Source: a virus. From it: DNA of 64,000 nucleotides. Shown piece after piece: positions 1 to 64,000 of this stretch (positions within the stretch are counted from its first letter, which is position 1; each line of letters opens with the position of its first letter). The position numbers and the translations under genes are program-made. The stretch spans positions 1 to 64,000 of the IMG/VR virus record IMGVR_UViG_3300020172_001405; one strand, given 5' to 3'. The notes beneath the pieces are model-generated. The model had not been told where the DNA came from, did not search any database, and was given only the letters and a program-made list of their open reading frames with translations.

Positions 1-871
1 CAGCAAGAACTGTCCAAGTACCGTTTACGCCATCTCCACCAGAAACGTCAGAAATCGTTACCTTGTTACCTGCAACAAAGCCGTGGCTTGCTGCTGTAAT
101 TGAGATAACTGCTGAACCTGCTGTACGAGCTGCTGCTGTAACAGACTTACCTACGTTCGATGCTGCTGAAGCTGTAGTAATGTTAGCTGCTTCGTAACCA
201 GCATCCTTAAGTGTGTCAAGGGCTACTGCTGTTGTGTTACCAATTACGTTAGGTACTACGATGTAACCAATTCCAGCACCATCTGCTGCAGAAAGGGCAG
301 TTGTTGATTCTACCTTACCGTACCACTGGCCTGTAATTTCACCTGCGTTAGCTGCGTTAGTTACTGTGAACTGTAGCTTGTTAGCTGTAGCAACAGTTGC
401 TGCTGAAAGGTTGTAAGCTGAAGCTGTAAGACCTGTAATGTTTACAACGTCTCCTGGTTGAAGTTGGTTTAGTGAGGTATATGTAACTGTTGTGCCGTTA
501 CCTGAAGCTGCTGTAACCTTGTAGTTACCTGCGCTAGGAATAAATCCTGGGAAACCTGACCACTCAGCTTCAATAGCGTCGTGATTAGCTAAAGCTGGGT
601 TTAGACGTGCAGAAGCAATTGTGCTCTTGTTTGTCCATTGAACGTTCTGGTCTCCACCGACTGTAAGTGTTGCAGTAGGAGTTCCATCGGCACGCTCATC
701 ATTTGGTAGAGGTGGGCGAGATCCCCATACAAAGTCAATCTGTAGGTTTCCTGCTGAGTCGGTAAGATTACCATTGTTGTTAAGTGTAGCTGCAGTTGCT
801 GCAATAGCTACGGATTCTGCTCCGGTAGCGTTATCAGACCCAACTGCTGCGGGTGAATTATAACTTGACAT
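1..871 (-). CDS. PASTA-like domain-containing, Ala/Thr-rich probable virion protein (3' end outside window)
   Basis: Read manually: MSSYNSPAAVGSDNATG...QIDFVWGSRPPLPNDER...YIVVPNVIGNTTAVALDTLKDAGY (PASTA-like VPNVxG..A...L..AG); open to window edge; absent from ORF track. Confidence 0.65.
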   Translation of the reverse strand, partial: MSSYNSPAAVGSDNATGAESVAIAATAATLNNNGNLTDSAGNLQIDFVWGSRPPLPNDERADGTPTATLTVGGDQNVQWTNKSTIASARLNPALANHDAIEAEWSGFPGFIPSAGNYKVTAASGNGTTVTYTSLNQLQPGDVVNITGLTASAYNLSAATVATANKLQFTVTNAANAGEITGQWYGKVESTTALSAADGAGIGYIVVPNVIGNTTAVALDTLKDAGYEAANITTASAASNVGKSVTAAARTAGSAVISITAASHGFVAGNKVTISDVSGGDGVNGTWTVLA

Positions 872-933
872 TATGTCCTTTTTCTCTAGAGGGATTTACA
901 GTGCCTGATCGGGGCACCTAGATTAAGTATCTC

Positions 934-1200
934 TTAGCAATCCCAGGCTCGTCTGGCTTTATTCAGACGACTATTTGGATCTTTAGCTGCCTTAGGAAAC
1001 ATCTTTGCTTGACCTGCTGATCTGGCACAGTATGACTTACGACGTGCAGCAGACTTCTTTGATTTAGCAGCTTCCGCTTTCTTTACAGGGGGCTTTAATG
1101 TTCCGCCTGTTTCACGCTTGTATGAAGCCCTACCGGCAGCATTTAAACCACCTTTTTCATTTTGCCCCTCTTTGCGAGTCCAGGCTGCTGATTTAGGCAT
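934..1200 (-). CDS. Small basic phage protein (DUF6321-like)
   Basis: AWTRKEGQNEKGGLNAAGRASY...RRKSYCARSAG...NSRLNKARRAWDC, recognised as a conserved phage family. Confidence 0.6.
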   Translation of the reverse strand: MPKSAAWTRKEGQNEKGGLNAAGRASYKRETGGTLKPPVKKAEAAKSKKSAARRKSYCARSAGQAKMFPKAAKDPNSRLNKARRAWDC

Positions 1201-1348
1201 ATGGGTCTATGTCCTCTTGTTTTTCTATCTTTCGTTTACTCTTTTTTATTTCTTTTCTTGAGTACGCCTCAAAAGAAGACCAGTCTATTTTACCGTCTTT
1301 TTTAGGTAGGTTATCTAGGTCGTCAAACATTCCTGGTTCTGGTTTCAT
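1193..1348 (-). CDS. Hypothetical 51-aa protein
   Basis: Manual ORF MKPEPGMFDDLDNLPKKDGK...; ATGA overlap with the upstream gene, fills the gap. Confidence 0.5.
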   Translation of the reverse strand: MKPEPGMFDDLDNLPKKDGKIDWSSFEAYSRKEIKKSKRKIEKQEDIDPYA

Positions 1349-1647
1349 CCTAAACCTACTTTCAATTCTTTAGCTCTACTTGCTAATCCTGCAACAGCTG
1401 CTCTGCCTCTACTAGCAGCTTTAGAACCAGCGCGTTTAACTCGTGCCTGTACTTCTGGGTCTTTAGCTGTTGCTATACCTTTGTTTACAACTTTTTCTAC
1501 GCCTTTTTTAATTAAAGGGGAAGCGGCGGTACCTATGATCGGATGGGCAGCAATTGCGGCTCCAGCAGCAATCGCACCAGCTTTTGCTCCAGGGTTATCA
1601 GCGCTAGCAACATCGCTTACTGTTTTTATTAATCTAGCTGCCTTCAT
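1345..1647 (-). CDS. Hypothetical Ala/Lys-rich protein
   Basis: ORF overlapping both neighbours. Confidence 0.6.
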   Translation of the reverse strand: MKAARLIKTVSDVASADNPGAKAGAIAAGAAIAAHPIIGTAASPLIKKGVEKVVNKGIATAKDPEVQARVKRAGSKAASRGRAAVAGLASRAKELKVGLG

Positions 1648-1934
1648 TTTTTTGTCGCCTTTTTTCCAGCTCTACGCTTGTTCTCTTTGCCTACGTTCTT
1701 GCTGTGAGACATCGCACGCAGGTTACCTTTTGAGTCATTCTTCTTATTGTTATCTTTGTGGTCAACGTCAGTATCTCTAGGTAGCTTTCCGTTTTTTGAT
1801 TCATAATCAGCACGGGCTTTATTCTTAGAGGTAGTAACCCACTTACCGCCTACCTTTTTCTTATAGACGTAGATAGGGCGACCGCCATTAGCGTCAGAGC
1901 CCTTGTAAGGACCAAACTTTTTTGTCTCAGCCAT
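1644..1934 (-). CDS. Small HNH endonuclease-like protein
   Basis: DVDHKDNNKKNDSKGNLRAMSHSKN HNH motif. Confidence 0.7.
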   Translation of the reverse strand: MAETKKFGPYKGSDANGGRPIYVYKKKVGGKWVTTSKNKARADYESKNGKLPRDTDVDHKDNNKKNDSKGNLRAMSHSKNVGKENKRRAGKKATKK

Positions 1935-2191
1935 TAAAAGAGTAGCCCCTGTTCACCGTGGTTATGCGTACCATCTTTACGAGCTACGTTACAGCCAGGC
2001 CCATCGCACGATAGGCGATCGTCTGGATGCAGTATCTTTTTGGAAATAAGTGCATTTTCGTACTTTTGTACATCAGCCATGCTTTTAAACCCACGAATTC
2101 CATAAGTCTGCCCAGCAACAAGCACGGTGTGCTCATTCCATGGGCGAGCCTCTTTAGAGCCCCTAGGTATATTAGCTGGATCTGGAAGCAT
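1934..2191 (-). CDS. Hypothetical protein
   Basis: Start reassigned to MLPDP just after the upstream stop. Confidence 0.55.
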   Translation of the reverse strand: MLPDPANIPRGSKEARPWNEHTVLVAGQTYGIRGFKSMADVQKYENALISKKILHPDDRLSCDGPGCNVARKDGTHNHGEQGLLF

Positions 2192-2192
2192 C

Positions 2193-4025
2193 TTATGAAG
2201 GCCTACGTGGGGACCTAACAGAAGTAAAGCCTGCTTTTTTGTATACAACAGGTGTTGCATCTGCATTTTCAGCTACTGCAACAGATCCGCCACTTCCCTT
2301 AGGAGGAACAAAGCCTTTAGTCTTTGGTGCTTTTGAAACTTTTTTAACTCCCCTACCAACTTTTTTGTAATCAAAAGTTTCTCCTTGAGCGGTATTAACT
2401 GTAAGAGCCCCATACTTCATTACATCGCTAATGTGTGAGTCTGTAAGTGGGTGACTACCGCGTTTACGGGAAGTACTCTTTTGAGTTGGGCTTTCCTCAG
2501 AGTAGTTAGCAATTTGTATCTTTTCGTACTCGTGATGGGCAAGACTTCCCTCAGGGCCTCCTGTAGGAGTTGTTACATCAACTGTTCTATTTTCAAGACG
2601 CTTACGACGACGTGCACGAACAGATCCACTTTTACGTGAGGTTGAGGGTGCATACGGACGCTTAGGATCTCCAGTAGGTGTCCAGTGAGTAAGTTTACCC
2701 TCACCACGAATATTAGAGATAATTTTATCTCTGTACTCTTTCATGCCACCAGGTACTTTATCTTTTACATATCTTTGAATTAATGATGCTGGATGACCTA
2801 AGTGATTAGATAATTCATGCGCCATAGCTGCATCGCTGCCTACGTACTTATCAGTAGTAGGCACTAAACGATCTGCAGCGTAATCAGCACTAATGTGCAT
2901 AGCATCAGTCTCTGTAATATGGCCAGCTTTTAATGCCGCTTCTGTATCTGCCTTAGAACCTTGTATACCAAGATTTATAGGATTTTGAACTTTAATTGTA
3001 GGCTCTGTTCGCAAATCTTCAGCTTGCGCTTTTGTTATTTTTCTAGACTTTAGTGCTGCTGCAATATCGTCTGGCTTAGCAGCTTTACTAGTACTAGTTC
3101 CCGCTCTCTTCATTGCTTCAGCAATTTGTCGTGTTTGTATGTTAGAAGACACATTTTGCACGTCAGACTCACGAGCTTTCATTGCATAATAGATATGACG
3201 TTCAGATGCAGTTGTTGGAATTGTTGAGTCAGGATTAGCAGTCTTACCATCGCCCTGGTATGCGCCGTCAGCTCTTTCTTGAGAAGTAGGTATTTGAGCA
3301 GAAGTTAATTTATCAAACTTAGCTGCTCCCCGTTTACGAGCACTTCTTGTGGTAGGTGTTGTGGTTGTAAGTGCTGAAGAAGGCAAAGCACGACGATTAG
3401 ATCTTGATCTTCCTGCGGTTACTGCACCACGTCGGCCTTTAGCAGCTCTACGATCTGCTGAAATTTCATTACGGTCACGGAGCTCAATTAAATCTCCAGA
3501 TCCTGCTGAATCTGGTGCGCCTACTGAACCCCGGCCCTTACGTGTCTTACGTACCGTTACTAGTCGTCCAGGTGCGGTAGAAACTACAGGCGCTGGTGCG
3601 GAACCTGCCCCTGTTCCCGAAACAGGAACACTTGCTTCAGCAACTCCGGCAGCTAATGCTCCAGGATTGGAAGGTTGGCGCATAACAACAGTCTGTGCTC
3701 CAGGTAGTTCTTTAATTTGAGAAGCTCTGCGTTTACGTCCTGCTTGACGTGCCCTAGTTTGATCCGCAGTTTCTTCAGTAACAACTGTCTTTTTTCCACG
3801 AGTAGTTTTAGTTACGCGGGGAACTGGACCAATCTCATCTATTTGCTGTGCGGCAAAAGTATCTTGTGCGTTAGCACGTGCCTCATCCACAGCTTTAGTC
3901 GAAGAAGGTTTAGATACTCCACCTTCATTAACCATACGCACTCCGCCCTTGTGAGCTTTGCGGTCAGCTTTTACAGCTACGCGATTAGGTCTAGGAGCAA
4001 CTTTACGACTTTTATTCTTTGCCAT
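2193..4025 (-). CDS. Large basic, low-complexity protein (possible internal virion or DNA-binding protein)
   Basis: 610 aa, K/R/A/T-rich, TAATG-coupled to upstream gene. Confidence 0.7.
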   Translation of the reverse strand: MAKNKSRKVAPRPNRVAVKADRKAHKGGVRMVNEGGVSKPSSTKAVDEARANAQDTFAAQQIDEIGPVPRVTKTTRGKKTVVTEETADQTRARQAGRKRRASQIKELPGAQTVVMRQPSNPGALAAGVAEASVPVSGTGAGSAPAPVVSTAPGRLVTVRKTRKGRGSVGAPDSAGSGDLIELRDRNEISADRRAAKGRRGAVTAGRSRSNRRALPSSALTTTTPTTRSARKRGAAKFDKLTSAQIPTSQERADGAYQGDGKTANPDSTIPTTASERHIYYAMKARESDVQNVSSNIQTRQIAEAMKRAGTSTSKAAKPDDIAAALKSRKITKAQAEDLRTEPTIKVQNPINLGIQGSKADTEAALKAGHITETDAMHISADYAADRLVPTTDKYVGSDAAMAHELSNHLGHPASLIQRYVKDKVPGGMKEYRDKIISNIRGEGKLTHWTPTGDPKRPYAPSTSRKSGSVRARRRKRLENRTVDVTTPTGGPEGSLAHHEYEKIQIANYSEESPTQKSTSRKRGSHPLTDSHISDVMKYGALTVNTAQGETFDYKKVGRGVKKVSKAPKTKGFVPPKGSGGSVAVAENADATPVVYKKAGFTSVRSPRRPS

Positions 4026-4798
4026 TATTTCGTATTTCCGTTCCCTTTGGGGGCAGTAAAAAATGTTTGCCGAGCTTCGTTTGCTAGATCTGGATCTTCT
4101 TTATACGGATCTGCTTTTTTGCGTCTCTTTGCAGTTGGTGTTGCAGTTGGTGTTGCGGTTTGTGTTGCGCCACCACCGCCACCTGGAGGTGGAGGAGTAG
4201 GAGGCTTAGGTGGTTTTGGAGTTCGCTTGCGTCTACCGCTTGGAGTAAATTGAGCTAAATAACTTTCTTGATTTCCACCCGCAGTTACGTGTGCACCAAA
4301 GTCTGCACTTAGTTTAGGACTAACACCTGCTTCGTCACCAAACTCGCCACCGGTTGCTTGTTCAAAATCAATGTTTCCAGATTTAACTGCGCCAACAGTT
4401 GCAGCAATTGTGCCACCTTTACCTTTAGAGCGCGTGCTTGTTCCTCTTGGTTTTGGAGGCGTACCTGGAGTATCTTTGTTAGGGTCTGGTTTTTTTGGGT
4501 CATAGCCAGATTTGTAACGAAGACCGAATCCTTGTTCAAAACCACTTCCAGCTTCACGACGGCGATCTATATCATTTAACAAATCTGTTTGGTACTCACG
4601 TGTATTATCTTTACGAGTCTTGTCCCCAGCAGTACGAATAATCTCTCGATGATATTCCATTGCAAGTTGATTTTGATTTCTTAAAGTTTGAGTGAAAGCA
4701 CCAGTAACCATAGCACCAAGTTTTGACATAAATCCGCCACCACCGCTTGTAGATTGCGGTACAATGCGACCTTGTCCTTGTGGTTGATCAAGATTCAT
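4025..4798 (-). CDS. Hypothetical Pro/Gly/Lys-rich protein
   Basis: 257-aa ORF in operon. Confidence 0.7.
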   Translation of the reverse strand: MNLDQPQGQGRIVPQSTSGGGGFMSKLGAMVTGAFTQTLRNQNQLAMEYHREIIRTAGDKTRKDNTREYQTDLLNDIDRRREAGSGFEQGFGLRYKSGYDPKKPDPNKDTPGTPPKPRGTSTRSKGKGGTIAATVGAVKSGNIDFEQATGGEFGDEAGVSPKLSADFGAHVTAGGNQESYLAQFTPSGRRKRTPKPPKPPTPPPPGGGGGATQTATPTATPTAKRRKKADPYKEDPDLANEARQTFFTAPKGNGNTK

Positions 4799-4802
4799 AA
4801 TA

Positions 4803-5012
4803 TTATATTCCTGTCTCGACTAGGGGAGTTGATACTGCGCCCTTATCGTCTAGTGCCTTAGAAAGTTTATTGTAGTGATGTAAGCAGAAATATAAAGTGC
4901 CAAAGCCAAAAGAAGATTGGACTAGGGCCCTTACTCCGCAAGAATCACACTGTTGCCCCTGCTGAGGCGTCTCCTCCAGCTGCTGCTTCTCCGGTGCCTG
5001 TACCTGCGTCAT
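4803..5012 (-). CDS. Small zinc-binding protein (CDxC...LYFCxHH, actinobacterial type)
   Basis: CDSCGVRALV...LYFCLHH motif; start reassigned to MTQVQ. Confidence 0.6.
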   Translation of the reverse strand: MTQVQAPEKQQLEETPQQGQQCDSCGVRALVQSSFGFGTLYFCLHHYNKLSKALDDKGAVSTPLVETGI

Positions 5013-5199
5013 CCGTATCCTTTCCAAAATCATTCTGGGCAGTTTGGTTTTGTCCGCCCGGGGTTCCGTAAGGGGCCATCATGCTACCTCCGCCGTACCA
5101 TAAATAATAATAGGGTAAAACATATGAGGGTAGGTTAACTCCGCTTGCCGTATAGTTGCGCGGTCCTGGAGCAGCCAACTGATGTTTCTTTTTATGCAT
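4945..5199 (-). CDS. Hypothetical protein, Gly/Ala-rich C-terminus
   Basis: ORF track; overlaps next gene. Confidence 0.5.
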   Translation of the reverse strand: MHKKKHQLAAPGPRNYTASGVNLPSYVLPYYYLWYGGGSMMAPYGTPGGQNQTAQNDFGKDTDDAGTGTGEAAAGGDASAGATV

Positions 5200-5259
5200 G
5201 ACTAATACTCTCAGAATATGAAATATTAATACTAGTCAAAACCGGCGGGAATTGTGTAT

Positions 5260-5826
5260 CTACGCCTCTTGTATATATGTGTGGATCTCTCCGCCTGAAT
5301 AGATGTCGTGCTTTATAGAGATTTCAATTGCACGTTGCAAAGCCTTTTCGGCGGCCTGGGGTGTACTGATCTTTGAGTAGTTAAGGGCCTCGAGGGCTCC
5401 GAGTGCAATGTCTCCACCACTACCAGCGTAGTAGACTCGACGGGCTTCTCTATCCCAAGAGTAATCATTAAAGATCGGGTAGATAGTTCCTCTTACAGAT
5501 ACAATGAGGTTAGAGTCTTGGAATGCTGCATCGCCATCTTCTTTACCTTCATAACCTGCTTCTTGAAAAGCTTTACGCATGCTAGGTATAAACTTCTTAG
5601 TCATGAATGTATCTAGATCTTCTCCTAAACGTGGCTTAGGAGGTTTCCAACCAAACTGTGTAATGTTTCCACCGCGGGATGCTCCGGAGACTGCAATGAG
5701 TACTCCGTTGTTGTTGACAACCTTAGATGTAGCAAGTTCCATGTAACGTCCGTCTTCATCGGATGCACGAGAGTCGCAACCAATTACTGACCAACCGTCT
5801 CCTTGTATTGCTACAAGTGTTGTCAT
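5260..5826 (-). CDS. Proteasome beta-subunit/HslV-like threonine peptidase (Ntn hydrolase)
   Basis: N-terminal MTT nucleophile, GCDSR, K33-equivalent (TSKVV), SG, AGSGG, HDIYSGG. Confidence 0.85.
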   Translation of the reverse strand: MTTLVAIQGDGWSVIGCDSRASDEDGRYMELATSKVVNNNGVLIAVSGASRGGNITQFGWKPPKPRLGEDLDTFMTKKFIPSMRKAFQEAGYEGKEDGDAAFQDSNLIVSVRGTIYPIFNDYSWDREARRVYYAGSGGDIALGALEALNYSKISTPQAAEKALQRAIEISIKHDIYSGGEIHTYIQEA

Positions 5827-6008
5827 TGAGATCCTTTCTTAGATCTATATTTTAGCAGAATAGCTCTAAGCGCTTTACGAAATGGTCCTATCTCAAACAT
5901 GTACGGATGAGTGTGAGAGTCATCATGTTTATGATGTTCTTTATGTGCACTAATACCGTTATTAATAAAGTAAGGGCCACCATGTCTTGAGAAGTGATTT
6001 CTTCCCAT
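5823..6008 (-). CDS. Small His-rich hypothetical protein
   Basis: ATGA overlap with peptidase; AGGAG SD upstream. Confidence 0.5.
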   Translation of the reverse strand: MGRNHFSRHGGPYFINNGISAHKEHHKHDDSHTHPYMFEIGPFRKALRAILLKYRSKKGSQ

Positions 6009-6130
6009 TTAAGAAACTCCCTTAAAGTTGTAGATGCCCGTCGCGTACTGCTGCCCAAGAGACTAACAGAAGGACTTATTAGCAAGTACCACGGGCTTTC
6101 AGCATATCCCATGCTGAAGGTAAGCTTAGT

Positions 6131-6691
6131 CTACCGTAGATCGTCCTTTAATTTAGTACGTGTGATGCTTGATCCCTCGTCCCACTGGTGAGGGCGTTTC
6201 CAGTCTTTATCCTCAGGAAACTTCTTTATAGGCTTCTTGACCGTTATTGTAGGTGTATCGCCCTTAATGGTGATCTTCTTGACTCTTTGCTCCTCAGGAA
6301 GCTCCCTGGAGAGTGATACCATCAAGATACCATTCTTGAACTCTGCCCCATCTACAACCACATACTCTGCCAATGCGAAGGTCTGCTTGAATGCCCGTCC
6401 ACCGATTCCTCGATGTAGGAACTCACGATCAGTCTCTTCCCCACGATTACCCTCGATTACTAGAGTTGATGGTGGTTGGACCTCGACTGTTATGTCTTTT
6501 AGTGTAAATCCAGCTAGAGCGACCTCAATTTTAAAATTATCTTCATTTACCTTGATAATGTTATATGGAGGATAGCTAGTAGTTCTTCCGCTCATATTTT
6601 CTAACATATCCATTTGTCGATCAAAACCGACCATCCATGCCCTAAATGGGAATAGATCCTTGTTACTACCTGTATTTCCGGCAGCCATCAT
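6131..6691 (-). CDS. hsp20: Small heat-shock protein Hsp20 (IbpA-like)
   Basis: YPPYNIIK, IEVALAGF, FLHRGIGGRAFKQTFALAEYVVVDGAEFKNGIL; start reassigned using SD AAGGAG. Confidence 0.93.
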   Translation of the reverse strand: MMAAGNTGSNKDLFPFRAWMVGFDRQMDMLENMSGRTTSYPPYNIIKVNEDNFKIEVALAGFTLKDITVEVQPPSTLVIEGNRGEETDREFLHRGIGGRAFKQTFALAEYVVVDGAEFKNGILMVSLSRELPEEQRVKKITIKGDTPTITVKKPIKKFPEDKDWKRPHQWDEGSSITRTKLKDDLR

Positions 6692-6747
6692 TGTATTTCT
6701 CCTTAGTTTCAGCGAGTTAAAAGCACTCCCAATCGGCAAGTGCCCTC
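6692..6747 (-). promoter_or_regulatory. ROSE-like RNA thermometer in hsp20 5' UTR
   Basis: GCACUU/GAGUGC hairpin followed by CUCGCU-GAAACUA-AGGAG; U(U/C)GCU can pair with the SD. Confidence 0.65.
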
Positions 6748-6749
6748 AA

Positions 6750-6758
6750 AGTGTAGCA
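6750..6758 (-). promoter_or_regulatory. Extended -10 promoter (TGnTACACT) for hsp20
   Basis: TGCTACACT directly upstream of the leader hairpin. Confidence 0.5.
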
Positions 6759-7158
6759 GCCACTGCCAAAGATTTTGTAATCTAAGTATTCCCCGATTTT
6801 TCCTCCCCAAATAACGAATTGTGACATGCGTGACACTTACCAGGCCACTGCCTAGCTCAATGTGGTCTTGGTAGTCAATCTCATCTGGCGGCCAACTGAG
6901 GCGAAAAGGCTTAAAGGTGCGGGGGGGTCAAAAGAAGCACTGAACTGAAATTAGTTAAAATTATGGTGAGAGCGAGTGCTCGTGGCACTCGTAAGAAATG
7001 AGTAGGGCGGTAGCCTGTCTGTTAGACAGTCTATCGCCTTTTTTCGTGCCTTCTTCGTGATGTGGATAGGGCAGGGTCAAACCTGCCCTATTCGCCATTG
7101 CCTATAACAATGGGCAAGTCGGGAGATAACTGTCTCCCGTGTAACGAAAGGAAACCAA

Positions 7159-7707
7159 ATGACTACTCAGTCATTGTTCGACCAGTCCGTAGTGGCTGCT
7201 GCTAATGTCCGTGGTGCTCGTGGCGAGGAGCGTGAAATTGAGCGCCTTGCTAATGAGGCTATTGCCAATGGGTGGGGTGCTCCTATCCCTGCCAGTATCT
7301 ACAGCGACCTCGCTGTAGTTGCCAAGAAGGATGGAACCGAAGTGGTGGAAGTATCACCCCTTCAGTTTGCCCACGCCTTCTACTTGGTTCGTACCTACGG
7401 GTACAAGCCTCGTGACGCCCGCCGTATCGCCAAGCGATTCGGTATGGAGTTGGATGGTGTGTATACATCCGACACAGCACAGGTGGTTCGTGCCATCACC
7501 GCTATGGAAGAGCAATTCGTTGACGATAAGGAATCAGTCCTTATCCCAACCAGCATTGCTGCTATCAAGTCCCGTGTCGCTACGCTTAAGAAGCGTATGA
7601 AAGACGGGGCTGTATCGGATGCCGACCTTCAACAGTTGGCATCTATAAGCGAAGAGATCCGTGATCTCTCCGTTGCCACCACCCCATCACTGGTGGTAAG
7701 CGCGTAA
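7159..7707 (+). CDS. Hypothetical protein, first gene of plus-strand block
   Basis: SD AAGGA, 182 aa, flanked by hairpin arrays. Confidence 0.75.
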   Translation: MTTQSLFDQSVVAAANVRGARGEEREIERLANEAIANGWGAPIPASIYSDLAVVAKKDGTEVVEVSPLQFAHAFYLVRTYGYKPRDARRIAKRFGMELDGVYTSDTAQVVRAITAMEEQFVDDKESVLIPTSIAAIKSRVATLKKRMKDGAVSDADLQQLASISEEIRDLSVATTPSLVVSA

Positions 7708-8077
7708 TACTCTAGGCTACTGCCCCCCTAGCCGTACAGCCTGCGTCAGTCCGACCAGGTTATCGGCTAGGGGGTGTGGCTGTTATCAGGGTATTAGGGG
7801 AAGTCAAGGGCTTAGCCAATAGTCCTTGGCCTCTCAACTCTACACGGTACAACCTTCCCCGTACCGTGTGGGGCTGAGGGGTTCATACCCCTACATCTGA
7901 AGATACGGCGATACCTGTGGGAATCAGGAGACTGTTAGGCAATCCCGAAGTACACCCTAACCGCTAATGGCACGAAGATAACTACTCTGTTCTGCCTTCC
8001 ACAATGGGGGGTGGGTATGCCTATGTGTACCAACACAAACCGTATGCCTGCCCCCCATTTCTCCACCCAGTTAGTCC

Positions 8078-8180
8078 GTGAAAGGCGCATCTGTTCGTCT
8101 ATAGGGAGGGTCCTTATAGGTATTGAGTGCTTTCAGCAGGTGCGCCTCTCACTCTCTACCTGAGAGTATTAACTAGGAGG
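8078..8180 (+). promoter_or_regulatory. Structured leader motif, copy 1
   Basis: GTGA-A-11-bp stem...C-TCAC, 6-bp hairpin, then AWTAACTAGGAGG; covaries with copy 2. Confidence 0.7.
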
Positions 8181-8185
8181 TTGCT

Positions 8186-8413
8186 ATGTCAGCAAAAACA
8201 AACGCCATCACAACAGACCTCACAATAGAGGTTATCAAGAAGTTACTGTCGTTAGAGGCTGCTGGACTCGCATCCAGTATCCTCTGGCAAGGCGAGAAGC
8301 CTTGCTCTCAATGCGGTAGCAAGTTGCACAGCAAGTATGAGCGTAATGCTGCTGCTTGGGTATGCGCGGGCTGTTACAACGAGTTCGCCTTAGAGATGGG
8401 ATGGGAAAAGTAA
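8186..8413 (+). CDS. Small CxxC...CxxC zinc-finger protein
   Basis: CSQC...CAGC; SD AGGAGG. Confidence 0.7.
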   Translation: MSAKTNAITTDLTIEVIKKLLSLEAAGLASSILWQGEKPCSQCGSKLHSKYERNAAAWVCAGCYNEFALEMGWEK

Positions 8414-8622
8414 TGGGAGCACCAGCTTGGTTCAAATTCAGGTGCGGTAACTGTAGCGCACCGAATGTAATGACCTACGCAACTACACCTCGTATCAACG
8501 AGGATCGCGTAGAGAAGGTATCTGATAACGGAGGCATCCGTGTATGGCGTTGCCGTTGTACAGAGTGCGGACATTCCACTATGTTCAATGAGCACATAGA
8601 TGGGAGAAAGGAAGCAGTATGA
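8413..8622 (+). CDS. Small zinc-ribbon protein
   Basis: CGNC...CTEC; TAATG coupling. Confidence 0.65.
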   Translation: MGAPAWFKFRCGNCSAPNVMTYATTPRINEDRVEKVSDNGGIRVWRCRCTECGHSTMFNEHIDGRKEAV

Positions 8623-8822
8623 ACTGTGTCCTCTGTGGTGCGCCAGTAGCACCAGACAGATGGGAGATAGGTAGAGATAAATGCCCACCGTGTGGCAGTA
8701 ACCTAGCCAACGAAGAAGTTGCCCAAGACTTTAGGCTTGTTCTTAATCCCAAGCAAGGCTTTGGCATTGTATACAAAGATTCCCCCGATCTTCTTAACGG
8801 GAAGTCATCAGGCAGACAGTGA
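8619..8822 (+). CDS. DksA/TraR-like C4 zinc-finger mini protein
   Basis: CVLCGAPVAPDRWEIGRDKCPPC resembles CxxCGxxIxxxRL...CxxC. Confidence 0.55.
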   Translation: MNCVLCGAPVAPDRWEIGRDKCPPCGSNLANEEVAQDFRLVLNPKQGFGIVYKDSPDLLNGKSSGRQ

Positions 8823-8904
8823 AAGATACATAGGTTGCGGAGTGCCCGCGTAAAGATAGTCCTGTGTATCTCTCACCCTCTATCTGAGGGTAATAACTAG
8901 GAGG
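8819..8904 (+). promoter_or_regulatory. Structured leader motif, copy 2
   Basis: Same architecture as 8078-8180 with six compensatory pair changes. Confidence 0.7.
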
Positions 8905-8910
8905 AATAAA

Positions 8911-9114
8911 ATGGAAAAAGAATGCGCAGTAATTCACTGCACCAATACCAATCTCGTGTACTCAGGTACTGATGCTCTTCAATTAGGCGGTATCCCCACC
9001 GAAAAGTATTGCCGTCCCTGTGCAATCGCTTACACAGTGATCAAAGAAGCAATGAAACCCCAATTGCCCCCTACCGCAGTGTCCCCTAATAGCACAGCGT
9101 CTACCTTTGCCTAA
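8911..9114 (+). CDS. Small Cys-rich hypothetical protein
   Basis: CAVIHC...CRPC; SD AGGAGG. Confidence 0.65.
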   Translation: MEKECAVIHCTNTNLVYSGTDALQLGGIPTEKYCRPCAIAYTVIKEAMKPQLPPTAVSPNSTASTFA

Positions 9115-9413
9115 TGGGCACCAACACAAACACGCCCACCTACGCCAACATCTGCGCCCGATTGCGCTATGTGCGACAACTCAAAGGGTGGACGCTTGAT
9201 GAAGCAGCAGCTAAGTCTAATGGCAAGCACAAAGCCAATGTAATCGGTTCCTATGAACGCGGACAGCGGTCAATCTCAGTCAGGAAACTGATTGAGTTGG
9301 CACGCCTGTACGATGTGCCTATTACCGAATTCTTTGGCATCCCCGACCAAAATGATAAGTCACAGGCTCTCATTGACCTGTTGATTGACCGACTACACGC
9401 ACAGAAGGGATAA
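9114..9413 (+). CDS. XRE-family HTH regulator resembling the BldD DNA-binding domain
   Basis: RLRYVRQLKGWTLDEAAAKSNGKHKANVIGSYERGQRSISVRKLIELARLYDVP matches the BldD N-domain pattern KSxGxxKAxVxGSYERGxR. Confidence 0.8.
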   Translation: MGTNTNTPTYANICARLRYVRQLKGWTLDEAAAKSNGKHKANVIGSYERGQRSISVRKLIELARLYDVPITEFFGIPDQNDKSQALIDLLIDRLHAQKG

Positions 9414-9415
9414 CA

Positions 9416-9646
9416 ATGGACAGACCAATACAGATTGGCAGAGATCAAGTCAATCATTACAACATCTCCACCATCTTTCTAGGTGAAGACTATCAACCAC
9501 GCCCATACGAGACTATGGTCTTTGAGAACGAGGTGTCTATTTACGAAGCACGCTATGAATCAGAGTGGGAAGCAAAGATTGGACATCTACACGCCATTTA
9601 TCTAGCGCGTAATGACAAGTTCCTTCCCCGCGAGTCGCGCTGCTAA
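9416..9646 (+). CDS. Hypothetical phage protein
   Basis: ISTIFLG...YETMVF...RYESEWEAKIGH, phage-type small protein. Confidence 0.65.
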   Translation: MDRPIQIGRDQVNHYNISTIFLGEDYQPRPYETMVFENEVSIYEARYESEWEAKIGHLHAIYLARNDKFLPRESRC

Positions 9647-9661
9647 TAGCGCGACAGTTTT

Positions 9662-9904
9662 AAATGGATAGAGGAAGGCAGAGATAGGGTCTGAGCATCT
9701 CTACCTGATTCTGCAAGCTGCGTTTCAGGTTCTCCGCCACGTATGTATACAAATGGAAAGTGAGTCCTGTGGGTAAATGTTAAGAGAGAATGTGCCTGCT
9801 TGTGCGTGTTAGTCCATGAGAAGGTTACGCAATGCATTGCGTCTACTTCTTTGATACGTGAAACCGATTCGTTACAGCCTATCTCTGTCTTCCCCTGCCC
9901 ATTT
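9662..9904 (+). ncRNA. Putative structured ncRNA E1 (243 nt, 27-position closing helix)
   Basis: 9662-9688 pairs with 9878-9904 (2 mismatches); no credible plus-strand gene inside. Confidence 0.55.
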
Positions 9905-9929
9905 GGACAGGACAACAAGGGAGGGTAAA

Positions 9930-10157
9930 ATGACAAAAGAAACCTTAACGATTACTATCGCTAAGACTGTTCTCTATAAGCATGAGGATACTCATGTTAA
10001 AACAGATGGTGAGTATAGTTGGATTCGATTCAGCAATACATCTAGCTGTCCATTCTGTATCGCAAAGGCAATCCCAATGATTGAGGATAAGAACGACACT
10101 CTTTCATTGGCCCACTACATCAGTGCTAATGCAAAAGCATTAGTCGCTGCTAACTAA
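9930..10157 (+). CDS. Hypothetical protein (CPFC motif)
   Basis: SD GGGAGG; start reassigned to MTKET. Confidence 0.6.
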   Translation: MTKETLTITIAKTVLYKHEDTHVKTDGEYSWIRFSNTSSCPFCIAKAIPMIEDKNDTLSLAHYISANAKALVAAN

Positions 10158-10168
10158 GGAGGCAAATC

Positions 10169-10429
10169 ATGGAAGGTGAGATCATCTTTTACAATGGGTT
10201 CAACCTATTGGTTGACCTAATCATTGCGGGTGCTGTGTTCTACTTCACCCGTCGCTTTATGTACCGAGCAGGGTGGCACGATGGGTACACAGATGGTCTG
10301 TCTGATGTTCAAGACGGACTTGTATACCTTGAGGAACGAGATGGTGTGCTTGAATGGATACCAAACATCGCCCCAACACAAACAACCCCCGACCGCCCCG
10401 CTTTATTCATCGTACCTGAGGCTAACTAA
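10169..10429 (+). CDS. Small membrane protein
   Basis: SD AAGGAGG; N-terminal hydrophobic helix. Confidence 0.65.
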   Translation: MEGEIIFYNGFNLLVDLIIAGAVFYFTRRFMYRAGWHDGYTDGLSDVQDGLVYLEERDGVLEWIPNIAPTQTTPDRPALFIVPEAN

Positions 10430-10671
10430 TGATTAGCAAGAATGGCATACCAGATGACGAACTCTATGTCATCAAAGTATATGAAGACGGTACACACGGC
10501 AAGGCAAACTATTTCGAATACAACAATGCCCTAGACGCAGTTAATGCGTTTAATAAATTCGTTGATCTTGGCGATGCCAAAGATACACGAGCTGTCTATC
10601 TAATTGAACCCAACGAGAAAATACACACGCGTATGTTCATGCGTGGTGAGAAAGGAGTTCTTAAATGTTAA
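10429..10671 (+). CDS. Hypothetical protein
   Basis: TAATG-coupled ORF. Confidence 0.65.
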   Translation: MISKNGIPDDELYVIKVYEDGTHGKANYFEYNNALDAVNAFNKFVDLGDAKDTRAVYLIEPNEKIHTRMFMRGEKGVLKC

Positions 10672-10904
10672 AGCGTAAAACTATACTCGTATCAATCTAT
10701 TACTACAATGACGAACCAAAGTTAGAACTAGAAGACGATTGGCATCCCGATTGGTTATTCCTCAATGATGGCATTGAAAGCCTACTCAAAGAGCACAACC
10801 CAGATACAGAAATCTTTGATGTCTGTATTGATCAAACAAAGCCTTGGCTATTCCGTCATAGCAGATGGTGGACCAAGTACCTATTCAAAGCATTAAGGAA
10901 GTAA
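10665..10904 (+). CDS. Hypothetical protein
   Basis: SD AAGGAG; overlapping ORF. Confidence 0.6.
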   Translation: MLKRKTILVSIYYYNDEPKLELEDDWHPDWLFLNDGIESLLKEHNPDTEIFDVCIDQTKPWLFRHSRWWTKYLFKALRK

Positions 10905-11017
10905 GATGACTAAATTACTATGCAAGATGTATAACCATTACAAATGGTGGTCAATTTGGTGGATAATTCCTGGTATTAACAAGATGTTTTATAAGTTACA
11001 CGACAAGAGGTGTCCAG

Positions 11018-11335
11018 ATGGAAAATGAAGAAACCCAAACCATAGGTAAATATATTCCTGATGATAAAGGTGGCTTTGTATGGACCGAGTTTGATATAGA
11101 GCCGTGCAAAGTGTGTCATCGCAATGCATTCTCTTGTGAGTGTCCGTGCACTTGCACTGACAAAACGTGTGACGAATACCATAAGCACGAATACGAAATA
11201 CAAGGCAGTTATGGCTATGGTTGGGAGCGCCTCACAACAGAGGAGACCTTAGCCGATGCAAATGCTCAATTGGCTACCTATCGAGCCAATGAAAGCATCC
11301 CTCTACGAATTAAGCGAGTAAGAATCACAATCTAA
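11018..11335 (+). CDS. Cys-rich hypothetical protein carrying a 14-aa segment copied from the MoxR ATPase
   Basis: SD GAGG; IGKYIPDDKGGFVW; CKVC...CECPCTC. Confidence 0.65.
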   Translation: MENEETQTIGKYIPDDKGGFVWTEFDIEPCKVCHRNAFSCECPCTCTDKTCDEYHKHEYEIQGSYGYGWERLTTEETLADANAQLATYRANESIPLRIKRVRITI

Positions 11336-11345
11336 TTGGATTCTC

Positions 11346-11419
11346 GCGCTGTTAGCTCAGTTGGTTAGAGCCCCGAACTCATAATTCGGTCGTCGTAGGT
11401 TCAAGTCCTACACAGCGCA
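11346..11419 (+). tRNA. tRNA with CAT anticodon (elongator Met or Ile2), no encoded CCA
   Basis: Acceptor GCGCTGT/ACAGCGC, D arm GCTC/GAGC, anticodon arm CCGAA-CTCATAA-TTCGG, T arm GTAGG-TTCAAGT-CCTAC. Confidence 0.93.
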
Positions 11420-11505
11420 CGACACACTTCAAGAGGAGGGAGTGTCTTTGGTCTGACAAGACCTAAGGTAAAACATGGCCCGCGAGCATCGGGGTATACC
11501 TGCTA

Positions 11506-11538
11506 CCTGTCCTGAGCATGACAAGGATAAACGGCTCA
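11506..11538 (+). ncRNA. Compact H-type pseudoknot in a 5' leader
   Basis: S1 TGTC/GACA, S2 TGAGC/GCTCA, A-rich loop 3. Confidence 0.5.
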
Positions 11539-11572
11539 ACACAAACAAACCCGACACACAGAAAGGCAAACT

Positions 11573-12076
11573 ATGTCAAAAACAAATACGCTAAAAGTTC
11601 GGCGTGTTGATCTTCTTGAACAACTTGAAGAACGATTTGCCTCTATGACTATGGAGAAAGAAAAATATGACAAGCTCAAAGTTCTATACAAAGATGCCTG
11701 TGATAAATACTTCAAAGAAGTAGAGAAATGGGAGGCGCGTATACCCGACTTCTTAGAAGGTGCGGTGCGTGGCTCAGCAATAGAGTTTAATAGGCGTTCA
11801 AACAGGTATTCGCGCTACTCGTATTCTTTAGGCGAGACGTGGGAAGCAAGTGTTAACGTGTGCTTCACTCGTGAAGATTTAGAGAAGCATCTTGGTCCTA
11901 TGCCTGAGAAGCCTGAACAACCCGACACGCCTTCGTTCTTGTGTGAACGAGGCGGCTACAAATACAATCAACCATCGCTATATCAATCAGTTTATCAAGC
12001 AATTCAGTTGTTAAATATATCAGATGATGAGACTGTCTCAGCATCTACTTATCAATCAGCATTGGAGGTGTTGTAA
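11573..12076 (+). CDS. Hypothetical protein
   Basis: 167 aa, SD GAAAGG. Confidence 0.75.
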   Translation: MSKTNTLKVRRVDLLEQLEERFASMTMEKEKYDKLKVLYKDACDKYFKEVEKWEARIPDFLEGAVRGSAIEFNRRSNRYSRYSYSLGETWEASVNVCFTREDLEKHLGPMPEKPEQPDTPSFLCERGGYKYNQPSLYQSVYQAIQLLNISDDETVSASTYQSALEVL

Positions 12077-12618
12077 TGGAAATAGAACTAGATGGTGTTC
12101 GTTGCTACTCTAGCCTCAGCCTAACCTTAACGTTTAAGAAGTGGGTAATAGTAGGCAAGCATAAGAATGAAGACAGACCATTCCGTGTAGATAGACTGGA
12201 TGTTCATTGGGAACCCAGTGTAGATCTAGCATACATCCCACCACACATTAGCATTAACGGGGTGTGGGCCCAAAAAGGTGGTTACAAATGGGGAACACGA
12301 GGTAGTAGTTTCCCAGGTTGGTACGGTGGCGGTGGCCAAGAGTCAATGTCATTTGAGACATTGCCCTCAAGCATTAAAGTATTCATTTATAACACCGTTA
12401 TAAAAGAGACACTAGCATTTGCTGGTGCCTTAGCCCAACAGCTATCATTACTAACTAAAAACAAAGAGTTTATAGTTAATCCAGACCACGTAACAGCTGC
12501 ATTAAATGGTAGCGGAGCATTCCTCCCATCTATAAAACCATCATCATTGTATGCGCCATCTAAATGGGAGAACATGGATGTATCTAAATGGTCAGTAGCA
12601 CGAAAAGAAATAAAATAA
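12076..12618 (+). CDS. Hypothetical protein
   Basis: 180 aa, SD GGAGG, TAATG coupling. Confidence 0.7.
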   Translation: MEIELDGVRCYSSLSLTLTFKKWVIVGKHKNEDRPFRVDRLDVHWEPSVDLAYIPPHISINGVWAQKGGYKWGTRGSSFPGWYGGGGQESMSFETLPSSIKVFIYNTVIKETLAFAGALAQQLSLLTKNKEFIVNPDHVTAALNGSGAFLPSIKPSSLYAPSKWENMDVSKWSVARKEIK

Positions 12619-12653
12619 TTCCCCCTCCGTTAAATACGACGGGGATACCCAAA

Positions 12654-12749
12654 GTTCATATGTGATTGGCCGGTGGGGCCTCCATGGTCGAGGTCCGGTA
12701 ACGGAGCATGCTGTACGAGTGTGCCTTGAGAAACGTAGCACATATGAAC
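12654..12749 (+). ncRNA. Branched RNA domain with perfect 11-bp closing stem
   Basis: GTTCATATGTG/CACATATGAAC enclosing two hairpins. Confidence 0.45.
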
Positions 12750-12751
12750 CT

Positions 12752-12850
12752 GCCTGTGGAAGGACCAAGAGTTACACGATAGGTATACCGTTCGACGAAC
12801 TATGCAACTTATCCTCGTAATTCCGGAGGGTGCAAATCCCTTCACAGGCG
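12752..12850 (+). ncRNA. tRNA-like RNA (acceptor + T arm, no D stem, one long arm)
   Basis: GCCTGTG/CACAGGC; GAGGG-TGCAAAT-CCCTT; arm GAGTTAC/GTAATTC plus GATAGGT/ACTTATC. Confidence 0.6.
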
Positions 12851-12851
12851 C

Positions 12852-13090
12852 GTTGGGGCAGAGGCATAATGATTAGCCAATCTGCGTAGGTATCCCATGG
12901 GGAGACTATTCCTACTGAGTAACTAATCAAAACTATTGAGCCAGATCCAACTTCATGAATCGGTACTGCTGGTGTTGCAGCGCTCTGCAAGGAGCTAAGT
13001 CTGAGACGGATTCGTACAGCGTGACTGTGCATCCAATGTCAAAGCGAGATTCTATCTCAGGTGCGGTGATGTAGGCGCCTCTGTCCCAAC
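12852..13090 (+). ncRNA. Putative structured ncRNA E2 (239 nt, 14-bp closing helix)
   Basis: GTTGGGGCAGAGGC pairs with GCCTCTGTCCCAAC; several internal hairpins. Confidence 0.55.
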
Positions 13091-13117
13091 ACAAACAAAC
13101 TCAACATAGGAGGTTAT

Positions 13118-13411
13118 ATGCCAGTACCAGCAGCTTTACCTAAACCAATCATGGATAACTGGAAATGGCAAGAGGAAGGCCTGTGTCGCTTCGAAAGCCC
13201 CGACCTTTTCTTTTACGATGACAATGAACGCGGTGAAACAAGAGCCGCGAGAGACGAATTAGCCATATCTATATGTAATAGATGTCCAGTATTAAATACC
13301 TGTCTTGAACACGCCCTCACAGTGCCAGAAAGACACGGCATATGGGGCGGCAAGACACAGAACGAACTAGAGATATTGATTCGTAAGCGGAAACGTTCAG
13401 CGAATCGATAG
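13118..13411 (+). CDS. whiB: WhiB-family Fe-S transcription factor, WhiB3/WhiD-like
   Basis: WKWQEEGLCR...LFF..NERG..RAARDELAISICNRCPVLNTCLEHAL..GIWGG. Confidence 0.92.
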   Translation: MPVPAALPKPIMDNWKWQEEGLCRFESPDLFFYDDNERGETRAARDELAISICNRCPVLNTCLEHALTVPERHGIWGGKTQNELEILIRKRKRSANR

Positions 13412-13460
13412 TAAACACGGGAGTGGGAGTTACTAGGTAACGAAAAGTCCCCTCGTTTGC

Positions 13461-13745
13461 TTGAGGCACGGCAGAACGCAGTAGGTTTATTATTTAACCG
13501 CTATATTGCTGTAACCCAATAGAATTAGTATTATCACTGTGCGTTATGTGATCTTCTTGTTCAGCGACATACGAATAAAACGAAAGTGCACGCTAGCTAT
13601 AGCCAAAAAACGTTTTAATTTGTATAGGTACTGTCCGAAGATGGACGACAATACCACATAAGAAAATGTGAGGGTCCTAGATGTATATCGATGTGCATCG
13701 ACGCGTATATGTTCTATTCGATAAATAACTGTGTTCTGTTCTCAA
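13461..13745 (+). ncRNA. Putative structured ncRNA E3 (285 nt)
   Basis: GGCAGAACGCAGT (13470-13482) pairs with ACTGTGTTCTGTT (13728-13740), plus TTGAG/CTCAA. Confidence 0.45.
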
Positions 13746-13746
13746 A

Positions 13747-13792
13747 CCCTCAAGCCATAGCATGTCAGACTAACGGTGCTATGGCTTGAGGG
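13747..13792 (+). promoter_or_regulatory. Perfect 16-bp hairpin upstream of SD
   Basis: CCCTCAAGCCATAGCA/TGCTATGGCTTGAGGG. Confidence 0.6.
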
Positions 13793-13813
13793 CTCATAAC
13801 TATAGGAGGAAGC

Positions 13814-14005
13814 ATGGATCCATTTGAAGAAGCAGAAAAGATAAGGTACATTGAAGAACAATGTGACTCAGCAAAACAGATCATAGAAGCAGCATCAGAA
13901 GACACAGTGCTATTAGAACTAATATCCGAATGGACTAAAGCAAAGATAACTTCATACGAGATGACAGTCATAGCACGTAACAACTACTTAAAAGACGAAG
14001 ACTAA
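13814..14005 (+). CDS. Small acidic helical protein
   Basis: SD AGGAGG. Confidence 0.65.
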   Translation: MDPFEEAEKIRYIEEQCDSAKQIIEAASEDTVLLELISEWTKAKITSYEMTVIARNNYLKDED

Positions 14006-14012
14006 CTTCCCG

Positions 14013-14053
14013 GCGTGAGTGGCACACTTTGAGGTTCGAGTCCTCTGCACGCA
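14013..14053 (+). ncRNA. tRNA minihelix or degenerate tRNA remnant
   Basis: GAGG-TTCGAGT-CCTC canonical T arm flanked by GCGTG/CACGC. Confidence 0.4.
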
Positions 14054-14111
14054 CGGCGGGTGACTACATTGGGTAGTTGCCTTAGCTATAAAGAAAGTGG
14101 AAGGACAGATT

Positions 14112-15521
14112 ATGAAAATAGCTGTTTTCGTAGAAACGTATACGCCGACTATGGGAGCTGATCATCGTCAAGTGATGATGATTCCTCATAACGATACAGT
14201 ACGAGTCTTTTCTCGTTTAAGCGATGGCAATAAAGGTTATGGCAATCGCTGGGACGAATCAGACATCGAAACTGTTGTGAACGCTATGGACCCAAGTGAA
14301 ACCATCACTTGTATTCCATCAGGTGTTCGACTCACTGCTAAAGATATTGAGGCGCTTGACCTTAAAGGTTACGCACCAGTCCTCATGACTAAAGCGGTCA
14401 ACGCACACCTTAAAGCGCAACCGTTTGATGAAGAGACAGACGCTGCAGAGCGTATCTGTGCCCTTTATCAAGACGTATCTGTTCAGAGTTCTAGCCTTGA
14501 AGATCTAATTATTGATCTTCGTAGCCAGACTCCGGCATCACCGTTCCTTCCGCAGTCTGCTCCAACACAAACATCCACGGCCAATAACCTTGATGAACTA
14601 CCTCGCGTAGCTCTCGCAAGTATCCCCCCAATGGATCGCGCTAAAGCCTATATCAGTCGTGACATCGTAGGTATTCAAGACCTCGAAGTTTACGACAAGG
14701 CTCGCGCTAACAAGTTTGATGTGCTTATCTACGGGCCAACCGGTCCAGGTAAGACATCATCCGTAGTTGCATGGGCTGCATCACGGAAGCTACGTATGGC
14801 AACTGTATCTGGTAACGCTGCACTCGAACCAAGCCAACTCATCGGTAAGTATATTCCTGATGGCAAAGGTGGCTTTGTATGGATTGACGGCCCAGTAACA
14901 GACGTTGTACGTAATGGCGGTGTTCTATGTCTTGATGAGGTTAACTTCATCAGTCCTAAGATCTATACCGTTCTGTATTCGTTGCTTGATGACCGCCGTT
15001 GTTTAATTCTTCTCGACCATATGGGCGAGACTGTAGAGGCTCATCCAGACCTCACAATCTTTGCGACTATGAATCCAAACTACATTGGTACTACACCTCT
15101 GAACTTTGCATTCCGTAATCGCTATGTCGTACAAATCCCTTGGGACTATGACGACAAGGTCGAAGACAAGCTTGTGAAGTCACAAGCACTCAAGATTCTA
15201 AAGAATCAGTTGCGTGCTGAGGCTAACAAGGGTGAGTTCGAGACACCAATCTCAACTAACATGCTGATGGAGTTTGAAAAGCTCGTTAAGGTGTTCAGCT
15301 TTGAGTTTGCAGTTGAGAACTTCATTGCTCACTTCGAACTAGAAGAACAAGACAAGGTACGACTTGTATTTACTACACATGAATACAATCTGAAGTCTGA
15401 CTTTGATTTAGTGGAAACATCAGATCAAGACAAGGGTGATGACAGTACTGGCCTCGGAGAGAATATTGTCACCGAGGTTGAGAACTGGTTGACATCAAAC
15501 AACACTCCAACTAATCCATAA
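14112..15521 (+). CDS. MoxR/CbbQ-family AAA+ ATPase with N-terminal extension
   Basis: Walker A GPTGPGKT, WIDGPV, Walker B LCLDEVN, ATMNP, FRNRY. Confidence 0.9.
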   Translation: MKIAVFVETYTPTMGADHRQVMMIPHNDTVRVFSRLSDGNKGYGNRWDESDIETVVNAMDPSETITCIPSGVRLTAKDIEALDLKGYAPVLMTKAVNAHLKAQPFDEETDAAERICALYQDVSVQSSSLEDLIIDLRSQTPASPFLPQSAPTQTSTANNLDELPRVALASIPPMDRAKAYISRDIVGIQDLEVYDKARANKFDVLIYGPTGPGKTSSVVAWAASRKLRMATVSGNAALEPSQLIGKYIPDGKGGFVWIDGPVTDVVRNGGVLCLDEVNFISPKIYTVLYSLLDDRRCLILLDHMGETVEAHPDLTIFATMNPNYIGTTPLNFAFRNRYVVQIPWDYDDKVEDKLVKSQALKILKNQLRAEANKGEFETPISTNMLMEFEKLVKVFSFEFAVENFIAHFELEEQDKVRLVFTTHEYNLKSDFDLVETSDQDKGDDSTGLGENIVTEVENWLTSNNTPTNP

Positions 15522-15530
15522 GGAGTAATC

Positions 15531-17483
15531 ATGGGATACCACGATGAGATAGACACTGGGTATCACAGTGAGGCTCGAACAGAAGAGAAACAAAAGCGGG
15601 CTCTACGTCTAGGCACACTTGCAAGAGTGTATCAAGGCGCAGACCGAATTCTTACTGGCGACCCACTAGTGGTAAACATAGTTGACAGCGGACCAGCACC
15701 TGCTTGGTCTGATGGCGCATCCATAACTCTCAATGCTGAATACATCAATGAGATGGACTTGGAAACGCTAGTACAAATTAACGGCCTCAATTACCATGAG
15801 CTAGCCCATCATTTGTACACACCACGTAAAGGTACTCCGCTAGTACAGTGGGTTATCGAGAATGATCTATTCCAATCGTTCAATATATTGGAAGATCAAC
15901 GTATCGATACCTTGCTGTGTGCACGTTACCCATCAATCATGCCATTCTTGGAAGCTACAGTCTTACGGTATCTAGCCGATAAGCCTGAAGAAGCCATTGG
16001 TAATTACTTGGTGGTACGTGGTCGTAAGTATCTACCAGTTGAGGTACGGCAAGGCTTTAGAGATATCTTTATAAGGCCTGATCTAATACCAGCCATCTGC
16101 AGAATAGTTGATGAGTATCGAGTGCTCGCATTCCCTAGGGATTATGCGAGAGCGCAAGAACTTATCAAAGAACTCTATGATGAAGTATTAATTCACTTGC
16201 CTATACCTTGTTCAGGCGGCATATCACAATGCGGCCATAGGTCTCCTATACAAAAAGGCAGACCAGAACCTGGCAAGATGCAGGAGTATGACTCAAAAAG
16301 AGCTAAAGGAATGGGCGTCAGTGAAGACGAGTACATTCCTAGAACCTCTGAAGAGAAGCAACAGCTTGATGAATTGTTAGATGAAGTTGACAGAATGTCA
16401 ACTGCCCCTGGCAATGTTAATGGAGAGGAAGATCCTTTAGGTGAAGACCCTCTTGCTGATCTAAACAATCAGATTAAAACATCTCAAGATGCGTTAGCCA
16501 AGCGTGAAGCTTCAGTATACTCAACACCATCTGTTGGTCAAGGACATGTAGATAGTGTGGGAGGAATCCCAGATGACCTACAAATTACGCTGAACAATGC
16601 CCTGAACAAGGTGCATGAGCGTAAGGATGTTCTAGCCGATGTTAAGCGCAAGCAAAGCATAGTAATCGGTGGTGATGATAAAGGCGGAGAAACTGGTAGG
16701 CCTGGCAAGTTTGATAAGGCAGACGTACCAAGTGCCGCAATGGTTGCCTATCGAAAGTTCGCACACGAACTACAAAAGCTCCGTGATGATGCGGAGCCAT
16801 TCTGGGTCAAGGAGATGTCCTCTGGCAAACTCAATGTACCTAGACTAATGCGTGGCGAGGTAGAGATAGACAAAGCCTTTGACCGTTGGACTGAACAAGA
16901 CGACAGCACAGATATCGAAGCGATTATCTGCGTGGATCGTTCAGGTTCAATGGGCAGTGGCAATAACGATCAGATGGCATCTATTGCATGCTGGACTATT
17001 AAGCGTGCTCTCGAGCACATTAACTGTCCGGTTACAGTGTATGCCTTTGACGACAAGACTGAGGTTGCCTACTCTCGAACAGAGAAAGCAGACAAGACTC
17101 AGTTCAAATTCATCTATGGTAACGGTGGTACTGAGCCGTACGAGTCATTGATCCTAGCGGAGAAGACTCTTATGGCGTCCACACGTAACAACAAGATGCT
17201 ATTCATCATTACTGACGGTGTGTTCAACACAAACAAAAATGATGAAGTCATAGCACGTATGGCAAAACGAGGAATCCTAACCTCTCTTGTACTAATCATG
17301 AGAACCAAGGATTATCTAGACGCTAAACAATCTAACGAGCAGGCAATTGCCGAAGGCAGGCCTGGACGTTGGGAGCTAAGACATGGGGCAGAAATATTCG
17401 GCAATGTTAATAGTGCTGCCGACTTAGTTCCATTTGCCCGAGCAATAGTCACCGGAGCAATCCGCAAGAAATCAAGGAGGTAG
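15531..17483 (+). CDS. vWA-domain protein with N-terminal HExxH metallopeptidase-like domain (MoxR partner)
   Basis: YHELAH, NILEDQRID; MIDAS DRSGSM, GGT, ITDG. Confidence 0.88.
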   Translation: MGYHDEIDTGYHSEARTEEKQKRALRLGTLARVYQGADRILTGDPLVVNIVDSGPAPAWSDGASITLNAEYINEMDLETLVQINGLNYHELAHHLYTPRKGTPLVQWVIENDLFQSFNILEDQRIDTLLCARYPSIMPFLEATVLRYLADKPEEAIGNYLVVRGRKYLPVEVRQGFRDIFIRPDLIPAICRIVDEYRVLAFPRDYARAQELIKELYDEVLIHLPIPCSGGISQCGHRSPIQKGRPEPGKMQEYDSKRAKGMGVSEDEYIPRTSEEKQQLDELLDEVDRMSTAPGNVNGEEDPLGEDPLADLNNQIKTSQDALAKREASVYSTPSVGQGHVDSVGGIPDDLQITLNNALNKVHERKDVLADVKRKQSIVIGGDDKGGETGRPGKFDKADVPSAAMVAYRKFAHELQKLRDDAEPFWVKEMSSGKLNVPRLMRGEVEIDKAFDRWTEQDDSTDIEAIICVDRSGSMGSGNNDQMASIACWTIKRALEHINCPVTVYAFDDKTEVAYSRTEKADKTQFKFIYGNGGTEPYESLILAEKTLMASTRNNKMLFIITDGVFNTNKNDEVIARMAKRGILTSLVLIMRTKDYLDAKQSNEQAIAEGRPGRWELRHGAEIFGNVNSAADLVPFARAIVTGAIRKKSRR

Positions 17484-17487
17484 AATC

Positions 17488-17946
17488 ATGGCATACTCTA
17501 AACTCATACTGGATGCGCTAGTACAGAATCCAGATGATAAAGATATATCCCGCATGGTAGTGATTATAAATGAAAGCGCTGTTTATCAAGACTTCGCTGA
17601 CTTTCATAAGCATGACCCAGAATGGTGGGAAGCCCTAGCTAACAAAGTGTATGAGACTTCTGCATACCCAAAGATGGCGTTAGCCCCACTAACAATAGCC
17701 GCAAGTCAATACCTCTGTGATCCAGAGCAAAGTCTTGAGGATAAAGTAGTTCCACTAATCGGAAAAGCAATGGCAATAAACGATGACCACCAACCAACTC
17801 AACGTCTTGCCAAAATAACTCTGGCACTTAAAATGGGTGGGCTGGAAAGACCGGATGTAAATGATATCCGAGACAGCGTTCTGCCTAAAGTACTCATCTT
17901 AGTTAAGCAACTAGACGAAAAGTTAGCGTTAGCTCAGGAGGAATAA
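17488..17946 (+). CDS. Hypothetical helical protein
   Basis: SD AAGGAGG. Confidence 0.7.
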   Translation: MAYSKLILDALVQNPDDKDISRMVVIINESAVYQDFADFHKHDPEWWEALANKVYETSAYPKMALAPLTIAASQYLCDPEQSLEDKVVPLIGKAMAINDDHQPTQRLAKITLALKMGGLERPDVNDIRDSVLPKVLILVKQLDEKLALAQEE

Positions 17947-18674
17947 TGCAAGAGTACAAAGAAACACCTGTGTTTTATCGTAGGTGGGCTCGTGTACGTA
18001 ACTGGCAAGAAGCAGCGAAGTGGATAGAGGGCGGAAGAAGTTCCGAACACCGCCCTTTATATCACCACAGTCTGGGAGTAGCCTATGAAAACCCATACGA
18101 TAAAACTTCAGACATAGTAATAAACTATCGCTGGAGACATATAAACCCCGCATACATAAAACCTGGCGAGTATATAGTCAAGTTTACAAAAAGCGGCAAA
18201 ACATTCATAAGCGCGTCTGTTGGCTGGAATAGAGCACAAAGACGCGTTATGGAAGAGTACGCCAATTTAGTTGGCCTTAGATGGGATTACTACAGTAAGT
18301 CCCTGATCATACGCCAACCAGATGACCCAATAAATACTGGCAAGGGATTACGAAAATGCCGTAGATGTGATGGGGCCAAGAAAGAGATCTACACCTGTTC
18401 AATGGGTTTTTGGAGTAGGCCTGCGTATATACGGGCTAGCTACAATCAATCGTTTGAATGCACCCATTACGAAGTAGACGACCTACGACGTGATGCTCCA
18501 CACCTTACTACAGCAGATTGTCAACGCTGTGAAGGTAAGGGAAAAACAATACCTCTCTCAAGAATACAAAGCTTCAAGTGGCGTCCAGATGAGAACGGTG
18601 AATTCATACCGTTAGAGGTAAATCCATTAACAAGCAAACTAATACTACCGGAGGAACTATGTACGTCGTACTAG
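17946..18674 (+). CDS. Hypothetical protein with DnaJ-type CxxCxG zinc motifs
   Basis: CRRCDG, CQRCEGKG. Confidence 0.7.
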   Translation: MQEYKETPVFYRRWARVRNWQEAAKWIEGGRSSEHRPLYHHSLGVAYENPYDKTSDIVINYRWRHINPAYIKPGEYIVKFTKSGKTFISASVGWNRAQRRVMEEYANLVGLRWDYYSKSLIIRQPDDPINTGKGLRKCRRCDGAKKEIYTCSMGFWSRPAYIRASYNQSFECTHYEVDDLRRDAPHLTTADCQRCEGKGKTIPLSRIQSFKWRPDENGEFIPLEVNPLTSKLILPEELCTSY

Positions 18675-18865
18675 ATGTAATAACGTCTACATTAATTGGT
18701 CCATTTAATGAAGAGCAAGAAGCTGTTGACTTTCAACTGCATGCCTCTGACTTATTGGCTGATGTAGATGCAGGCTCAGAGTTAGAAATCCACGAGCTAT
18801 TTACTCCACAAGACTGGGCATTCCAGAACCTTGATGAAGAAATAGCATCAACCGCAGCAATCTAG
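18659..18865 (+). CDS. Small acidic hypothetical protein
   Basis: SD GGAGG. Confidence 0.65.
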   Translation: MYVVLDVITSTLIGPFNEEQEAVDFQLHASDLLADVDAGSELEIHELFTPQDWAFQNLDEEIASTAAI

Positions 18866-18873
18866 GAGAGATC

Positions 18874-19419
18874 ATGGGCTTAGATAACATACCCAAAGTA
18901 TTACCGTGCCTAAAAGCAGGTACGGCCGTACTAACAATATCAGCAAATCAAGCAAAATCAGAAAGAGTCGACTGCGATGCTACGCAAGCAGTAGACCGAT
19001 GCCCCTATGTAACAGAGCGTAGAAAAGCTATTGTTAACGAAGGGGTTACAGGCATAATGGGTACAGACTGTTGGTACAGAGGTAAGTACGGAAACTATCT
19101 TCTAGAACAACTCGGTCTCGACACAAACACCTGGAGCTTCTACGGTGACCTAGCTGATGATGGCGGATTAAGCGAAGAGTACTGTACGACGCTAGCAATA
19201 AAAATCCGTCAAGAGCTAAACAAAATGGATAAAATCAAAACATACAAAGAAAATGCCCCAAAGACTCTTGCGGAACCTTTCTCTGGTGCTGTAGGGTGGC
19301 CAGGGGCATACGAGCCAGATGAGGAGCAGAAGAAAGAGTTCAAGGATGACCTTGAATATGCTGCTTGGTGGCTTGACTTTGTAGCAGAACACGCAGATGG
19401 ATCGTCCATCTGGTATTAA
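18874..19419 (+). CDS. Hypothetical phage protein (MGLD...WY type)
   Basis: SD AGGAG; MGLDN start, CWYRGK. Confidence 0.7.
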   Translation: MGLDNIPKVLPCLKAGTAVLTISANQAKSERVDCDATQAVDRCPYVTERRKAIVNEGVTGIMGTDCWYRGKYGNYLLEQLGLDTNTWSFYGDLADDGGLSEEYCTTLAIKIRQELNKMDKIKTYKENAPKTLAEPFSGAVGWPGAYEPDEEQKKEFKDDLEYAAWWLDFVAEHADGSSIWY

Positions 19420-19429
19420 GGAGGCAATC

Positions 19430-20056
19430 ATGGAAAAAGTATGTAGAAATATAGTGACTATGTACTCTTCTGTTGAACGAATCAACGAAATTGTAGACTC
19501 ACTTAAAACTGAGGATAGAGTTGTTTCTTTTAACAAGCTTTTACCTACTCCACCAGAGTTAGTAGAGGCAGCTAAAACTCAAACCCTTACGCCGTCGTTA
19601 GTTGAACGCTTTGGTGCAATGGACGTAGGTACATGGCGCCTAAAGAATTGGGGATGTCCCAAGGACACACTTACTTCAGCAATCGTCGATGAGGCAGAGC
19701 TTGACTTTGCCTCTAAAATGGGTCAAGAAGTAGTCGATAAGTTAACCCCAGAACAATTAGCAGAAGCACTGACGTTTGAGAAAGCAGTAGCTATTGCTTT
19801 TGATACGACAGAAACCCCAAATGCCTTTGTTATGAAGTTGTCAGAAAAGTTTCCGGACATGCGTATGCACTACTCGTACGATAGTGATTCGGAAGATGTC
19901 TCGGGATGGCTCGTCGCCTCAAACGGCGAAGTGCATAGTCACGAGCATTACAACAATTGCCTAACGGCAATTAAGCTACACATCGAACCGTTCAAGAATG
20001 ATCACAGCAGCCTGCTGTCAGCATTGTTGAGCGAGGGAGATGAAGACTCAAACTAG
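19430..20056 (+). CDS. YubB/DUF1281-like ferredoxin-fold protein
   Basis: SFNKLLPTP, WRLKNWGC, FDT..TP...KLSEKFPD pattern. Confidence 0.65.
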   Translation: MEKVCRNIVTMYSSVERINEIVDSLKTEDRVVSFNKLLPTPPELVEAAKTQTLTPSLVERFGAMDVGTWRLKNWGCPKDTLTSAIVDEAELDFASKMGQEVVDKLTPEQLAEALTFEKAVAIAFDTTETPNAFVMKLSEKFPDMRMHYSYDSDSEDVSGWLVASNGEVHSHEHYNNCLTAIKLHIEPFKNDHSSLLSALLSEGDEDSN

Positions 20057-20076
20057 TAGAAGGGGAAATACAGCCA

Positions 20077-20280
20077 ATGTCACAGCAAGACCCTTTCATC
20101 TCAATCCAGGTAACGTTCGAATGTCGCCTGTATCACGGCAGATTAAAAACTCCACTAAGCCTGGAGAATAACTTCCTGCTATACATACGCGATCAATTCA
20201 CTACAGGCTGGCTTGATAGAAACCAATTGCGACCCGGGGAAGATATTTGTATCATTGATGCAAAGATTATTTCCGAATAG
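20077..20280 (+). CDS. Hypothetical protein
   Basis: ORF in operon. Confidence 0.5.
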   Translation: MSQQDPFISIQVTFECRLYHGRLKTPLSLENNFLLYIRDQFTTGWLDRNQLRPGEDICIIDAKIISE

Positions 20281-20378
20281 TTTGACAAATTGACGGGCCC
20301 CTAGGCAATGCAGCCGTGCCGTATTGCCTAGGGGACTTAAGAACCCTAGTAGAGGAAGGAGTTCGAGAAAAGTATATC

Positions 20379-20900
20379 ATGGTGAATACATTCCTGCCCT
20401 ACGCCGATGAAGTAAAGACGGCTAGAGCATTAGACGATAAACGCTTAGGTAAGCAACGTGTAGAAAGTCTACAAATCTTAAAAGCTAATCTAGGTATGAC
20501 GCTAGGATGGAGAAACCATCCAGCTGCAATCATGTGGAGAGGTCATGAAGGACTTCTCTGTGTGTACAATCTACGCATATGTGAAGAGTGGGTAGACCGT
20601 GGCTTCCAAGACACAGTCTCAACACAAACACAAGACATCATGAACACCCTAGATCCACGATCATTTAGGCGACCGTGGTGGTGGGGTAATGAAGACTTCC
20701 ATCGAAGTCATCAATCTAATCTGGTAAGAAAAGCCCCGCACCTTTACGGGTTTGATGTGCCAGACGATCTGCCATATCTATGGCCAAAAGAAAAAGGAAT
20801 ACTACTAACAAAGGAAGAATCACATGCGATCAAAGCTCAATTACTCATTCAAGCTCGCAAAAAATCAAGAGAAGAGCGGAGCTTGGCTGGCAACAGTTGA
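20379..20900 (+). CDS. Pyrimidine-dimer DNA glycosylase/endonuclease V-like (actinobacterial type)
   Basis: NTFLPY...LDDKRLGKQRVESLQIL...WRNHPAAIMWRG...HRSHQSNL...DDLPYLWP. Confidence 0.85.
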   Translation: MVNTFLPYADEVKTARALDDKRLGKQRVESLQILKANLGMTLGWRNHPAAIMWRGHEGLLCVYNLRICEEWVDRGFQDTVSTQTQDIMNTLDPRSFRRPWWWGNEDFHRSHQSNLVRKAPHLYGFDVPDDLPYLWPKEKGILLTKEESHAIKAQLLIQARKKSREERSLAGNS

Positions 20901-21072
20901 GATAACTGGGGACTCAGATGCAGTACCTGAGGAATCAGTTATTCAATCTGCTTGGACGAGTGTTGCTCCAGCTAAACGCTGGTGTGCTCAAATGGTAAAC
21001 CGTAAATCTATTCGTTGGACAGCTGACGAAGAGAGTAAAGTGTTTACAGCTACAGTAGAGGTGAAGCTATGA
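20824..21072 (+). CDS. Hypothetical protein
   Basis: SD AAGGA; overlaps upstream gene. Confidence 0.6.
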   Translation: MRSKLNYSFKLAKNQEKSGAWLATVEITGDSDAVPEESVIQSAWTSVAPAKRWCAQMVNRKSIRWTADEESKVFTATVEVKL

Positions 21073-21203
21073 GCACAATCTGGCAGTCATCTATAACCTC
21101 AGAGATGGTCAAAGACCTTAGCGGTGACGAAATAGAAATCCTTATAGCTGATCTCGATGATGCTGTAATGCTTGTATGCCAGGATTTCAATATAGAGGGC
21201 TAA
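21069..21203 (+). CDS. 44-aa acidic hypothetical protein
   Basis: Manual ORF MSTIWQSS...LIADLDDAVM; ATGA overlap, SD GAGG. Confidence 0.55.
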   Translation: MSTIWQSSITSEMVKDLSGDEIEILIADLDDAVMLVCQDFNIEG

Positions 21204-21294
21204 ATGTCAACTAACAAAAACAACATACAAAAGCAAGCCGAAGAAGCTATGTCTCGAATACGAAACATAGTACAAATAGAGAAGGAGTACATGC

Positions 21295-21525
21295 ATGAGT
21301 TCTATCGAGAGGGAGATCTTGATCCAGAGTCAAATCCTGGAACACATGAACTTGACTATCTCAAGGATTAATGAACGTTTTACTGATTACCTTGAGCGCC
21401 AAACAAAAATAACCGAATGCAGCTTATGTTACGGGCAAGGAGTTATTTACTACGGCAATGAAGAGGACTATACATTTGAGTCCTGCCCCGACTGCGGTAA
21501 CTGCACTTGCGGTGATAAAGAATGA
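21295..21525 (+). CDS. Small zinc-finger protein (CxxCxGxG...CxxC)
   Basis: CSLCYGQG...CPDC; SD AAGGAG. Confidence 0.55.
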   Translation: MSSIEREILIQSQILEHMNLTISRINERFTDYLERQTKITECSLCYGQGVIYYGNEEDYTFESCPDCGNCTCGDKE

Positions 21526-21773
21526 GTACAGTAACCGTTAATTACGAAATACCTGACAGTATAGATGCCAAAGAGTTTGTAAATGTAGTTACAGGCGCTG
21601 AGTCATTTAATACCAACTATGTTGCGTTTCTTCTTGAGCTTAAAGATGACGCACACCTGTCTATACCAGTGTCATACAGCTGGGGGGATGAAAATGCCAC
21701 CCACGGTATTGGTCAAGCAAGTTTGGAGCTATGTGAAATAGGCCCAGACGAATGCGAGCACTGGGAAGAATAA
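21522..21773 (+). CDS. Hypothetical protein, last of plus-strand block
   Basis: ATGA overlap. Confidence 0.6.
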   Translation: MSTVTVNYEIPDSIDAKEFVNVVTGAESFNTNYVAFLLELKDDAHLSIPVSYSWGDENATHGIGQASLELCEIGPDECEHWEE

Positions 21774-21782
21774 TAAAAAACT

Positions 21783-21826
21783 AATCCCAGGTTAGAGACC
21801 AATTGGCTGGTTTCTAACCTGGGATT
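21783..21826. terminator. Bidirectional intrinsic terminator at the convergence of the two blocks
   Basis: 19-bp stem AATCCCAGGTTAGAGACCA/TGGTTTCTAACCTGGGATT, A-run before, T-rich after. Confidence 0.8.
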
Positions 21827-21859
21827 GTTTGTGTTGGGACCGGGACCGGTGACGTGTGA

Positions 21860-22036
21860 TTAGACGCAGGTGCAGTCGTTATCGCAGTCGCAGGGGGTAT
21901 CCCCCATACCATCATCTATGTCTTCGTCTTCTAACACATAGTCTTCCAATTCCTCAAAATCTTCGTCGTCTAACTCTTCCAATATAGCGTCATCTATATC
22001 GTCTATATCTTCTTCTACGAACTTTTCTTCTGTCAT
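21860..22036 (-). CDS. 58-aa hyper-acidic protein with C-terminal Cys cluster
   Basis: Manual ORF MTEEKFVEEDIDDIDDAILEELDDEDFEELEDYVLEDEDIDDGMGDTPCDCDNDCTCV; SD GAGGA. Confidence 0.7.
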   Translation of the reverse strand: MTEEKFVEEDIDDIDDAILEELDDEDFEELEDYVLEDEDIDDGMGDTPCDCDNDCTCV

Positions 22037-22065
22037 GTGGGGTATTCCTCTCTTTAGGTTATTTT

Positions 22066-24084
22066 TTAAGCAAACTTAATTTCACATATATCGGTTGTAC
22101 AGTATTCCTCTCCAACAGCATCCAACGCATTTCCATTGTAGATAGGCGATAGGTCTATTGGCTTAAGTTTACCGACGTAATTATTATACTCTTCTTCGCT
22201 AATTTCAGTATATGGCTGCTGAGGATATACGTCGTTACCCTTTGGTAAGAATGAGACGGTCTTCAGACGTCCTTCGTACATGTGTAAGATCGTACCTATA
22301 TGCTGTGACTCCGTATCGGTATTAAACGAGAGAGTAACTGAGACTGAATTGTCCGCCCAGTATGCCTGGGCTAAAGCTGCCAGGTTAGCCTTCTCAAAGA
22401 TAGATACGGATTGCTCTGGGCGTACCGGAACCGACTTGATTGGGAAGTATACGACTGCCGTATTGTTTGGATCCGTTACAGAGTCCTCCACTAGGTACTT
22501 AGCCTTTGTAAAGAGTTTTAACATTGGGTCAGACTTAGCGAATCTAATTGAGCGAAGGATGTATTGTCCTCCGATAGGCCAGTGAACTCCCGGAGTTTCT
22601 CCCGCCAGGATTGACACAGTGCCTGAAGGCTTGATACTTGTAGTCTTGATTGACTCTCTGATACATAGCCATTCTGAGTACATCTTGTCCCACTTCTGTA
22701 CTTCAGCGTAGCCGGTATCTAGCCACTCACGTAACTTAGGGAGTCCCTGAGTATCGGCAAATGCCGCCAATCCAGAGGCAGAGCAACCGATGCGGCGGTT
22801 ACGCTGCATGATGGCGTTAGTGCTTGGCCAGTGAGTTGGGATGAGAGTTACTGTCTTTGCGTAGAGATATGCAAACTTGAGTGTACGCATATAGTCTTTA
22901 ATATCTGTATGGCGGTTGATGTAGGTCTCAACGAGAGTACAACATTCGTAAGACTCCAAAGTTTGCTCTGCACATGGGTTATACCCGGCAGCTCTGTAAT
23001 CTTTATTATTCTCAGGATCGACCAGACGGCCGTACTTCCTTGAAACATCCAACCAGATAAATCCAGGCTCACCGTTTAGGGCAATAGCCTCAGTAAATGG
23101 AGAATAGTCCATACCCACAGTTGCCTCTAAAGAGTTATTAGACATCCAACCCCAGCCCGGCTTCTCTGGGTCATAGGAGTTTCTTTCAGGGAATACTGAT
23201 GGATTCTTTAAGTCAACAAAGTCTTTATCATTAGGCTGACCCAAGGCAAGCTCTGCTGAACGACGGACGTTTCCAGATACTACACATACCCCGATAAGGT
23301 TTGCGATATCTACGATGTCCTTTGTAGTTATTTTCTCTCCGGCTCGTCCCTTAAAGAGATTTGTAAGGGACGTGTGGAGTCTTTCAAGTGGCTCTGATCC
23401 AGCTGCTGTACCGCCGAACGTTTTGATTGGTGTGCCTGCTGGACGGATCTCTTTGTAATCAAATACTGGAGTCTTCGAATCTGGTCGTAGGTAGGCATTG
23501 ATGACGAGTGAGACCGACTCAACCCACCCTTCTCTGGTATCTGGGACGACATATGTTTGCTCACCTTCTGGCTTGTAAATTGTAAATTCTTTGTTTACCC
23601 CTTTGGTATCGAACCCGACACCCACGCCCAACATGGACGCTTCCATTAAGAATGTGAATGGGGTTGAGGGGTCGTTCTTGTTCATATCAGATGTGCTAAC
23701 GAAAGCACAGTTCTGTAGAGCGGCTGAGTTCTTGCCCTCCATTACGAATGGGGTACCCATCATCCAAAGACCTCGACCAGGCGGAGTCCACTTTAGGTTG
23801 AACATCCGGTCAAATGCTTCCTGGGCAGAAGCCTGAGCCTGCTGGCCATTCCAGGGAAGTCGATTGTTCTTGCAGTGATCTTTTTGGATGGAGTACATCC
23901 CCTCAATAACTCGTTGGCAGACATCTACCCAAGTTTCTTTAGTTCCATCTTCCTTTAACCGAGAGTAAGTTCTCATAAAAGTGATCTCGCCTACAGAGTT
24001 TCCTCCGGCATCTGTGTAACCCCAAGGGACCTTCTTATCTCTATACGATGCGACAAAATCTTCACTTAAATGAAACGAGAACAC
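22066..24084 (-). CDS. nrdJ: Class II (B12-dependent) ribonucleoside-triphosphate reductase, monomeric type
   Basis: PPGRGLW, ALQNC, GNVRRSA, NPCAEQ, TTSIKPSGT, C-terminal CTTDIC. Confidence 0.95.
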   Translation of the reverse strand: MFSFHLSEDFVASYRDKKVPWGYTDAGGNSVGEITFMRTYSRLKEDGTKETWVDVCQRVIEGMYSIQKDHCKNNRLPWNGQQAQASAQEAFDRMFNLKWTPPGRGLWMMGTPFVMEGKNSAALQNCAFVSTSDMNKNDPSTPFTFLMEASMLGVGVGFDTKGVNKEFTIYKPEGEQTYVVPDTREGWVESVSLVINAYLRPDSKTPVFDYKEIRPAGTPIKTFGGTAAGSEPLERLHTSLTNLFKGRAGEKITTKDIVDIANLIGVCVVSGNVRRSAELALGQPNDKDFVDLKNPSVFPERNSYDPEKPGWGWMSNNSLEATVGMDYSPFTEAIALNGEPGFIWLDVSRKYGRLVDPENNKDYRAAGYNPCAEQTLESYECCTLVETYINRHTDIKDYMRTLKFAYLYAKTVTLIPTHWPSTNAIMQRNRRIGCSASGLAAFADTQGLPKLREWLDTGYAEVQKWDKMYSEWLCIRESIKTTSIKPSGTVSILAGETPGVHWPIGGQYILRSIRFAKSDPMLKLFTKAKYLVEDSVTDPNNTAVVYFPIKSVPVRPEQSVSIFEKANLAALAQAYWADNSVSVTLSFNTDTESQHIGTILHMYEGRLKTVSFLPKGNDVYPQQPYTEISEEEYNNYVGKLKPIDLSPIYNGNALDAVGEEYCTTDICEIKFA

Positions 24085-24108
24085 ACAGACTCCAATCAAA
24101 GGGTAATA

Positions 24109-24131
24109 GCACTGTTATCAGATAACAGCGC
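24109..24131. promoter_or_regulatory. Palindromic operator-like site upstream of nrdJ (second copy 24778-24799)
   Basis: CTGTTATC-A-GATAACAG; identical 17-mer GCACTGTTATCAGATAA at 24778. Confidence 0.55.
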
Positions 24132-24134
24132 AGG

Positions 24135-25619
24135 TTAGTTTTCTAGATTATCAGAGAGTATTCTAGTGGTATCTTCCTCAGAAAGCCCATCATTTGGTAG
24201 CTGTTTTAAGGTACTAGCACGGTCTCCGAACAAAGCTGACATTACACCACCAGAGGTTTGACGCTCTACAGTCATTCGAACAAACTCTTTATTTTCTTCA
24301 AGTTCTTTTAATTGCTTGATGATTTTAAACAATCTGTCGATCTCCTGTCCGGTATTTGGGTCAGGGTAACCACCATTTAACTCTTCTGCAAATCGAGCAA
24401 AGGCGACTCTAGAGCCCTGCATTTCAATAATTGCGTTTAAAAGAGCCTTTAATTGTTCTTTAGTCTTAACCTCAAGTGGAAGGTTAAAAGCACATGCTGC
24501 ATCAGGTTTCATTGCCGGACAATTTGCTGCAACGAAGCAAGTATTGCATTGACGTAAAGAAACCCCGCTTGTAGATAAAACTGGAGCCTCTTGTATAACG
24601 TCTCTTCCCGAAGAATCTCTTTCAATTATTGATTTTGTACTTACAGAAAATACTGGTAAAGTACGCATTTCTTCAGGTGTTCTTCCCCTAATTACAGCAG
24701 AATCTTTCCGCACTTCTAGGGGTCTATTATCAGGTTCCGTACCACCTGTTTCCGCAGAACCTGGGTCATCCTTGTACGCACTGTTATCAGATAATAGTGG
24801 GACCATATTCTTATTTAAAGATGCTTCGAGCTGTAGGTATGACCAAATGGCTAACTTAGTAACTTCCTTACTATCGTCCTCCATGATCAAATCAAAATCT
24901 AATCCGGCCTTTTCAATGATAGCTTTGTATCTTGGTCGGGCTTGGTCTTTCATCTTCTTTTGATACCTAACCAAACGAGAGCCGTCCCATACAATCGTCT
25001 CTCCACGCATCATAGGGGATAACCACGATAGGGTGCTAGCCGTGCTCAGAGGCACCTGTCGCAGGTTTGCGGGGTTAGCACAAGCTAATCCGTGGAACGA
25101 AGTGTCAAACTGTGACTTCAACGCTCGTGTGCGTGCTGAAAGGGTTAAATCGGTATCTAGTGTTTCTCCAAGGATAGCTACGTGTTCGTACCCTTGAGAC
25201 AGGCTCATCAAAGCTGGATGTCCTAGGGCACTATTCCAAACTGCCATAAATCGGTCAGTTCCGAAGTCTTCCCAGAAAGATTTTCGTTGTTCATTGATCC
25301 AAGCTGGTCCTAGAGCTCTGGCATCAATTTCTGTGGCCATAAAGATTTTATCTTCATTCGTAACTACCCAATCTTGATACTCTCCCGCGTATTCTTCAAG
25401 TTCTCCCACAGATAGAGACTCTTTATTAACCTGATAGCCGCCCCCATCTACGTAGATGCGGACATCATCTGGGTACTTTTCGGACAAAAGGTATTCTTTG
25501 GTCTTGGGTAGGCCGCGCTTTACCAGGCGCCAGTAATTAATGCCAATATGCTTCACTCCGGCATCAATCAGAAGTTTACGGTGTGATGGGACCTCCCCAC
25601 CTAGAAATACTAGATCCAT
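24135..25619 (-). CDS. TGT/DpdA-like TIM-barrel protein (degenerate) with C-terminal Cys cluster
   Basis: YVDGGGY, EID, AVWN, FHGLA, STASTLSW in TGT-like order; CNTCFVAANC...C. Confidence 0.55.
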   Translation of the reverse strand: MDLVFLGGEVPSHRKLLIDAGVKHIGINYWRLVKRGLPKTKEYLLSEKYPDDVRIYVDGGGYQVNKESLSVGELEEYAGEYQDWVVTNEDKIFMATEIDARALGPAWINEQRKSFWEDFGTDRFMAVWNSALGHPALMSLSQGYEHVAILGETLDTDLTLSARTRALKSQFDTSFHGLACANPANLRQVPLSTASTLSWLSPMMRGETIVWDGSRLVRYQKKMKDQARPRYKAIIEKAGLDFDLIMEDDSKEVTKLAIWSYLQLEASLNKNMVPLLSDNSAYKDDPGSAETGGTEPDNRPLEVRKDSAVIRGRTPEEMRTLPVFSVSTKSIIERDSSGRDVIQEAPVLSTSGVSLRQCNTCFVAANCPAMKPDAACAFNLPLEVKTKEQLKALLNAIIEMQGSRVAFARFAEELNGGYPDPNTGQEIDRLFKIIKQLKELEENKEFVRMTVERQTSGGVMSALFGDRASTLKQLPNDGLSEEDTTRILSDNLEN

Positions 25620-26083
25620 TATTCCCACCTTCTTAAAGCGCTGTCGGTCATCATTTGAATATTCAATTCTCTTTGAGCTTTTACTTCTTCTTTAAGCTCT
25701 TCCCAAGGGCGAACAGGGCGCTTTCTACGAACAAACGTAGGGGATAAGAATAACATAGTAGGTACCCCAGCATTCATAGCCGCGGCAGACCTGTCTACAT
25801 CACAGTCTACAAATAGCTCAACTTCACCTTGAGATCTAGCATAAGCTAAATGACGCATACGTAAATCTTGCCCCTCAAAAGCTATTCTATTATCATACAA
25901 ATCTGCGTAACCTAAGATTAGGTTAGCTCTACACCAATGCTCAGCTTCTTCAATTGTTCCATCAGTAGCTAACACAACGCGATAGTGCTCGTTCATTACC
26001 CGAAATAGCTTTATACCCGCATGTATAGGATCGCCAGTTTCTGTTCTAAGTACGCCGTCTAGTGAGATAAGTGCTGTTGCCAT
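25619..26083 (-). CDS. HAD-superfamily-like protein (degenerate motif I)
   Basis: LISLDGVL, VLAT, LFVDCD. Confidence 0.6.
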   Translation of the reverse strand: MATALISLDGVLRTETGDPIHAGIKLFRVMNEHYRVVLATDGTIEEAEHWCRANLILGYADLYDNRIAFEGQDLRMRHLAYARSQGEVELFVDCDVDRSAAAMNAGVPTMLFLSPTFVRRKRPVRPWEELKEEVKAQRELNIQMMTDSALRRWE

Positions 26084-27001
26084 TTATGGTCTCCGATGTG
26101 TAGCGGCTCTCCTAATCAAGGTTTCAGTGTCGGGCAAAACCATCCCGTATGTTTCTAATTCTTTTTCTTCTTTTGAGCCGTCTTTATAATCTTTTATGGC
26201 TTTCAACGCATGTATTGCTCCAGACTGTTTTCCAGCCTGCCAACGATAATTATTAAAGTCTTCATAGCCGGCACCGATACTGCTGAATGCAACTTTTCTG
26301 CCTTCGTGTATGCTGTCATAGAAAGCAACGGCTTGATCTACTACATCTTCTAGGCGTCGTTGGGCATTGAGCCTGTACGCTGGGTTAGTTGTTACCTGTA
26401 CTTCGTTTAGTGCTTGAGAGTACCTATTGACTAACTCAAGAGCAGTTTCATAATCTTTTTCAGCCTTGTTTTCCCAAGCTCTTGGGTCTGGCTTAGATCT
26501 TGGATTACGGTTTGGCTCTACTGTCCAGGTGTCTGAGGTTAGGTTGTAGGCCGCATACGGATTGATGTCACGTATATCAGACTGAGGATTTACGTAATAA
26601 GTAAGCTCGTAGCCTTCCCAATTCTTAGTCTTTGGCATAAGATCTAGGTTAAAGTCTTTATTAAACATATGGGCAAGCTCATCGTTAGATAGTCCAAGGT
26701 AATCATTGTTGTACTTTCTAAAAGTTACGTAGTCAACACCCACCAAACAATCTAAGTCTGCAGGGTCTCGTGTTGCTGACCACTGATAAGACACCCCAGA
26801 TCCAGCTAACCAAACCGTTGTCCAAGATTCTGGGTTAATATAACGAACCTTTAGGTGCTCATAAAGAAGTCTTTGGATTCCATTACGAACCCAAGGGCGA
26901 AGATGAGTACCTATAAATAATCTAGGGTCAAGCTCTGTTTCAGGCTTGCTGAAGTAGGAGGTATCGCTAGGGGATACGCTTACTTCTGAAAATCTCTCCA
27001 T
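26084..27001 (-). CDS. Pol-beta superfamily nucleotidyltransferase
   Basis: WLAGSGVSYQW...ADLDCLV (GS + DxD), ELTYYVN. Confidence 0.7.
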   Translation of the reverse strand: MERFSEVSVSPSDTSYFSKPETELDPRLFIGTHLRPWVRNGIQRLLYEHLKVRYINPESWTTVWLAGSGVSYQWSATRDPADLDCLVGVDYVTFRKYNNDYLGLSNDELAHMFNKDFNLDLMPKTKNWEGYELTYYVNPQSDIRDINPYAAYNLTSDTWTVEPNRNPRSKPDPRAWENKAEKDYETALELVNRYSQALNEVQVTTNPAYRLNAQRRLEDVVDQAVAFYDSIHEGRKVAFSSIGAGYEDFNNYRWQAGKQSGAIHALKAIKDYKDGSKEEKELETYGMVLPDTETLIRRAATHRRP

Positions 27002-27022
27002 AGGTACTATTCTTCATCCTCG

Positions 27023-27169
27023 TTAGGTGTATGTCTCAGTTAACCCTTTAACAATGAACTTACAGAACCCAGAAATGTTAAAAATCGGGGTTCCCTGCTC
27101 ATTAAGTACAAACCAAATTTGTTTGCTTTCTAGGAATTGTTTTAAGGCGCCCTTTATAAAGGCATCCAT
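27023..27169 (-). CDS. 48-aa hypothetical protein
   Basis: Manual ORF MDAFIKGALKQF...; SD GGAG. Confidence 0.45.
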   Translation of the reverse strand: MDAFIKGALKQFLESKQIWFVLNEQGTPIFNISGFCKFIVKGLTETYT

Positions 27170-27172
27170 AAG

Positions 27173-27433
27173 TTACTCCGTTTCGGCAGATTTTTCAAAA
27201 GCTTCAGAAGCTTTTTGATTTGCGGAAGCTAGTTTTACAAGGGTGTACTCAGCTGCGGACTGTGCGTTAAGATCCATTAGCAATTCAGACGTGTAACGTC
27301 GTACTTCTCGCAAAGTTGCAGGTCGCTCTATTTCTACAGAAAATGCCTCTGGATTAGTTTCCAAATATACGTTTCCTTCTGAGTCTATAAGTACTGCAAA
27401 CCCAATAACAAAAGTCTTTTTTTCTTCAACCAT
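27173..27433 (-). CDS. Hypothetical protein
   Basis: ORF in operon. Confidence 0.65.
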   Translation of the reverse strand: MVEEKKTFVIGFAVLIDSEGNVYLETNPEAFSVEIERPATLREVRRYTSELLMDLNAQSAAEYTLVKLASANQKASEAFEKSAETE

Positions 27434-27441
27434 TTTTATTC

Positions 27442-28026
27442 CTATTCGTTGTACATTCCGGTTTTTTTACGCTGTTGCGTAACTACATGAGTTTTTACTG
27501 GACAAAAATCGCAAAGAAATACATCAGTACCTGCGGACTGTGCTGGCATAGGAAGTCCCGCTTCCTTACGTTCAGCGTGTGTTTTAGGTATAAGGCGCTT
27601 CTTTGAATCTCTCCAGTCAGGGCAGCCGCCTTTAGGGCGGAGATGATCAGAATAACACTTCATAGCATCTTCATAAAAAGTAGCTTTAGTAGTGTAGTAA
27701 TCTGGATCAATATCAGCTAATCCTCCGCCTACGCGGTTTCGGATATTTTTTATAATTTCTTTTCTAAACTTTTCTTGTGCCCAGAGTTTTACGCCAATTC
27801 TAGAAAGAAACCCTGTGTGAGGTATTCCAGCGCTGTTGTGCTTTTCAACAGCTAACTCTAAGAAAATATCATCGTCTGAGTTACCCTCAAAATCAGGCAA
27901 CTCCTCAATTGATTTACAGTTGTAGCAGTAAAGTAATCTAATTTTAGGGCCTTCATCACGAACCTCTACATACTCACCACTTTGATCAGCAGGCATACCG
28001 CCTTGACCTAAAATTGGTACTCCCAT
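27442..28026 (-). CDS. Cys-rich hypothetical protein
   Basis: CYNC, C..H, CPDW, LCDFCP. Confidence 0.75.
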   Translation of the reverse strand: MGVPILGQGGMPADQSGEYVEVRDEGPKIRLLYCYNCKSIEELPDFEGNSDDDIFLELAVEKHNSAGIPHTGFLSRIGVKLWAQEKFRKEIIKNIRNRVGGGLADIDPDYYTTKATFYEDAMKCYSDHLRPKGGCPDWRDSKKRLIPKTHAERKEAGLPMPAQSAGTDVFLCDFCPVKTHVVTQQRKKTGMYNE

Positions 28027-28058
28027 AATATTCCTCTCTATAGGAGGAACATCTTACC

Positions 28059-28523
28059 CTATCTTCCGACTTTTCCCTCTTTCCGATTACGGAAAGTGCC
28101 GCGTACATCGGCTTTTTTGCGGGCTGCCTCTAATTGAGCGGGAGTGTAATCAGGCAATCTAGTGACCTTATAGGTACGGCCATTTCTAACCTCTTCAGTA
28201 ACCTCACCTGAAGGTTTGGGAGGAGATTTCTTTCTAACTCTTTTTACTGGAGGCTCAGAGTGCTTAGGGTTTAATTCATCTGCTTCTTGCTCAGTTATAT
28301 GGCCACCCTTTAGTGCAACTCTAACGCTAGAAGCTGTAGGAGTTATTCCAGTAGATTTGTCTCTTGGTGCACGCTTAATTTTTTCTTTTTTAGGGCGGTC
28401 CGCTAACTTTGGATACCTTTTTACCCACCCGGGATCTCCTGGTTTAAGGTTGACATTATCCATGCGCTCTTGTCGTTTTGGACCAGCGCCGAAAAAATAA
28501 TAGATTTTTTGACGCTCAGTCAC
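28059..28523 (-). CDS. Basic hypothetical protein
   Basis: K/R-rich; ALKGGHITE motif shared with 2193-4025 protein. Confidence 0.65.
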   Translation of the reverse strand: MTERQKIYYFFGAGPKRQERMDNVNLKPGDPGWVKRYPKLADRPKKEKIKRAPRDKSTGITPTASSVRVALKGGHITEQEADELNPKHSEPPVKRVRKKSPPKPSGEVTEEVRNGRTYKVTRLPDYTPAQLEAARKKADVRGTFRNRKEGKVGR

Positions 28524-29317
28524 TTGCCTATCCCAATGTCTAGCTCTCCTCTACGACCCTTTGCTTCAAATAGTGCGCGATTTTTATACGCAGGAGATTC
28601 GCTAATTGATAGTGGGTGTGGGGGAACTGCGTCTAGTTGTGCTGTAGTAACTTTGTCCTCGCCAGGTATGCTTCTAATTCTATGTGACATTACTGGAGTA
28701 CTTGCTGCAACTCTTTCCGGATCCATAGCATCTACTATTGCGTTAACAATACTGACTCCAGGTTTTCCTGTGCCAGAGCTGCTCTTAAAACGAGACGGCG
28801 TCTTTTCAACTCTATCGCTTCTAGGGGCAAGGCGTACTGACCTATCTCCAGGCTTTAAAGATCCAGGAATGTTTTCTTCTATGTTAAATTCTGCAGAAGT
28901 TTCTTCATGAGCATCAAAAATATCCGCAACATCTTTTGTCATAGGGGAGCTAGTTGGGATTGGAAGTCCGCGCTTTTTAGCGTTCTTAATTGCAGTCTCT
29001 TTACAGTCGTAGCACATTGGGGCAAAGTGTGTGCCCTTGTCATGAGGAATAGAAACTAAATTTGTACCCTTTTGCTCGCAACTAGTTCCAAAGCAAGCGT
29101 AACGGTCTCTTTGAGCTCCGCCCGTAGCTAACCCAGTACCCTTTGCGGTTTTGTTTCCTTTGTTGCCACGTTTTCCACGTGGTTTACGGGCATAACTTCC
29201 GACCTCAAAGCCAATGCCACCTACAGTGGCTATAGTTTCTCTTACTGAATCTAGGACTGGTCGCCCACCACCAGGTGTTTCGGTCATTAACTCCGAAAAC
29301 TTAGTATCGTCTGCCAT
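28520..29317 (-). CDS. Hypothetical protein with zinc-binding motif
   Basis: CFGTSC...CYDC. Confidence 0.65.
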   Translation of the reverse strand: MADDTKFSELMTETPGGGRPVLDSVRETIATVGGIGFEVGSYARKPRGKRGNKGNKTAKGTGLATGGAQRDRYACFGTSCEQKGTNLVSIPHDKGTHFAPMCYDCKETAIKNAKKRGLPIPTSSPMTKDVADIFDAHEETSAEFNIEENIPGSLKPGDRSVRLAPRSDRVEKTPSRFKSSSGTGKPGVSIVNAIVDAMDPERVAASTPVMSHRIRSIPGEDKVTTAQLDAVPPHPLSISESPAYKNRALFEAKGRRGELDIGIGK

Positions 29318-29643
29318 TACAAATTTAACCCGTCAATACTAGGGTAATTTTTAAAATCTTTTGTTACACAAGTAGCGCAGTCTGTCCCAAAATGAGTAAG
29401 TCGAGACCCGCCAGCTGTCGTACCAGGCCCGTGTTGCTTAGAGCCTATGTCTCTTGTAGCGTCTTTTGCCATTAACGATTTTAAGTGCGTGTCAAACCGC
29501 GCTGAAACATCTGCGGGCATTTTCTTTTTACTTCCGCGGTTTACTACCGCATTTTTAACTTTATTTTTTGCAGCACGAAGATCTCTCGCAGCTGGAGAGT
29601 TCTTTATACGTTTAAGGTCACCCTTCAGCGTTCTTTTTGCCAT
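29317..29643 (-). CDS. Basic hypothetical protein
   Basis: K-rich, H..DCATC. Confidence 0.65.
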   Translation of the reverse strand: MAKRTLKGDLKRIKNSPAARDLRAAKNKVKNAVVNRGSKKKMPADVSARFDTHLKSLMAKDATRDIGSKQHGPGTTAGGSRLTHFGTDCATCVTKDFKNYPSIDGLNL

Positions 29644-29645
29644 TA

Positions 29646-29918
29646 CTAGTCCGTAGGAAGAGTTTGGTTATAAGTCTTATCTATCATAGGACGACGACCT
29701 AAAGCAGCTTCTGCTTTAAGAGGGTTTACTTTTGTTGGTGACTCAGAGTCAATGAAGTCATAGTTCCAATAAGGATTTAAGCCGCGACGGTTTGCAAGCA
29801 TGATCTCGTCCCCTGTGCCAGGAGCAACAGTTGTGTTAGGACGAACCTTGCGGTACTTGCCGTCTGTTGCGCCTTCGTCCATAGACTTATTAAGTGAGCG
29901 TGATTCATTAGTAGCCAT
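29646..29918 (-). CDS. Hypothetical protein
   Basis: TAATG coupling; GATDGKYRK motif. Confidence 0.65.
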   Translation of the reverse strand: MATNESRSLNKSMDEGATDGKYRKVRPNTTVAPGTGDEIMLANRRGLNPYWNYDFIDSESPTKVNPLKAEAALGRRPMIDKTYNQTLPTD

Positions 29919-30271
29919 TAACGTTTCTCCCAAGTAGTTGCTGAGCGTATACCACTATTATAGTTAGGGTCTGTCTTTTGTTTTTCAATGGTCTTATCTA
30001 ATTTCTTTGCTGCGGTGCGTATAGCCGTCCCTCTATCCACAGGCTGTCCACTAGCAGAGCGCCCTGAATAGCCGTAGTCAGCCTCATATTTAACGTCTTC
30101 ACGGTCATAGTGGTTTTGACGTCTTTCATCATCAGTAGGCGCTGGGCCCGCATCACGAAGTGCGCCTGATTTTGCCATGGCTTGTATTGCGGCAATAGTG
30201 CTTGCACTTCCTCCCTTATCTTTACCAAACTTAAATGGTTTTCTTTTACCTTCACGACGTGGTGGTCTCAT
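29918..30271 (-). CDS. Basic hypothetical protein
   Basis: ORF in tight operon. Confidence 0.65.
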   Translation of the reverse strand: MRPPRREGKRKPFKFGKDKGGSASTIAAIQAMAKSGALRDAGPAPTDDERRQNHYDREDVKYEADYGYSGRSASGQPVDRGTAIRTAAKKLDKTIEKQKTDPNYNSGIRSATTWEKR

Positions 30272-30273
30272 TT

Positions 30274-30645
30274 TTATTCGTCCATCTTTCTCTTCTTAAT
30301 AGGTGCGTTTTTACCCCAACCTTTGGACTTTTCAACACGAGGCTTTATTTTTTGGCCCGCTTTTCTTTTTGTATCAACATAGTGGTCACGAGTTTTAGGT
30401 CCGCCACCCATACCACGTTGGCGCTCAACGAACTCTTTGGCATCTTCAACAACTACTTTTCTAGGAAGAACTTTTCGTGCCTCATTAATGGTTCCTTTAA
30501 CCTTGTCTTTAACTTTTTCTAACTTTGGGTGTGCTTCACGCTTTTTTGCGTCTTTTGCCGCAGCTGCCTTCTTACGAGCAGCTTGCTCGCGCTTTGGTAC
30601 GCCAGAAAGATAATCAGTACCTTTATATTTGTCGTTTTTTGGCAT
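30274..30645 (-). CDS. Lys/Arg-rich protein
   Basis: ORF in tight operon. Confidence 0.65.
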   Translation of the reverse strand: MPKNDKYKGTDYLSGVPKREQAARKKAAAAKDAKKREAHPKLEKVKDKVKGTINEARKVLPRKVVVEDAKEFVERQRGMGGGPKTRDHYVDTKRKAGQKIKPRVEKSKGWGKNAPIKKRKMDE

Positions 30646-30646
30646 T

Positions 30647-31006
30647 TTATTTTTTTCCTTTTCCTTTTGGCTTCGTATTTGCGGAGCTCTTTTTCTTAAG
30701 CGCTTCTTTTGCTTTAGCTTTTTGCATTTCTTGATCTTTTAAAGTTTTTTCCTTTAAAGGGACAACCTTCATCTTGTTATTGACTTTAGGGCCTTTGGGA
30801 TCATCAGGATTAGCCCCCGCACCAGCGTAAGCTTTTTTACCTTTTTTCTTAGTTTCAACGTACATTGGTTTATGACGCTCAGGTAATCCTATTCCCCGGT
30901 CACTATCACTTAACCCAAAAGTCCCTTTGCTAGGTTTTTTAGACAGGCCAATATCAAACTTCTTCTTTGGACCCTCGTCATCTGCTGAGGCTACTGCTGT
31001 TCTCAT
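30647..31006 (-). CDS. Lys-rich protein
   Basis: ORF in tight operon. Confidence 0.65.
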   Translation of the reverse strand: MRTAVASADDEGPKKKFDIGLSKKPSKGTFGLSDSDRGIGLPERHKPMYVETKKKGKKAYAGAGANPDDPKGPKVNNKMKVVPLKEKTLKDQEMQKAKAKEALKKKSSANTKPKGKGKK

Positions 31007-31026
31007 AGTCTTATTTTTCCCTATTC

Positions 31027-31347
31027 TTACTGTTCTGGCGCCTTAAACTTTTTGCGAACTTTGGCAATTCTGGGTCTTATGACCTTTTTGCTCCTAGCTA
31101 CAAATTTCTCACTATGTCGGTATTTAGATATAGCTGCAGGAGATCCAGGGTTAATACCCATAGATTGTTTGGCTACCCAAGGAGCCCGACGTGCTTGCTT
31201 TGACCAGCCGCTGCTCATAGACCCAGTGGTTGCACCGCCGGGAGCTAATATAGCCTTTGCTTTTGAAGTTTGAGAAGACCTACTACCGCCTATTGCTTTA
31301 GGTGGTGCTTTAGGTTTAGGGGGTTTAGGAGCACTACCTTTCGCCAC
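31027..31347 (-). CDS. Lys/Pro-rich protein
   Basis: GTG start after SD GGAGG. Confidence 0.6.
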   Translation of the reverse strand: MAKGSAPKPPKPKAPPKAIGGSRSSQTSKAKAILAPGGATTGSMSSGWSKQARRAPWVAKQSMGINPGSPAAISKYRHSEKFVARSKKVIRPRIAKVRKKFKAPEQ

Positions 31348-31516
31348 GAGATCCGCCTCCCATCGCAGACTTAGCATGCTTTTTATACATAAGGTTTCGG
31401 CACTCTACACATAGCCCGGTATCCCCCGAGTAAAGAACCTCGAGGGGAGTCATTAACTCATCGCATTTTGGGCAAAACTTTGACCCAGAATATACAGATT
31501 TAGTAGCGTATTCCAT
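31334..31516 (-). CDS. Small zinc-finger protein
   Basis: CPKC...CVEC. Confidence 0.6.
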   Translation of the reverse strand: MEYATKSVYSGSKFCPKCDELMTPLEVLYSGDTGLCVECRNLMYKKHAKSAMGGGSRGER

Positions 31517-31783
31517 TTATGCCTTCTGTCCAGCAAAGATCTCATCAATCTTTTCTAAGTCAAAGGCGCCGTCTATGCGGTTAACCATGTTCCCCTTGTT
31601 AAAAAATACAAAGGTAGGTACGGCATTAACTTGATTTATTTCTGCCGCGTCTTTGTCCTCATCAAAGTCAATCTTTACATACTCAACTGTCGGGTTAGCT
31701 GCTAGATATTCCTCTATAAGCGGCTTCATCTGCTTGCAATATGTGCACCACTCAGCTGTAAAATGCCATAACTCTCTCATCAC
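31517..31783 (-). CDS. trx: Thioredoxin
   Basis: FTAEWCTYCKQM, VPTFVFF. Confidence 0.9.
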   Translation of the reverse strand: MMRELWHFTAEWCTYCKQMKPLIEEYLAANPTVEYVKIDFDEDKDAAEINQVNAVPTFVFFNKGNMVNRIDGAFDLEKIDEIFAGQKA

Positions 31784-32148
31784 CAGAATCCTTGATCTTG
31801 TGCGTTACGCATGGTTCCTTGATAACCTGCTTGGGATGCAGTAAAGTCTACCCTAGTTGGTTGGAATGTTTCATCCACGTTCATAACGTCGCGTATACCC
31901 AGAGCTCGGGTACGATACCCAAATCTAGGTGGAAGCATCTGTATAGTAGGTATAGTTGGCCGGACCAGCTGCTGTAGAGCATGGCCAGGCATAGTTACAG
32001 AGTTTAGTGCCTGCGAAATAAGCTGCTCTTGCTTATTAGCAAAAGGGCCCATATAGTCATAGCGAATACCAAGATCTTCTTCTTCATTACGAGTTCCTAC
32101 AATTTGTCGGGGTTTAGTATGGTCATATATAGAGTCTTGTGAGTTCAC
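31780..32148 (-). CDS. Hypothetical protein
   Basis: Overlap-coupled ORF. Confidence 0.65.
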   Translation of the reverse strand: MNSQDSIYDHTKPRQIVGTRNEEEDLGIRYDYMGPFANKQEQLISQALNSVTMPGHALQQLVRPTIPTIQMLPPRFGYRTRALGIRDVMNVDETFQPTRVDFTASQAGYQGTMRNAQDQGFW

Positions 32149-32405
32149 TTAACTTGACCACCTTTAAAGTTATCGGTGTCATCTTTTCGTGAACGAGGCG
32201 CTCTTCTAGGTGCAAGAGGTATCCCCTGACTTAACTTGCCAAGCACGCTTTCAATTTCCGATTGAGAATATCTTTTGTGGCCTCCTGGGCTTACGCCTAC
32301 ACCCTTTAAATTTACAGCATGACGGCGTACAGTCTTTGGACTAACACGCCATTTTTTTGCAACTTCTCGTGTAGTGTAAAAAGGCTCGTCGTTTTCTAAT
32401 GCCAT
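32145..32405 (-). CDS. BldC-like MerR/Xis-type winged HTH protein
   Basis: YTTREVAKKWRVSPKTVRRHA...SPGGHKRYSQSEIESVL resembles BldC LTPAEVA.FRVDPKTV.RWA..TLGGHRRY. Confidence 0.75.
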   Translation of the reverse strand: MALENDEPFYTTREVAKKWRVSPKTVRRHAVNLKGVGVSPGGHKRYSQSEIESVLGKLSQGIPLAPRRAPRSRKDDTDNFKGGQVK

Positions 32406-32406
32406 A

Positions 32407-32952
32407 TCAATTCCAATGTGGTCGTAGGTGAGAGAACTGCTGAGCAAGTCTAGGATTAAACTCTGCAGGCACGTTTGCTGAGATATTAGCTTTACCATCG
32501 TTTACCAATTTAGGTGCTGGAGCTAAATTTTGATTTGGGGTGTACCGAGGGATGGTCATAGTAATTGCACCCTCATTTTCGGCTATAGAGTAAAGATTTT
32601 GCTTTACTCTACGATCTGGGCGTAAGCTTTCTGGCCACATATACTGGCCAGGATCAATCCGCTCACCTTTGTGAACTCCACGTTGGTAAGCGCGTTGATT
32701 TGTTCTGTTCTTTAAAGAATCTAATACTGTATCTGATACAGCGTAAGGCTTCCCCTTATCATCACGGCGTGAACGTATAGTGCCTAGGTATCCGTCTGGA
32801 TACTCAGCTTGTGGAACACGCCCAATACCTAAGCGCTGGTAGTCAAGGTCGCTTCGTGGTACCACTGGGGTACCATTTCCACCTGTGGTGGTGTAAGCGC
32901 CTTGGTAGCCGTTAGCGCCAAGGTATTGCCAGTTTTGATGTGATTGAGGCAT
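32407..32952 (-). CDS. Hypothetical protein (possible virion protein)
   Basis: AEYPDGYLGTI, AYQRGVHKGERID. Confidence 0.7.
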   Translation of the reverse strand: MPQSHQNWQYLGANGYQGAYTTTGGNGTPVVPRSDLDYQRLGIGRVPQAEYPDGYLGTIRSRRDDKGKPYAVSDTVLDSLKNRTNQRAYQRGVHKGERIDPGQYMWPESLRPDRRVKQNLYSIAENEGAITMTIPRYTPNQNLAPAPKLVNDGKANISANVPAEFNPRLAQQFSHLRPHWN

Positions 32953-33164
32953 TAGAACATATCTCCACAATGTGCACAAATAGGGGTGTCAGTTTTATTT
33001 GCGTAGATTACGGGAGATTTTCCAGTAACCTCTTCATATCTAGCTCTAGCCGCATGATGTGCCTGAGCATACTTATGAAAGTCTTCACTATTAGAATATT
33101 GGTCAGCCAGCCATGAGGTGTCGTGCATATCCTTATGGATTTTTTCTGGGTGATCCTCAAACAT
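32952..33164 (-). CDS. Hypothetical protein
   Basis: TAATG coupling; CAHC. Confidence 0.5.
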   Translation of the reverse strand: MFEDHPEKIHKDMHDTSWLADQYSNSEDFHKYAQAHHAARARYEEVTGKSPVIYANKTDTPICAHCGDMF

Positions 33165-33182
33165 AAAGACAGTTTACTTCTT

Positions 33183-33461
33183 CTACTTAGCTTTGGCTTT
33201 CTTAGCTGCCTTCTTATTTGAGCTTTCCAAAACAGCGGCCAATTGCTTCTCAACTTCAGGCAAAGCGAGCTTTATGAGACCAAATGCTGGGTCCTTTGGG
33301 TTTACGGCGCGAATTGCGACTGGCAAGATTGCTGCTAGTCCAGCTGCGATGAGTCCCTTTGGGTCAGTGTTTCCAGTACTCCATAGAGCTACAGCTGCTG
33401 CAAGAAATGAGCGTCCGTATGATGCAAGCATTGCGGTGATCTTTGGGTCTATCTTCTTCAT
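33183..33461 (-). CDS. Holin-like membrane protein
   Basis: Two hydrophobic helices (SYGRSFLAAAVALW; LIAAGLAAILPV), basic C-tail. Confidence 0.6.
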   Translation of the reverse strand: MKKIDPKITAMLASYGRSFLAAAVALWSTGNTDPKGLIAAGLAAILPVAIRAVNPKDPAFGLIKLALPEVEKQLAAVLESSNKKAAKKAKAK

Positions 33462-33463
33462 GA

Positions 33464-33706
33464 TTATTCCTTATCTGTTTTCTTTACTAGTATAGTAAAG
33501 AGATCGTCTAATCTTTTTGATTGAGCTTCTTGACTTTTTTCTAAACGATTAACTGCATCCTTAACTGAGCTGCCCCCGTTTGGTTTTAATTCTGAAAAAT
33601 AATCGACAACAAGTTTTTTTACCATTCTACTGACTCGTAGCTCGAGTATGCCCAGAATTGTAAATGTTCCGATGACAGCGGTAAAAGCGAACTCAATATT
33701 AGACAT
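33464..33706 (-). CDS. Membrane-anchored coiled-coil protein (lysis-cassette type)
   Basis: N-terminal TM, ELKPNGGSSVKDAVNRLE. Confidence 0.65.
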   Translation of the reverse strand: MSNIEFAFTAVIGTFTILGILELRVSRMVKKLVVDYFSELKPNGGSSVKDAVNRLEKSQEAQSKRLDDLFTILVKKTDKE

Positions 33707-33779
33707 TAAGTTATCCTAAAAGTAAGGGACAGATGTACTGGCCTATCATGCAGTACACCGGTCAGTACGTCACACTAAA

Positions 33780-34943
33780 CTATGTAAGAACTACTAATTC
33801 TCTTCTAGGATCTACGCCGTCTCCGACAACCATAGACACGATTCCTGGAGCACTTTCTAGGCCAGACTTGTCTCTAAACCAGGCGGATCCGTTATCCATT
33901 GCGGGGTTTTGTACAAATAATCTAGGTCCAACGCTTTGTGCGTGGTAGTGGTGGTAGTGCCCAACATTTAAGATGTCAGCTTGCGCTACAGCGCATCGAC
34001 CCATAGCTTGGCCGCCCCACCATTTAATCATGTCACGAGCTTGATGGCCATGGGCCATGCCGTACATAATGCCACTTAGGTTTACAGCTATAGTCATGTC
34101 ATCTGCTGCGGGGTAACGGAACTCTACTCGATCTCGTAAGAAATCATTTTCTTTACAGATATCCTCAACTTGAGAAACTACTTCAATCTGCCAAGAGTCT
34201 TCTGGCCTGCCTAATAAAAATCTTTGTACTTCATCGTGGTTTCCAGGAACCACTGGAATTATAAGTTTTGGTGCTAAAGGCGCGAGCGCTTTAACTTGAG
34301 CTAATAACATTCTACGACCAACACGTACCTGCTCTGATACGCCGATATCGTGTCGTCCCATTACTTTACCTTTTTGACTTGTCATACCTTCTATACAGTC
34401 ACCTAATTGAGGTAAAGCTATCTGTCCTATTGAATACTTCTTTGCTAAGTATTTATGATGATCTACTGCAGAGTCAAACGACTTTAATACTCTATCTATA
34501 ATTGCTGGGGTATCGTCTTTTCCATATTGCGTATCACCTATGCTGTATACAGCTGTTAAATCTCCTGAAGCAGATACAACTTTACTTGGAGACCACTTAG
34601 TTATTCCTGTCAACAGCTGCTCTAAATCATAATCAGGTTTGGTGTTTACTCCTGAAGGAACTACATTAACTCTAAATGATTCTAACCAATCACCGTTAAA
34701 CGTTTGCCAACGTGATCTACGGTGAGAAACTACTACCCATTCTGCTGGATTTAATTTTGCCTCTATTAATATTTCTTCTGCGCCAGGAGTATTACCATCT
34801 GGTCTTGGTGTTGAGATAACAAAGCCGCCCTCTGTACCTATCTCAGAACGTGGTCTCCACGCCTCTGGAATATTTTTGTTGGCTTTATCTGAACCTTGAT
34901 TACCTGCTTGAATTATTGAATCATAATCATCTGCTAAAGACAT
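33780..34943 (-). CDS. Calcineurin-like metallophosphoesterase
   Basis: GDTQ, LGDCIE, GNHDE, HGH, GHYHH. Confidence 0.85.
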   Translation of the reverse strand: MSLADDYDSIIQAGNQGSDKANKNIPEAWRPRSEIGTEGGFVISTPRPDGNTPGAEEILIEAKLNPAEWVVVSHRRSRWQTFNGDWLESFRVNVVPSGVNTKPDYDLEQLLTGITKWSPSKVVSASGDLTAVYSIGDTQYGKDDTPAIIDRVLKSFDSAVDHHKYLAKKYSIGQIALPQLGDCIEGMTSQKGKVMGRHDIGVSEQVRVGRRMLLAQVKALAPLAPKLIIPVVPGNHDEVQRFLLGRPEDSWQIEVVSQVEDICKENDFLRDRVEFRYPAADDMTIAVNLSGIMYGMAHGHQARDMIKWWGGQAMGRCAVAQADILNVGHYHHYHAQSVGPRLFVQNPAMDNGSAWFRDKSGLESAPGIVSMVVGDGVDPRRELVVLT

Positions 34944-35167
34944 ACACAATCTCCTTGTCGGTGGTCACGAACAGCAGTCTTACCGAATGTTCCACCGGCA
35001 CGACGGAGTAACATAAATAAATCCTTAGTGCTTAGCTCATCATCTTCAATAGCTAAGTCTAGTGCCTTTTTATCTTCTTCAGAAAGGGATGAGGCCCATT
35101 GCCCAACGATGCATAGTTTTAATGCATTTAATGATTTAACTTCTGTATATAAATCTTGCAACGACAT
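34934..35167 (-). CDS. Small HTH-like protein paired with phosphoesterase
   Basis: C-terminal DHRQGDCVC; SD GGAGG. Confidence 0.6.
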   Translation of the reverse strand: MSLQDLYTEVKSLNALKLCIVGQWASSLSEEDKKALDLAIEDDELSTKDLFMLLRRAGGTFGKTAVRDHRQGDCVCL

Positions 35168-35194
35168 ATCTTCCTCCAAATTTAGTCCAATTGC

Positions 35195-35233
35195 AGTACT
35201 AGGCCCTAGAGGAGTCCTCTAAGACCTAGTACT
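35195..35233 (-). promoter_or_regulatory. 18-bp intergenic hairpin
   Basis: AGUACUAGGUCUUAGAGG/CCUCUAGGGCCUAGUACU, G-U pairs on the minus strand. Confidence 0.5.
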
Positions 35234-35246
35234 AGCATACAACGAA

Positions 35247-35615
35247 TTAGTAAGAAGTGCTAGCTCCATCGCTGAAGTTAGGGTTAGTGCGCATTGTTGC
35301 AGACTTGAAGATCCGACCATTAGCTTGAGTAAAACCAGCTTCAGGAGAGGTTTGCTTCATATAGTTAGAGCTAATCCGGTACTGAGCTCCATTACGGTTT
35401 GAATGAGACGCTGGGACGTTACTACGAGTACCCATAGGTTGTGCGTATGGATCTCCCGCCTGTGCGCCCTTTTTCTTAATAAGTGTGCCAGCCTGTGGTG
35501 ACGCAGAAGGAGAAGTAAACTTAACTCCATCTTTGTTCATAGGCTTACGTGGTGCGCCAGTCTTTGCCATTCCGGCTAAAGATTCCTCTGGGCTAGGATT
35601 TGATGATTTGGCCAT
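35247..35615 (-). CDS. Hypothetical basic protein
   Basis: ORF with SD AAGGA. Confidence 0.65.
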   Translation of the reverse strand: MAKSSNPSPEESLAGMAKTGAPRKPMNKDGVKFTSPSASPQAGTLIKKKGAQAGDPYAQPMGTRSNVPASHSNRNGAQYRISSNYMKQTSPEAGFTQANGRIFKSATMRTNPNFSDGASTSY

Positions 35616-35652
35616 ATCTACTTCCTTTAAGGTTGAGTTGAGATCTCAGAAA

Positions 35653-35934
35653 CTAGTTTACGCTAATTGTAAAAACTATGGCGCTAATCTGCCCGTCTCT
35701 TGAATCTACGGTAGTAAATCCTGGGCGGCAAGTTAGGTCAAGTCCTCTAGGAGCAACGTAACCCCTGGCAATAGCCATTGCTTTAACAGCTTGATTTACT
35801 GCAGAAGCCCCAACAGCGCGTAGTTTTACGGTTGGATTTTCATACAGGGCGTGGGCTATAGCTGACCCCACAGATTGAGCATTAGACCCTGCGCTTACAC
35901 GCAGGAACTTTTCTTCTTCGTTTTGATCTGTCAC
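35653..35934 (-). CDS. spoVS: Stage V sporulation protein S homologue
   Basis: LRVSAGSNAQSVGSAIAHAL...RAVGASAVNQAVKAMAIARGYVAPRGLDLTCRPGF. Confidence 0.92.
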   Translation of the reverse strand: MTDQNEEEKFLRVSAGSNAQSVGSAIAHALYENPTVKLRAVGASAVNQAVKAMAIARGYVAPRGLDLTCRPGFTTVDSRDGQISAIVFTISVN

Positions 35935-35983
35935 AAGTAGTGTTCCTTTGGTATCGATTAATAATCGCCCTCAAGAACAAGTA

Positions 35984-36568
35984 TTAAGGCTTTTCTCTAT
36001 ATTTGGGGTCTAAAACGTTATTTATTATCTGCTTTTCATAGGCTAAATCTGCCTCTCCGGCAGCTAACCTAGCTAGAGCATAAGAGTCTGCAGCGTTGTC
36101 ATCCATGAACTCTACCCCCCATTTCTTGTATACATTTAAGAGAATCTGGTTTTTTTGAACCCCAGTACCTTTACCGGTAACATACTTTTTAAGAACTGAT
36201 GGAGGGATAATTAATGGGTATTTAGCGTTATCTACATCATAAAACCAACACTTTAGCTCCAACTTAACCATACCGCCTAGTTCACCCGCCATATGAGCCA
36301 TTTGAGCTCCGTAGGAGTACCCCTCCATAGCAGCGCCCTTTACATTTATAACTCGATCTCCCAAAAAATTACCAACAAAAGCCTGTATAGAAGATAAACG
36401 CTCTACTCCACGTCCCTGTCCTTGAAACACCTCGGTGTAATAAGCTCCGTCTTTTGAATAAGCGGTTATAGCAAATCCACTATAAGACTGATCTATCCCA
36501 ATGTATTTATCGCACGGGTGGTCTAAAGGCAACCCACCGTCGATTACTTTAGGATTCTGTTTTGGCAC
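35984..36568 (-). CDS. ruvC: RuvC-like Holliday junction resolvase
   Basis: IGIDQS, AMEGYS, LKKYVTGKG, DNAADSYAL. Confidence 0.85.
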   Translation of the reverse strand: MPKQNPKVIDGGLPLDHPCDKYIGIDQSYSGFAITAYSKDGAYYTEVFQGQGRGVERLSSIQAFVGNFLGDRVINVKGAAMEGYSYGAQMAHMAGELGGMVKLELKCWFYDVDNAKYPLIIPPSVLKKYVTGKGTGVQKNQILLNVYKKWGVEFMDDNAADSYALARLAAGEADLAYEKQIINNVLDPKYREKP

Positions 36569-36869
36569 GACGCTCGCGTTCATCTATAACCATCTGCACT
36601 GTACCAAAGTATCCGGCACCGTCTACCAAGTTATCTCGCTTAGGTAGATAAGACTCTCGTGCTAACTTTACTCCGACCATACAGAGTCCGACTTGTTCAG
36701 GGGTGACTTCTCGCCCCAGTACAACAGACCAGATAGCAGCAATGCGGCTGAAATTGTCCAAAGGGTGGTCGTAACTAGAGTTACGGTCACCAGTGATAAG
36801 GCGCTGGGCTTCTTCAAGCACAGTCTCATGTCGTAAATTTTCTAGCACGGGATCTGAAGCCTCCTCCAT
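36549..36869 (-). CDS. DUF6378-like phage protein
   Basis: LEEAQRLITGDRNSSYDHPLDNFSRIA...KLARE...DNLVDGAGY. Confidence 0.75.
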   Translation of the reverse strand: MEEASDPVLENLRHETVLEEAQRLITGDRNSSYDHPLDNFSRIAAIWSVVLGREVTPEQVGLCMVGVKLARESYLPKRDNLVDGAGYFGTVQMVIDERERRAKTES

Positions 36870-37308
36870 CTGAAGTGCGTCGTGTAAGTTCTCGTGATAC
36901 AACTTGCGAATCTCTTTCAACATTTTCGGCCCTTGTCTCTAGTAGTTTACGAAATGCATACTTAATATCTAAATCATGCTTAAGCTTTTCAACTTCTGGG
37001 CTAATAGTAATGGTTGCTTTAGCAACAGCAACCCTGTCATTTTTTCCGCCCTGCCAATTATCAATCATGCACCTAGCTTCAATAGAGTCTACAGACCGTT
37101 CGGCCTCTCGCTCATTTATTATCGCTATTGCTCTAGCTCCAGATAGATGATCATTCCATTGAGTAAATTGAACAAAAAGATCCATAAGACCTTCGTCATC
37201 TAGCTCTGTTATATCTCTGGGCAAATTTGGTATTTCAAAATCTGGCTTTGCTGAAAGCGTTATCCCTAATTCAGACAACGATTCTAGGACTTTTCTACTA
37301 ATGCTCAT
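36826..37308 (-). CDS. Helical protein in recombination module (UvsY-like mediator possible)
   Basis: Coiled-coil, ends SRELTRR; context. Confidence 0.55.
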   Translation of the reverse strand: MSISRKVLESLSELGITLSAKPDFEIPNLPRDITELDDEGLMDLFVQFTQWNDHLSGARAIAIINEREAERSVDSIEARCMIDNWQGGKNDRVAVAKATITISPEVEKLKHDLDIKYAFRKLLETRAENVERDSQVVSRELTRRTSDGGGFRSRARKFTT

Positions 37309-38179
37309 TTGTCCCCCTAAATGGCTCACAACGTTTGCAGCCTTTTGTTGCGTCAATACTACACACTGGTGGCCTATTATTCTCTACGGCCCAGACTACG
37401 TCAAGTGCGTTGTCAAATATCTCTTTTACGAACTCAGGGTTATAGGTGACTGAAAACTCTTTATAGTCTTGATTTGACTTTAGCTCGTAAAGAAAAACTA
37501 TTTCATTTGGTGCGGACTCTAGTGTGCCCTCTTCAACCATAAGATGAGTTAAGTGTAGGTATACCTGTCCCTGTAGAATGTGGGATCTAAAAGGCTGCCT
37601 AATGTTTTTCCAAGCAGCGTCTAGATCAGCGCCGCCATTAAATAGCGCTGGCATCTCCATACGAATTGTTCCCGGGCCTACTGACTTAATCTCTATGAGA
37701 AAGTCTTCCCCGAGTCCCTTTACCCAACCATCAGAATGGCCTGAGATTCTGTGCTTTGGACTAGATAAAGGGACTTCTCGATACTCATAAATACCTGTGC
37801 CAAGGTTAACCTCGTTAGAGACACCCCACACATAATCATTATCAGTCTCGCAATACCATTTGCCATAAAGGACACCCATATCGTTTAGCCAACCCTGCCA
37901 CTTAGCGTGAACAGAATGGCCAACACTGAATATAGAACTAAGTCTAAGAGTAGGCTTCTCTCTAACCTCAACATAATTCCCATTTAATGCGTGATAGGCC
38001 GCAAGAGCGCACCACTCAGGCTTAATTATGTCAGAAGGGTGGAGCACATCCTGCGAACGCTCATCAAAAGGTTGAGCGAGCATATGACGCTCCATATAAC
38101 CCAATAAACGAGTCTCTCGCTTATTAGCATCTAAGAAAGCTTTGAGCTTCTTACTAGAGACTGTTTGAGATTTTGCCAC
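37298..38179 (-). CDS. Cas4-like PD-(D/E)XK exonuclease
   Basis: HPS..WC, GHSDG, IEIKS, QGQVY, C...CKRC. Confidence 0.85.
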   Translation of the reverse strand: MAKSQTVSSKKLKAFLDANKRETRLLGYMERHMLAQPFDERSQDVLHPSDIIKPEWCALAAYHALNGNYVEVREKPTLRLSSIFSVGHSVHAKWQGWLNDMGVLYGKWYCETDNDYVWGVSNEVNLGTGIYEYREVPLSSPKHRISGHSDGWVKGLGEDFLIEIKSVGPGTIRMEMPALFNGGADLDAAWKNIRQPFRSHILQGQVYLHLTHLMVEEGTLESAPNEIVFLYELKSNQDYKEFSVTYNPEFVKEIFDNALDVVWAVENNRPPVCSIDATKGCKRCEPFRGTNEH

Positions 38180-38494
38180 TTATTTTTCCTTTTCTAACCA
38201 TTCATCCAGGGTAAGGCCTTGTTTTTCATACTTACGTTTCATAGCATTACGTTCTCTGTGGGACATGCCCCCAAAGATTCCATGAAGTTCGTCGTTGTTT
38301 ACAGCTTCACGTAAACATTGCTTGCGAACAGGGCAGGCAGACTTACCGTCTTTGCCCCAACATATCGCCTTAGCTTTGTCTGCAATTGGCTTGTATAGTG
38401 CTTTGTCTCTTGGTGGAAAAAAGATTTCAGTGTCTTCGCCACGACACTTTGCATCATATCTCCAAGCCCAGGGAGGGTTTTCCCTGTTGTCCAA
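38180..38494 (-). CDS. whiB: WhiB-family transcription factor
   Basis: AKCRGEDTEIFFP...AKAIC...CPVRKQC...GIFGG. Confidence 0.9.
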   Translation of the reverse strand: MDNRENPPWAWRYDAKCRGEDTEIFFPPRDKALYKPIADKAKAICWGKDGKSACPVRKQCLREAVNNDELHGIFGGMSHRERNAMKRKYEKQGLTLDEWLEKEK

Positions 38495-38812
38495 TTATTC
38501 TCCTTGTAGTGAGTTTCGAAGTTCAAAAAAATCCTCCTCTCCAAGTATTACGTAGTTCTCCCCGTCAAGGTGTATACCAAGAATAGGTATACGTCCATCA
38601 AGAATAGCCTCCATAGTAATCTTTTTAAGAACATCTGATTTAACTGTGACCTGTTTTTTACCAGTCCACTTGTGCTCAATCAATAGCTCTTTGTTTCTTA
38701 CGTCACCTTTTCTAGACCAAAAAGCTCCAGAAGCAGCAGACACAGACCCACCAATTACTTTTGCAAGCCTATTCTCATGCTTGCGCGATTGTTTTTGACC
38801 CTCAGTCCTCAT
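38495..38812 (-). CDS. PD-(D/E)XK nuclease (Hjc-type resolvase-like)
   Basis: E...SGA...KGDV...LIEHK. Confidence 0.75.
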   Translation of the reverse strand: MRTEGQKQSRKHENRLAKVIGGSVSAASGAFWSRKGDVRNKELLIEHKWTGKKQVTVKSDVLKKITMEAILDGRIPILGIHLDGENYVILGEEDFFELRNSLQGE

Positions 38813-39854
38813 TGCCCACCATTAAAACCGGTTGAGACTTTAAAGTATCAAGAACAGCCTTGCTTAGTTCTTCACTAAGATCAATCTCTTCACGAAGAGA
38901 ATCAATCAAAGCTTGGGCTCCTTGCCACTTTCGATCACCGTAGTACATCCACCCTCCACGGCGTTCGATAATCCCGTTAAGGATTCCTAAAGCAACAATT
39001 TCCTTGCCCCTATCATACTCCCCTCCGGAGATAGCTCCCCCACCTGAGAAGTAGAAGTCCATATATGCGGTCTGTTGAGGAGGAAATGTCTTGTTCTTAA
39101 TAGTTCTTACTCGAATTGTCTGACCCACACGCTTCTTATCCTGGCCTGTGCCTACCTCTAGCCAGTCATCGCGCTTTACTTCGCAACGAATACTGTAGGC
39201 GTAGTCCTTGCCTAGACCACCAGGAGTCGTACGAGGATCGCCATGCATAACGCCAATCTTCATACGATACTGATTAATCATTAGTCCGAGTACTGGTCGT
39301 TCTTCTTCAACGAGGTCTCTCTTGGTAGCTGACGCCACTTTTCTAAAGAACTTATTGGTAATAAGTGCGCCACGACCCACAGTAAATTCTTCCATGTGTT
39401 TTTCATCTTCTGCGCTAGGGACAAGGGCAGGAAGAGAATCGACAACGACCATGTCCACAGCCTTGCTTTCCATAAACTGAATAACCGAATCAAATGCATC
39501 CTCCATACTATTAGTTTCTACTAAAAGAACTCTCTGTGTATCAACCCCACACATCTCTGCGTAGCCGGTATCAAACTGTTCTGCTGCAATCCATACAACG
39601 GTGAAGTCTGGGTTTAGCTTTTGGTTTGCCGCTATAGTCTTTAGAGCTATCGCGGTCTTACCGTGTGAAGCCTCACCAACAACCTCTACCCAGTGATTCA
39701 TTGGCCAACCCCCACCAAGAACAACATCTAGGGTTAAAGACCCGGTAGTAATTCTTTTAGGCACATGAACCTTGTCAGCAGTTACAACTGTGTGGTCCCC
39801 AAGCTTCTTATTAATTAAAGCTGCAATCTTTAGTACGTCCGAATTTAGAGCCAT
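38802..39854 (-). CDS. recA: RecA recombinase
   Basis: TGSLTLD, GEASHGKT, VVVDSL, INQYR, TPGG, KNKTFPP. Confidence 0.95.
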   Translation of the reverse strand: MALNSDVLKIAALINKKLGDHTVVTADKVHVPKRITTGSLTLDVVLGGGWPMNHWVEVVGEASHGKTAIALKTIAANQKLNPDFTVVWIAAEQFDTGYAEMCGVDTQRVLLVETNSMEDAFDSVIQFMESKAVDMVVVDSLPALVPSAEDEKHMEEFTVGRGALITNKFFRKVASATKRDLVEEERPVLGLMINQYRMKIGVMHGDPRTTPGGLGKDYAYSIRCEVKRDDWLEVGTGQDKKRVGQTIRVRTIKNKTFPPQQTAYMDFYFSGGGAISGGEYDRGKEIVALGILNGIIERRGGWMYYGDRKWQGAQALIDSLREEIDLSEELSKAVLDTLKSQPVLMVGNED

Positions 39855-40243
39855 TATTGAATCCTATCTACTATGACGTTTGGTTTAAAGCCTGATCCTT
39901 GATTAGGTTGTTTAGCTGGTATTGCTGCACCGCCGCTGGAACTAGTAGAGATTACTCCACTTCCGGCTTGTACCAAAGGATACCCACAATCATAGCAGCG
40001 CATCAAGTTGGTTCCTGGAGGCGACATATAGTTTCCTGAGTTACATCCTGGACAACGGGTACTTTGACGAGAACTTTGAGCTTTACTCATAGTTTGGTCG
40101 CTAGCTTGATCGTAAGTAACCTGTACGTTTGGACTTCCCGGCTGATGCGCGTACGGCAAGTTAACAGGAGGACTAGTTCGTGGAGTAGAACTAGTATTAG
40201 GTTGGGTGCTTAATTTCTTAGCCCACCAGTCATTATTCGTCAT
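39854..40243 (-). CDS. Zinc-ribbon hypothetical protein
   Basis: CPGCNSGNY...RCYDCGYP. Confidence 0.7.
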   Translation of the reverse strand: MTNNDWWAKKLSTQPNTSSTPRTSPPVNLPYAHQPGSPNVQVTYDQASDQTMSKAQSSRQSTRCPGCNSGNYMSPPGTNLMRCYDCGYPLVQAGSGVISTSSSGGAAIPAKQPNQGSGFKPNVIVDRIQ

Positions 40244-40676
40244 CGTTTGATACCACCTTTGTTTCTAGTAAACCGAGATTCATTAAAGTTGAGATACAGG
40301 ATACTGAAGACGACATAGATACTAATTTAAATAACCTAGTTAATTCTTCTAAAGCTTCTTCACTACCCGGAACAGCGCTATTAACAAGATCTGCTTCTAT
40401 AGAGTATGCTGCACAGGCAATTTGCGCTGCTATCTCAGCATGAGAATCTATAAAAGGAAGTAATGCGGAAAACTGTGAGATTCGCTCTTCACTCGCACGT
40501 ATTTCCATTTCTGATACCTCATCAGATATTGGTTCTAACCCCATCATTGTTGAGATCTTATCTGCAGAGTCAAAAATTGAATCATAAATTACTTGGCGAA
40601 TAAGTATAGGCATAGATACATTAACTACGTGATCTACAATGTCATACTTGTCTTTACGCTTTCTAAATGGCCACAT
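40233..40676 (-). CDS. Hypothetical protein
   Basis: TAATG coupling to polA. Confidence 0.7.
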   Translation of the reverse strand: MWPFRKRKDKYDIVDHVVNVSMPILIRQVIYDSIFDSADKISTMMGLEPISDEVSEMEIRASEERISQFSALLPFIDSHAEIAAQIACAAYSIEADLVNSAVPGSEEALEELTRLFKLVSMSSSVSCISTLMNLGLLETKVVSNDDE

Positions 40677-42655
40677 TACTTTGCCTCTCCCCAACGAGAC
40701 ACTATCTTAACATCTGCCAGCATAGGTATGCTGAGGGCGCGTATCTCCTCCATAGCTAGGCGGATCTGCTCTGCAGTCTCCTCAGCTAGGTAGTCTGGAG
40801 TAACAGTAACAAGCTCATCGTGAACGGTCAAAATTAGGCTTGCCTCATCCGGAATCATGGCGCTAGCTCGTACCATAGCTACCTTAATTAGATCTGCTGC
40901 AGAACCCTGAATCACGGTATTAAAAGCCTGTCGTTCAGCCCTAGACCGCTTCCACTGTTCTTTTGCACGAAGATCTGGCAAATAACGTCTACGCTTAAGC
41001 AGAGTGTTTACAAATGGGATAGGTGCTCTACGTCTGCTATCTGCAATCACCTGTCTTTTGTATCGATTAACTGCAGGAAACTTTGCAGAGAATGAGTCTA
41101 ACAACTCACGTGCTTCGGTAAGGCTACACCCAATTTCGGTAGCAATCTTATCTGGACCAACACCATACGCTAAAGAAAGAACTAATACCTTTCCTGCTTT
41201 ACGATCTACGCCCATTGTATTTCCAATAGTAGTGTAAATATCTTCTTTGTTTTGATACGCCTGTATCATGGTACGGTCGTGACTAAAAGACGCTATGATT
41301 CTAGGTTCTATTTGACTGTAATCAGCTACAACTAATTTATGTCCCTCTGGAGCAACAAAAAGATTGCGAATTGCTTTACCATTAGCAGTATGCGGAGCCG
41401 GCACATTCTGCAAATTCGGATTGCGACTCGAGAATCGGCCGGTCTCCGCACCATATTGAACAAAGTCTGTGTGAATACGCCCACGGTATAGAAGGCTTTC
41501 TTTTGCTACAAGCTTCTCTTTTCCTAACAAAGTTCTTGCTACGTCACCGCCAAGGTACGGCACTACATACGTCGTAAGAAGCTTATTCAATTCTGAGTAC
41601 TTAAGCAGGTTACCTACAAGAGCATCTTTTTCTCTAAACATATCTATGGCAGGCTCGGCTACTGAGTAGTCGTTTACTGTAGGGGTTAAGCCGCTGTCTA
41701 TTCTCTTTTGTCCCGCTGGAGTTGTTACCTTAGGCTTTAGTCCTCTACCCCCATCTTTTTTAGATGTAAATAGTAGTTGCTGTCGTTCTGGTACAGAGTT
41801 AATATTAAAAGCTCTGCCAGCTAAACCAAAGATAGTTGCTTTTGTTTTTTCTAATTGCTCGTCTAAATCATCTTTTAAGAGCGCTAGTTGCTCTACATCT
41901 ACATCTGCTCCGTGTAGTTCCATGTCGCAGATAACCTTTAGAACATCCATCTCTAGGCTAAATATTCCCCATAGACCGTCTTCTTTTAGGCGCTCCTCAT
42001 ACCGCTTGTAGAGTTTCCAAGTCCATTCAGCATCTAATCCAGCATAGGTAGCTACCTCATCAAAGGAGTGGTCTTCGATCTTTTTACCCACTCCCTTGAC
42101 CATATCAAAATCAAATTCTCTTTTTAAACAGTCATCTAATCCAAGATCAGTTCTGTCTTGACTGTTGATTACAAAAGCCGCATTCAAGGTGCAGAAAAAA
42201 GTAGGCTCTGGTCTTCCGCCCATGTACTTAGCCACGCTCTGTAGATCAAACTTTAGGTTATGGCCAACCTTTACCTTATCTCCCTTAAGTAAAGGCTTAA
42301 GTGCTTTAAATACTTCTCCACGAGTTAGCTGCTCAGGAGGCTCAGAAAATATCTTTGTTGCTTTTCGACCATCTTTACTGTAGTCATAGTCTGGTCGTAA
42401 TTCTAATCCCTGCTCCATACGAGCTAAGGCAGAAGGCAGTAATGGGTAGTCAGTTCGTATGTATTGGCCATTTGGGTGGCCCATAGGAATAACATCTACG
42501 CGATCGTGTGTTGCGAGAGCGATCCAAACTACGTCGTTCTGTCTTGGATCTCCTCTGTGAGGGCCCATTGTTTCTACGTCATATACGAACGCGTCAACTT
42601 TTTCATACGCGCTTACAACTTCATCTAACTGTTCTTTAGTTAATACGATCCTCAT
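40676..42655 (-). CDS. polA: Family A DNA polymerase with 3'-5' exonuclease
   Basis: ExoI DVET, GHNLKFD, TGRFSSRNPNLQN, motif A DYSQIEPR, motif B RKAGKVLVLSLAYG, motif C VHDE. Confidence 0.96.
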   Translation of the reverse strand: MRIVLTKEQLDEVVSAYEKVDAFVYDVETMGPHRGDPRQNDVVWIALATHDRVDVIPMGHPNGQYIRTDYPLLPSALARMEQGLELRPDYDYSKDGRKATKIFSEPPEQLTRGEVFKALKPLLKGDKVKVGHNLKFDLQSVAKYMGGRPEPTFFCTLNAAFVINSQDRTDLGLDDCLKREFDFDMVKGVGKKIEDHSFDEVATYAGLDAEWTWKLYKRYEERLKEDGLWGIFSLEMDVLKVICDMELHGADVDVEQLALLKDDLDEQLEKTKATIFGLAGRAFNINSVPERQQLLFTSKKDGGRGLKPKVTTPAGQKRIDSGLTPTVNDYSVAEPAIDMFREKDALVGNLLKYSELNKLLTTYVVPYLGGDVARTLLGKEKLVAKESLLYRGRIHTDFVQYGAETGRFSSRNPNLQNVPAPHTANGKAIRNLFVAPEGHKLVVADYSQIEPRIIASFSHDRTMIQAYQNKEDIYTTIGNTMGVDRKAGKVLVLSLAYGVGPDKIATEIGCSLTEARELLDSFSAKFPAVNRYKRQVIADSRRRAPIPFVNTLLKRRRYLPDLRAKEQWKRSRAERQAFNTVIQGSAADLIKVAMVRASAMIPDEASLILTVHDELVTVTPDYLAEETAEQIRLAMEEIRALSIPMLADVKIVSRWGEAK

Positions 42656-42672
42656 TATTGCTCCTTGTTAAA

Positions 42673-42741
42673 GCTAAGGGGCCTAGTAGAAGGGAGGGTT
42701 TGCTCGGAAAGGCATTAACGAGCAAATCTAGGCCCCTTAGC
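42673..42741 (-). promoter_or_regulatory. Bulged long hairpin in polA leader
   Basis: GCTAAGGGGCCTAG/CTAGGCCCCTTAGC plus TTTGCTCG/CGAGCAAA, just upstream of the polA SD. Confidence 0.6.
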
Positions 42742-42753
42742 ATGGTTGAGAGA

Positions 42754-43470
42754 TTACTGACCTTGGATGATTTCTTTAGCGATTTCATCAAGTTCCGCTG
42801 TCGTAGACATGCGGAGTGCTTCAGGTCCAAGTGGCTTCATTTTTGAAGTCAACTCAGATGCAACTGCAGGATCAATCTCCCAATCTTCAACAAGATCACG
42901 CTCTTTTACTGGCATGATTGAATATGAAGTTTTGGTTCCTTGACCAGACTTACTTACCGCCCAGTAAATATCTGGGCGATCTAGTGGACCGGTTTTCTTG
43001 TCAGAGTTTAGTTTCTCTAACTGACCGCACAAACGAATTCCACAAGTCATCATTTGGATCTGTGGTTCTTCATCTGAAAGGTTTACGACTGTGAAAGCAA
43101 ACTTGCGTTCGGGCTTGTTGCCAACACGGGATAGTGGATCATTTTCCCAGCCAATGAAAGACTTCTTGCCTGGACGTTGAACCCAATGCTGCAAAAAGCT
43201 CATGGGCTCAGCAGATAGGAACTTGATTAGTTGTACATCTTCATCAAACTTGAAATCAGCAGTATAGGATTTATTTGCTTCAGACGCTGCACGTTTTGCA
43301 GCAGCCCATCCAGTTTGAATTACAGAAGAGCGATCAGGTACTTCATTCTCTGAGTCTTCTTCGAAGAGTTCTACAGAAGTATCTACTTCTGCAGTTGGGA
43401 TATCGCTGACATAAGAGTCAACATTTGGAGCATCTTTTTTGATGCGTAGTGCATTTGCTTGAACTGACAT
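42754..43470 (-). CDS. Single-stranded DNA-binding protein (gp32-like)
   Basis: IKFL...QHWV...WAVSKSGQGTKTSY; next to polA. Confidence 0.6.
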   Translation of the reverse strand: MSVQANALRIKKDAPNVDSYVSDIPTAEVDTSVELFEEDSENEVPDRSSVIQTGWAAAKRAASEANKSYTADFKFDEDVQLIKFLSAEPMSFLQHWVQRPGKKSFIGWENDPLSRVGNKPERKFAFTVVNLSDEEPQIQMMTCGIRLCGQLEKLNSDKKTGPLDRPDIYWAVSKSGQGTKTSYSIMPVKERDLVEDWEIDPAVASELTSKMKPLGPEALRMSTTAELDEIAKEIIQGQ

Positions 43471-43511
43471 TTGAGTGTTAGTTCCTTTCTTAGCCATAGC
43501 CATAGGTAAAG

Positions 43512-43982
43512 TCAAGAAACGGTTGCTTCTTGAGTGTGAATCATAGTCCAATTCTCCAATAATTCAATTGAGAGATCTGGCCAACGATTCCAATCAATCC
43601 GTGGAGAATCTAAAAGATTCCTGGATTGAAAACTGTGAATTGCAGACTCTATCATAGCACGGCTGTACATACGAGAGCCGGGCAGTTTCTTTCCATCTAC
43701 AATTATTGATTTAAGTCTATAGGGCGCTCTAGGTATATATCCTTTTCTTTCCCACAACCGAACAGTAACCACTGGTCGGCCTAAGGCAAGACATAAAGAT
43801 CCTACACTAAATAGCTCAACGGTTTTTCCTCCTGGTAAAGCTTTTACTTTACCTTGAGATTCCCACCCTTCTTTTACTTCCTTCTTTTTTGGTTCAGGAA
43901 AGGCTACAGATTTACGTTTGCGTTTAGACCCCGGATAATACTGGTCCATATCTTTAAACATTGAATCAATAGCATCAGACAT
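43512..43982 (-). CDS. MerR-like HTH DNA-binding protein
   Basis: FSVGSLCLALGRPVVTVRLWERKGYIP...RMYS. Confidence 0.7.
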   Translation of the reverse strand: MSDAIDSMFKDMDQYYPGSKRKRKSVAFPEPKKKEVKEGWESQGKVKALPGGKTVELFSVGSLCLALGRPVVTVRLWERKGYIPRAPYRLKSIIVDGKKLPGSRMYSRAMIESAIHSFQSRNLLDSPRIDWNRWPDLSIELLENWTMIHTQEATVS

Positions 43983-43984
43983 AA

Positions 43985-44428
43985 TTAACCCTTAGAAGGA
44001 ATAAAAGCCCAAGTGATCTTCTTTGGAAACATTGCATCTACTTCTTCTTCGGTTAACTTACCTTCGTAAAGACAAGACATAATCTCATCTTCATCAACCG
44101 TAGGAACAGAACGAATGCAACGCTCTGCAAGACCGCGCTTTGTTAAAGTTAAGATTGCTGTGTCCATATCTAAAGACTGAGACACTCTACGTTGACGCTG
44201 CATAGAAACATAGCCATCAACTTCTTCTGGAAGAGATACCCAAACGTGACCTTTATCGTCAACTTCGCCGTGCTCTTCTACATACTGGTTTAACTCAGCT
44301 TTTATTTCATTTTGCTTTTTAGTAAACTCGTCTACTCTTGTTTTGTAAGAGATAAACTCCCGAAACTTTGCGACTAAAGGATTTCCTTTAGCCTCAGGTT
44401 TGCGTGCTGGTTCAGCAATTTTTGCCAT
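43985..44428 (-). CDS. Hypothetical coiled-coil protein
   Basis: SD GGAGG. Confidence 0.7.
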   Translation of the reverse strand: MAKIAEPARKPEAKGNPLVAKFREFISYKTRVDEFTKKQNEIKAELNQYVEEHGEVDDKGHVWVSLPEEVDGYVSMQRQRRVSQSLDMDTAILTLTKRGLAERCIRSVPTVDEDEIMSCLYEGKLTEEEVDAMFPKKITWAFIPSKG

Positions 44429-44464
44429 TTATTTACCCTCCTTGATAGGTGTTTGTACCCTACA

Positions 44465-44626
44465 TTAGATTTTTTCTTCTTGCAACTCTTTGATGTACAC
44501 CTCTAGTGCACGGATTATGACATCGGTCACAGTCCTGTTTTCGTAAGCTGCCTTAGCCTTTACCGCTGCCCATAGGTCATCTGGGACTCTTATGGTACGG
44601 GTAGGCGTCTTTGGTGCATTTGGCAC
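44465..44626 (-). CDS. Ribbon-helix-helix DNA-binding protein
   Basis: Manual ORF MPNAPKTPTRTIRVPDDLWAAVKAKAAYENRTVTDVIIRALEVYI; SD AGGAG. Confidence 0.8.
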   Translation of the reverse strand: MPNAPKTPTRTIRVPDDLWAAVKAKAAYENRTVTDVIIRALEVYIKELQEEKI

Positions 44627-44635
44627 GGTCTTCTC

Positions 44636-46222
44636 CTAAACTATAGCGGACTGTAAGAATGCCCTCAAACTGCCCGCGGTAAGGTTTACGCCCCCACGGT
44701 CGTTTATGCCCTCACCATCTACAACAGCATTAGCTACAGCGCTCTTTTGCTCTAGAAGGGCGTGTTGCCGTTCTTCGATAGAACCCTGCATCAGGATATC
44801 CTGAATAACTATGCTCTTCCAGGTGCTTGAGGCACGCATTATTCTACCGTTTCTTTGTACGGCTAACCCTGCATTCCAAGGTAAATCGTAATTTATTAAA
44901 AGATTAGCCTGAGGTAGGTCTACCCCATATCCTCCGGCATCAGAGCTGACCAGCACTCTAACATTTGGGTCTGTTTGAAAACTAATCTTTGACTCTTCTT
45001 TTTCTTTAGCGTTCATTTGCCCTGTGTATGGAGTACTTCCCCACTCAATCAAAGAATCCCTAATTATGTCTACCATTTTTACATAGCTAGTAAAGATAAC
45101 AACTTTATTGCCAGGATAGGCAGACAAAAAGTTATCTACATACTCTTTTAAAACAGCAAGCTTTGGTGCTTTTTTAATTGAATCTAGTAACCCTGAATCT
45201 TTTAACTCTGCTGCGTATTTAGATCCTTCTCCACGCATAGGGTTGTATATATCAGCAGAGTGGCGAATTAAATCTGGGTGATCGCACAACATGCGTAGTG
45301 AAGTTAACTTTGACATTATTTTTCCCCGTAGTTCGTCCATAGGACCACCTTGATCGCTCTGATGACCGTAGTGGGCAAAGATGTCAAAGGATCCGCCAAA
45401 AGAGTTTAGGGCGTCATCTAGGTCAGTTAAAAGCTCAGTAACTATAGAGTTGTACAGGTTTCTAGTGGCTGCATCAAAGAGTACAAATATTGGCTCAGCC
45501 ATAAGTGACTCAGGTAAATACGGAGCTACATCAGGATCTGACTGGCGCTTTCGTACGCATGCCTTGCTTAAAGTTTTGTGTAGTACCGGTAAATTACGGT
45601 ATCTGTCTACCCCACCAAATTGATTACGAACAATAAAGGTTGAGTCAAATAAATCAAATCTTCCTAAAACTTTAGGGTCTACGAACTGCATTATTGAGTA
45701 TAGCTCTTCAGGCTTACCGTTCTCAATTGGAGTACCGGTTAAAGCAAATTTATAGGGGCTCTCTAGTTTCTTTACATACTTAGATCTTTTGGATCTAAAA
45801 CTTTTGATTGCGGTGGCTTCGTCAATGACGATAAATCCTGTTGGGAGCTTTTCGATGTACTCCCAGTCGTTAACAACTTGCTCATAGTTAACAATGACAT
45901 AATTAATGAGCGAATGCCCCCAGTCGAAGGCTTGAGCATACTGCGCTGCTCGTTGTTTCGGCGTTCCATCCACGACCAGAGTTGTAGAAGATCCATCAGT
46001 AAATTTCTCAATCTGTGAGGCCCATTGATATTTAAGGGAAGAGAGACAAATTATAAGGCCTGGTTCAGTAATCTTACCCTCATCCATCAAGTTTTCTAAC
46101 GCCGCTATAGTCAAAACGGTTTTACCTAATCCAAGGTCGTAGGCAACAAGCATCTTTTTTCTAACCATCATTCGCTCTACAGCTTCAGGTTGGTATGGCA
46201 AAAGAGTACCTGTAAAGGTCAT
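44636..46222 (-). CDS. SNF2-family helicase
   Basis: DLGLGKT, DEAT, LTGTPIEN, AGGYGVDL, QRNGR. Confidence 0.92.
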   Translation of the reverse strand: MTFTGTLLPYQPEAVERMMVRKKMLVAYDLGLGKTVLTIAALENLMDEGKITEPGLIICLSSLKYQWASQIEKFTDGSSTTLVVDGTPKQRAAQYAQAFDWGHSLINYVIVNYEQVVNDWEYIEKLPTGFIVIDEATAIKSFRSKRSKYVKKLESPYKFALTGTPIENGKPEELYSIMQFVDPKVLGRFDLFDSTFIVRNQFGGVDRYRNLPVLHKTLSKACVRKRQSDPDVAPYLPESLMAEPIFVLFDAATRNLYNSIVTELLTDLDDALNSFGGSFDIFAHYGHQSDQGGPMDELRGKIMSKLTSLRMLCDHPDLIRHSADIYNPMRGEGSKYAAELKDSGLLDSIKKAPKLAVLKEYVDNFLSAYPGNKVVIFTSYVKMVDIIRDSLIEWGSTPYTGQMNAKEKEESKISFQTDPNVRVLVSSDAGGYGVDLPQANLLINYDLPWNAGLAVQRNGRIMRASSTWKSIVIQDILMQGSIEERQHALLEQKSAVANAVVDGEGINDRGGVNLTAGSLRAFLQSAIV

Positions 46223-47160
46223 ATTGCTAACGCCCCCATCACACAGTGCTTGGCTTGCTCGAGGCCTAAGTCTATCTGATCAGCAGACATATCCCCTATA
46301 TCCTTTACGTCACTGGAAGTGTAATTAAAGAACCAGCACTCTATCCCAACCTTTCTAAAGGTAGATAGTAGGGTTTGACTTGACTTCTTGCCCGCCACAT
46401 CGTTGTCCATGGCAATAACTAAAGTCTTTGCTCTACGCATTATCTCTATCTGATCGCTGCTTACGGTAGCCCCAAAGGTTGCTACGCCTCCTGGTATGCC
46501 CACAGAGGCTAATTTGACGGCATCTAGAGGAGACTCAACAACAATCATCTGATCCCCATCCCAACAGTCCAGGCCAAATAAAGTCTTTGACTTTGGGACG
46601 CCTGGAGGACGGTTAAAGAATCTTCTTGAAAGCTGACCCTTTTCTTGCCAGCCAAGCAGTTTGTTGTGGTCAACTGTTCGTATCGGTAGGATCCAAGAAG
46701 AATCGTTTGCTTGCCAGCGGACCCCATACCTATTGCAAGCATCAATAGTTATACCCCGCTCATTAGCTGCCCATATCGGCACGTCTCCAAAGACAGCTAG
46801 TCGAGCTTCGCTCATTGGTACAAGCCTAGGCAAATGGATGTAGGTTTTTTTAGCTTCATCCAACTGCCGGGATATAAAATCAATGTCTAACTCAACATCT
46901 GTTCTAAGCCATGATTTAGCTTTTTCTAGATCTCCGTACTCAAGAAGATCTGAGATGAGGGTTAGTAGGTTACCTTTGTAACCACAGGAGAAACAATTAT
47001 GTGCGCCAGTAATAGCATTTATAGACCAAGAAGGATTATTATCTTTCTTACCGGTTCTGTACTCGTGCATAGGGCACATAGCCCCAAGTTCACGGCTGCG
47101 AGGAATCGATACTATGCTTAGGCGCAGTAAAGTACGCTCTACTTCTCCTTCACGAAACAT
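46219..47160 (-). CDS. DNA primase (CHC2 zinc finger + TOPRIM)
   Basis: CPMH...CFSC, VESPLD, MDNDVAG. Confidence 0.9.
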   Translation of the reverse strand: MFREGEVERTLLRLSIVSIPRSRELGAMCPMHEYRTGKKDNNPSWSINAITGAHNCFSCGYKGNLLTLISDLLEYGDLEKAKSWLRTDVELDIDFISRQLDEAKKTYIHLPRLVPMSEARLAVFGDVPIWAANERGITIDACNRYGVRWQANDSSWILPIRTVDHNKLLGWQEKGQLSRRFFNRPPGVPKSKTLFGLDCWDGDQMIVVESPLDAVKLASVGIPGGVATFGATVSSDQIEIMRRAKTLVIAMDNDVAGKKSSQTLLSTFRKVGIECWFFNYTSSDVKDIGDMSADQIDLGLEQAKHCVMGALAI

Positions 47161-47380
47161 AGGGCTTATCCACTAAGGTTGGCGCTAGGGCATAAGTACC
47201 GCATAAAGCGCATTCCATTTGAAGAAGATAGGTAGAAATTTCGTAGTCATCAAACGAAACTTTTACATTCCATAAGTTTGATTCGCAATGTGGGCAATCA
47301 TGGTGAATTTCTTCTGCATGATCCATAGTGCCCGTGTAATCAGGTTTCAGCTCACGAATTGACTTAGGAGACGCGTGCAC
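47150..47380 (-). CDS. Small zinc-ribbon protein
   Basis: CPHC...CALCG; start reassigned to avoid full overlap with whiB. Confidence 0.6.
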   Translation of the reverse strand: MHASPKSIRELKPDYTGTMDHAEEIHHDCPHCESNLWNVKVSFDDYEISTYLLQMECALCGTYALAPTLVDKPYVS

Positions 47381-47618
47381 GTCGTCTTCTATTAATGCGG
47401 ACTCTACTTCTATCTCGTGGCGTTGTGGCGCCCCATATCCCATCAAGATCCGGTTGAGATATCGCGTAATCGGCGCAAGGAACGACAAGAGGGCACTTGT
47501 TACAGATATCTTTAGCCAGTCTAATCTGAGTGTGGCTATTGTAGTCCTGCGGAAAAAAAAGTTCCGGATCTTCCTTAGCGCATAGTTGACGGCCATCATA
47601 CGGATACTCCTGAGCCAT
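47364..47618 (-). CDS. whiB: WhiB-family transcription factor
   Basis: LCAKEDPELFFP...AKDICNKCPLVVPC...GIWGATTPRDR. Confidence 0.9.
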   Translation of the reverse strand: MAQEYPYDGRQLCAKEDPELFFPQDYNSHTQIRLAKDICNKCPLVVPCADYAISQPDLDGIWGATTPRDRSRVRINRRRRARVS

Positions 47619-48828
47619 ATTCTTCAAACCTTCCCTCTTCCCAGTCCCAAAGTAGCTCTACTTCTGCAGGGCCACAGTTACGGCTTGCAACAATCCGCAA
47701 CAATCTTGAACTATCATCGTTTTCATCTTGTCTTTGTAAAGCAAAGATCACATCCGAATCTTGGTAAAAAGATGAGGAGTAACCAATAGCATCTGCGGTA
47801 ACTTGACCTCTACGCATTTTATGGGTCAATACCTGGGTAGTCATAACAATAGGTTTTTTGTGCTTTTGAGCTAGTCTTTTCATAGACCTCGTTATATTAG
47901 TTAAAGCCATAGGTGTGTTTGCCTCTCCAGTAACCTCATCAATCATTAAGTAAACGCCATCAACAAAAATAATATCTGGCTGAAGCTTCTCTATCTTTAA
48001 AGATAACCCAGTTATAGTTGAGGCTGTCACGGAGTCGGTCAAATAAAAATTATGCATGCCGTCCATATGATCTAAAGTTTTTTGGTACCTAGCTTCTTCT
48101 AAAGGAGTTAAAGCACCTCGTATTAATCTGCCGTGAGATATGTGGGCACGCATAGAGTCGTGCCTACGTTGTTGTTCCATGTTGCTCATTTCAAAAGATT
48201 GATAGAGGGGTACAAAACCATCCTCGTGAGTATTGACTGCCATCTGTAAAGAAAGAACTGACTTACCAGTCTTAGGTGGAGCAATTACAGTAACTAGCTG
48301 TCCAGGCTGTAACCCAGCAGTTGCTACGTCCATTACCTGGAACCCTGTAGCAATTCCCAATAGGCCATTTGGTCGAGTCTTAATATTTAAGTACTCGTCG
48401 TATCGTGTGTGAGTGTTCTTAGTTAAATCTATATCGCTAGTTTGAGAAGCACCCTCATCAGAAAGCTTGGCTACTCCTGAGCCCATTAAAGTTATTGCTG
48501 CATCATGGTCTCCAGCAGATACCGCGTCAGCGGCAAGTTGAACAACCTCAATAGTCTTTTGACGTTTACGGTACTCAACTAGTTGATCTAACAAGTATGA
48601 AATTGAATCGTCAACCGCCAAAAGGCGATAGGTAGGAAAATTATCTTTTACAGTTGTAGCTGTAGGAACTTCGCTGTACTTAGTCCAGTGCTGCCGTATA
48701 AATTTCCATACGGCACGGTTCTCATCAACGTAAAACCACTCGTCTTGTAGTCCGCGCTCTAGTAGTTCAGAGATGTCTCTATCGCGTACAGCTTTAGAGA
48801 TTAATCTAATCTCGTTGTCAGCTGCCAC
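47596..48828 (-). CDS. dnaB: DnaB-like replicative helicase
   Basis: GIATGF, APPKTGKS, SFEMS, IFVDGVYL, QDSDV, ASRN. Confidence 0.9.
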   Translation of the reverse strand: MAADNEIRLISKAVRDRDISELLERGLQDEWFYVDENRAVWKFIRQHWTKYSEVPTATTVKDNFPTYRLLAVDDSISYLLDQLVEYRKRQKTIEVVQLAADAVSAGDHDAAITLMGSGVAKLSDEGASQTSDIDLTKNTHTRYDEYLNIKTRPNGLLGIATGFQVMDVATAGLQPGQLVTVIAPPKTGKSVLSLQMAVNTHEDGFVPLYQSFEMSNMEQQRRHDSMRAHISHGRLIRGALTPLEEARYQKTLDHMDGMHNFYLTDSVTASTITGLSLKIEKLQPDIIFVDGVYLMIDEVTGEANTPMALTNITRSMKRLAQKHKKPIVMTTQVLTHKMRRGQVTADAIGYSSSFYQDSDVIFALQRQDENDDSSRLLRIVASRNCGPAEVELLWDWEEGRFEEYGSGVSV

Positions 48829-49234
48829 TATTAATCCTCCCAATGTCAATGAACTTTCCGCCGTATCTTAGGCCACGTTCAGGTATATCTACAACTCCTA
48901 CCAACTCTGGTCGGTAGGGCAACTCACTTACTAGATCTGAGATTGTTTGATAGGCAGTGTAGTAGTTAAACGGATTTGTGCCCAAATTATCTAGATCTTC
49001 TAATATGTCCTTCATTTCTTTTTTTGTGTATCCAAATCCAGCTATTTCCATAGAGTACCCAAATTTCTGTGCAAAGTTCCAAAACAAAGATAGGGCACGT
49101 CGGTTGTAAGTAACCTCTTCTTTAAAAACAGGAATACCCAAAACTTTTTTCATCGCTGGTTTGCGATCTAGTATGCAATCAAGAGTCACTACAACTCTCA
49201 TTGGAACTTCGTTTGAGATATCCCCCCCTTTCAT
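48818..49234 (-). CDS. Hypothetical protein, possibly degenerate HAD fold
   Basis: VVVTLDCIL; context. Confidence 0.6.
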   Translation of the reverse strand: MKGGDISNEVPMRVVVTLDCILDRKPAMKKVLGIPVFKEEVTYNRRALSLFWNFAQKFGYSMEIAGFGYTKKEMKDILEDLDNLGTNPFNYYTAYQTISDLVSELPYRPELVGVVDIPERGLRYGGKFIDIGRINSGS

Positions 49235-49236
49235 CC

Positions 49237-49497
49237 TTAGCCTACTTTTACTTGGCCATAGCGAAGTACCAAATCACGGAACTTATCCGGAGATTTAGAA
49301 GAGTCGGCTACCTCAGATTTAGAAGCAGATCTTTTTATTTCTTTTTCTACAAGTGGTTCAACTTGCGTGGTGTGCTTGCATTTAGATCGTAAACTAAATC
49401 CGTTACAACTACATCGCATTTTTCCTTCTTCGTTTAGTTGAACTTCACTAACACCTGTTGATAGTGATATAAAAAATTGAACTGTTCTCCAAGTCAT
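49237..49497 (-). CDS. SWIM zinc-finger protein
   Basis: CSC...CKH. Confidence 0.75.
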   Translation of the reverse strand: MTWRTVQFFISLSTGVSEVQLNEEGKMRCSCNGFSLRSKCKHTTQVEPLVEKEIKRSASKSEVADSSKSPDKFRDLVLRYGQVKVG

Positions 49498-50201
49498 ATT
49501 GCTCTCCTATCTCCTTCTGTTGACTCTACAACAATTGGCATAAATGCTTCTTTGACAAAACTACCCATAGGTTGACCGTAGGTATCTCCCCAGTCTTTTA
49601 TAGGAACGTTAGTTGTTACTATAGTTGGGAGGCCAGCGTTAAAGCGAGCCCGCAGTAAAGCATCAAAAGTATTCTCTGCCCAACCAGACGCGGTTCGATA
49701 TTCTTTACCAATATCATCTAAAACTAAAACCTTAATGTTTAAATGCTCGGGAGCATCTGCATAGATACCGTCCATAAGATTTTGAATTTCACTTTCCCCG
49801 TCATCTTCCCAGTTTCGCTTTTGAAGCCGTAGAAGCTTGGGATAATCCGTAAAATACGCCGGACGGAGGGGAAGCCTTTCCGGTGTACCTATAACGTCTC
49901 GTGGAATAGTCCTTAAAAGCTCCTGGAGGACCGTAGAGGCGAGAGTAGTCTTTCCGTGACCAGGTTTACCCACCAGCAATAATCCGAGGCCGCAGGTAGA
50001 CGTTCCAGGAGCTTTTATAACATTTCCTAACCTGACTGAATTAAGCCAAGCCTCTACAGAGTCTAATACTGGTCCCTGACCTTGGATATGGGCGTATGGG
50101 CGAAGATCAGATAGTTCTAGCCCAATACTTTTAATTGGAAGGCCAGCAGCGTTTATCTGAGCCCGCACACTTGGCGCAAGATCTTTTAGGTTATAGCTCA
50201 T
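49494..50201 (-). CDS. DnaC/IstB-like helicase loader
   Basis: GKPGHGKT, LVLDDIGKE, TIVTTN. Confidence 0.88.
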   Translation of the reverse strand: MSYNLKDLAPSVRAQINAAGLPIKSIGLELSDLRPYAHIQGQGPVLDSVEAWLNSVRLGNVIKAPGTSTCGLGLLLVGKPGHGKTTLASTVLQELLRTIPRDVIGTPERLPLRPAYFTDYPKLLRLQKRNWEDDGESEIQNLMDGIYADAPEHLNIKVLVLDDIGKEYRTASGWAENTFDALLRARFNAGLPTIVTTNVPIKDWGDTYGQPMGSFVKEAFMPIVVESTEGDRRAI

Positions 50202-51085
50202 TTGCCCTCCAGCAGTTTTAACATACGTTCTTGATTAGCAAGAGCATCTTCGTCCACAAAGTCAGTTTCTGCAACTCGAGAAGTAATGCCGTGGATAGTT
50301 GGGTAAAACGCAATAAACCTGCGCCATATCGGCTGACCTATGCCGGCATCATTCAAAAGTCTAGGGTCAGCAAAGAACACGCGGATTGCTTTTAGGATTG
50401 AAAGGTTTGTGGCGTCAGACTCCGAGATAGTTTTATTGATCCACTTGGCTAACTGCTCGCCGTTAATCTGACCTGGGATACCAGAAGCCTTTTCACGGAC
50501 TAGGTCGTAAAACTCTGAGACAAGATCTTTTGAGTTCCAGGTTTCCTCTGGTCGCTCGTACCTACGCATACTTGCTGGTACCGCCTCAAACTTAGTTTTC
50601 TTGTACTTGGCATTACGCATTGCCTTTTTGTCTTCAATTTTGCCGACAGCCCCAGGAGCCTCGTCAATATCAGATCTCTTCTTTGGTAAATTCTCATCTA
50701 GGTTTGGCCAACCCATTTCGATTCCTTCCTTCGGTTTCAGCGCAGCTGAAGTATTAGAAGTACGTAGTACTTCTAATACATTTAGACTAGTAGTTATATC
50801 ATTAGTATTAAGTAAGCTATATAGAGCGCCTGGATTACCGACGCCTGATAATCCGTCGTCGGTGAACTTCAAAGTAGTGCGCCATTGACCTCCAACTTGT
50901 GCTTTTACGGCCTTTATGTAGCCAGCATCTTTGAGTTCTTTCATGGCAGAACGAATCGCGTCCCGACCTTCCGGGACTGCTGTGGATATTTCATCGGCAG
51001 ATAGAACTCTGCCTGTTTCTATATAAAACGCATATAGCCCGCGGGCGCGTAGCGATAAGTATGGATTAGAATACGGTGATTGCAT
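50198..51085 (-). CDS. Replication initiator (N-terminal winged HTH, lambda O-like)
   Basis: LSLRARGLY...GRDAIRSAMKELKDAGYI; directly upstream of DnaC-like gene. Confidence 0.7.
   Translation of the reverse strand: MQSPYSNPYLSLRARGLYAFYIETGRVLSADEISTAVPEGRDAIRSAMKELKDAGYIKAVKAQVGGQWRTTLKFTDDGLSGVGNPGALYSLLNTNDITTSLNVLEVLRTSNTSAALKPKEGIEMGWPNLDENLPKKRSDIDEAPGAVGKIEDKKAMRNAKYKKTKFEAVPASMRRYERPEETWNSKDLVSEFYDLVREKASGIPGQINGEQLAKWINKTISESDATNLSILKAIRVFFADPRLLNDAGIGQPIWRRFIAFYPTIHGITSRVAETDFVDEDALANQERMLKLLEGK
50751..50856. other. Candidate replication origin inside initiator gene
   Basis: 13-bp perfect inverted repeat, AT-rich tract, two 15-nt imperfect direct repeats. Confidence 0.5.
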
Positions 51086-51108
51086 GTAGACCCCCCTCTA
51101 CAAAAATC

Positions 51109-51384
51109 TTACAACCTATCTACCCTCTTTGGCAAACCACGCATTTCACGGACTGATGGTCCCGTAAAAACTTGTTCTACCAACAAGGACATAGTCAGTC
51201 CTAAGAACGTTGAGGCAAGACAATAAATCAAAAGGGGTAGCCCCGAAATCCCTAAGATTATGGAAGAAGGAATTGCTATGGCTGCGGCAAGTAAACCGCG
51301 CCACTTTCCAATAGATACTATAAGTCCTTCAACTGCTGTTAAAACACAGGCAGTTGCGAGTGCGGCTATAACAACATTTGTCAT
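51109..51384 (-). CDS. Small membrane protein
   Basis: About three hydrophobic segments. Confidence 0.65.
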   Translation of the reverse strand: MTNVVIAALATACVLTAVEGLIVSIGKWRGLLAAAIAIPSSIILGISGLPLLIYCLASTFLGLTMSLLVEQVFTGPSVREMRGLPKRVDRL

Positions 51385-51394
51385 AGGCCAGAGG

Positions 51395-54300
51395 CTACTC
51401 TCTAAAAACAACCCTGTCAATATGGAAGGTTTGACCTATAGCAGCTGTGGCGGTAGTGGCGCAAGTTACCCTTAGTACGGCATAAGAAGCTCCAGCAGTG
51501 TCTTCTGCGGCAACATTGGTTGCTATATAGGCCCAACGAGTTGTATCAGTTACTGTGGCTACGGCAGTTTTAGTAATTATTAGGACGTCAAATTCATCAT
51601 AAAATTTTACGCTTAGGGTGTAGACGCCGGCGGAGTTAGAGTTTTCTGGTTTTACGGCAATTGATGCGTAGTAGCCACGTAAACCTAATAAAGGAACCTG
51701 TGCCGTAGTAATACCAAACGTACTTGCGGCAGTTGATGTTACTTTACAGAACGCTGTTCCGTGTGTGCAGTTTCCCTCAAATAAAATGCCGCGAGTTACT
51801 GTTCTTGATAGGTTAGCTGAGACTCCAGACCAAGACCCTAAATTTTTTTCAAATGATGCTGAAGGAATCAAGGAAGTTTCAAGATCTGGGTATGGAATAG
51901 TTGTTTTTCCTGCTTCTATACACCAGCTACTTCCTTGTGGAAGAACTTTTGGCAATGTATAATACAGCCTAGTATATTTTTCGTAGTAGTTAGACCAATA
52001 GTTACTCTTGCCCCCATGTTGACTTTCTTCTCTAGAAAGATACATGTTTTTAGTTATGTCCCCAGTATTTGGACGAGTTACTACTCCAGAACCTGCAGGG
52101 TCTGCAAACTTTGAAGGTACCCTCCCTAGTTCTGCTTGAACTCCATCTATATAAAATACGGCAGCGGAGCCAGATCCTGTAGATAAAGACACAGTTAATG
52201 TGAAGGTAGTTTCCCCAACAGCAGCAATTCTGTTAACGTGTATTCTTGTCCAATAATCTTTATTAGTTTCTTCTACGTCAAATACATTTGCTGCCTGCCC
52301 ATTTGTAGAAATAGAATATGCGCCCGCTTTATTCCTCACATAAGCTGAAATAACTATGTCTTCACCACCAACAGCTGCGTTTGGAAGAGTAACTACTGTA
52401 GATATAGATCCTCCGCCAGCTTTACTTACTTTTCCTTGTTTACTTCCGTATAAAGCTGGAGATATTTCACTTACAGACGTAAAGGTAGTCCCTGCCTCAG
52501 CAGTCCAACCTGTAGTATCTTCTAAAGAAGGATTAGATACAAAATTAACGACATTTTTAATTTCCCAGTGACAATCTGCTGGCACGTAAAAAGTAGAGGT
52601 ATTTGGGTTTGTTGGGGTAGGTGCCCCATTTCCTTGAAAAAATGAATCAACTGAAGGTATTTGCTGCAGCAAAGCCGCATCAAAATAAAACACATCATTA
52701 GCTGTTGCGGCTTCTGTATACACAGATACTTTTGCTAAAGGTGTCCCGGAGTCCTTAGTTTGTACTGGTGCTACTGACGTAACTGACAGTCTTTGGGCGG
52801 TAGAAGTAAGCGTTACCGTTTCAGAATCAACATAATAGGGGGCTATAGGATAATACTGACCATTTACATCACTAAGAATAGTAACTTGATCATAATCTGA
52901 TTGTTGTGAGGAGTACTCAATTCTTGCTTTTACTGCGCGGGTAGCGCCACTAGCATAAATACTAAAAGTATAATTTGCTCCAGGAACAACAGGTACCCAA
53001 TCAGAAACAAAAGCTGCCGTGCCAGTAGAGGTAGCCTTTACTTTTGCAACCGCAGAACCAAAAATTTTTGATGTAGATGGGGGATTAAAGTCTTGGGATA
53101 TTGTAGCGTTTAGCGCTAACCAGTTAGCAGTACTATTATCAAATCCAGGGTTAGGAAGAATATTTTCTTTTTCTCCAGAAATTGTTACTATGACTTTTCT
53201 AGCGTCTTGATATTCAAGACTATACTCAGTTTCAGCAACCTGAAACATATCAAATAAAAGATCGGTGCTGGCAGGAACGCCCTGTAAAAGTATTTCTACG
53301 CCCGCGTATACCGCATTTTCTGGCGGAAGTTCGTTTGAAGGGGTTTTACAAGAAAAATAAGCCCAAGAGTTAGTTATTTCTGTAACCTGTCCTGAAAGAG
53401 TAGTCGCACTAATTCTAACCCCATCTTTATCAAAATAAACAAACTGTCCTAATAAATTTGGGTACGTAGCAGTAGCAGACGTTCTTGCAGCTTTAGACCT
53501 AACCCAACCAGTAAAGGTATATGTTTTTCCTGCTTTAATAGGTATTCCATAAGATTTTGCAGATATGGCGGTGTTCCACCCTACTAAAGCAATTGCTTGT
53601 TTATCAGACGTTCCTGTAGAACCCCTGCTTAATTTCATAAATCCAACAGTTCTTGGCGGATAAATATTGTCATAAAAATTTCCGGTAGGCGGAGTTATCT
53701 CTACCCCTATATCAGCTAAAGATGTGGAGTATTTTTGCTGCGTTAATGTCCACCCAACGTGAAACGTAGAAGAGCTATACCCGGACCCAGTTGATGGCTG
53801 AATAACATTTGTCCAACGACCGATAGACTCTTCAAAGGAAGAGTCGTTGTAATCTAACATTAAATTGTGGCCAGTTCGGATACTAGTATCCCAATGAGTT
53901 AAGGCTGTTGTGTATGTAGATATTCCTTTAGAAGTTCCCTTAGAAGCATTAATTATATTTCCAGCTTTGTAGAGAGATCTATGGTAGGTATCTCCTAAAG
54001 TAGGCTCATATTCAAACCCTAAATCTTGAATTTTATTGCGCAATAGGGCTGTAGATATTTTTTTAAAGTTTGAGCTTTTTTCTAAAATCTGCGCTTCAGC
54101 ACGAAGTCGATCGTAGGCAAAAGAATAAGCAGATAGAGTTTTGTATAGCTCATTAGTTGGCTCTGTTTCTCCAACTGAGTCTCCTTCACCATAAATATTG
54201 TTAAGCCATACTCTAGGTATCCACTTACTGACTTTATTTATAGTGTCTGTACTAATTACAGCTAAAGCTTTTGTGTTTCCACAGTTTATCCACTTAATTC

Positions 54301-54625
54301 CGTTAAATACCCAAAATGAATACGTAATTTCAGAGTTTTGCTCTAAAGTTTGCACGTCTATTTTAGATAGACGATAAGAGCTTATTACATCTTCATCCAC
54401 AGAAATTCCGTCATACGGAGTTAGTGGTGCCCCAGAAAAAGATTTAATTAGTTTCCAGTGCGTTGGGGAAGGGTCCTGGGGATCGGTAATTACAGATCCC
54501 CAAGTTAAGGATATAGCCTGATACTCATACGACCAGGCAGTAAGGCCAACGTTATAAAAAACACGGTTGTTTTCTATTTCGCCGTATTTAGGGGACCCAT
54601 ATTGCGTAAACGAATATTTAGCCAT
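51395..54625 (-). CDS. Baseplate/tail protein: gpI-like N-terminal region plus carbohydrate-binding-like repeats
   Basis: KGTSKGI; repeated N..PSFE/NPGFD...W units ending in FYIDGVQ/FYFDAAL. Confidence 0.75.
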   Translation of the reverse strand: MAKYSFTQYGSPKYGEIENNRVFYNVGLTAWSYEYQAISLTWGSVITDPQDPSPTHWKLIKSFSGAPLTPYDGISVDEDVISSYRLSKIDVQTLEQNSEITYSFWVFNGIKWINCGNTKALAVISTDTINKVSKWIPRVWLNNIYGEGDSVGETEPTNELYKTLSAYSFAYDRLRAEAQILEKSSNFKKISTALLRNKIQDLGFEYEPTLGDTYHRSLYKAGNIINASKGTSKGISTYTTALTHWDTSIRTGHNLMLDYNDSSFEESIGRWTNVIQPSTGSGYSSSTFHVGWTLTQQKYSTSLADIGVEITPPTGNFYDNIYPPRTVGFMKLSRGSTGTSDKQAIALVGWNTAISAKSYGIPIKAGKTYTFTGWVRSKAARTSATATYPNLLGQFVYFDKDGVRISATTLSGQVTEITNSWAYFSCKTPSNELPPENAVYAGVEILLQGVPASTDLLFDMFQVAETEYSLEYQDARKVIVTISGEKENILPNPGFDNSTANWLALNATISQDFNPPSTSKIFGSAVAKVKATSTGTAAFVSDWVPVVPGANYTFSIYASGATRAVKARIEYSSQQSDYDQVTILSDVNGQYYPIAPYYVDSETVTLTSTAQRLSVTSVAPVQTKDSGTPLAKVSVYTEAATANDVFYFDAALLQQIPSVDSFFQGNGAPTPTNPNTSTFYVPADCHWEIKNVVNFVSNPSLEDTTGWTAEAGTTFTSVSEISPALYGSKQGKVSKAGGGSISTVVTLPNAAVGGEDIVISAYVRNKAGAYSISTNGQAANVFDVEETNKDYWTRIHVNRIAAVGETTFTLTVSLSTGSGSAAVFYIDGVQAELGRVPSKFADPAGSGVVTRPNTGDITKNMYLSREESQHGGKSNYWSNYYEKYTRLYYTLPKVLPQGSSWCIEAGKTTIPYPDLETSLIPSASFEKNLGSWSGVSANLSRTVTRGILFEGNCTHGTAFCKVTSTAASTFGITTAQVPLLGLRGYYASIAVKPENSNSAGVYTLSVKFYDEFDVLIITKTAVATVTDTTRWAYIATNVAAEDTAGASYAVLRVTCATTATAAIGQTFHIDRVVFRE

Positions 54626-54633
54626 CTATTAGG

Positions 54634-55173
54634 TTACATCCCAGCTAGTAGAAAAGGGTCAAATCTAACTGCCTGTGCTTGCTCAAGAGCCGATGTAGCT
54701 GTAGTATTTAGGTCTGTGTATTCTGAGCTTCCTACATATAGCACGTTTGCAGTACCAACTTTAGGAATTCCTAAGCTGTTTAAATTAAATCCTAGAGCGT
54801 CGTTAGATGCCCTGCTTTCAAATAAATTAGCAGTTCCCGCAGTAGTTTTTACAACTAAAGCTACAGTTCCAGAAGGAGGTTGAATAGAGTCTCCAACTTT
54901 TTTTACGTAGGGGCTTGATGCACCGGTGCCGCTAACTAACCCCGCCTCAATATTATTTAAACGCTCGTCTATAGAGACCCAAGATGTAGTAGCTGAAGTA
55001 AATGTGCCGCCAAAAGAAGAAGTAAGAATATTAGTGCTTGGATTTCCGGTAAGAGCTATTGACATAGCTCTAATTTCATTTTGAAGCGAATTTACGTGGT
55101 CCGCAAGGACAGTGTCAACTAAGTCAACCTTGTTTGTAAAAGGCCTAATATTTACTGGAAAAAATTGAGACAC
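54634..55173 (-). CDS. Tail fibre/baseplate-associated protein
   Basis: VLADHVNSLQNEI, C-terminal PFLLAGM; context. Confidence 0.6.
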   Translation of the reverse strand: MSQFFPVNIRPFTNKVDLVDTVLADHVNSLQNEIRAMSIALTGNPSTNILTSSFGGTFTSATTSWVSIDERLNNIEAGLVSGTGASSPYVKKVGDSIQPPSGTVALVVKTTAGTANLFESRASNDALGFNLNSLGIPKVGTANVLYVGSSEYTDLNTTATSALEQAQAVRFDPFLLAGM

Positions 55174-55191
55174 TATTTTACCTACCTATCC

Positions 55192-56757
55192 TTAGAGCAA
55201 TCCGCCGTCTGGCGTAATTATTAATGCTACTGGCAACAAATAAGGGATCTGATTTGCTGCAAGGGTTATTGTAGCTACACCAGACCCATTATCTGTGTTT
55301 AACTTAGTTAAAGTTATTGATTCTACGCCCGCAATTCCAGCTGCTTTTGATATAACAGAGGATAGGGCGATAGTTCTTCCAAAGGTATTACTTTCGTAAG
55401 AAAATAGGCCGCCGGCGTTTAAAAAAGCCTTGGCAATATCTAGTTTTACAGTGTTTCGTTTAAAAGCAGCCCCAACAACTACGTTCATAGATACGTATAT
55501 GGGCACATATGTAGGTTGAACAATAGTTAATGTTGTTCCTACAGGAATTTTATCGGCTAAGTACTTTTTAACATTGCTTTCAAGAGTAGTCCAAGTAGAG
55601 GTTGGTGATCCTCCCGCAATTCCGGGAGTATTAGTTCCATCATTTTGAGTCTGTATGTACAAAGTTACTGAACTGTAAATAGACGATATTGCTTTAGCTC
55701 TACCAATTTGTGGGGTTTGATTTGCTAAAAATTCGTAGTCTTCTAGGGTCACTGCACGTCTGCGGGCAGAAATTGCTGATTTAATCTTTGTGCGTAGTTG
55801 ATCTGAAGTATCAGCATCTGCTCCGCCAATAGCTGAAGCATCATTTGTTACAGACAGATAAGAGACTGCTTCGGGGTCTATATTTCCGGGAATAAAAGTA
55901 ACTTCAGTGATAGCACTAGATACCACATTTCCTGCGGCACCAAGGCTTGTTTTATACGAGGCACTTATAAGTTGTCCTGTAGGAGGAACTGCACCATTAA
56001 CCCCATCTCCAAATATAACTGTTAAACTTCCATCTGCATTTTGAGAAGTTGTAAATACTAGGGCTGTTGGGCCATACTCAGAAAGAGTGTCAACATAAGA
56101 CCACGCAGAAAATGCAGCTCCTTGCCCTACATACACAATAAGTGAGCTATCTACAAGGCCAAAGTCAGGAATTACTATTTCTTGGCTTGACTCGCCTGTA
56201 GATGACCCAAGACTTGCTGGTAATGGCTTGTTATTAACTGGGTTAATTAAGTCGGGACGATCAGTATTTACTGTCTTACCTTCTTTTGCGGTAAGAGTAA
56301 TTGTTGCTGCGGCCGCTAGCTGTGTAGCAGACTGAGTAGTTTCAAAGTAAACTTCTGTATACGGCCCATATGTTAATGGGGCCATTATTTGAGTTCCAAT
56401 AGGAATGTCTATTGGGGCAGCGCTAGTATTTGTAAAAAGCACGTTTACTGTAGCTGGAGTAGGTCCAGAAGGTTTGTATCCGTACAAAGCTGCAAAATTT
56501 AAAAGAGTTTCCCGTTTTACGGCAGTTTCTACTGATGACTCATTAGCTACTCGGTCTAGATAGTAAGACATTACGTCTCCCATATAGGCAAAGGCTTCTA
56601 CAAGAACGGAGCCTAAATCGGAAGGGTCTGCGGTATCCCAAGCTTTACCTGTTCTTGAACTAATTAAGTTTATAAGATCAGTCTTAAGGGCCGCAAAATC
56701 TCTAGAAGTGTAGTCAATCTGGGCCATATTATTTAAATTTGAACTGTCGTATGCCAT
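55192..56757 (-). CDS. Baseplate wedge protein (gpJ/gp6-like)
   Basis: IDYTSRDF, YYLDRVANE, FGDGVNGAVP, GGAD, RAVTLEDYE. Confidence 0.92.
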   Translation of the reverse strand: MAYDSSNLNNMAQIDYTSRDFAALKTDLINLISSRTGKAWDTADPSDLGSVLVEAFAYMGDVMSYYLDRVANESSVETAVKRETLLNFAALYGYKPSGPTPATVNVLFTNTSAAPIDIPIGTQIMAPLTYGPYTEVYFETTQSATQLAAAATITLTAKEGKTVNTDRPDLINPVNNKPLPASLGSSTGESSQEIVIPDFGLVDSSLIVYVGQGAAFSAWSYVDTLSEYGPTALVFTTSQNADGSLTVIFGDGVNGAVPPTGQLISASYKTSLGAAGNVVSSAITEVTFIPGNIDPEAVSYLSVTNDASAIGGADADTSDQLRTKIKSAISARRRAVTLEDYEFLANQTPQIGRAKAISSIYSSVTLYIQTQNDGTNTPGIAGGSPTSTWTTLESNVKKYLADKIPVGTTLTIVQPTYVPIYVSMNVVVGAAFKRNTVKLDIAKAFLNAGGLFSYESNTFGRTIALSSVISKAAGIAGVESITLTKLNTDNGSGVATITLAANQIPYLLPVALIITPDGGLL

Positions 56758-56758
56758 A

Positions 56759-57154
56759 TTACCTAACCGCCGTTACTGTTCCATCAGAACTGAATAGTGC
56801 ACTACTTACATCTAAGGTCTTTATTGTACTGTCTGGAAGCATTACAGTAATAGTTACCTGAGCTTGCCCGCCATATTCTGGAAGTAGAGTTGAGATGCTC
56901 TGTATCTTAATCTCTGGCAACCAGACTCTTACCGCGGTGCTTACCGCCTGCTTTATAGAGGTGTCTAAAACATTTTCGTTTTCAAATAATGCTTGCATAA
57001 GGTCTGTGCCATAGGATGTAAGCATTGGTCGTTGTCCTACATTTGTCGATAGTAGAGTTAATAGGCGATCTAACCAAATTTTACTAGCCCGTTCTGTAAT
57101 TTCTACAGCCCCATCTGGGGATAAAGTATAGGGGTAGTTTATAGCGCGGCTCAT
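56759..57154 (-). CDS. Baseplate wedge gp25/gpW-like protein
   Basis: LLSTNVGQRPMLTSYGT..LFE...WLPEI. Confidence 0.88.
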   Translation of the reverse strand: MSRAINYPYTLSPDGAVEITERASKIWLDRLLTLLSTNVGQRPMLTSYGTDLMQALFENENVLDTSIKQAVSTAVRVWLPEIKIQSISTLLPEYGGQAQVTITVMLPDSTIKTLDVSSALFSSDGTVTAVR

Positions 57155-57774
57155 TGCACTCCTATCCATACTGGGTACTCAGGGTCTCCCGCAACAAACA
57201 TAACCCATACTAGTTGTCCAACTTTAGGGATAAGTCGATGCGGGGTGTGTTCCGCCACTCTAACTGGGGCTGAAGATCTATTAGTGCCAAAACCAGCCTC
57301 TATAGGGTCTATATCTAATCCCTTAGGCGTTAAGTCTTGTTCTTGAGCATCATTCCATCGTTGAGTAGTATTTTCTATTGTATCGTGCTTATGGGTCAAT
57401 TGATGGGTTGTATCAGGAGTTTTTCCAGCATGATTGTTTGTATGGGAAAAAGTAACGGTCACGCTGTGAGCATGGGCCGGGTCTCCTTCAGTAGAGGTAG
57501 TAAATGTAGCGCTATGGTTTCCGTGGCCTAACAACAGAGCCGCCACTTCAGAAGCTAAATGAGGAAGGTGGTCGGGGTGATTTGCCATATTTGTTATAGG
57601 CTGGCAAGACCGAGCCCAGCCAGAAATTTCTTGACCAGTAGACTGCTGTACCTTTACTTTAATTCTATTCTTTCTTAAAGGATCTTCTATATCTACTACT
57701 TTAGCCTCATATATACCAAAAAACCTAAATCGACCTGTAGGATCCATTCCATAGTCTTGATCATTTATAATCAT
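57151..57774 (-). CDS. Baseplate spike (gp5/VgrG OB-fold) with His-rich insertion
   Basis: GIYEAKVVDIEDPLRKNRIKVKV...WA...PKVGQLVWVMFVAGDPEYPVWIG. Confidence 0.85.
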   Translation of the reverse strand: MIINDQDYGMDPTGRFRFFGIYEAKVVDIEDPLRKNRIKVKVQQSTGQEISGWARSCQPITNMANHPDHLPHLASEVAALLLGHGNHSATFTTSTEGDPAHAHSVTVTFSHTNNHAGKTPDTTHQLTHKHDTIENTTQRWNDAQEQDLTPKGLDIDPIEAGFGTNRSSAPVRVAEHTPHRLIPKVGQLVWVMFVAGDPEYPVWIGVQ

Positions 57775-58373
57775 TAACTAACCCTCTCATTCGCAGCCCA
57801 AGTAACTGGGCGTTTAATAATAGAAAAATCTGGAACAACATCTTGACCCAGATCATTATAGGGCTTAACGACTACAGAGCTTGGAGGCGTGACTCCGTAG
57901 TTAGGCTCTAAAGTAGAGTTATTTATTGAAAAAGAATAGTCTTGGAGCGTAGATAAAGCCGGTGTTATAGCTTGTCCCGAAAGTTCTCCAGATATGTCTC
58001 TTTTTGAGAAGGCTTTATAAGCGTCTGGATTAGTTTGACCTAAAATATCTGTGCCAACCTCCAGTTTCATCATATATCTTGCTGGGATTCCACCAAATAT
58101 GTGTTTAACTGAAAGAACTGTCCAATACCCATCCATCCCGTCTGGCAATCCGTCTAAGTAAATAGGCTCATACGGTTTAACTAGGCAGTCTCCAATTAAA
58201 TTTACTTTTGCCCTATAAGCATATCTTTGAGCGTCAGCAAAGTCATTAGCAATATATTTACTTTCAGTAAGAGTAGTGGCTACCTCAAAAACATTATGCT
58301 TAGTAAAAGCTGCTTTAGAAGATCCGCTATTACTTTTGTTTACCTTAGAAAATCTAGAGTTTTTAGAAGTCAT
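57774..58373 (-). CDS. Baseplate hub, C-terminal half
   Basis: LIGDCLVKPYEPIYLDGL...DGYWTVLSVKHIF, typical gpD/VgrG C-terminal region. Confidence 0.7.
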   Translation of the reverse strand: MTSKNSRFSKVNKSNSGSSKAAFTKHNVFEVATTLTESKYIANDFADAQRYAYRAKVNLIGDCLVKPYEPIYLDGLPDGMDGYWTVLSVKHIFGGIPARYMMKLEVGTDILGQTNPDAYKAFSKRDISGELSGQAITPALSTLQDYSFSINNSTLEPNYGVTPPSSVVVKPYNDLGQDVVPDFSIIKRPVTWAANERVS

Positions 58374-59236
58374 TGAAGGGCCTCCCAAGCTTTAAAGTCT
58401 GCAGAAGTTTCTTCTACTACAACAATTCCTTTATCTTCAAATTGAAAGTCTTTAAGCGCATGCTTTGTTTCAATAATTGTGCCTGTTTTTTCATTATACC
58501 CAGTTATAATTCTGTCTACTCTTGAACCCAGTTCTGGAGACTCATCTGAAACTATTGGATCAAAAGAAATAATGCTACCCATTGCTCTTTCAAGACGAGT
58601 AACAGACCCGCCAAGCTCTTTGTCTACATAGTTAAAGTAAGGTGCTTGATCTTTTTTATTAGCATAAATTTTATTTTTAGAAACAAATATAATTGTTGTG
58701 CCCTCAACTCTTAGCGCAAATCCAGTCTGCTTAGCTAAGCGGCGTAATAGTTGCCAGTCACTTTGTCCAGCTTGAACTATAGTTTTTCTTACTCGAGGGT
58801 GCCTTTGAGTAACAGCTTTCATACCATATTTAGAGGCAACTTTTTTAACAACCTGGTCTGCGGTAACATTTTTATAGATTTTTTGGTCTGTATTTTTTAA
58901 TAGGTATGACGCAGATACGCATAAAATATTTGTATTTTGAGCGTCTGATTCATTTATAGGCTCAACAGAGTACACATACCCATAAAAGTTTTGTTTTATA
59001 TTATTTGTACTATAAGTAAATTGAATTGGGTCACCTGAAGACACAACTGTGCCGTCAGAATAAGGCTTACCTTTAAAGTGCAGCATAAGACGATCATGTT
59101 GATCCCTGTCTTGATACAGCTCTGCGCCTATTAGTATAAGTTTAAACTCGGGAGCTTTAGGAAAAGAAACCTTATACGAATTGTACTCAGCGCTAGATTC
59201 CCAAGGGAAAAATTTTCCAGGACCATTACTTAGCAT
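58370..59236 (-). CDS. Baseplate hub (gpD/gp27-like), N-terminal half
   Basis: FYGYV, VVKKVASKYG, QAGQSDWQLLRRLAKQTG. Confidence 0.82.
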   Translation of the reverse strand: MLSNGPGKFFPWESSAEYNSYKVSFPKAPEFKLILIGAELYQDRDQHDRLMLHFKGKPYSDGTVVSSGDPIQFTYSTNNIKQNFYGYVYSVEPINESDAQNTNILCVSASYLLKNTDQKIYKNVTADQVVKKVASKYGMKAVTQRHPRVRKTIVQAGQSDWQLLRRLAKQTGFALRVEGTTIIFVSKNKIYANKKDQAPYFNYVDKELGGSVTRLERAMGSIISFDPIVSDESPELGSRVDRIITGYNEKTGTIIETKHALKDFQFEDKGIVVVEETSADFKAWEALQ

Positions 59237-59507
59237 ACGGCATCCTTATTGTTGTGCCGGGTTCTATAGAAAAAGGGTCAGAAATTAATTGGTTAATTTC
59301 TAAAATTTGCCACCAATATTTAGAGTGGCCTATAAAATTTTTAGCAAGCTCCCCTAAAGAGTCCCCATCTTTCCACACGTAATCAATATATTTATAGATA
59401 ACGTCATCTGGAAAGTATCTAAACACAGCAATAGTGTACTCGTTTGTGTATTTGTGCTTAACTTGGGCAAGAGGCCCATCATAATACCTAGATACTCTAT
59501 CAATCAT
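59226..59507 (-). CDS. LysM/tail-X-like baseplate protein
   Basis: GDSLGELA...WWQILEIN...PGTTIRMP. Confidence 0.82.
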   Translation of the reverse strand: MIDRVSRYYDGPLAQVKHKYTNEYTIAVFRYFPDDVIYKYIDYVWKDGDSLGELAKNFIGHSKYWWQILEINQLISDPFSIEPGTTIRMPYAK

Positions 59508-61312
59508 GGTGTTGTCGTTCCTGTACTTGCAGTTTTACTTGCATTTGGGTCAACTTCAGGTATTGTAGAGTCTTCTTTGTTTTTCTTCTTTAAGTAATCG
59601 TCAACAGTTGATCCTGATGGATACCTTAAGAAGCTAATGCTGACTATTGAAAGCATTGGAACCATTTTGTCAGTAAAAACTACGTGGTCTACGCTTATGT
59701 TTTGTAGGGATCCATAATACCGCATATTGTCGTGAAGCACGAACCATAGGGGTACTCCAGTTATGTATCCCTTATCCGCAGACTCTCCATCATAGGTTAA
59801 TAGCGAGTTGCCTTTCATATCTCTATTTCCGTTAACAGCTCTATATAGAAATTCAAGGTCGTACTCAGTACCTCGCAATAAAATTCCCTCAACTTCTTCT
59901 TTAGATAGCTGTCTAGGGTAGTTTTTTGAATGTAGTGTTGGCGCTGCTTTTAGTGGCATTAACTCAGTCATATCGGCAATTCTATTTAAGTAAAGAGTAA
60001 AATTAACGGCAATATTTCCAGCAATGAGGTTTGCGGGATCTTGAGTAGATAAGGTCCAGTCAATAGACGTATTCATAGGAATGCTATAATTCATACTTTG
60101 GGGGTTGTACATAAATTTAAATCCAAAAATAGGTACTTTACCCTTTGTTTGAGTAGCTACGTTTAAAGATTCTGCAGCTCCTTGGCTTTGAAAAATACGG
60201 CCAAGGTTATTTCTACTATCTACAAATTGACTAAATACCGAGTTTGCCTTAAAGGTATCAATAACAATGCTTTTATTTTCACGCATGGCGGTTTCGTAGT
60301 CAGCAACACGTACTCCGTGAGATATGCCCCTAGACACATAATGTGCAGGTGGGTTGTACGTAATACTGTCCGTGCTAGGTATAGTTAATCCACCCTCTGG
60401 TGGTTCAGGGGTCGGGGCTACTGGCTCCTCACAGTTTGCAGAATTAGCTTTAAGGAGCAATTGTTTAGCGTATTTCTCGCTAGGTTGTTTTACAGGTGAG
60501 CCAACTAATATTCCGGCCGTGTCAAATCTGTATAAAATCCAACTAGTAGCTATCGCCGCTGGGAAACGAATGTCTGGCTGCGTAAATAGTATTTTTAAAG
60601 CTAACCATTGTTTTTTACACGCATCGTAAACTATGTTATATTGATAATCTGGCACATTAGGTTTTTCAGAGTAGTCATACCACGAAGTTCTAGTTCCTGC
60701 TAGAGGTGGGCTTGGGACTGCCCATGTAGTTCCAGGAAACATAGCATCAATAATTAATTTAAAAGGTCTAGTTGGCGTTGTTGCTGCAGCAGTAAAGTTA
60801 ACAGCTGGTACCTTTCCTTTACGGTCATAATTAACGGCATCAAAGGGCAGCGGCGTAGATGACCCAACTTTAACACTTATTATTGGCCTAGCAGTAGTCT
60901 GTACGTCAGAAGTAACATTAAACCAAAATACTGTGCCAGAACCTCCACCTACGTTTGATTCTGGCTCTTGTTTTATTCCAGTTATTGTTCCCTTAAAAGT
61001 TGTGTTAGCAGTTACAGTTACGTTAACGCCACCCTCTTCGTTATCGCCAAGGAAATTAATAGCCAATTGGTTGCTTTGTTGGGGGGTTCTTTTATAGACT
61101 CTAATTCTATATTGAACAGTATTTCGTGTGTTTACCTGTTTTCCATCAGAAGGTATTAAAACCCACTCATTACTATAATAAAAGTCAACTGTTTCTCGGC
61201 CACCACGCGCCGATGAACTTGAGCCTGCTGCAGAAACAGAGTAAGTTATAGGACTTATATCTGAGTACTCATACGCTTGAACTGTGTAATAAAAGTCAGC
61301 TGCTGAAGTCAT
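59504..61312 (-). CDS. Tail tube initiator-like protein with N-terminal extension
   Basis: GFKFMYNPQSM; between tape measure and LysM genes. Confidence 0.6.
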   Translation of the reverse strand: MTSAADFYYTVQAYEYSDISPITYSVSAAGSSSSARGGRETVDFYYSNEWVLIPSDGKQVNTRNTVQYRIRVYKRTPQQSNQLAINFLGDNEEGGVNVTVTANTTFKGTITGIKQEPESNVGGGSGTVFWFNVTSDVQTTARPIISVKVGSSTPLPFDAVNYDRKGKVPAVNFTAAATTPTRPFKLIIDAMFPGTTWAVPSPPLAGTRTSWYDYSEKPNVPDYQYNIVYDACKKQWLALKILFTQPDIRFPAAIATSWILYRFDTAGILVGSPVKQPSEKYAKQLLLKANSANCEEPVAPTPEPPEGGLTIPSTDSITYNPPAHYVSRGISHGVRVADYETAMRENKSIVIDTFKANSVFSQFVDSRNNLGRIFQSQGAAESLNVATQTKGKVPIFGFKFMYNPQSMNYSIPMNTSIDWTLSTQDPANLIAGNIAVNFTLYLNRIADMTELMPLKAAPTLHSKNYPRQLSKEEVEGILLRGTEYDLEFLYRAVNGNRDMKGNSLLTYDGESADKGYITGVPLWFVLHDNMRYYGSLQNISVDHVVFTDKMVPMLSIVSISFLRYPSGSTVDDYLKKKNKEDSTIPEVDPNASKTASTGTTTP

Positions 61313-64000
61313 TAGTATGTCCCTATTCCATTTAAGCGTAGTTCGTCTTCTAAGACTTTTTTAAATTTTCTAACCATAGCTTCAGCTTCAGCATTACTTG
61401 CTTGAGCTATTTGAACGTGCATGGTCACATTTATGTCTTGTTTTGAAGCTGTAGAAAAACTAGACGTACTACGTGAGCTATTAACAGCTTGTGCACCAGT
61501 AGTGGCCCCAAGAGACATAGACTGCGCAGATCCAATATTTTCTGACCCGCCAATACCGTCTGCCCCACCAATACCTGCGGCTTTTTGTGCTGTTGCTGCA
61601 TCATCTAAAAATTTAGTAAATTTGCCGCTAGTAAAGGTTGTCCAACCTTTCCAATGCTTTCCTTGGTTACTTTTTTCGTAAGCAGCTGCAATATTATACT
61701 CTGCATTCTTTAATCTACTGCCGTCACGATAGGGGTCACTATACGCTTTCCAATCTTTTAAGGATCTAATTTGGAACGCGCCATAGCTAGGGCCCCATTT
61801 TTCAGACACTAAATGTTTATCACCAACTGCGTCTGCCCGACCGCCGGACTCAGCTAAAGCAACAGCAAAAGCAGTTTGAAGTGACTTTCCTCGAAAACCT
61901 TTTGCATATAGCATCTGCATTAACCCTTTGCGGCTTCCTCCGGTCATGCCAGAGCTGTCTCCTGAAACTGGGTTTTCTTCTGAGTTAATGATTGCTGTTC
62001 CTCGTTTTTTACCTAAACCTACTTTACCGCCGCCGTAATTACTAACGTCTTCCCAACCTACGGGGCTTCCAGAGCTTATTCTGCTGCTTATTAAAGATCC
62101 TAGGTCAGCGGAGCTTATGTCAGATAGTGAAGTAGACCCCGCTGAACCGCTTCCCGAAATTGAGTGAGTAGAGTCTTGTTTATTTCTATTAAATAATCTA
62201 TTAATTACTTTTCTACCTACGCTAATTCCGGTAGTAACCATGTTTTTAATAAATTGAAACGCTTTGCCAAAGAATGATTTAGGATCTTTTCTTCCCTGAG
62301 CACCTACGCCACCATGGTCTCTAACCTCAAAGTGAAGGTGGGGACCAGTAGATGTTCCGGCGCCTGAAGAGCCCTTAGCTCCACCAGACTTTGCAACTTC
62401 TTGCCCGCTAACAACTTTGTCGCCCTTTTTAACAAGAAGTTTACTAAGGTGAGCATACATAGTTGATTTACCACCAGCATGCTTAATAATTAAATATCGT
62501 CCATATTGACGGTGCATTCCTGTTTCAGAAACTGTTCCATCTCCTGCAGCCGAAACAGAACTTCCTACAGCTACGCCGTAGTCAATACCTGAGTGGTTTG
62601 AACTAATGCCTGGGTTTCTTGCAGCAGCGCCTGGACGTGGACCATAAGGAGAGGTTACCTTTGTTCCAGGAGGAACTGGCATTTGTAAGATATTTCCGTT
62701 TGCTTTTGCAACAGTTGATGCAACGTTTCCACTTGTTGGCATTTCTGGGCCACCCATTCCATGGGAACAGCCCATTGATCCGTGGGAACATCCTCCGTCC
62801 CCACCTCCCATGCCGCCGTCTTTAACTCCACCAGTTGCTAAGTTTCCAACTCCACCTGCAGCAATACCTGCAAAAGCTCCAGGTACACCGCCAGCAGCTA
62901 ATCCAGTAAGTCCGCCTTGACCTAAATCAAATGCAAAGTTTCCTAGCCATTTAGCCCAACCAGGTAACTTACTACCTTTTTTATTTAACCACTGCTGCGC
63001 TTTTTCCATTCCCGTGTAGATACCCGCAGCTAATCCAAGACGGCCAAATTTTGCTAACTTAGACCCCTTAGCAAGAATTCCAGTAGCTTTAAATTTACCT
63101 TTACCGGTAAGCATACTCATTAAACCTGCTCCAAGCCCTGTTGCCCCAGCAGCACCCGCAGCACCCGCACCACCACCACCAGCTGCAGCTGCAGCAGCGC
63201 CTGGCCCAATAATTCCAACACGTTTTGCTAAATTAGCAGCCAGTAACATTTGGCCTATGTTCATTGCGCCGCCAGCTGCCATACCACCAAGATTAGAGAG
63301 TGTAGCGCCAGTATTACCTGCTCCAGGAAATGTTTGAAGAGCACCTTTAAAAGTCATAAGTGCTTGAGTTACCGAAGGAAGGGCTTCAGCAAGAGAGCTA
63401 AACCCATCATTTACAGATGCAGTAGTTCTAAGAGCTACGTTATAGCCCCCTACTAATCCAGACTCTGTAGCCTGTAACTTTCTAGCTTCGCTAGTATTGT
63501 ATCTAAATTGTGATCTAATAGGGCTGTCTTTAGCTACGCCCATTAAATCTAATGCTTTATTTGAATTGTTTAGGTCGCTTTTTTTTAATCCCCCGCCTTT
63601 TGACGCACGAGCAACAATTCCTGCTTGCAAAACTCCTAGAAGATTAGGGTCTCCGCCAGCAACAGCCATAAGAGATGCATAACCCTTACTGTTTGGGTTA
63701 TATACCATCTGCGCTTGTTCTGCGGTTATTTTTTTGCCGCCATATAAAAAGTTATATGTATCATTAATAATCTGATTCATTGGTCTTTGGTTACCCTGAG
63801 CGTCGCGAGTTTTTACGCCCATACGTAAAAAGCTCATGCCGTTCATACCAGCAATTGCGCCAGCTACTTGCTCATTTGAACCTCCGCTTATTGCGCTAAG
63901 CCCACCAATTTGGCCCATAACGTTTTTAGAGCTTCTAGTATTAGCTAAGTATCCACCTTGATAGGCAAGAGCTGAAGCAGCCATAGTAGGGCCCATAGCG
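61312..64000 (-). CDS. Tape measure protein (C-terminal part) with M23 peptidase and lysozyme/transglycosylase-like domain
   Basis: Gly/Ala-rich; HSGID, YAHL, TGPHLHFEVR; ALAESGG...SYGAFQI; starts outside window. Confidence 0.85.
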   Translation of the reverse strand, partial: AMGPTMAASALAYQGGYLANTRSSKNVMGQIGGLSAISGGSNEQVAGAIAGMNGMSFLRMGVKTRDAQGNQRPMNQIINDTYNFLYGGKKITAEQAQMVYNPNSKGYASLMAVAGGDPNLLGVLQAGIVARASKGGGLKKSDLNNSNKALDLMGVAKDSPIRSQFRYNTSEARKLQATESGLVGGYNVALRTTASVNDGFSSLAEALPSVTQALMTFKGALQTFPGAGNTGATLSNLGGMAAGGAMNIGQMLLAANLAKRVGIIGPGAAAAAAGGGGAGAAGAAGATGLGAGLMSMLTGKGKFKATGILAKGSKLAKFGRLGLAAGIYTGMEKAQQWLNKKGSKLPGWAKWLGNFAFDLGQGGLTGLAAGGVPGAFAGIAAGGVGNLATGGVKDGGMGGGDGGCSHGSMGCSHGMGGPEMPTSGNVASTVAKANGNILQMPVPPGTKVTSPYGPRPGAAARNPGISSNHSGIDYGVAVGSSVSAAGDGTVSETGMHRQYGRYLIIKHAGGKSTMYAHLSKLLVKKGDKVVSGQEVAKSGGAKGSSGAGTSTGPHLHFEVRDHGGVGAQGRKDPKSFFGKAFQFIKNMVTTGISVGRKVINRLFNRNKQDSTHSISGSGSAGSTSLSDISSADLGSLISSRISSGSPVGWEDVSNYGGGKVGLGKKRGTAIINSEENPVSGDSSGMTGGSRKGLMQMLYAKGFRGKSLQTAFAVALAESGGRADAVGDKHLVSEKWGPSYGAFQIRSLKDWKAYSDPYRDGSRLKNAEYNIAAAYEKSNQGKHWKGWTTFTSGKFTKFLDDAATAQKAAGIGGADGIGGSENIGSAQSMSLGATTGAQAVNSSRSTSSFSTASKQDINVTMHVQIAQASNAEAEAMVRKFKKVLEDELRLNGIGTY

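Follow-up and report, generated by a model that had tools for sequence, protein, structure and literature searches.

An uncultured phage of actinobacteria (here G000; genome 101,464 bp) carries in its early-gene block a repeated 12-nt word, YCAACACAAACA, which, to judge from its sequence statistics and conservation, is a real recognition signal under selection. Selection on its sites acts on the nucleotides themselves; the sites are polar and evenly spaced, and they have been both retained throughout a deep phage family and altered in concert between lineages. We tentatively favor the view, to which we assign a probability of about one in three, that the word is a DNA docking site for a factor acting directionally on transcription, in the manner of the stoperators of certain mycobacteriophages.

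Enrichment of the word in the phage genome

The core of the word, CAACACAAAC, is present ten times in the window (the whole 64,000-nt stretch of DNA analyzed), where dinucleotide shuffles predict 0.10 copies and never yield more than one. All ten have the coordinates and strands reported in the initial annotation, which had first described the repeat. The complete genome contains 16 exact copies, more than of any other 10-mer. Eight are on the + strand, all inside the interval 8031-20620, and eight on the - strand (4158, 21827, 65869, 70662, 80342, 88116, 95193 and 101174). The full unit spans 12 nt, Y-CAACACAAAC-A, and continues on its 3' side into a T-poor stretch of about 10 nt; the A at +1 is found in 73 of 93 contexts. 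Only about seven one-mismatch variants of CAACACAAAC, all dispersed, occur in G000. The sites in the window are as follows.

4158..4167, - strand: motif copy in the - strand gene 4025-4798, adjoining two CAACACCAAC near-copies
6900..21800, + strand: gene block with eight exact copies and one variant copy at intervals of 1.1-2.7 kb
8030..8041, + strand: intergenic motif copy, C-CAACACAAAC-C, apical within an 18-bp hairpin (8003-8059)
9121..9132, + strand: motif copy 8 nt into the BldD-like HTH gene (9114-9413), directly past the stop of the 67-aa Cys4 gene (8911-9114)
10373..10384, + strand: motif copy within ORF 10169-10429; next start codon (10429) 55 nt downstream
11536..11547, + strand: motif copy, intergenic, 117 nt past tRNA-Met (11346-11420); the start at 11573 is 27 nt downstream
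13086..13097, + strand: motif copy, intergenic, just 5' of an SD sequence and 21 nt from the start of the WhiB gene (13118-13411)
14562..14573, + strand: motif copy, encoding PTQT within the variable linker of the CobS-like AAA+ protein (gene 14097-15521)
17224..17235, + strand: motif copy, encoding FNTN close to the C-terminus of the CobT-like VWA protein (gene 15531-17483)
19119..19128, + strand: variant copy with G in place of A at position 2, CGACACAAAC, filling the gap between 17225 and 20620
20619..20630, + strand: motif copy within the pyrimidine-dimer glycosylase-like gene (20316-20900)
21782..21837, - strand: block-end composite, an inverted motif copy (21827-21836) with a bidirectional terminator hairpin of 20 bp (21782-21827) immediately after it

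The 6900..21800 block encodes small ORFs, the BldD-like HTH protein, WhiB, tRNA-Met, CobS/CobT-like proteins and a DenV-like protein. Copies are 5-6 times denser in this 15-kb block than across the remaining 86 kb of the genome. As the initial annotation had indicated, they lie both within genes (11 of 16) and between genes (5 of 16), their density between genes being five times that in coding sequence.

Markov models of orders 0 to 5, applied to transcription-oriented sequence, predict 0.18-0.39 sense and 0.02-0.08 antisense copies, as against the 16 seen. Codon-preserving shuffling (2000 shuffles) gives an expectation of 1.8 in-gene sense copies, with a maximum of 6, compared to 11 observed; in the 8.4 kb of intergenic DNA, five copies are found where 0.006 are expected. 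The enrichment, which was initially proposed to be checked against composition-aware and codon-aware nulls, thus survives both. These figures bear on whether the word has any function at all, or is a by-product of an A/C-rich coding strand, of repeated peptides or of ancestry shared by duplicated segments. The sense strand is indeed A-rich, the sense orientation is 3-20 times likelier than the antisense in the Markov models, and the near-copies at 4134 and 4146 are part of a local peptide repeat. However, copies of the word are not embedded in longer repeats and occur in mixed reading frames. A functionless origin is already contradicted by the nulls, by the repeat check and by the relatives described below, and its probability is virtually nil.

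Orientation and spacing of the copies

Each of the 16 copies in G000 runs in the sense direction of the gene block around it, none being antisense; the strand polarity first noticed in the early region holds genome-wide. It is partly aided by composition, since the sense orientation is so much easier to make. Sense-strand copies also make up 18 of 18 in the relative G002 and 13 of 15 in G005 (the other two being antisense), and orientation tracks even single inverted genes lying inside an opposite block, namely the carbamoyltransferase gene in G002 and the SLT lysozyme gene in G005. Exceptions are seen in L080, L089 and L082, with one antisense copy each inside the RNR gene, and in the distant clade L085/L082, where the identical 12-mer is on the strand opposite the flanking genes (nine and four intergenic copies, respectively). 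Such a reversal would be tolerated by a reader of duplex DNA, whereas a reader of RNA would need antisense transcripts.

The spacing of copies is more regular than random (CV 0.31-0.45, p 0.004-0.03). Even spacing, together with the presence of sites in the linkers of two long genes (CobS and CobT), is expected if function needs coverage of the block.

In G000 the copies point away from each other at about 6.9 kb and towards each other at 21.8 kb, as replichore-polarized words do. This geometry would suit a polar signal in DNA metabolism, unrelated to transcription, which might serve replication, recombination, priming, nicking or the modification of bases. Such a site could be a guide of the Chi or KOPS kind, a nick site like those of T5, excluded from the template strand, a place where primase starts on the lagging-strand template, or a sequence targeted by the DpdA-like transglycosylase. 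G000 encodes a DpdA-like enzyme and two exonucleases as well as a primase, DnaB and a UvsX-like recombinase of its own; the intervals of 0.8-1.9 kb come close to Okazaki fragments in size; the strand complementary to the word has two TGT triplets; and some copies in L080, L089, L085 and L082 ignore gene direction. Nonetheless, we consider this explanation improbable. Orientation flips with single inverted genes, copies are enriched beside start codons, and none of these functions predicts the 5-6-fold density in a 15-kb block. Known sites of the Chi, KOPS and primase kinds measure 3-8 nt and are rich in G, unlike this longer, G-free word concentrated in one block. In 401 Actinomycetota genomes, a sample that may omit the true host, the word is not enriched (0-22 per genome, no more than the reversed-word control), and the matches in 21 small genomes fall in unrelated coding contexts. 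Three contigs with terminal repeats begin at differing map positions, which makes fixed genome ends unlikely. The word resembles Chi, KOPS and SRS in being over-represented, strand-polarized, diverging from one point and converging on another. Membership in the Chi/KOPS type was rejected given the lack of over-representation in the 401 genomes and a polarity that follows genes rather than replication arms or ends. The directional-translocase, Chi or KOPS reading offered initially is accordingly weakened by the single-gene flips, the unenriched genomes and the differing contig starts.

Conservation and concerted change in relatives

In about 30 relatives the corresponding block retains 5-11 copies, more regularly spaced than expected by chance, and nearly every one of these relatives keeps a single inverted copy at the block boundary, whose sequence co-varies with the lineage variant. 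At orthologous sites the word is retained while adjacent synonymous positions drift, which answers the question of synonymous-site conservation raised by the initial annotation. The copy in the CobS-like gene (14562..14573) is unchanged in 10 of 11 aligned relatives, with varying flanks; so is that in the CobT-like gene (17224..17235), where nearby synonymous sites vary. Other motif-rich clades have no copy at the latter position. In the CobT linker the word is found in two different reading frames among different phages, and it is identical across phages whose CobT proteins share only 28-33% identity.

In sister lineages the word is altered stepwise and in concert, from AC to AT to GT, and from CAAC to CGAC. 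L063 and L065 carry the AT form, L064 has four GT and two AT copies, and G003, in which CGACACAAAC is the dominant form, has four CGAC and two CAAC copies. Altogether, conservation and concerted change extend over about 35 relatives. All lineage variants are A-to-G or C-to-U changes, which is weak evidence, the word consisting only of A and C. Nucleotide-level conservation, independence of reading frame, retention in about 30 relatives and concerted variants argue for a selected recognition site; to this extent the original interpretation as a recognition site stands, its translocase part being the one that lost ground.

Hairpins, terminators and start codons near the copies

The intergenic copies had been described as lying in a hairpin loop or at the 3' end of structured RNAs ahead of an SD. 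The copy at 8031 is indeed apical in its 18-bp hairpin (dG -36.5, z -4.7); the presumed structured RNAs flanking the copies at 11537 and 13087, in contrast, fold no more stably than shuffled sequence (z +0.7 and 0.0). These two copies do lie 27 and 21 nt ahead of start codons with SD sequences, as claimed. Across the family, neither enclosing stems nor adjacent hairpins are enriched around the word, and no conserved structural context is found. The block-end composite of inverted copy and terminator is present in 31 of the 36 - strand copies examined in relatives, variant-motif clades included, with 0-7 nt between the inverted copy and the block-closing hairpin. Copies are found directly 5' of terminator hairpins at 21827, at 101174 and, in G005, at 85840; the copy at 88116 is directly 3' of the hairpin that follows the capsid gene. 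The terminator-like hairpin at 9634-9655 is not followed by a copy. In 61 of 175 unique contexts (35%), an SD with a start codon occurs 11-57 nt downstream, compared to 6.6% of control positions. The word sits 5' of the SD and contains none itself. One copy in L072 is 14 nt upstream of a tRNA gene.

Several of these features would be accounted for if the word were read on phage transcripts, or on the non-template strand during transcription, by an RNA-binding protein, nuclease or antitermination factor controlling translation, processing, stability or read-through of early messages, as do T4 RegA and RegB, nut and boxA sites, or ops with RfaH. The sense orientation, the proximity to SD sequences, start codons, a tRNA gene and hairpins and, weakly, the nature of the lineage variants are in line with this, and an A/C-only word with a U-poor 3' flank would be unstructured as RNA. 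On the other hand, the structural context is not conserved, translational control hardly explains copies deep in genes, and the antisense copies in G005 and in the RNR genes, as well as the reversed 12-mers of L085/L082, do not fit. No RNA complementary to the word is encoded on the sense strands of G000. A signal at the RNA level is possible, if doubtful. Membership in the nut/boxA or ops/RfaH antitermination systems, whose signals stand at operon starts and have a dedicated reader (N or a NusG paralogue), was rejected: no NusG NGN domain is found in six frames, and copies are spread through the block, not placed at an operon start. Binding specificity of the NusA KH domains requires AUA or AUU (PMC2724277); the canonical word has neither.

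Alternatively, the word could be a phage-specific promoter or initiator, recognized by a novel RNA polymerase or by a sigma-like factor or activator working with the host enzyme, with transcripts beginning at, or just past, the conserved A. The models are phages that impose a transcription specificity of their own through arrays of promoters, as T7 does with its class II and III promoters and T4 with its late TATAAATA boxes. Here too, the sites are short, sharp and co-oriented, and one gene class carries them at a spacing of about 1 kb (the block has more than one per 2 kb, with sparser copies elsewhere), some being intragenic; many directly precede an SD or tRNA or follow a terminator-like hairpin, such as that of the capsid gene; the conserved +1 A with the T-poor 10 nt after it resembles an initially transcribed region; and sister phages differ by concerted changes of the word, as do T7, T3 and SP6. 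Yet the word is only 12 nt long, a -10-like box at fixed distance is absent, and neither even spacing nor conserved sites deep in CobS and CobT are needed for promoters. The best-conserved copy, at the block end, would fire straight into a terminator, the hairpin at 9634-9655 has no copy after it, and orientation is reversed in L085/L082. Sigma-70 region 2 is not found in six frames, nor is a T7-like RNA polymerase (PF00940, six frames), although control genomes are equally silent in the latter search. ORFs longer than 600 aa are each either assigned or not conserved in the family, which leaves no unassigned conserved ORF of RNA-polymerase size. We regard a promoter function as rather unlikely.

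Search for a cognate factor

None of the proteins initially named as candidate readers tracks the word. SpoVS was rejected since it occurs in relatives both with and without the word, and the 67-aa Cys4 protein since it is absent from motif-rich loci. The only HTH protein of the block, encoded at 9114-9413, is a 99-aa single-domain protein whose best PDB match is the BldD DNA-binding domain (2ewt, E 2.3e-12); no homologue is detectable in motif-rich G005. Among about 50 proteins scanned with Pfam and PHROGs, there is no L5 gp71-type repressor (HTH plus Stoperator domain) and no integrase, partition gene or other sign of lysogeny.

Comparison with stoperators and start-associated sequences

Of the analogies drawn in the initial annotation, that with stoperators is closest in behavior; family membership is unsupported, no gp71-type repressor having been found among the scanned proteins. 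Cluster A mycobacteriophages are temperate, and their stoperators are bound by a monomeric repressor that blocks transcription elongation in an orientation-dependent manner. Stoperators and operators of this cluster, read by the L5 gp71 and TipsytheTRex repressors, are asymmetric sites, about 13 bp in length, of which many near-identical copies lie dispersed (PMC9283540, PMC6550527). They lie in promoters and short intergenic gaps, and their consensus and the repressors vary in concert between related lineages (PMC9283540). The sites described here share the actinobacterial host range, the asymmetric 12-13 bp format, the many dispersed near-identical copies, an orientation strikingly correlated with the direction of transcription, frequent placement just ahead of gene starts and a consensus that shifts between related lineages. 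They differ in that 11 of 16 copies are inside genes under nucleotide-level selection, in their even clustering in one 15-kb block, in the identity of the word across very deep phage divergence with one clade using the reverse orientation, and in the lack of a two-domain repressor or lysogeny sign among the scanned proteins.

The start-associated sequences (SAS) of Cluster K mycobacteriophages, as Pope and colleagues are reported to have described in 2011, are conserved, asymmetric and short, and recur 10-20 times on the sense strand, close ahead of start codons; they reportedly include the ribosome-binding site, a few bases from the start. We know of no reader for them. The present word is likewise short, conserved, asymmetric and sense-oriented in actinophages. 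However, it lies 5' of the SD, which it does not contain, a start is found within 60 nt of only about one-third of its copies (61 of 175 contexts), and many occur far inside coding sequence; membership in this class was rejected on these grounds.

A proposed docking site for a directional factor

In favor of the docking-site interpretation are the enrichment and sharpness of the word (16 exact copies versus 0.2-0.4 expected, few one-mismatch variants), nucleotide-level selection, an orientation that follows the local gene down to the two single-gene islands of G002 and G005, even spacing, an inverted boundary copy that co-varies with the lineage variant, stepwise concerted variants, the unenriched 401 host-phylum genomes and the reversed 12-mer of L085/L082. 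Against it are the lack of a gp71-type repressor, integrase or lysogeny sign in the scanned proteins, the failure of the Cys4 and SpoVS candidates, and the 35% of copies next to an SD and start codon. The +1 A and T-poor 10 nt suit an RNA element or initiation site at least equally, a 0-7 nt gap to a terminator hairpin has no obvious roadblock rationale, constancy of the word despite 28-33% CobT identity is unusual for a fast-evolving phage repressor, and composition by itself favors the sense orientation 3-20 fold.

We infer that YCAACACAAACA with its T-poor 3' flank may constitute a cis-acting docking site for one sequence-specific factor. This would be a protein, most likely binding double-stranded DNA as an asymmetric unit, for example as a monomer. 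Once bound, it would act directionally on RNA polymerase, as stoperators of mycobacteriophage L5 do, with an effect on elongation or termination. Sites would be arrayed in one orientation every 1-2 kb through the early block, with a single inverted site against the block-closing terminator. Together, array and inverted site would determine in which direction the block may be transcribed, or in which direction its transcription can be turned off.

Frequency and form of the word

The initial annotation had reported ten exact copies of the 10-mer CAACACAAAC (hereafter the word). All ten are found at their places in the window, where dinucleotide-preserving shuffles give an expectation of 0.10 copies and a maximum of one. 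The whole genome (G000; an IMG/VR record of 101,464 bp, of which the window is the first 64 kb) contains 16 copies, and no other 10-mer is commoner. Eight are on the + strand, all within 8031-20620, and eight are on the opposite strand:

4158, 21827, 65869, 70662, 80342, 88116, 95193 and 101174, - strand: copies of the word (whole-genome count)

On a simple ORF map, G000 consists of one + strand block (~6.9-21.8 kb), the rest being on the - strand. Every copy is in the sense orientation relative to its block and antisense copies number zero, as the initial annotation had noted for the copies it listed.

Markov models of orders 0 to 5, built on transcription-oriented sequence, predict 0.18-0.39 sense and 0.02-0.08 antisense copies. 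The initial annotation had also called for a codon-preserving null; when all protein sequences and the codon usage of each gene were kept constant (2000 shuffles), in-gene sense copies averaged 1.8 and never exceeded 6, against 11 observed. Intergenic DNA (8.4 kb) carries 5 copies where 0.006 are expected. Since the observed counts exceed all of these expectations, the enrichment is real. Polarity alone is weaker evidence than it appears, because the same Markov models produce the sense orientation 3-20 times more easily than the antisense one.

Copies are found in all three reading frames. Just ~7 dispersed one-mismatch variants occur in G000, of 30 possible; recognition of the word is therefore very sharp. 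Alignment of 93 distinct word contexts set the length of the full unit at 12 nt, with a pyrimidine preceding the word in 85 contexts and an A following it in 73. T residues are scarce in the 10-20 nt after the word (0.09 vs 0.24), including at copies deep within genes and at the 16 sites of G000 itself. A rut-like C>G region was rejected, as the composition bias extends over just these 10-20 nt, and so were longer repeats as the source of the copies, which have nothing in common beyond ~12 nt and C/A-rich flanks. A second frequent word, CCATTCTTTCC, was discarded as a separate signal: it and its relatives, which make up the remaining frequent 10- and 11-mers in G000, simply stem from Pro/Phe repeats in a fibre gene at 81800-84600, beyond the window. 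Frequent words of related phages, GGACCTGTTGG and its relatives, resemble Gly-X-Y, collagen-like repeats. A literature search for the word matched nothing but unrelated primers.

Conservation and concerted change in related phages

Searches based on the CobT-like VWA protein of the block yielded 54 related loci. About 30 of these loci, with CobT identities as low as 49%, have the word as their top 10-mer; a typical word-bearing locus has 5-11 copies on the block strand and exactly one on the other. The unchanged 12-mer is still strongly enriched in phages whose CobT is just 27-33% identical (8-9 copies per record; control 0-2).

Synonymous-site conservation, a further test put forward in the initial annotation, was borne out by codon alignments, in which the word is kept in relatives while neighbouring synonymous sites vary. 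In a poorly conserved linker of the CobS-like AAA+ protein, the word (read PTQT) is unchanged in 10 of 11 phages and its flanks differ; near the CobT C-terminus it is again invariant in 10 of 11 (read FNTN), with variable synonymous sites nearby; and in the CobT linker different phages have it in two different frames, read as TNTN or as PTQT. These alignments show that selection acts on the DNA of the word itself. Positions turn over between clades, copy number being maintained. Spacing within the block is more even than random, with gap coefficients of variation of 0.45 in G000 (p 0.034) and of 0.35 (p 0.004) and 0.31 (p 0.009) in the related genomes G002 and G005, and no gap in these three is below 0.8 kb.

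Some lineages have changed the word in concert. A further relative, G003, has CGACACAAAC at 4 of 6 sites, a variant present once in G000 (at 19119). Loci L063 and L065 carry CAACATAAAC as their word, and L064, nested with them on the CobT tree, carries CAACGTAAAC four times and CAACATAAAC twice; the word of L066 is CGCAACAAAC. In each lineage the lone opposite-strand copy bears the variant of that lineage, G002 being one exception. Pairing of in-block copies with the complementary word after the block terminator was dismissed, since G002 breaks the covariation. We conclude that the word is an asymmetric recognition site under selection.

Orientation relative to genes

In G002, a close relative of G000, a + strand copy lies within a genuine + strand gene inside the - block (E 2.5e-55), whose product gave no tblastn match in G000:

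G002:39104-40723 (L042:1105-2724), opposite strand within the - block: carbamoyltransferase gene, 539 aa, with its own sense-oriented copy of the word

G005 has a + strand copy in a genuine + strand SLT-lysozyme gene, also inside the - block. Inverted genes make up ~5% of the - blocks of G002 and G005, and 2 of 4 such copies fall within them, which is unlikely to be due to chance (p ~0.01, a rough estimate). Exceptions to the sense orientation are two antisense copies in G005 and one in the ribonucleotide reductase gene of each of L080, L089 and L082.

In two distant relatives, loci L085 and L082, the identical 12-mer lies on the other strand from the genes around it and occurs once in almost all intergenic regions (9 copies in L085, 4 in L082). 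Here it is part of a ~100-nt compound repeat made of a TGTGA-N6-TCACA palindrome, GGGTGGGTGGGC, the word, ATTT and a hairpin:

L085:2000-8100 and L082:600-3100, early block: compound repeat in nearly every intergenic region, 12-mer opposite to the genes

The palindrome is perfect and of the CRP/GlxR type, the hairpin is GC-rich, and the repeat also has a purine-rich tract; AGGGTGTAGG recurs 10 times.

Context of the sites

An SD sequence and open start codon lie 11-57 nt downstream of the word in 61 of 175 distinct + strand contexts (35%), compared to 6.6% for random positions in the same blocks; one copy is 14 nt upstream of a tRNA gene. An SD sequence close by, a conserved A and a flank poor in T are better accounted for by a signal read on the RNA than by a site read in duplex DNA; the clade with reversed copies and the sites deep in genes are accounted for less well, and we consider RNA reading possible but doubtful. 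A phage-specific promoter shares both these strengths and these weaknesses and seems to us unlikely. A promoter of the sigma-70 type was rejected, given that no -10-like box occurs at a fixed distance and that T is depleted downstream. Signals for DNA metabolism would suit the map of divergence and convergence, but are at odds with a density specific to the block, with the gene islands and with the enrichment near start codons; we rate them improbable.

At the convergent end of the block, the lone inverted copy stands 5' of a strong hairpin, at a distance of 0-7 nt, in 31 of the 36 - strand copies examined, variant clades included. In the window the hairpin is:

21782-21827: block-end hairpin beside the inverted copy

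The copies at 101174 and at 85840 of G005 likewise precede terminators. That at 88116 is directly 3' of the hairpin following the capsid gene, where G003 and another relative, G004, are merely loosely CA-rich. In-block copies show no enrichment of enclosing stems or adjacent hairpins. Thus, the hairpin initially described around the intergenic copy at 8031 does exist, as an individual case; display of the word in a loop, or next to hairpins, as a rule was rejected, neither being enriched.

Gene content and candidate readers

Features of the window bearing on the phage and its regulators are:

9114-9413, +: BldD-type HTH protein, 99 aa, HTH_3; best PDB match 2ewt, E 2.3e-12
11346-11420, + block: tRNA-Met
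13118-13411 (+ block), 38180-38494 and 47403-47591 (- strand): three WhiB-family genes
24135-25628, -: DpdA-type homologue of queuine tRNA-ribosyltransferase, 497 aa; phrog_887, E 6e-55
33780-35179, -: exonuclease (phrog_284) and next small gene, 84-87% identical between G000 and G005

The 2ewt structure is the solved DNA-binding domain of Streptomyces BldD; a copy of the word begins 8 nt into the BldD-type gene. Other products of the + block are small ORFs, the CobS-like and CobT-like proteins and a pyrimidine-dimer glycosylase, while the - strand encodes ribonucleotide reductase, family A DNA polymerase, DnaB, primase, a UvsX-like recombinase, SpoVS, two of the WhiB proteins, structural proteins and an endolysin. 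The presence of three WhiB genes indicates a host among the actinobacteria. The WhiB protein encoded at 38180-38494 is 76-85% identical across three lineages, far above most proteins of the phage family. Judging from the DpdA-type gene, the phage DNA may contain 7-deazaguanine bases. Most proteins of G000 and G005 are 50-60% identical; the exonuclease and its neighbour stand at 84-87%, and the exonuclease itself (33780-34949) is missing from G003 and G004, which suggests that the module was exchanged recently. A 35-nt leader (a small hairpin, then TAACTAGGAGG) is duplicated ahead of two early genes (8146-8180 and 8870-8904), and locus L062 has the same hairpin followed by the word and an SD sequence. 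The two ends of the G000 record repeat each other over 93 bp. The three assemblies flagged with direct terminal repeats (G000, G002 and G003) start at different positions on a shared gene map, which argues against fixed genome ends; the repeats more probably reflect overlap in the assembly of a circularly permuted genome.

Neither an integrase nor a repressor of the L5 type was found among the proteins scanned. Six-frame searches revealed neither a sigma-70 region 2 nor a NusG domain, nor a T7-like RNA polymerase, for which the control was also silent. The sole Rfam match in the block was the tRNA-Met.

Several candidate readers were discarded. A 67-aa Cys4 protein (8911-9114) is missing from the motif-rich loci L015-L018. 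Both this protein and the exonuclease are absent from the motif-poor G003 and G004, yet these two retain 4-6 copies of the word. Just some of the motif-bearing clades share an HNH family and a 187-aa family, and SpoVS occurs in motif-free relatives as well. The HNH endonucleases are common to two distant motif-bearing clades (L085:951-1433 and L080:2327-2833) and were not detected in core-clade loci. A host site in rRNA leaders, or pairing with rRNA, was rejected too: 401 Actinomycetota genomes, a sample that may not include the true host, have 0-22 copies each, not above the reversed-word control, and matches in 21 small genomes are in unrelated, mostly coding contexts, outside rRNA leaders. 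A host search with the ribonucleotide reductase protein found no genome relative; WhiB sequences varied too much for an alignment to serve as query, and a search with one WhiB protein matched only distant Actinomycetota.

A candidate mechanism

Our analysis ranks first, tentatively (at a probability of roughly 0.35), a reader that would bind the word in duplex DNA and then affect RNA polymerase directionally, the word behaving much like a stoperator. Four features place it there: spacing that is even, as if for coverage, with some sites forced into the linkers of genes; the inverted copy at the block boundary; the concerted variants; and the recurrence of the same 12 bp in opposite orientation in one clade. 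To our knowledge, polar and dispersed recognition words have been studied experimentally in one case, the stoperators of temperate mycobacteriophages. The genomic behaviour of the word is the same as that described for stoperators (PMC9283540), here in an apparently lytic phage. The evidence does not support placing it in the stoperator family, since neither the repressor that defines this family nor any sign of lysogeny was found among the proteins scanned.

A bolder extension of duplex reading, to which we give little credence, is a novel "direction code" of a large freshwater actinophage family. A conserved reader bound to the asymmetric 12-mer would let RNA polymerase pass one way only, thereby insulating the genome against antisense and read-through transcription; in the L085/L082 clade, the reversed module behind the terminator of each gene would set up units of one gene each.

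The phages of this family are uncultured, roughly 100 kb in size and mostly recovered from metagenomes. Their sites run through genes, are selected at the nucleotide level and are evenly spaced, with stepwise concerted change in sister lineages, and the word is retained across very deep phage divergence. Identifying the reader would show by what means early transcription is timed or insulated in these phages, and could also supply a compact control element, dependent on orientation, for use in actinobacteria.

Follow-up and report, generated by a model that had tools for sequence, protein, structure and literature searches.

The early region of phage T7 carries a promoter, a processing site and the first gene, with further sites between cistrons. 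In rRNA operons, long-range helices flank the 16S and 23S sequences and form stalks that are cut by RNase III. Work on RNase E or RNase J has established that 5'-terminal stem-loops stabilize messages. For RNase III of E. coli, the inhibitory base pairs of the proximal and distal boxes are defined with reference to a known cut site. A typical RNase III substrate is two helical turns long (22 bp in idealized form), a length to which coaxial stacks contribute, and loops or mismatches in a target restrict the enzyme to one strand and leave protective hairpins (PMC3867540, PMC1540722). A phage RNA of another kind is put of HK022, a protein-independent cis-acting RNA of the early operon that is present in two copies per genome and whose double hairpin was originally supported by covariation between these two copies (PMC8632103). 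In Cluster K mycobacteriophages, the 13-bp SAS (GGGATAGGAGCCC) with its ribosome-binding site is found a few nucleotides ahead of the start codon in a subset of the non-structural genes, occurs 11-19 times per genome and is in about half of the cases preceded by a 17-bp inverted repeat with a variable spacer of 4-13 bp. The function of SAS and ESAS is unknown and, because departures from the repeat were uncompensated, the authors saw little support for an mRNA hairpin (PMC3203893).

Here, we have analyzed a window of 64,000 nucleotides (positions 1 to 64,000 of IMG/VR record IMGVR_UViG_3300020172_001405), which belongs to a complete phage record of 101,464 bp with a G+C content of 43.5% and a 'terminal repeat' of only 93 bp. 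Genes for a baseplate J protein, a family A DNA polymerase, a class II ribonucleotide reductase and an SNF2 helicase are present, and three encoded WhiB proteins point to an actinobacterium as the probable host. A search for sigma-70 region 2 found no sigma-70 gene in the genome, and no T7-type RNA polymerase was found in it by a search whose control was uninformative. The element described below lies where a rightward-running block of small genes begins, past a divergent region adjoining an Hsp20 gene. Its first intact copy (copy 1) is preceded by approximately 370 nt of non-coding DNA after ORF 7159-7707, and the gene for an XRE-type regulator (9114-9413) lies in the same operon as the two copies. 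A strong terminator-like site at 9634-9655 is located downstream of both, and more genes on the same strand follow.

An earlier note, made from the letters of this DNA, had described two segments (8078-8180 and 8819-8904) that share the arrangement GTGA-A-[11 bp]-insert-[11 bp]-C-TCAC followed by a 6-bp hairpin, each ahead of a small Cys-rich gene, and direct reading bears this out (Table 1). We refer to the long clamp helix as P1, to the small hairpin as P2 and to a short segment upstream of the clamp as alpha. The two P1 stems differ at pairs 3, 4, 5, 9 and 10, all five of which remain paired; both copies have U-G as pair 8 and share the A/C mismatch, and P2 differs by one T-A to C-G swap, in agreement with the earlier note. 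In both copies P2 has a TAYCT loop and is followed by A(T/A)TAACTAGGAGG, with a strong ribosome-binding site and the start codon 18-19 nt past P2. The window, and likewise the whole 101,464-bp genome, contains the shared 33-nt block at the 3' side exactly two times, and 100 shuffles gave no match to it. Single-sequence folding recovered the clamp in copies 1 and 2. The description needed revision on two points. Each copy does contain a hairpin within the insert, but the inserts are not homologous between copies, so the 'inner hairpin' is not a shared part; and the 6-bp hairpin, although present in both, is only one of two competing structures. The earlier description included neither the alpha segment that competes with P2 nor a decayed copy at approximately 7780-7845. 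This relic (copy 0) was not matched by covariance model R1; it occupies the position where relatives have their first intact copy, directly after a conserved CCAGGT..CTGTTATCAGGTAG leader, and some 230 nt of highly conserved non-coding sequence separate it from copy 1. A fold of the copy 1 flanks, in which CUCCACC and AGUUAGU paired with the Shine-Dalgarno region, was discarded, as it is not kept in relatives with different spacers. The product of ORF 8186-8413 gave only a weak, sub-threshold match to a Zn-ribbon.

Table 1. Positions of the element and neighboring features in the window
Feature	Position	Strand	Description	Basis
Decayed copy 0	7780-7845	+	CTGTTATCAGGGTATTAG-GGGGA-AGTCAAGG..CCTTGGCCT-C-TCAAC-TCTAC	alignments and sequence
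Copy 1 alpha	8068-8074	+	CAGTTAG; can pair with CTACCTG 8156-8162 (helix P0), interrupted by a U/C mismatch	
Copy 1 clamp P1	8078-8152	+	8078-8081 pairs with 8149-8152; A8082/C8148 mismatch	sequence, folds, covariation
Copy 1 clamp base, 5' side	8078-8082	+	GTGA 8078-8081, then unpaired A 8082	read directly
Copy 1 clamp arms	8083-8093 / 8137-8147	+	AGGCGCATCTG (5') / CAGGTGCGCCT (3')	
Copy 1 P1 stem	8083-8095 with 8135-8147	+	11-13 bp	
Copy 1 P1 insert		+	39 nt, with a 10-bp hairpin inside	
Copy 1 clamp base, 3' side	8148-8152	+	C 8148, then TCAC 8149-8152	
Copy 1 small hairpin P2	8151-8167	+	ACTCTC-TACCT-GAGAGT	compensated P2 variants in the family
Copy 1 alpha'	8156-8162	+	apical part of P2, partner of alpha	
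Copy 1 block 3' of P2	8168-8180	+	ATTAACTAGGAGG, directly 3' of P2	
Copy 1 Shine-Dalgarno and start codon	8176-8188	+	GGAGG 8176-8180; ATG 8186	
ORF downstream of copy 1	8186-8413	+	75 aa, Cys-rich	
Copy 2 alpha	8808-8816	+	TCAGGCAGA; pairs with TCTATCTGA 8879-8887, one C/A mismatch; within the last codons (..S S G R Q stop) of ORF 8619-8822	
Copy 2 clamp P1	8819-8876	+	A8823/C8872 mismatch; 26-nt insert with a 5-bp hairpin	sequence, folds, covariation
Copy 2 clamp base, 5' side	8819-8823	+	GTGA 8819-8822 (TGA is the stop codon of upstream ORF 8619-8822), then A 8823	
Copy 2 clamp arms	8824-8834 / 8861-8871	+	AGATACATAGG (5') / CCTGTGTATCT (3'); 11-bp stem	
Copy 2 clamp base, 3' side	8872-8876	+	C 8872, then TCAC 8873-8876	
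Copy 2 small hairpin P2	8875-8891	+	ACCCTC-TATCT-GAGGGT	
Copy 2 block 3' of P2	8892-8904	+	AATAACTAGGAGG, directly 3' of P2	
Copy 2 Shine-Dalgarno and start codon	8900-8913	+	GGAGG 8900-8904; ATG 8911	
ORF downstream of copy 2	8911-9114	+	67 aa, Cys-rich	

The family had not been recognized in the earlier note, and our searches agree with this, both at gathering thresholds and at E<=5. When the whole window was compared with Rfam 15, only a tRNA at 11346-11419 passed and nothing matched the element; for 7600-9200 at E<=5 there were only three matches, all at chance level and all outside the element. GenBank phages contained nothing similar to 7700-9500. Judging from these sequence searches, the RNA element belongs to no described family and was previously undescribed. 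Homologs were collected by using a neighboring protein to reach two close relatives, followed by pattern scans of viral and metagenome contigs and a covariance model. This wider search, which had been proposed as a check, yielded approximately 38 distinct copies in about 25 contigs of freshwater phages of roughly 100 kb, with one or two copies per genome. Matches in Thermoleophilia MAGs (72% GC), considered as a hint to the host, were discarded: there were two, both lacking the clamp, and about two were expected by chance. Across the 34 copies that were aligned, 95% of the cells pair and 15 pairs have changed on both sides, a result that no shuffle reaches; the earlier suggestion that covariation reflects selection on RNA structure thus holds for the family. 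Covariance model scores were 65-83 bits on the + strand vs 28-37 bits on the reverse strand, and P1 contains 46 G-U cells vs a single C-A cell over the 34 copies. Because of this G-U bias and of the higher + strand scores, the RNA is assigned to the + (coding) strand.

The clamp helix P1 is real. In a set of 22 copies, all 418 cells were in standard pairs, and with 34 copies 99.8% were paired and 10 of the 15 pairs had changed on both sides; register-slid controls reached 31-68%. Distant copies show covariation in the 4-bp base, too (GTAA/TTAC, GTGG/CCAC and ATGG/TCAT). In most copies the mismatch is A/C, in some it is C/C or U/C, and two distant copies have a U-A pair in its place. Nothing is shared between copies in the interior of P1, which ranges from 26 to approximately 175 nt and falls into several unrelated families, one of which shows a GGAGGG loop. 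The junction GUGR-A / CU-C-UCAC-U and the AGUA are near-invariant, beyond what pairing needs.

Changes in the P2 stem are compensated as well, with six stem variants, stems of 6-7 bp and loops of 4-6 nt. Variants with a TAYCT or TATCT loop are ACTCTC-TAYCT-GAGAGT and ACCCTC-TATCT-GAGGGT, and other loops occur in ACTCTC-TATCTG-GAGAGT, ACTATCT-ATCA/ATCT-AGATAGT, ACTCTTC-ACAA-GAAGAGT, ACTCTCC-ACAA-GGAGAGT and ACTCCCT-ATGA-GGGGAGT; one copy has an unrelated 7-bp hairpin in place of P2. By eye only, the hairpin resembled lambdoid boxB and UCACCCUCUAUCU the 16S 3' tail; both ideas were dropped, as the loop varies in distant copies.

The second structure involves alpha, a segment of 7-9 nt that lies 2-3 nt upstream of GTGR and is complementary to the last stem base of P2, its loop and the first bases of its 3' strand. 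The resulting helix, P0, continues P1 on its outer side beyond an internal loop of 2x2 to 3x3, and the full P2 is excluded while P0 exists. P0 covaries, with the combinations CAGGTAG/CTACCTG, CAGATAG/CTATCTG and, by G-U pairing, CAGGTAG/CTATCTG, and in copies with an ACAA loop the pairing becomes TGTGAAG/CTTCACA. At one of its pairs GU was found 19 times, AU six times and GC five times, with no A-C. Overall P0 is 87% paired, with some rows one column out of register. When alpha was shuffled, 25 of the 34 copies gave p<=0.05, and when it was swapped between types the score fell from 7-8 to 3-4.5. Thus, P0 is real at the family level. This conclusion rests on the family and not on the window copies, in which P0 has a central mismatch and could not be distinguished from chance by the alpha shuffle test (p = 0.69 for copy 1). 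Together, P0 and P1 make a rod that is 26-30 base-pair steps long. Counted from its foot, the mismatch is reached after 12-18 steps (mode 14-15), close to the middle, and at least 11 bp lie above the mismatch. The rod was the minimum-energy fold in 33 of the 34 minimal constructs, 2-12 kcal/mol below the P2 state; in the window copies it was only 1.3-2.2 kcal/mol better than the P2 state, copy 1 having the lowest value (1.3). The Shine-Dalgarno sequence is unpaired in the predicted folds of both states.

The position of the element relative to genes is also conserved. It fills the whole gap from a stop codon or an operon leader to the next ribosome-binding site, and the distance from the end of P2 to the start codon is 14-20 nt in about 35 of the 38 copies, with a single additional hairpin interposed in the remaining three. 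The first copy in most relatives directly follows a conserved non-coding leader (..CCAGGTYT-N20-CTGTTATCAGGTAG), which itself follows a terminator, and most copies are the first in their operon, without an ORF running into alpha. Elements of the copy 2 type have alpha in the last codons of the upstream gene, the stop codon being the TGA of GTGA. A CCCCGC..TTTT tract upstream of second copies was considered as a terminator tail and rejected, since relatives offer no 5' partner for it and this genome contains no further instance. The downstream genes differ, with at least seven found, including several kinds of small Cys-rich proteins, an XRE-type regulator and a small membrane protein. One relative has the stem modules of its two copies swapped compared with the window, and in it each hairpin module remains with its gene. 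Because stem and hairpin modules are shuffled between phages in this way, the function is taken to be generic rather than gene-specific. Similar architecture was observed in other gaps of the same operon: the gap at 9663-9905 (E1) folds as an alpha-plus-clamp rod with unrelated sequence, another gap (E3) shows the same three-strand complementarity but retains a large hairpin, and other gaps carry other clamps.

Based on these features, we tentatively propose that the element may be a cis-acting processing cassette of the RNase III type on the + strand of the early operon, a reading that we consider quite possible rather than probable. From 5' to 3', the cassette would comprise alpha, a spacer of 2-3 nt, the P1 clamp, P2, the Shine-Dalgarno sequence and the start codon. 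In the intact transcript, alpha would pair with the apical half of P2, and P0, the small internal loop and P1 would form a quasi-continuous rod. We infer that a double-strand-specific endonuclease, most likely the host RNase III, would cut this rod near the mismatch, so that the downstream cistron would be parted from the RNA upstream of it. With alpha gone, the freed 3' strand would fold back into P2 at a distance of 0-4 nt from the new 5' end, and from there, just outside the ribosome-binding site, the hairpin may stabilize the mRNA by shielding it from 5'-end-dependent decay. When a cut at the mismatch was modeled, P2 formed with -5.6 to -9.9 kcal/mol and the Shine-Dalgarno sequence was largely open, apart from a weak helix of 3 bp between the 5' CUC and GAG. 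P2 might then be kept, though disfavored in the intact RNA, because it would form only after alpha has been removed, and a cut in the middle of the rod would account both for the retention of this disfavored hairpin and for the position of the mismatch. The predicted rod of 26-30 steps also has the length expected of an RNase III substrate (about two turns, 22 bp idealized, coaxial stacks allowed), and an A/C (or C/C, U/C) mismatch as well as a 2x2 to 3x3 internal loop lie near its center, the two distant copies with U-A being the exception for the mismatch.

The closest functional analogs are the RNase III signals of T7 and the rRNA processing stalks. Like R0.3, R1.1 and other signals in the early mRNA of T7, the element resembles a leader or intercistronic stem-loop that ends before the next ribosome-binding site, has at least approximately two helical turns with an internal loop or mismatch, and occurs in several diverged copies per operon. 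It differs from them in lacking sequence similarity, in having an arbitrary insert of 26-175 nt as its apical part, in a lower helix (P0) that competes with a downstream hairpin, in a nearly invariant junction, in a host that is probably an actinobacterium and in that its cleavage is only predicted. With the rRNA stalks it has in common a long-range clamp helix, an arbitrary interior and conserved features only at the clamp; unlike them, it is much smaller, is located in mRNA leaders and is followed by a ribosome-binding site. Among actinophages, the nearest analog is SAS/ESAS of the Cluster K mycobacteriophages, from which the element is set apart by a different consensus and spacer, only two copies in 101 kb and pervasive compensation, and to which it does not belong.

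Several observations speak against the processing model. One or two copies per genome of about 100 kb are few, since a general intercistronic signal might be expected more often (although clamps of other kinds occur in other gaps), and the two copies in the window barely favor P0 over P2. In addition, RNase III has little positive sequence specificity, and therefore the near-invariant GUGR-A...CU-C-UCAC-U and AGUA are left unexplained by it; the junction hints at a sequence-specific reader. An extended form of the model, which we consider more doubtful, is a self-capping module: the rod would hold P2 inactive, an RNase III cut would let the 5' cap refold and release the clamp as a small RNA, and alpha, clamp and hairpin would represent a design rule of actinophage early mRNAs. 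The excised clamp, with its conserved insert families, may then be a separate small RNA, like a trimmed primary microRNA, and the same logic, built from unrelated sequences, would recur in E1 and partly in E3.

The junction, conserved far past the requirement of pairing, would also suit an RNA switch that is not cleaved, in which a terminating ribosome, or a protein or small RNA bound at the junction, would toggle P0 and P2 and set translation or decay of the downstream gene, acting as an operator of translation or as a coupling device. P0 and P2 are indeed mutually exclusive and both conserved, the end of P2 at 14-20 nt before the start codon coincides with the 5' edge of the ribosome footprint, and in elements of the copy 2 type, with alpha in the last upstream codons and the stop codon in the clamp base, a terminating ribosome must melt P0. 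However, most copies come first in their operon with no ORF entering alpha, no direct translational gate is visible since the Shine-Dalgarno sequence is open in both states, and no partner protein was identified, with the differing downstream genes arguing against autoregulation. A search of the rest of the genome for a complementary RNA was negative, too; the only 12-nt complement of the invariant block, at 99710, is in a coding region and probably due to chance. Taken together, we regard such a switch as rather unlikely. Considerably less likely still, and in our view improbable, is a processive antitermination RNA like put, that is, a leader that binds the host RNA polymerase and reads through the terminators of the early operon. 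The number of copies (one or two per genome, at or near the early operon start), the strong intrinsic terminator at 9634-9655 with same-strand genes behind it and the double hairpin of the P1 plus P2 state would all agree with it, put sites being double hairpins of about 65 nt (PMC8632103) whose co-transcriptional formation is required for activity. Yet the double hairpin is the disfavored state in 33 of 34 copies, since alpha precedes it in transcription and the rod has the greater stability. The tight spacing of 14-20 nt to the start codon would not be expected of an antiterminator, and the length of the P1 interior varies between 26 and 175 nt. The element also shows no sequence resemblance to put and no Rfam match, and differs from it in the lower stability of its double hairpin, its fixed start-codon spacing and the variable interior of its first stem.

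Two further explanations have even smaller chances. It appears very improbable that the conserved sequence acts as DNA, be it as a promoter, a recombination site or an operator bound by the XRE-type regulator (9114-9413), with the palindromes as half-sites for protein binding, even though P2 is a perfect 6-5-6 palindrome adjoining an HTH gene, the conserved block of 24 nt is about the size of a phage promoter and modules recombine at this block. The 46 G-U cells vs one C-A cell in P1 mean pairing on one strand only, and the reverse strand scores less than half. The palindrome has loops of 4, 5 and 6 nt and stems of 6-7 bp, which dimeric operators tolerate poorly, and the compensation in P2 with its one-base change of spacing fits an RNA hairpin better than a dimeric operator. 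As for a promoter, no sigma-70-like hexamers fit, no sigma factor gene was found in the genome, and a sigma-70 promoter scan near the element gave nothing above shuffles; the upstream blocks GGCTACTG, CCAGGTYT and CTGTTATCAGGTAG, examined as a possible promoter, have no common RNA fold and no consistent -10/-35. A riboswitch for a metabolite or metal such as Zn is suggested by a structured leader ahead of Cys-rich, probably zinc-binding, proteins, and is close to excluded: the one region that is enclosed varies from 26 to 175 nt and is unrelated from copy to copy, which leaves no ligand pocket, the conserved nucleotides are in regular helices, the Shine-Dalgarno sequence is not occluded, no terminator is present, and an HTH regulator and a membrane protein are among the products of the downstream genes.

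In summary, the element represents a well-supported new structured RNA family, with three covarying helices, two of which compete, in uncultured freshwater actinophages, phages whose gene regulation is almost entirely unexplored. If the processing model fails, the near-invariant junction would suggest that an as yet unknown RNA-binding factor with sequence specificity exists in the phage or the host. If processing and refolding do take place as proposed, one compact and portable module would couple mRNA maturation to 5'-end protection and recombine before different genes, and it would be a candidate insulator or stabilizer part for actinobacterial expression systems.

One family of inserts enclosed by the clamp helix P1 was kept across phages whose clamp stems differ. 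It consists of a covarying hairpin with a GGAGGG loop, followed by AUUGAGUGCU. Further insert families (CAGACUGAGGCUCG.. and ACUUAAACG..) were also common to different phages, and the interiors of P1 may have functions of their own. Coordinates of example inserts and of the other features discussed here are listed in the table.

Positions of features in and around the leader RNA element
Feature	Contig	Position	Remarks
Non-coding stretch upstream of copy 1	window	7708-8077	~370 nt
Stem	window	~8017-8058	-37 kcal/mol; loop carries CAACACAAAC; ATTTCT 3' of stem; 16 nt upstream of copy 1
Alternative pairing, 5' strand	window	8063-8075	CUCCACC, AGUUAGU
Alternative pairing, 3' strand	window	8168-8180	AUUAACU-AGGAGG
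P1 insert	window	8096-8134	
P1 insert	L004	7685-7718	
P1 insert	L087		minus strand
ORF end and copy 2 alpha/clamp base	window	8805-8822	ORF 8619-8822
Copy 2 insert	window	8835-8860	
E1	window	9663-9905	intergenic gap
E3	window	13460-13800	intergenic gap
TCTCACCCTCTACCTGAGGGTA match	L234	3958-3979	Thermoleophilia MAG
TCTCACCCTCTACCTGAGGGTA match	L235	2346-2367	Thermoleophilia MAG

The non-coding stretch upstream of copy 1 contains several hairpins and is near-identical across the window and two related phage contigs (L003 and L004), despite differences among the three in flanking genes and clamp stems. The stem at ~8017-8058 may act as a terminator, which would end the upstream RNA after processing, or it may represent a small RNA in its own right. 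In copy 1 only, the upstream CUCCACC and AGUUAGU segments can pair with the 3' part of the element, and this pairing is the predicted minimum-energy fold once the flanks are included. In this fold, the Shine-Dalgarno site would be occluded within a three-way junction; the pairing is not conserved in relatives with a different spacer.

At copy 2, the upstream ORF ends in codons (..K S S G R Q stop) whose bases also make up the alpha segment and the clamp base. Nearly the same string (TTATCAGGTAGNNNGTGR) is present in the first copies of relatives, where it is non-coding; thus, protein and RNA constraints overlap at this site. Four related phages (L088, L083, L044 and L107) have a conserved CCCCGCGAAATTTTACCGTGTG tract at their second copies, located after the upstream stop codon and ∼25 nt 5' to GTGG. 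Since no complementary 5' partner was found for this tract, a hairpin terminator was rejected. The tract is absent from the window genome, which has only the related CCCCCCATTT at 8051.

Outside the phages, the block TCTCACCCTCTACCTGAGGGTA was found in two actinobacterial MAGs (72% GC), in a common non-coding context lacking the clamp. These matches are probably unrelated to the element, because ∼2 matches are expected by chance in the collection that holds them.

Two further intergenic gaps of the same operon, E1 and E3, have the same design in unrelated sequence. In E1, CCTATCTCTGTCTTCC...CCATTT is complementary to AAATGG...GGAAGGCAGAGATAGG, CCATTT being alternatively part of a small hairpin ahead of the ribosome-binding site; the E1 stem is also similar to the P1 consensus (GGAAGGCA..ATAGG). 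The clamp of E3 is preceded by GCTTGAGG, a repeat of the 3' strand of the 17-bp hairpin that comes after the clamp.

Finally, three relatives (L051, L087 and the second copy of L090) carry an extra hairpin (GTTGC...GCGTAAAGATARTC) between the small hairpin P2 and the start codon. On the basis of its similarity to the copy 2 insert, this hairpin appears to be a module that moves between positions.

Follow-up and report, generated by a model that had tools for sequence, protein, structure and literature searches.

An uncultured actinobacterial phage from a lake, whose 101-kb genome has terminal repeats and includes a WhiB gene, encodes between its early genes three structured RNAs, each closed by its own terminal helix. 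They are strand-specific modules at the RNA level that fold independently, and they match no RNA family described in Rfam 15. The window analysed here comprises the first 64,000 nucleotides of the virus record, and all coordinates refer to it. The modules, E1 (9659-9907), E2 (12850-13092) and E3 (13461-13745), have in their closing helices (the clamps) a hexamer pair in common, in which GGCAGA is paired with UCUGU(C/U). Our preferred reading, which we hold tentatively, is that the clamp is a common processing or binding site, probably for host RNase III, and that a cut there would free the interior RNA from the + strand early transcripts.

Three closed modules between early genes

All three modules lie in the + strand early block, in intergenic gaps between + strand ORFs, which is where the first-pass annotation of the window had placed them. 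Each ends 10-60 nt upstream of the Shine-Dalgarno sequence of the next gene; the genes just downstream are a 75-aa gene, WhiB, and a 63-aa gene with an AAA/VWA pair. On the 5' side, E1 is directly preceded by a GC-rich hairpin (9634-9655, + strand) that spans the stop codon of the gene upstream, and like hairpins are located at 13419-13452, before E3, and at 12622-12644, before two smaller modules (E0-A and E0-B) that precede E2. The order of hairpin, module and Shine-Dalgarno sequence is seen three times. The gap between hairpin and clamp is too small for a promoter, and no promoter or terminator of E1, E2 or E3 themselves was evident. In the predicted folds, the modules do not sequester the ribosome-binding sites. 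E3 is separated from the Shine-Dalgarno sequence that follows it by a further + strand hairpin (13747-13792), which is 98% conserved and whose 17 pairs comprise a perfect inverted repeat of 16 nt and one U-G pair. The structured elements make up about 1.3 kb of the tightly packed early block and are conserved as faithfully as the adjoining genes.

The closing helices were recovered in single-sequence minimum free energy folds as well as in alignment folds. E1 is closed by a rod formed by 9659-9699 with 9866-9907, which has 37 pairs, five of them G-U, and is interrupted by two conserved A-C mismatches; a repeat search detected its arms as an inverted repeat of 27 nt with 85% complementarity. 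The rod of E3 (13461-13509 with 13703-13745) consists of about 37 pairs in three segments, again with five G-U pairs, and surrounds an AU-rich interior. The clamp of E2 is shorter, with 15 pairs between 12850-12865 and 13077-13092. When the energies of the terminal duplexes were compared to those of 500 dinucleotide shuffles, the observed value was reached by none of the shuffles for E1 and E3 and by seven for E2. The pair probability of the clamp in a context of about 1 kb was 0.98 for E1, about 0.9 for E3 and 0.31 for E2. The long-range closing helices reported in the first-pass annotation are thus real, and longer than the 13-27 bp given there. The interiors are multibranched and unlike each other in all three modules, also as had been described. 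Since each of the five G-U pairs in the rods of E1 and E3 would be a C-A mismatch on the other strand, the fold belongs to the + strand (sense) RNA.

E2 is directly preceded by the two smaller closed modules on the + strand. E0-A (12654-12749), directly 5' of E0-B and E2, has an 11-pair closing helix and a hairpin with a loop of variable length; one of its stem pairs shows the series C-G, U-G, U-A. E0-B (12752-12849) is tRNA-shaped, with a 7-bp acceptor-like stem, a T-arm-like hairpin whose loop reads UGCAAAU, and one long arm. Neither ARAGORN nor Rfam called E0-B, and with relaxed settings ARAGORN returned only noise on the modules. E0-B abuts both E0-A and E2 with linkers of 0-2 nt, and a tRNA-shaped module set so closely against E2 suggests punctuation by processing. 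The only match to an Rfam 15 covariance model that passed is a tRNA-Met at 11346-11420.

With regard to proteins that might act on such RNAs, PHROGs and Pfam gave no RNA-related function for the small early proteins, the early proteins have no recognisable RNA-binding domain, and genes for RNase III and RtcB are absent from the phage genome. A 180-aa protein of the phage has 11 homologues.

Conservation in relatives and coverage by RNA contigs

Six near relatives, two from IMG/VR and four short contigs from one metagenome scan, keep all three clamps, and every relative with coverage carries all modules. In the alignments, pairing is preserved in 99.1% of the cells for E1 (4 sequences), 98.7% for E2 (6 sequences) and 98.9% for E3 (5 sequences). 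E1 has five pairs in which both bases have changed, and its covariation score was reached by none of 500 shuffles. Double changes from G-C to A-U are present in the clamps of E1 and E2, with two separate ones in E2, and some of the changes that preserve pairing pass through G-U intermediates. In the outer rod of E3 there is one wobble-compatible change only; the shape of an inner hairpin of E3 is kept through more than 10 substitutions, and the inner stem of the hairpin at 13419-13452 is fully compensated in one relative (L011). The homologues are about 88-94% identical, so this covariation amounts to a handful of events among 4-6 sequences, and it was counted in the very sequences that had yielded the structures. 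Since compensatory change keeps the hairpins of the interiors, these are probably functional themselves and not mere spacers.

A protein-coding gene inside the modules can be ruled out. Among the relatives, E1 has three indels of 1 nt and E2 has one; in E3, stop codons interrupt the + strand frame in four of four relatives and that of the - strand in one (L019). Conserved ORFs within the elements, which would have spoken against the initial proposal, were accordingly not found.

More distant homologues are few. A search with the WhiB protein returned only three near-identical proteins. Scanning with a degenerate pattern of the E1 motif plus clamp gave 36 loci, and the E1 profile matched only the two known relatives. 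The pattern of E2 arm plus 12-mer (see below) gave 79 loci, all of them chance matches in coding sequence except for the two known near relatives (L013, L014) and two distant ones, G001 and G002. At the equivalent position, the latter two contain long structured gaps that are free of a GGCAGA clamp and, in comparisons to E0, E1 and E3, showed no similarity. Similar DNA was not found in the phage collection except for the tRNA, and there are no further copies of the modules in the genome or its relatives.

Within E2, the 5' half (12851-12933) is conserved, and the 3' half (12934-13078) is one of two alleles. In relatives with form B, an unrelated segment of 76 nt replaces the form A sequence at 12934-13078; the clamp is the same, with 23 pairs compared to 15 in form A.

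The modules and their neighbouring genes are covered by metatranscriptome contigs from two studies, although the joining of sequences in a contig is not proof of a single transcript. These contigs have no end or strand information, and an RNA library can hold DNA. One contig starts at 9683, just 3' of the GGCAGA of E1; another ends at 13477 and a third starts at 13488, just past the GGCAGA of E3. We regard these boundaries beside the hexamer as a weak hint of RNA ends at the clamp; the one at 13477/13488 could equally be a transcription start inside E3. At E2, an RNA contig runs unbroken across the clamp into WhiB. The contig of the E3 interior is deeper than its neighbours in two RNA libraries (53 vs 6-20 in one run), where contig depth cannot rank abundance. 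E1 and E2 have no excess depth over their neighbours, and bins without cover are uninformative.

The common hexamer and what may read it

GGCAGA is found in the 5' arms of E1 (9677-9682, + strand), E2 (12857-12862, + strand) and E3 (13470-13475, + strand), and is paired with UCUGUC at 9884-9889 and 13080-13085 and with UCUGUU at 13735-13740, respectively. The second G is opposite a U in each case (G9678-U9888 in E1), so that the hexamer search and the folds bear out the common wobble that had been noticed initially. In the whole 101-kb genome, GGCAGA and TCTGTY are paired in extended helices only in these three modules; the closed modules at 12654-12749 and 12752-12849 do not have the hexamer. 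It is invariant in all 4, 6 and 5 sequences of E1, E2 and E3, respectively, while adjacent clamp pairs vary with compensation. A 6-mer common to three arms of such composition, whatever its sequence, arose in 334 of 200,000 shuffles, a value to be read as about ten times weaker because the three modules were chosen from at least five closed modules.

Other similarities connect E1 and E2. A motif of 18-20 nt, at 9859-9878 in E1 (+ strand), where it makes up the 3' side of the inner rod, and at 13002-13020 in E2, is real but borderline significant (2 of 300 shuffles), and E1 and form A of E2 have five collinear 7-mers in common. Apart from the hexamer, E3 is no more similar to E1 or E2 than expected by chance, and the word family, used in the first-pass annotation, is too strong for it. 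A direct-repeat search also yielded the polar 12-mer CCAACACAAACA (13085-13096, + strand), which starts at the last base of the E2 UCUGUC and shares bases with the outer 3' clamp arm as far as 13092.

In the reading that we prefer, E1, E2 and E3 would be made as domains of the + strand early transcripts, each flanked on one side by the hairpin after the preceding stop codon and on the other by the ribosome-binding site of the following gene. The clamp would be recognised by an endonuclease specific for double strands, most likely host RNase III; the host enzyme is proposed because the phage has no RNase III gene. A cut at the clamp would separate the cistrons, leave the upstream message ending in a protective hairpin, and release the interior as a separate RNA some 200 nt long. 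The helices of E1 and E3, which dominate the ensemble and are far more stable than shuffles, argue for processing, as does a hexamer that stays fixed while neighbouring clamp pairs co-vary. Recognition of the RNase III type requires about two helical turns (at least 20 bp) of mostly continuous double-stranded RNA. The 37 pairs each of E1 and E3 reach this length, but the E2 clamp, with only 15 pairs (23 in form B), is short for RNase III and has a low pair probability, and the unbroken contig across the E2 clamp also speaks against a cut there. Moreover, the hexamer could have been inherited through duplication rather than kept for a shared reader.

The continuity of that contig into WhiB would be expected if the modules were uncleaved cis-acting leaders of the genes just downstream, with the GGCAGA:UCUGY helix serving to co-regulate three units, as an operator for one RNA-binding protein or as a contact site of RNA polymerase or the ribosome. 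The short distance from every module to a Shine-Dalgarno sequence and the overlap of the 12-mer with the outer 3' arm of the E2 clamp fit this explanation, and an invariant sequence, wobble included, within a co-varying helix is typical of a protein-binding site. We still consider it rather unlikely, since the ribosome-binding sites are free in the predicted folds, no riboswitch or leader family was matched and no early protein has a recognisable RNA-binding domain; the exchange of half the E2 interior among close relatives is also odd for a sensor of a ligand or protein. The compensatory change that keeps the interior hairpins could instead mean that the modules are stable phage RNAs acting in trans, whose terminal helix merely closes and protects the fold and whose hexamer is a duplication relic of one ancestral module. 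Such common descent is suggested by the five collinear 7-mers of E1 and E2 form A, the tRNA gene and the tRNA-shaped module are nearby, and the depth of the E3-interior contig is a weak hint in the same direction, as depth cannot rank genes. However, E3 has nothing but the hexamer in common with the others, a relic hexamer should vary like the neighbouring clamp pairs and does not, E1 and E2 lack excess depth, and the modules have neither an evident promoter nor an evident terminator of their own, which makes this explanation unlikely in our view.

Far less probable still is an origin at the DNA level, as miniature inverted-repeat mobile elements, or as cassettes for recombination, with a core common to their terminal inverted repeats. 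A 27-nt imperfect inverted repeat around about 190 bp has the right anatomy, the arms do have a core in common, half of E2 has been exchanged, and L011 has another gene upstream of E1, with the replacement reaching as far as the edge of the module. Yet the five G-U pairs per rod and the G-U intermediates matter only in the RNA of one strand, and the neighbourhood examined has no transposase gene. Mobile elements in particular were rejected: no direct repeats abut the ends, the five-base repeats located close to the termini of E1 (GACAG) and E3 (CCCTC) do not adjoin symmetric ends and are therefore not target duplications, there are no other copies in the genome or relatives, and none of the relatives with coverage has an empty site. 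Processing at the clamp could also be part of a more elaborate arrangement, a modular cassette system in which a dedicated host or phage factor reads the six-pair G-U clamp and excises interchangeable RNAs of about 200 nt, with interiors swapped as decoys or counter-defence RNAs under diversifying selection. The cassette idea of the first-pass annotation gains some support from E2, where one clamp is combined with two different 3' halves; as a whole, we judge such a system to be quite improbable. The exchange between forms A and B is the instance cited for interior swapping from strain to strain.

Relation to known RNAs

Freshwater actinobacteria are abundant, and they and their phages are barely tractable. 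Isolates of phages that infect 'Ca. Nanopelagicales' now exist (PMC10202952). To our knowledge, almost nothing is known of how early gene expression is organised in these phages. If the clamp is a processing or binding site, it would provide a defined RNA signal for tracking early expression in metatranscriptomes, a new example of phage punctuation of polycistronic messages, and a set of compact, autonomously folding RNA domains with testable roles. If it is only a duplication relic, there are still three new structured phage RNAs.

Against Rfam 15, which includes riboswitches, leaders, ribozymes, 6S, tmRNA and tRNA, the + strands of E1, E2 and E3 had no match at E ≤ 10. The + strand rows for mir-137 and HBV epsilon fall only on the flanking hairpin 13747-13792 and are at chance level. 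A retron msr-msd RNA is similar in being a structured RNA of 150-250 nt closed by end pairing (the a1/a2 repeats), but a retron was rejected for lack of a reverse transcriptase: a search of the 101-kb genome with PF00078, in which the controls responded, gave nothing at E ≤ 1. A Ro-bound Y RNA (YrlA) was likewise rejected, as there was no Rfam match at E ≤ 10 and PF05731 (Ro/TROVE) is absent. Among candidate structured RNAs predicted from IMG/VR are conserved intergenic RNAs of uncultured phages, many of them just upstream of genes or tRNA-like (PMC10690425). The text of that study, which was the basis of our comparison rather than its candidate list, names no motif linked to WhiB or actinophages.

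GOLLD and ROOL are large, ornate non-coding RNAs of phages and prophages, function unknown (cryo-EM preprint 10.1101/2024.12.08.627333). The modules resemble them as elaborately folded phage non-coding RNAs, some of which come from lakes, but they match no Rfam model, are 240-285 nt long and occur as several different modules per genome with a common clamp. GOLLD and ROOL are far longer, at 500-800 nt, and often close to tRNA genes. Phage T4 has two small, structured and stable RNAs, species 1 and 2 (rnaC and rnaD), also of unknown function, which adjoin tRNA genes and which processing enzymes of the host excise from a longer precursor. The modules have no sequence or Rfam relation to them, are larger, and lie between protein-coding genes instead of in a tRNA cluster.

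The closest parallels to the proposed processing are the RNase III signals R0.3-R1.3 in the early polycistronic mRNA of T7 and the long-range stems that flank 16S and 23S rRNA in their precursors. The T7 sites are double-stranded RNA located between the cistrons of an early phage message, which is probably true of the modules as well. Both have internal mismatches in the helix, and processing of the T7 sites leaves the upstream message with a 3' hairpin, as we propose here. The precursor stems resemble the modules in their long-range pairing, here around an RNA of about 200 nt. T7 sites, however, are local hairpins of about 60 nt that are empty inside, whereas the helix of the modules encloses a conserved multibranched domain of 190-240 nt. 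In contrast to both systems, the modules have the same invariant six pairs, G-U wobble included, at three sites, and their cleavage is a proposal.

Closing helices and their common hexamer

The record behind the window is a complete virus of 101,464 bp with direct terminal repeats. Almost every long non-coding gap in the genome falls within the early block, a run of small unknown genes on the + strand (about 7000 to 21000), which on the same strand also carries a tRNA-Met (11346-11420), a WhiB gene (13118-13411) and, after the module E3, an AAA_5/VWA pair (14097-17483). The WhiB gene suggests that the host is an actinobacterium. The pair, an AAA_5 ATPase and a VWA-domain protein, is CobS/CobT-like and is still conserved, at 26-32% identity, in distant relatives.

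The non-coding modules E1, E2 and E3 occupy three of the gaps in this block, and single-sequence folds close each of them with a long-range helix, the clamp. In the alignment folds, the clamp is a rod of 37 pairs in E1 (9659-9699/9866-9907), a helix of 15 pairs in E2 (12850-12865/13077-13092) and a rod of 37 pairs in three segments in E3 (13461-13509/13703-13745), all on the + strand. Dinucleotide shuffles reached the observed terminal-duplex energy in 0/500 (E1), 7/500 (E2) and 0/500 (E3) cases, and the clamp pair probability in about 1 kb of context was 0.98 for E1, about 0.9 for E3 and 0.31 for E2. The first-pass annotation had described intergenic elements with long-range closing helices, and both types of fold bear this out.

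The 5' arms of all three modules contain GGCAGA, paired with UCUGUC in E1 and E2 and with UCUGUU in E3, so that the second G lies opposite a U each time, as had been claimed. Across the whole genome, these are the only GGCAGA...TCTGTY pairs in extended helices. Shuffled arms had any 6-mer in common in 334 of 200,000 trials, but the true significance is weaker by about a factor of ten, because the three modules were picked among at least five closed ones; it gains from the wobble being at the same position each time. The idea of a family of three holds as far as this hexamer. E1 and E2 share more, namely five collinear 7-mers and a common motif that is real, if borderline (2/300 shuffles), whereas E3 has no sequence in common with them besides the hexamer.

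Sense-strand folds in near relatives

IMG/VR contains two near relatives (L010 and L011), and a single metagenome scan yielded four short contigs (L017-L020). The modules were found in every relative whose sequence reaches them, with exactly three clamps per genome. They are thus kept in near relatives; at 88-94% identity to the window, with most neighbour genes similar, these sequences are too close for deep covariation.

Pairing-preserving changes were nevertheless found in all three modules, in folds derived from the same few sequences. In E1 (four sequences), 99.1% of cells are paired and five pairs have changed on both sides, among them one G-C to A-U in the clamp and three within one hairpin; none of 500 shuffles reached this covariation score. 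Among six sequences of E2, a G-C pair of the clamp became A-U by a double change on two separate occasions, in different lineages, and A-U became G-C in an inner hairpin. In E3, 98.9% of cells are paired across five sequences; there is one double change in the rod, and an inner hairpin retains its shape despite more than 10 substitutions, including U-A to C-G between L011 and L019. As each long rod contains five G-U pairs and G-U is an intermediate in several of the changes, the fold is specific to the sense RNA and is no DNA palindrome. Conserved ORFs, which would have spoken against such elements, were not found inside them: E1 and E2 have indels of one base and the frames of E3 are interrupted by stops, which rules out a coding role.

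Two forms of E2 occur, A (window, L011, L020) and B (L010, L018, L019), which have the clamp and the 5' half in common. The 3' halves are unrelated (145 nt in form A vs 76 nt in form B), and in form B the replacement half pairs with the conserved 5' half. Segments of the E1 rod seem to recur in form A as collapsed copies. Of the proposed cassette system, in which a common helix releases different RNA cargoes, the constant clamp with an exchanged 3' half is thus found in E2, while the release of a cargo would be a further step.

Possible processing at the clamp

A GC-rich hairpin at or right after the upstream stop codon precedes each of the three module groups (9634-9655, 12622-12644 and 13419-13452, + strand), leaving no room for a promoter between hairpin and clamp, and the distance from the end of each group to the following Shine-Dalgarno sequence is 10-60 nt. 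In L011, the hairpin at 13419-13452 has a fully compensated inner stem. Our tentative interpretation, which we hold to be possible, is that E1, E2 and E3 fold as autonomous domains within early transcripts and that their common clamp is cut by an endonuclease specific for double strands, probably RNase III of the host. The folds, their strand and the invariant hexamer are established, whereas the cut and any role of the interiors are inferred. Such a cut would leave an upstream message terminating in its own hairpin, make the downstream message begin just ahead of its ribosome-binding site, and free the module interior. Because the interior hairpins are kept by compensation, the modules appear to be more than bare cleavage sites. 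They belong with a known kind of element, the structured RNA signals that lie between genes in the early operons of phages.

Relatives of the module region are present as contigs in two freshwater metatranscriptome runs from two studies, covering 9683-10265 (E1 and the next two genes), 12649-13477 (E0, which consists of two closed modules 5' of E2, then E2 and WhiB) and 13488-13877 (E3). One contig begins right after the E1 GGCAGA, and the break at 13477/13488 falls just after that of E3. These contigs do not show transcript ends, strand or abundance, and their boundaries are a weak hint of cleavage; the break could just as well reflect a transcription start site within E3. Depth is higher for the E3 contig than for the adjacent ones, depth not being a measure of abundance.

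An uncleaved leader that binds a protein seems an unlikely explanation, and we are slightly more doubtful that the modules are stable RNAs acting in trans, with the hexamer as a relic of duplication. An element acting at the DNA level is very improbable: the G-U pairs of the rods place the fold on the sense RNA, and no target duplications, further copies or empty sites were found that would support a mobile DNA element. No Rfam family matched the modules, short stretches included, even at E <= 10. The genome has no genes for reverse transcriptase, RNase III, TROVE or RtcB, which excludes a retron (no reverse transcriptase) and a phage-borne Ro or ligase system (no TROVE or RtcB). Text searches of a paper library did not find such elements described in freshwater actinophages.

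Neighbouring elements and distant relatives

E0-A (12654-12749, +), with a hairpin loop of variable length, and the tRNA-shaped E0-B (12752-12849, +), with an acceptor-like stem of 7 bp plus a T-arm-like hairpin whose loop is UGCAAAU, stand in tandem directly 5' of E2 with linkers of 0-2 nt and lack GGCAGA. In relatives with only about 70% identity in the upstream gene, both modules still reach 92-94%. This 180-aa gene (12076-12618) has about 70.5% DNA identity in L011, L018 and L019 (three of the four relatives measured). On its 3' side, the one flank for which identity was determined, the DNA is 88-94% identical, and the gene resembles an exchanged allele. A 98% conserved hairpin of 17 pairs (13747-13792; 16-nt perfect inverted repeat, 12-nt loop) without a U tract behind it separates E3 from the following ribosome-binding site.

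The 12-mer CCAACACAAACA is polar, repeating in one direction across the early block (10372, 11535, 13085-13096 and 17223), and its copy at 13085-13096 shares bases with the outer 3' arm of the E2 clamp. Its enrichment (7 and 6 copies vs 0 for the reversed control), together with the AAA/VWA pair, identified the distant relatives G001 and G002. In both, the E3-equivalent place is occupied by a structured gap of 300-430 nt, with neither similarity to E0, E1 or E3 nor a GGCAGA clamp; the clamp family is thus restricted to one narrow clade. Within these non-coding gaps, upstream of AAA/VWA, they have in common a hairpin that carries a GCAA cap and two compensatory pairs (locus L133, G001:C1:47000-60300, about 10868-10915; locus L134, reverse complement, about 10756-10804). 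This is a structured RNA of another kind in the position that corresponds to E3.
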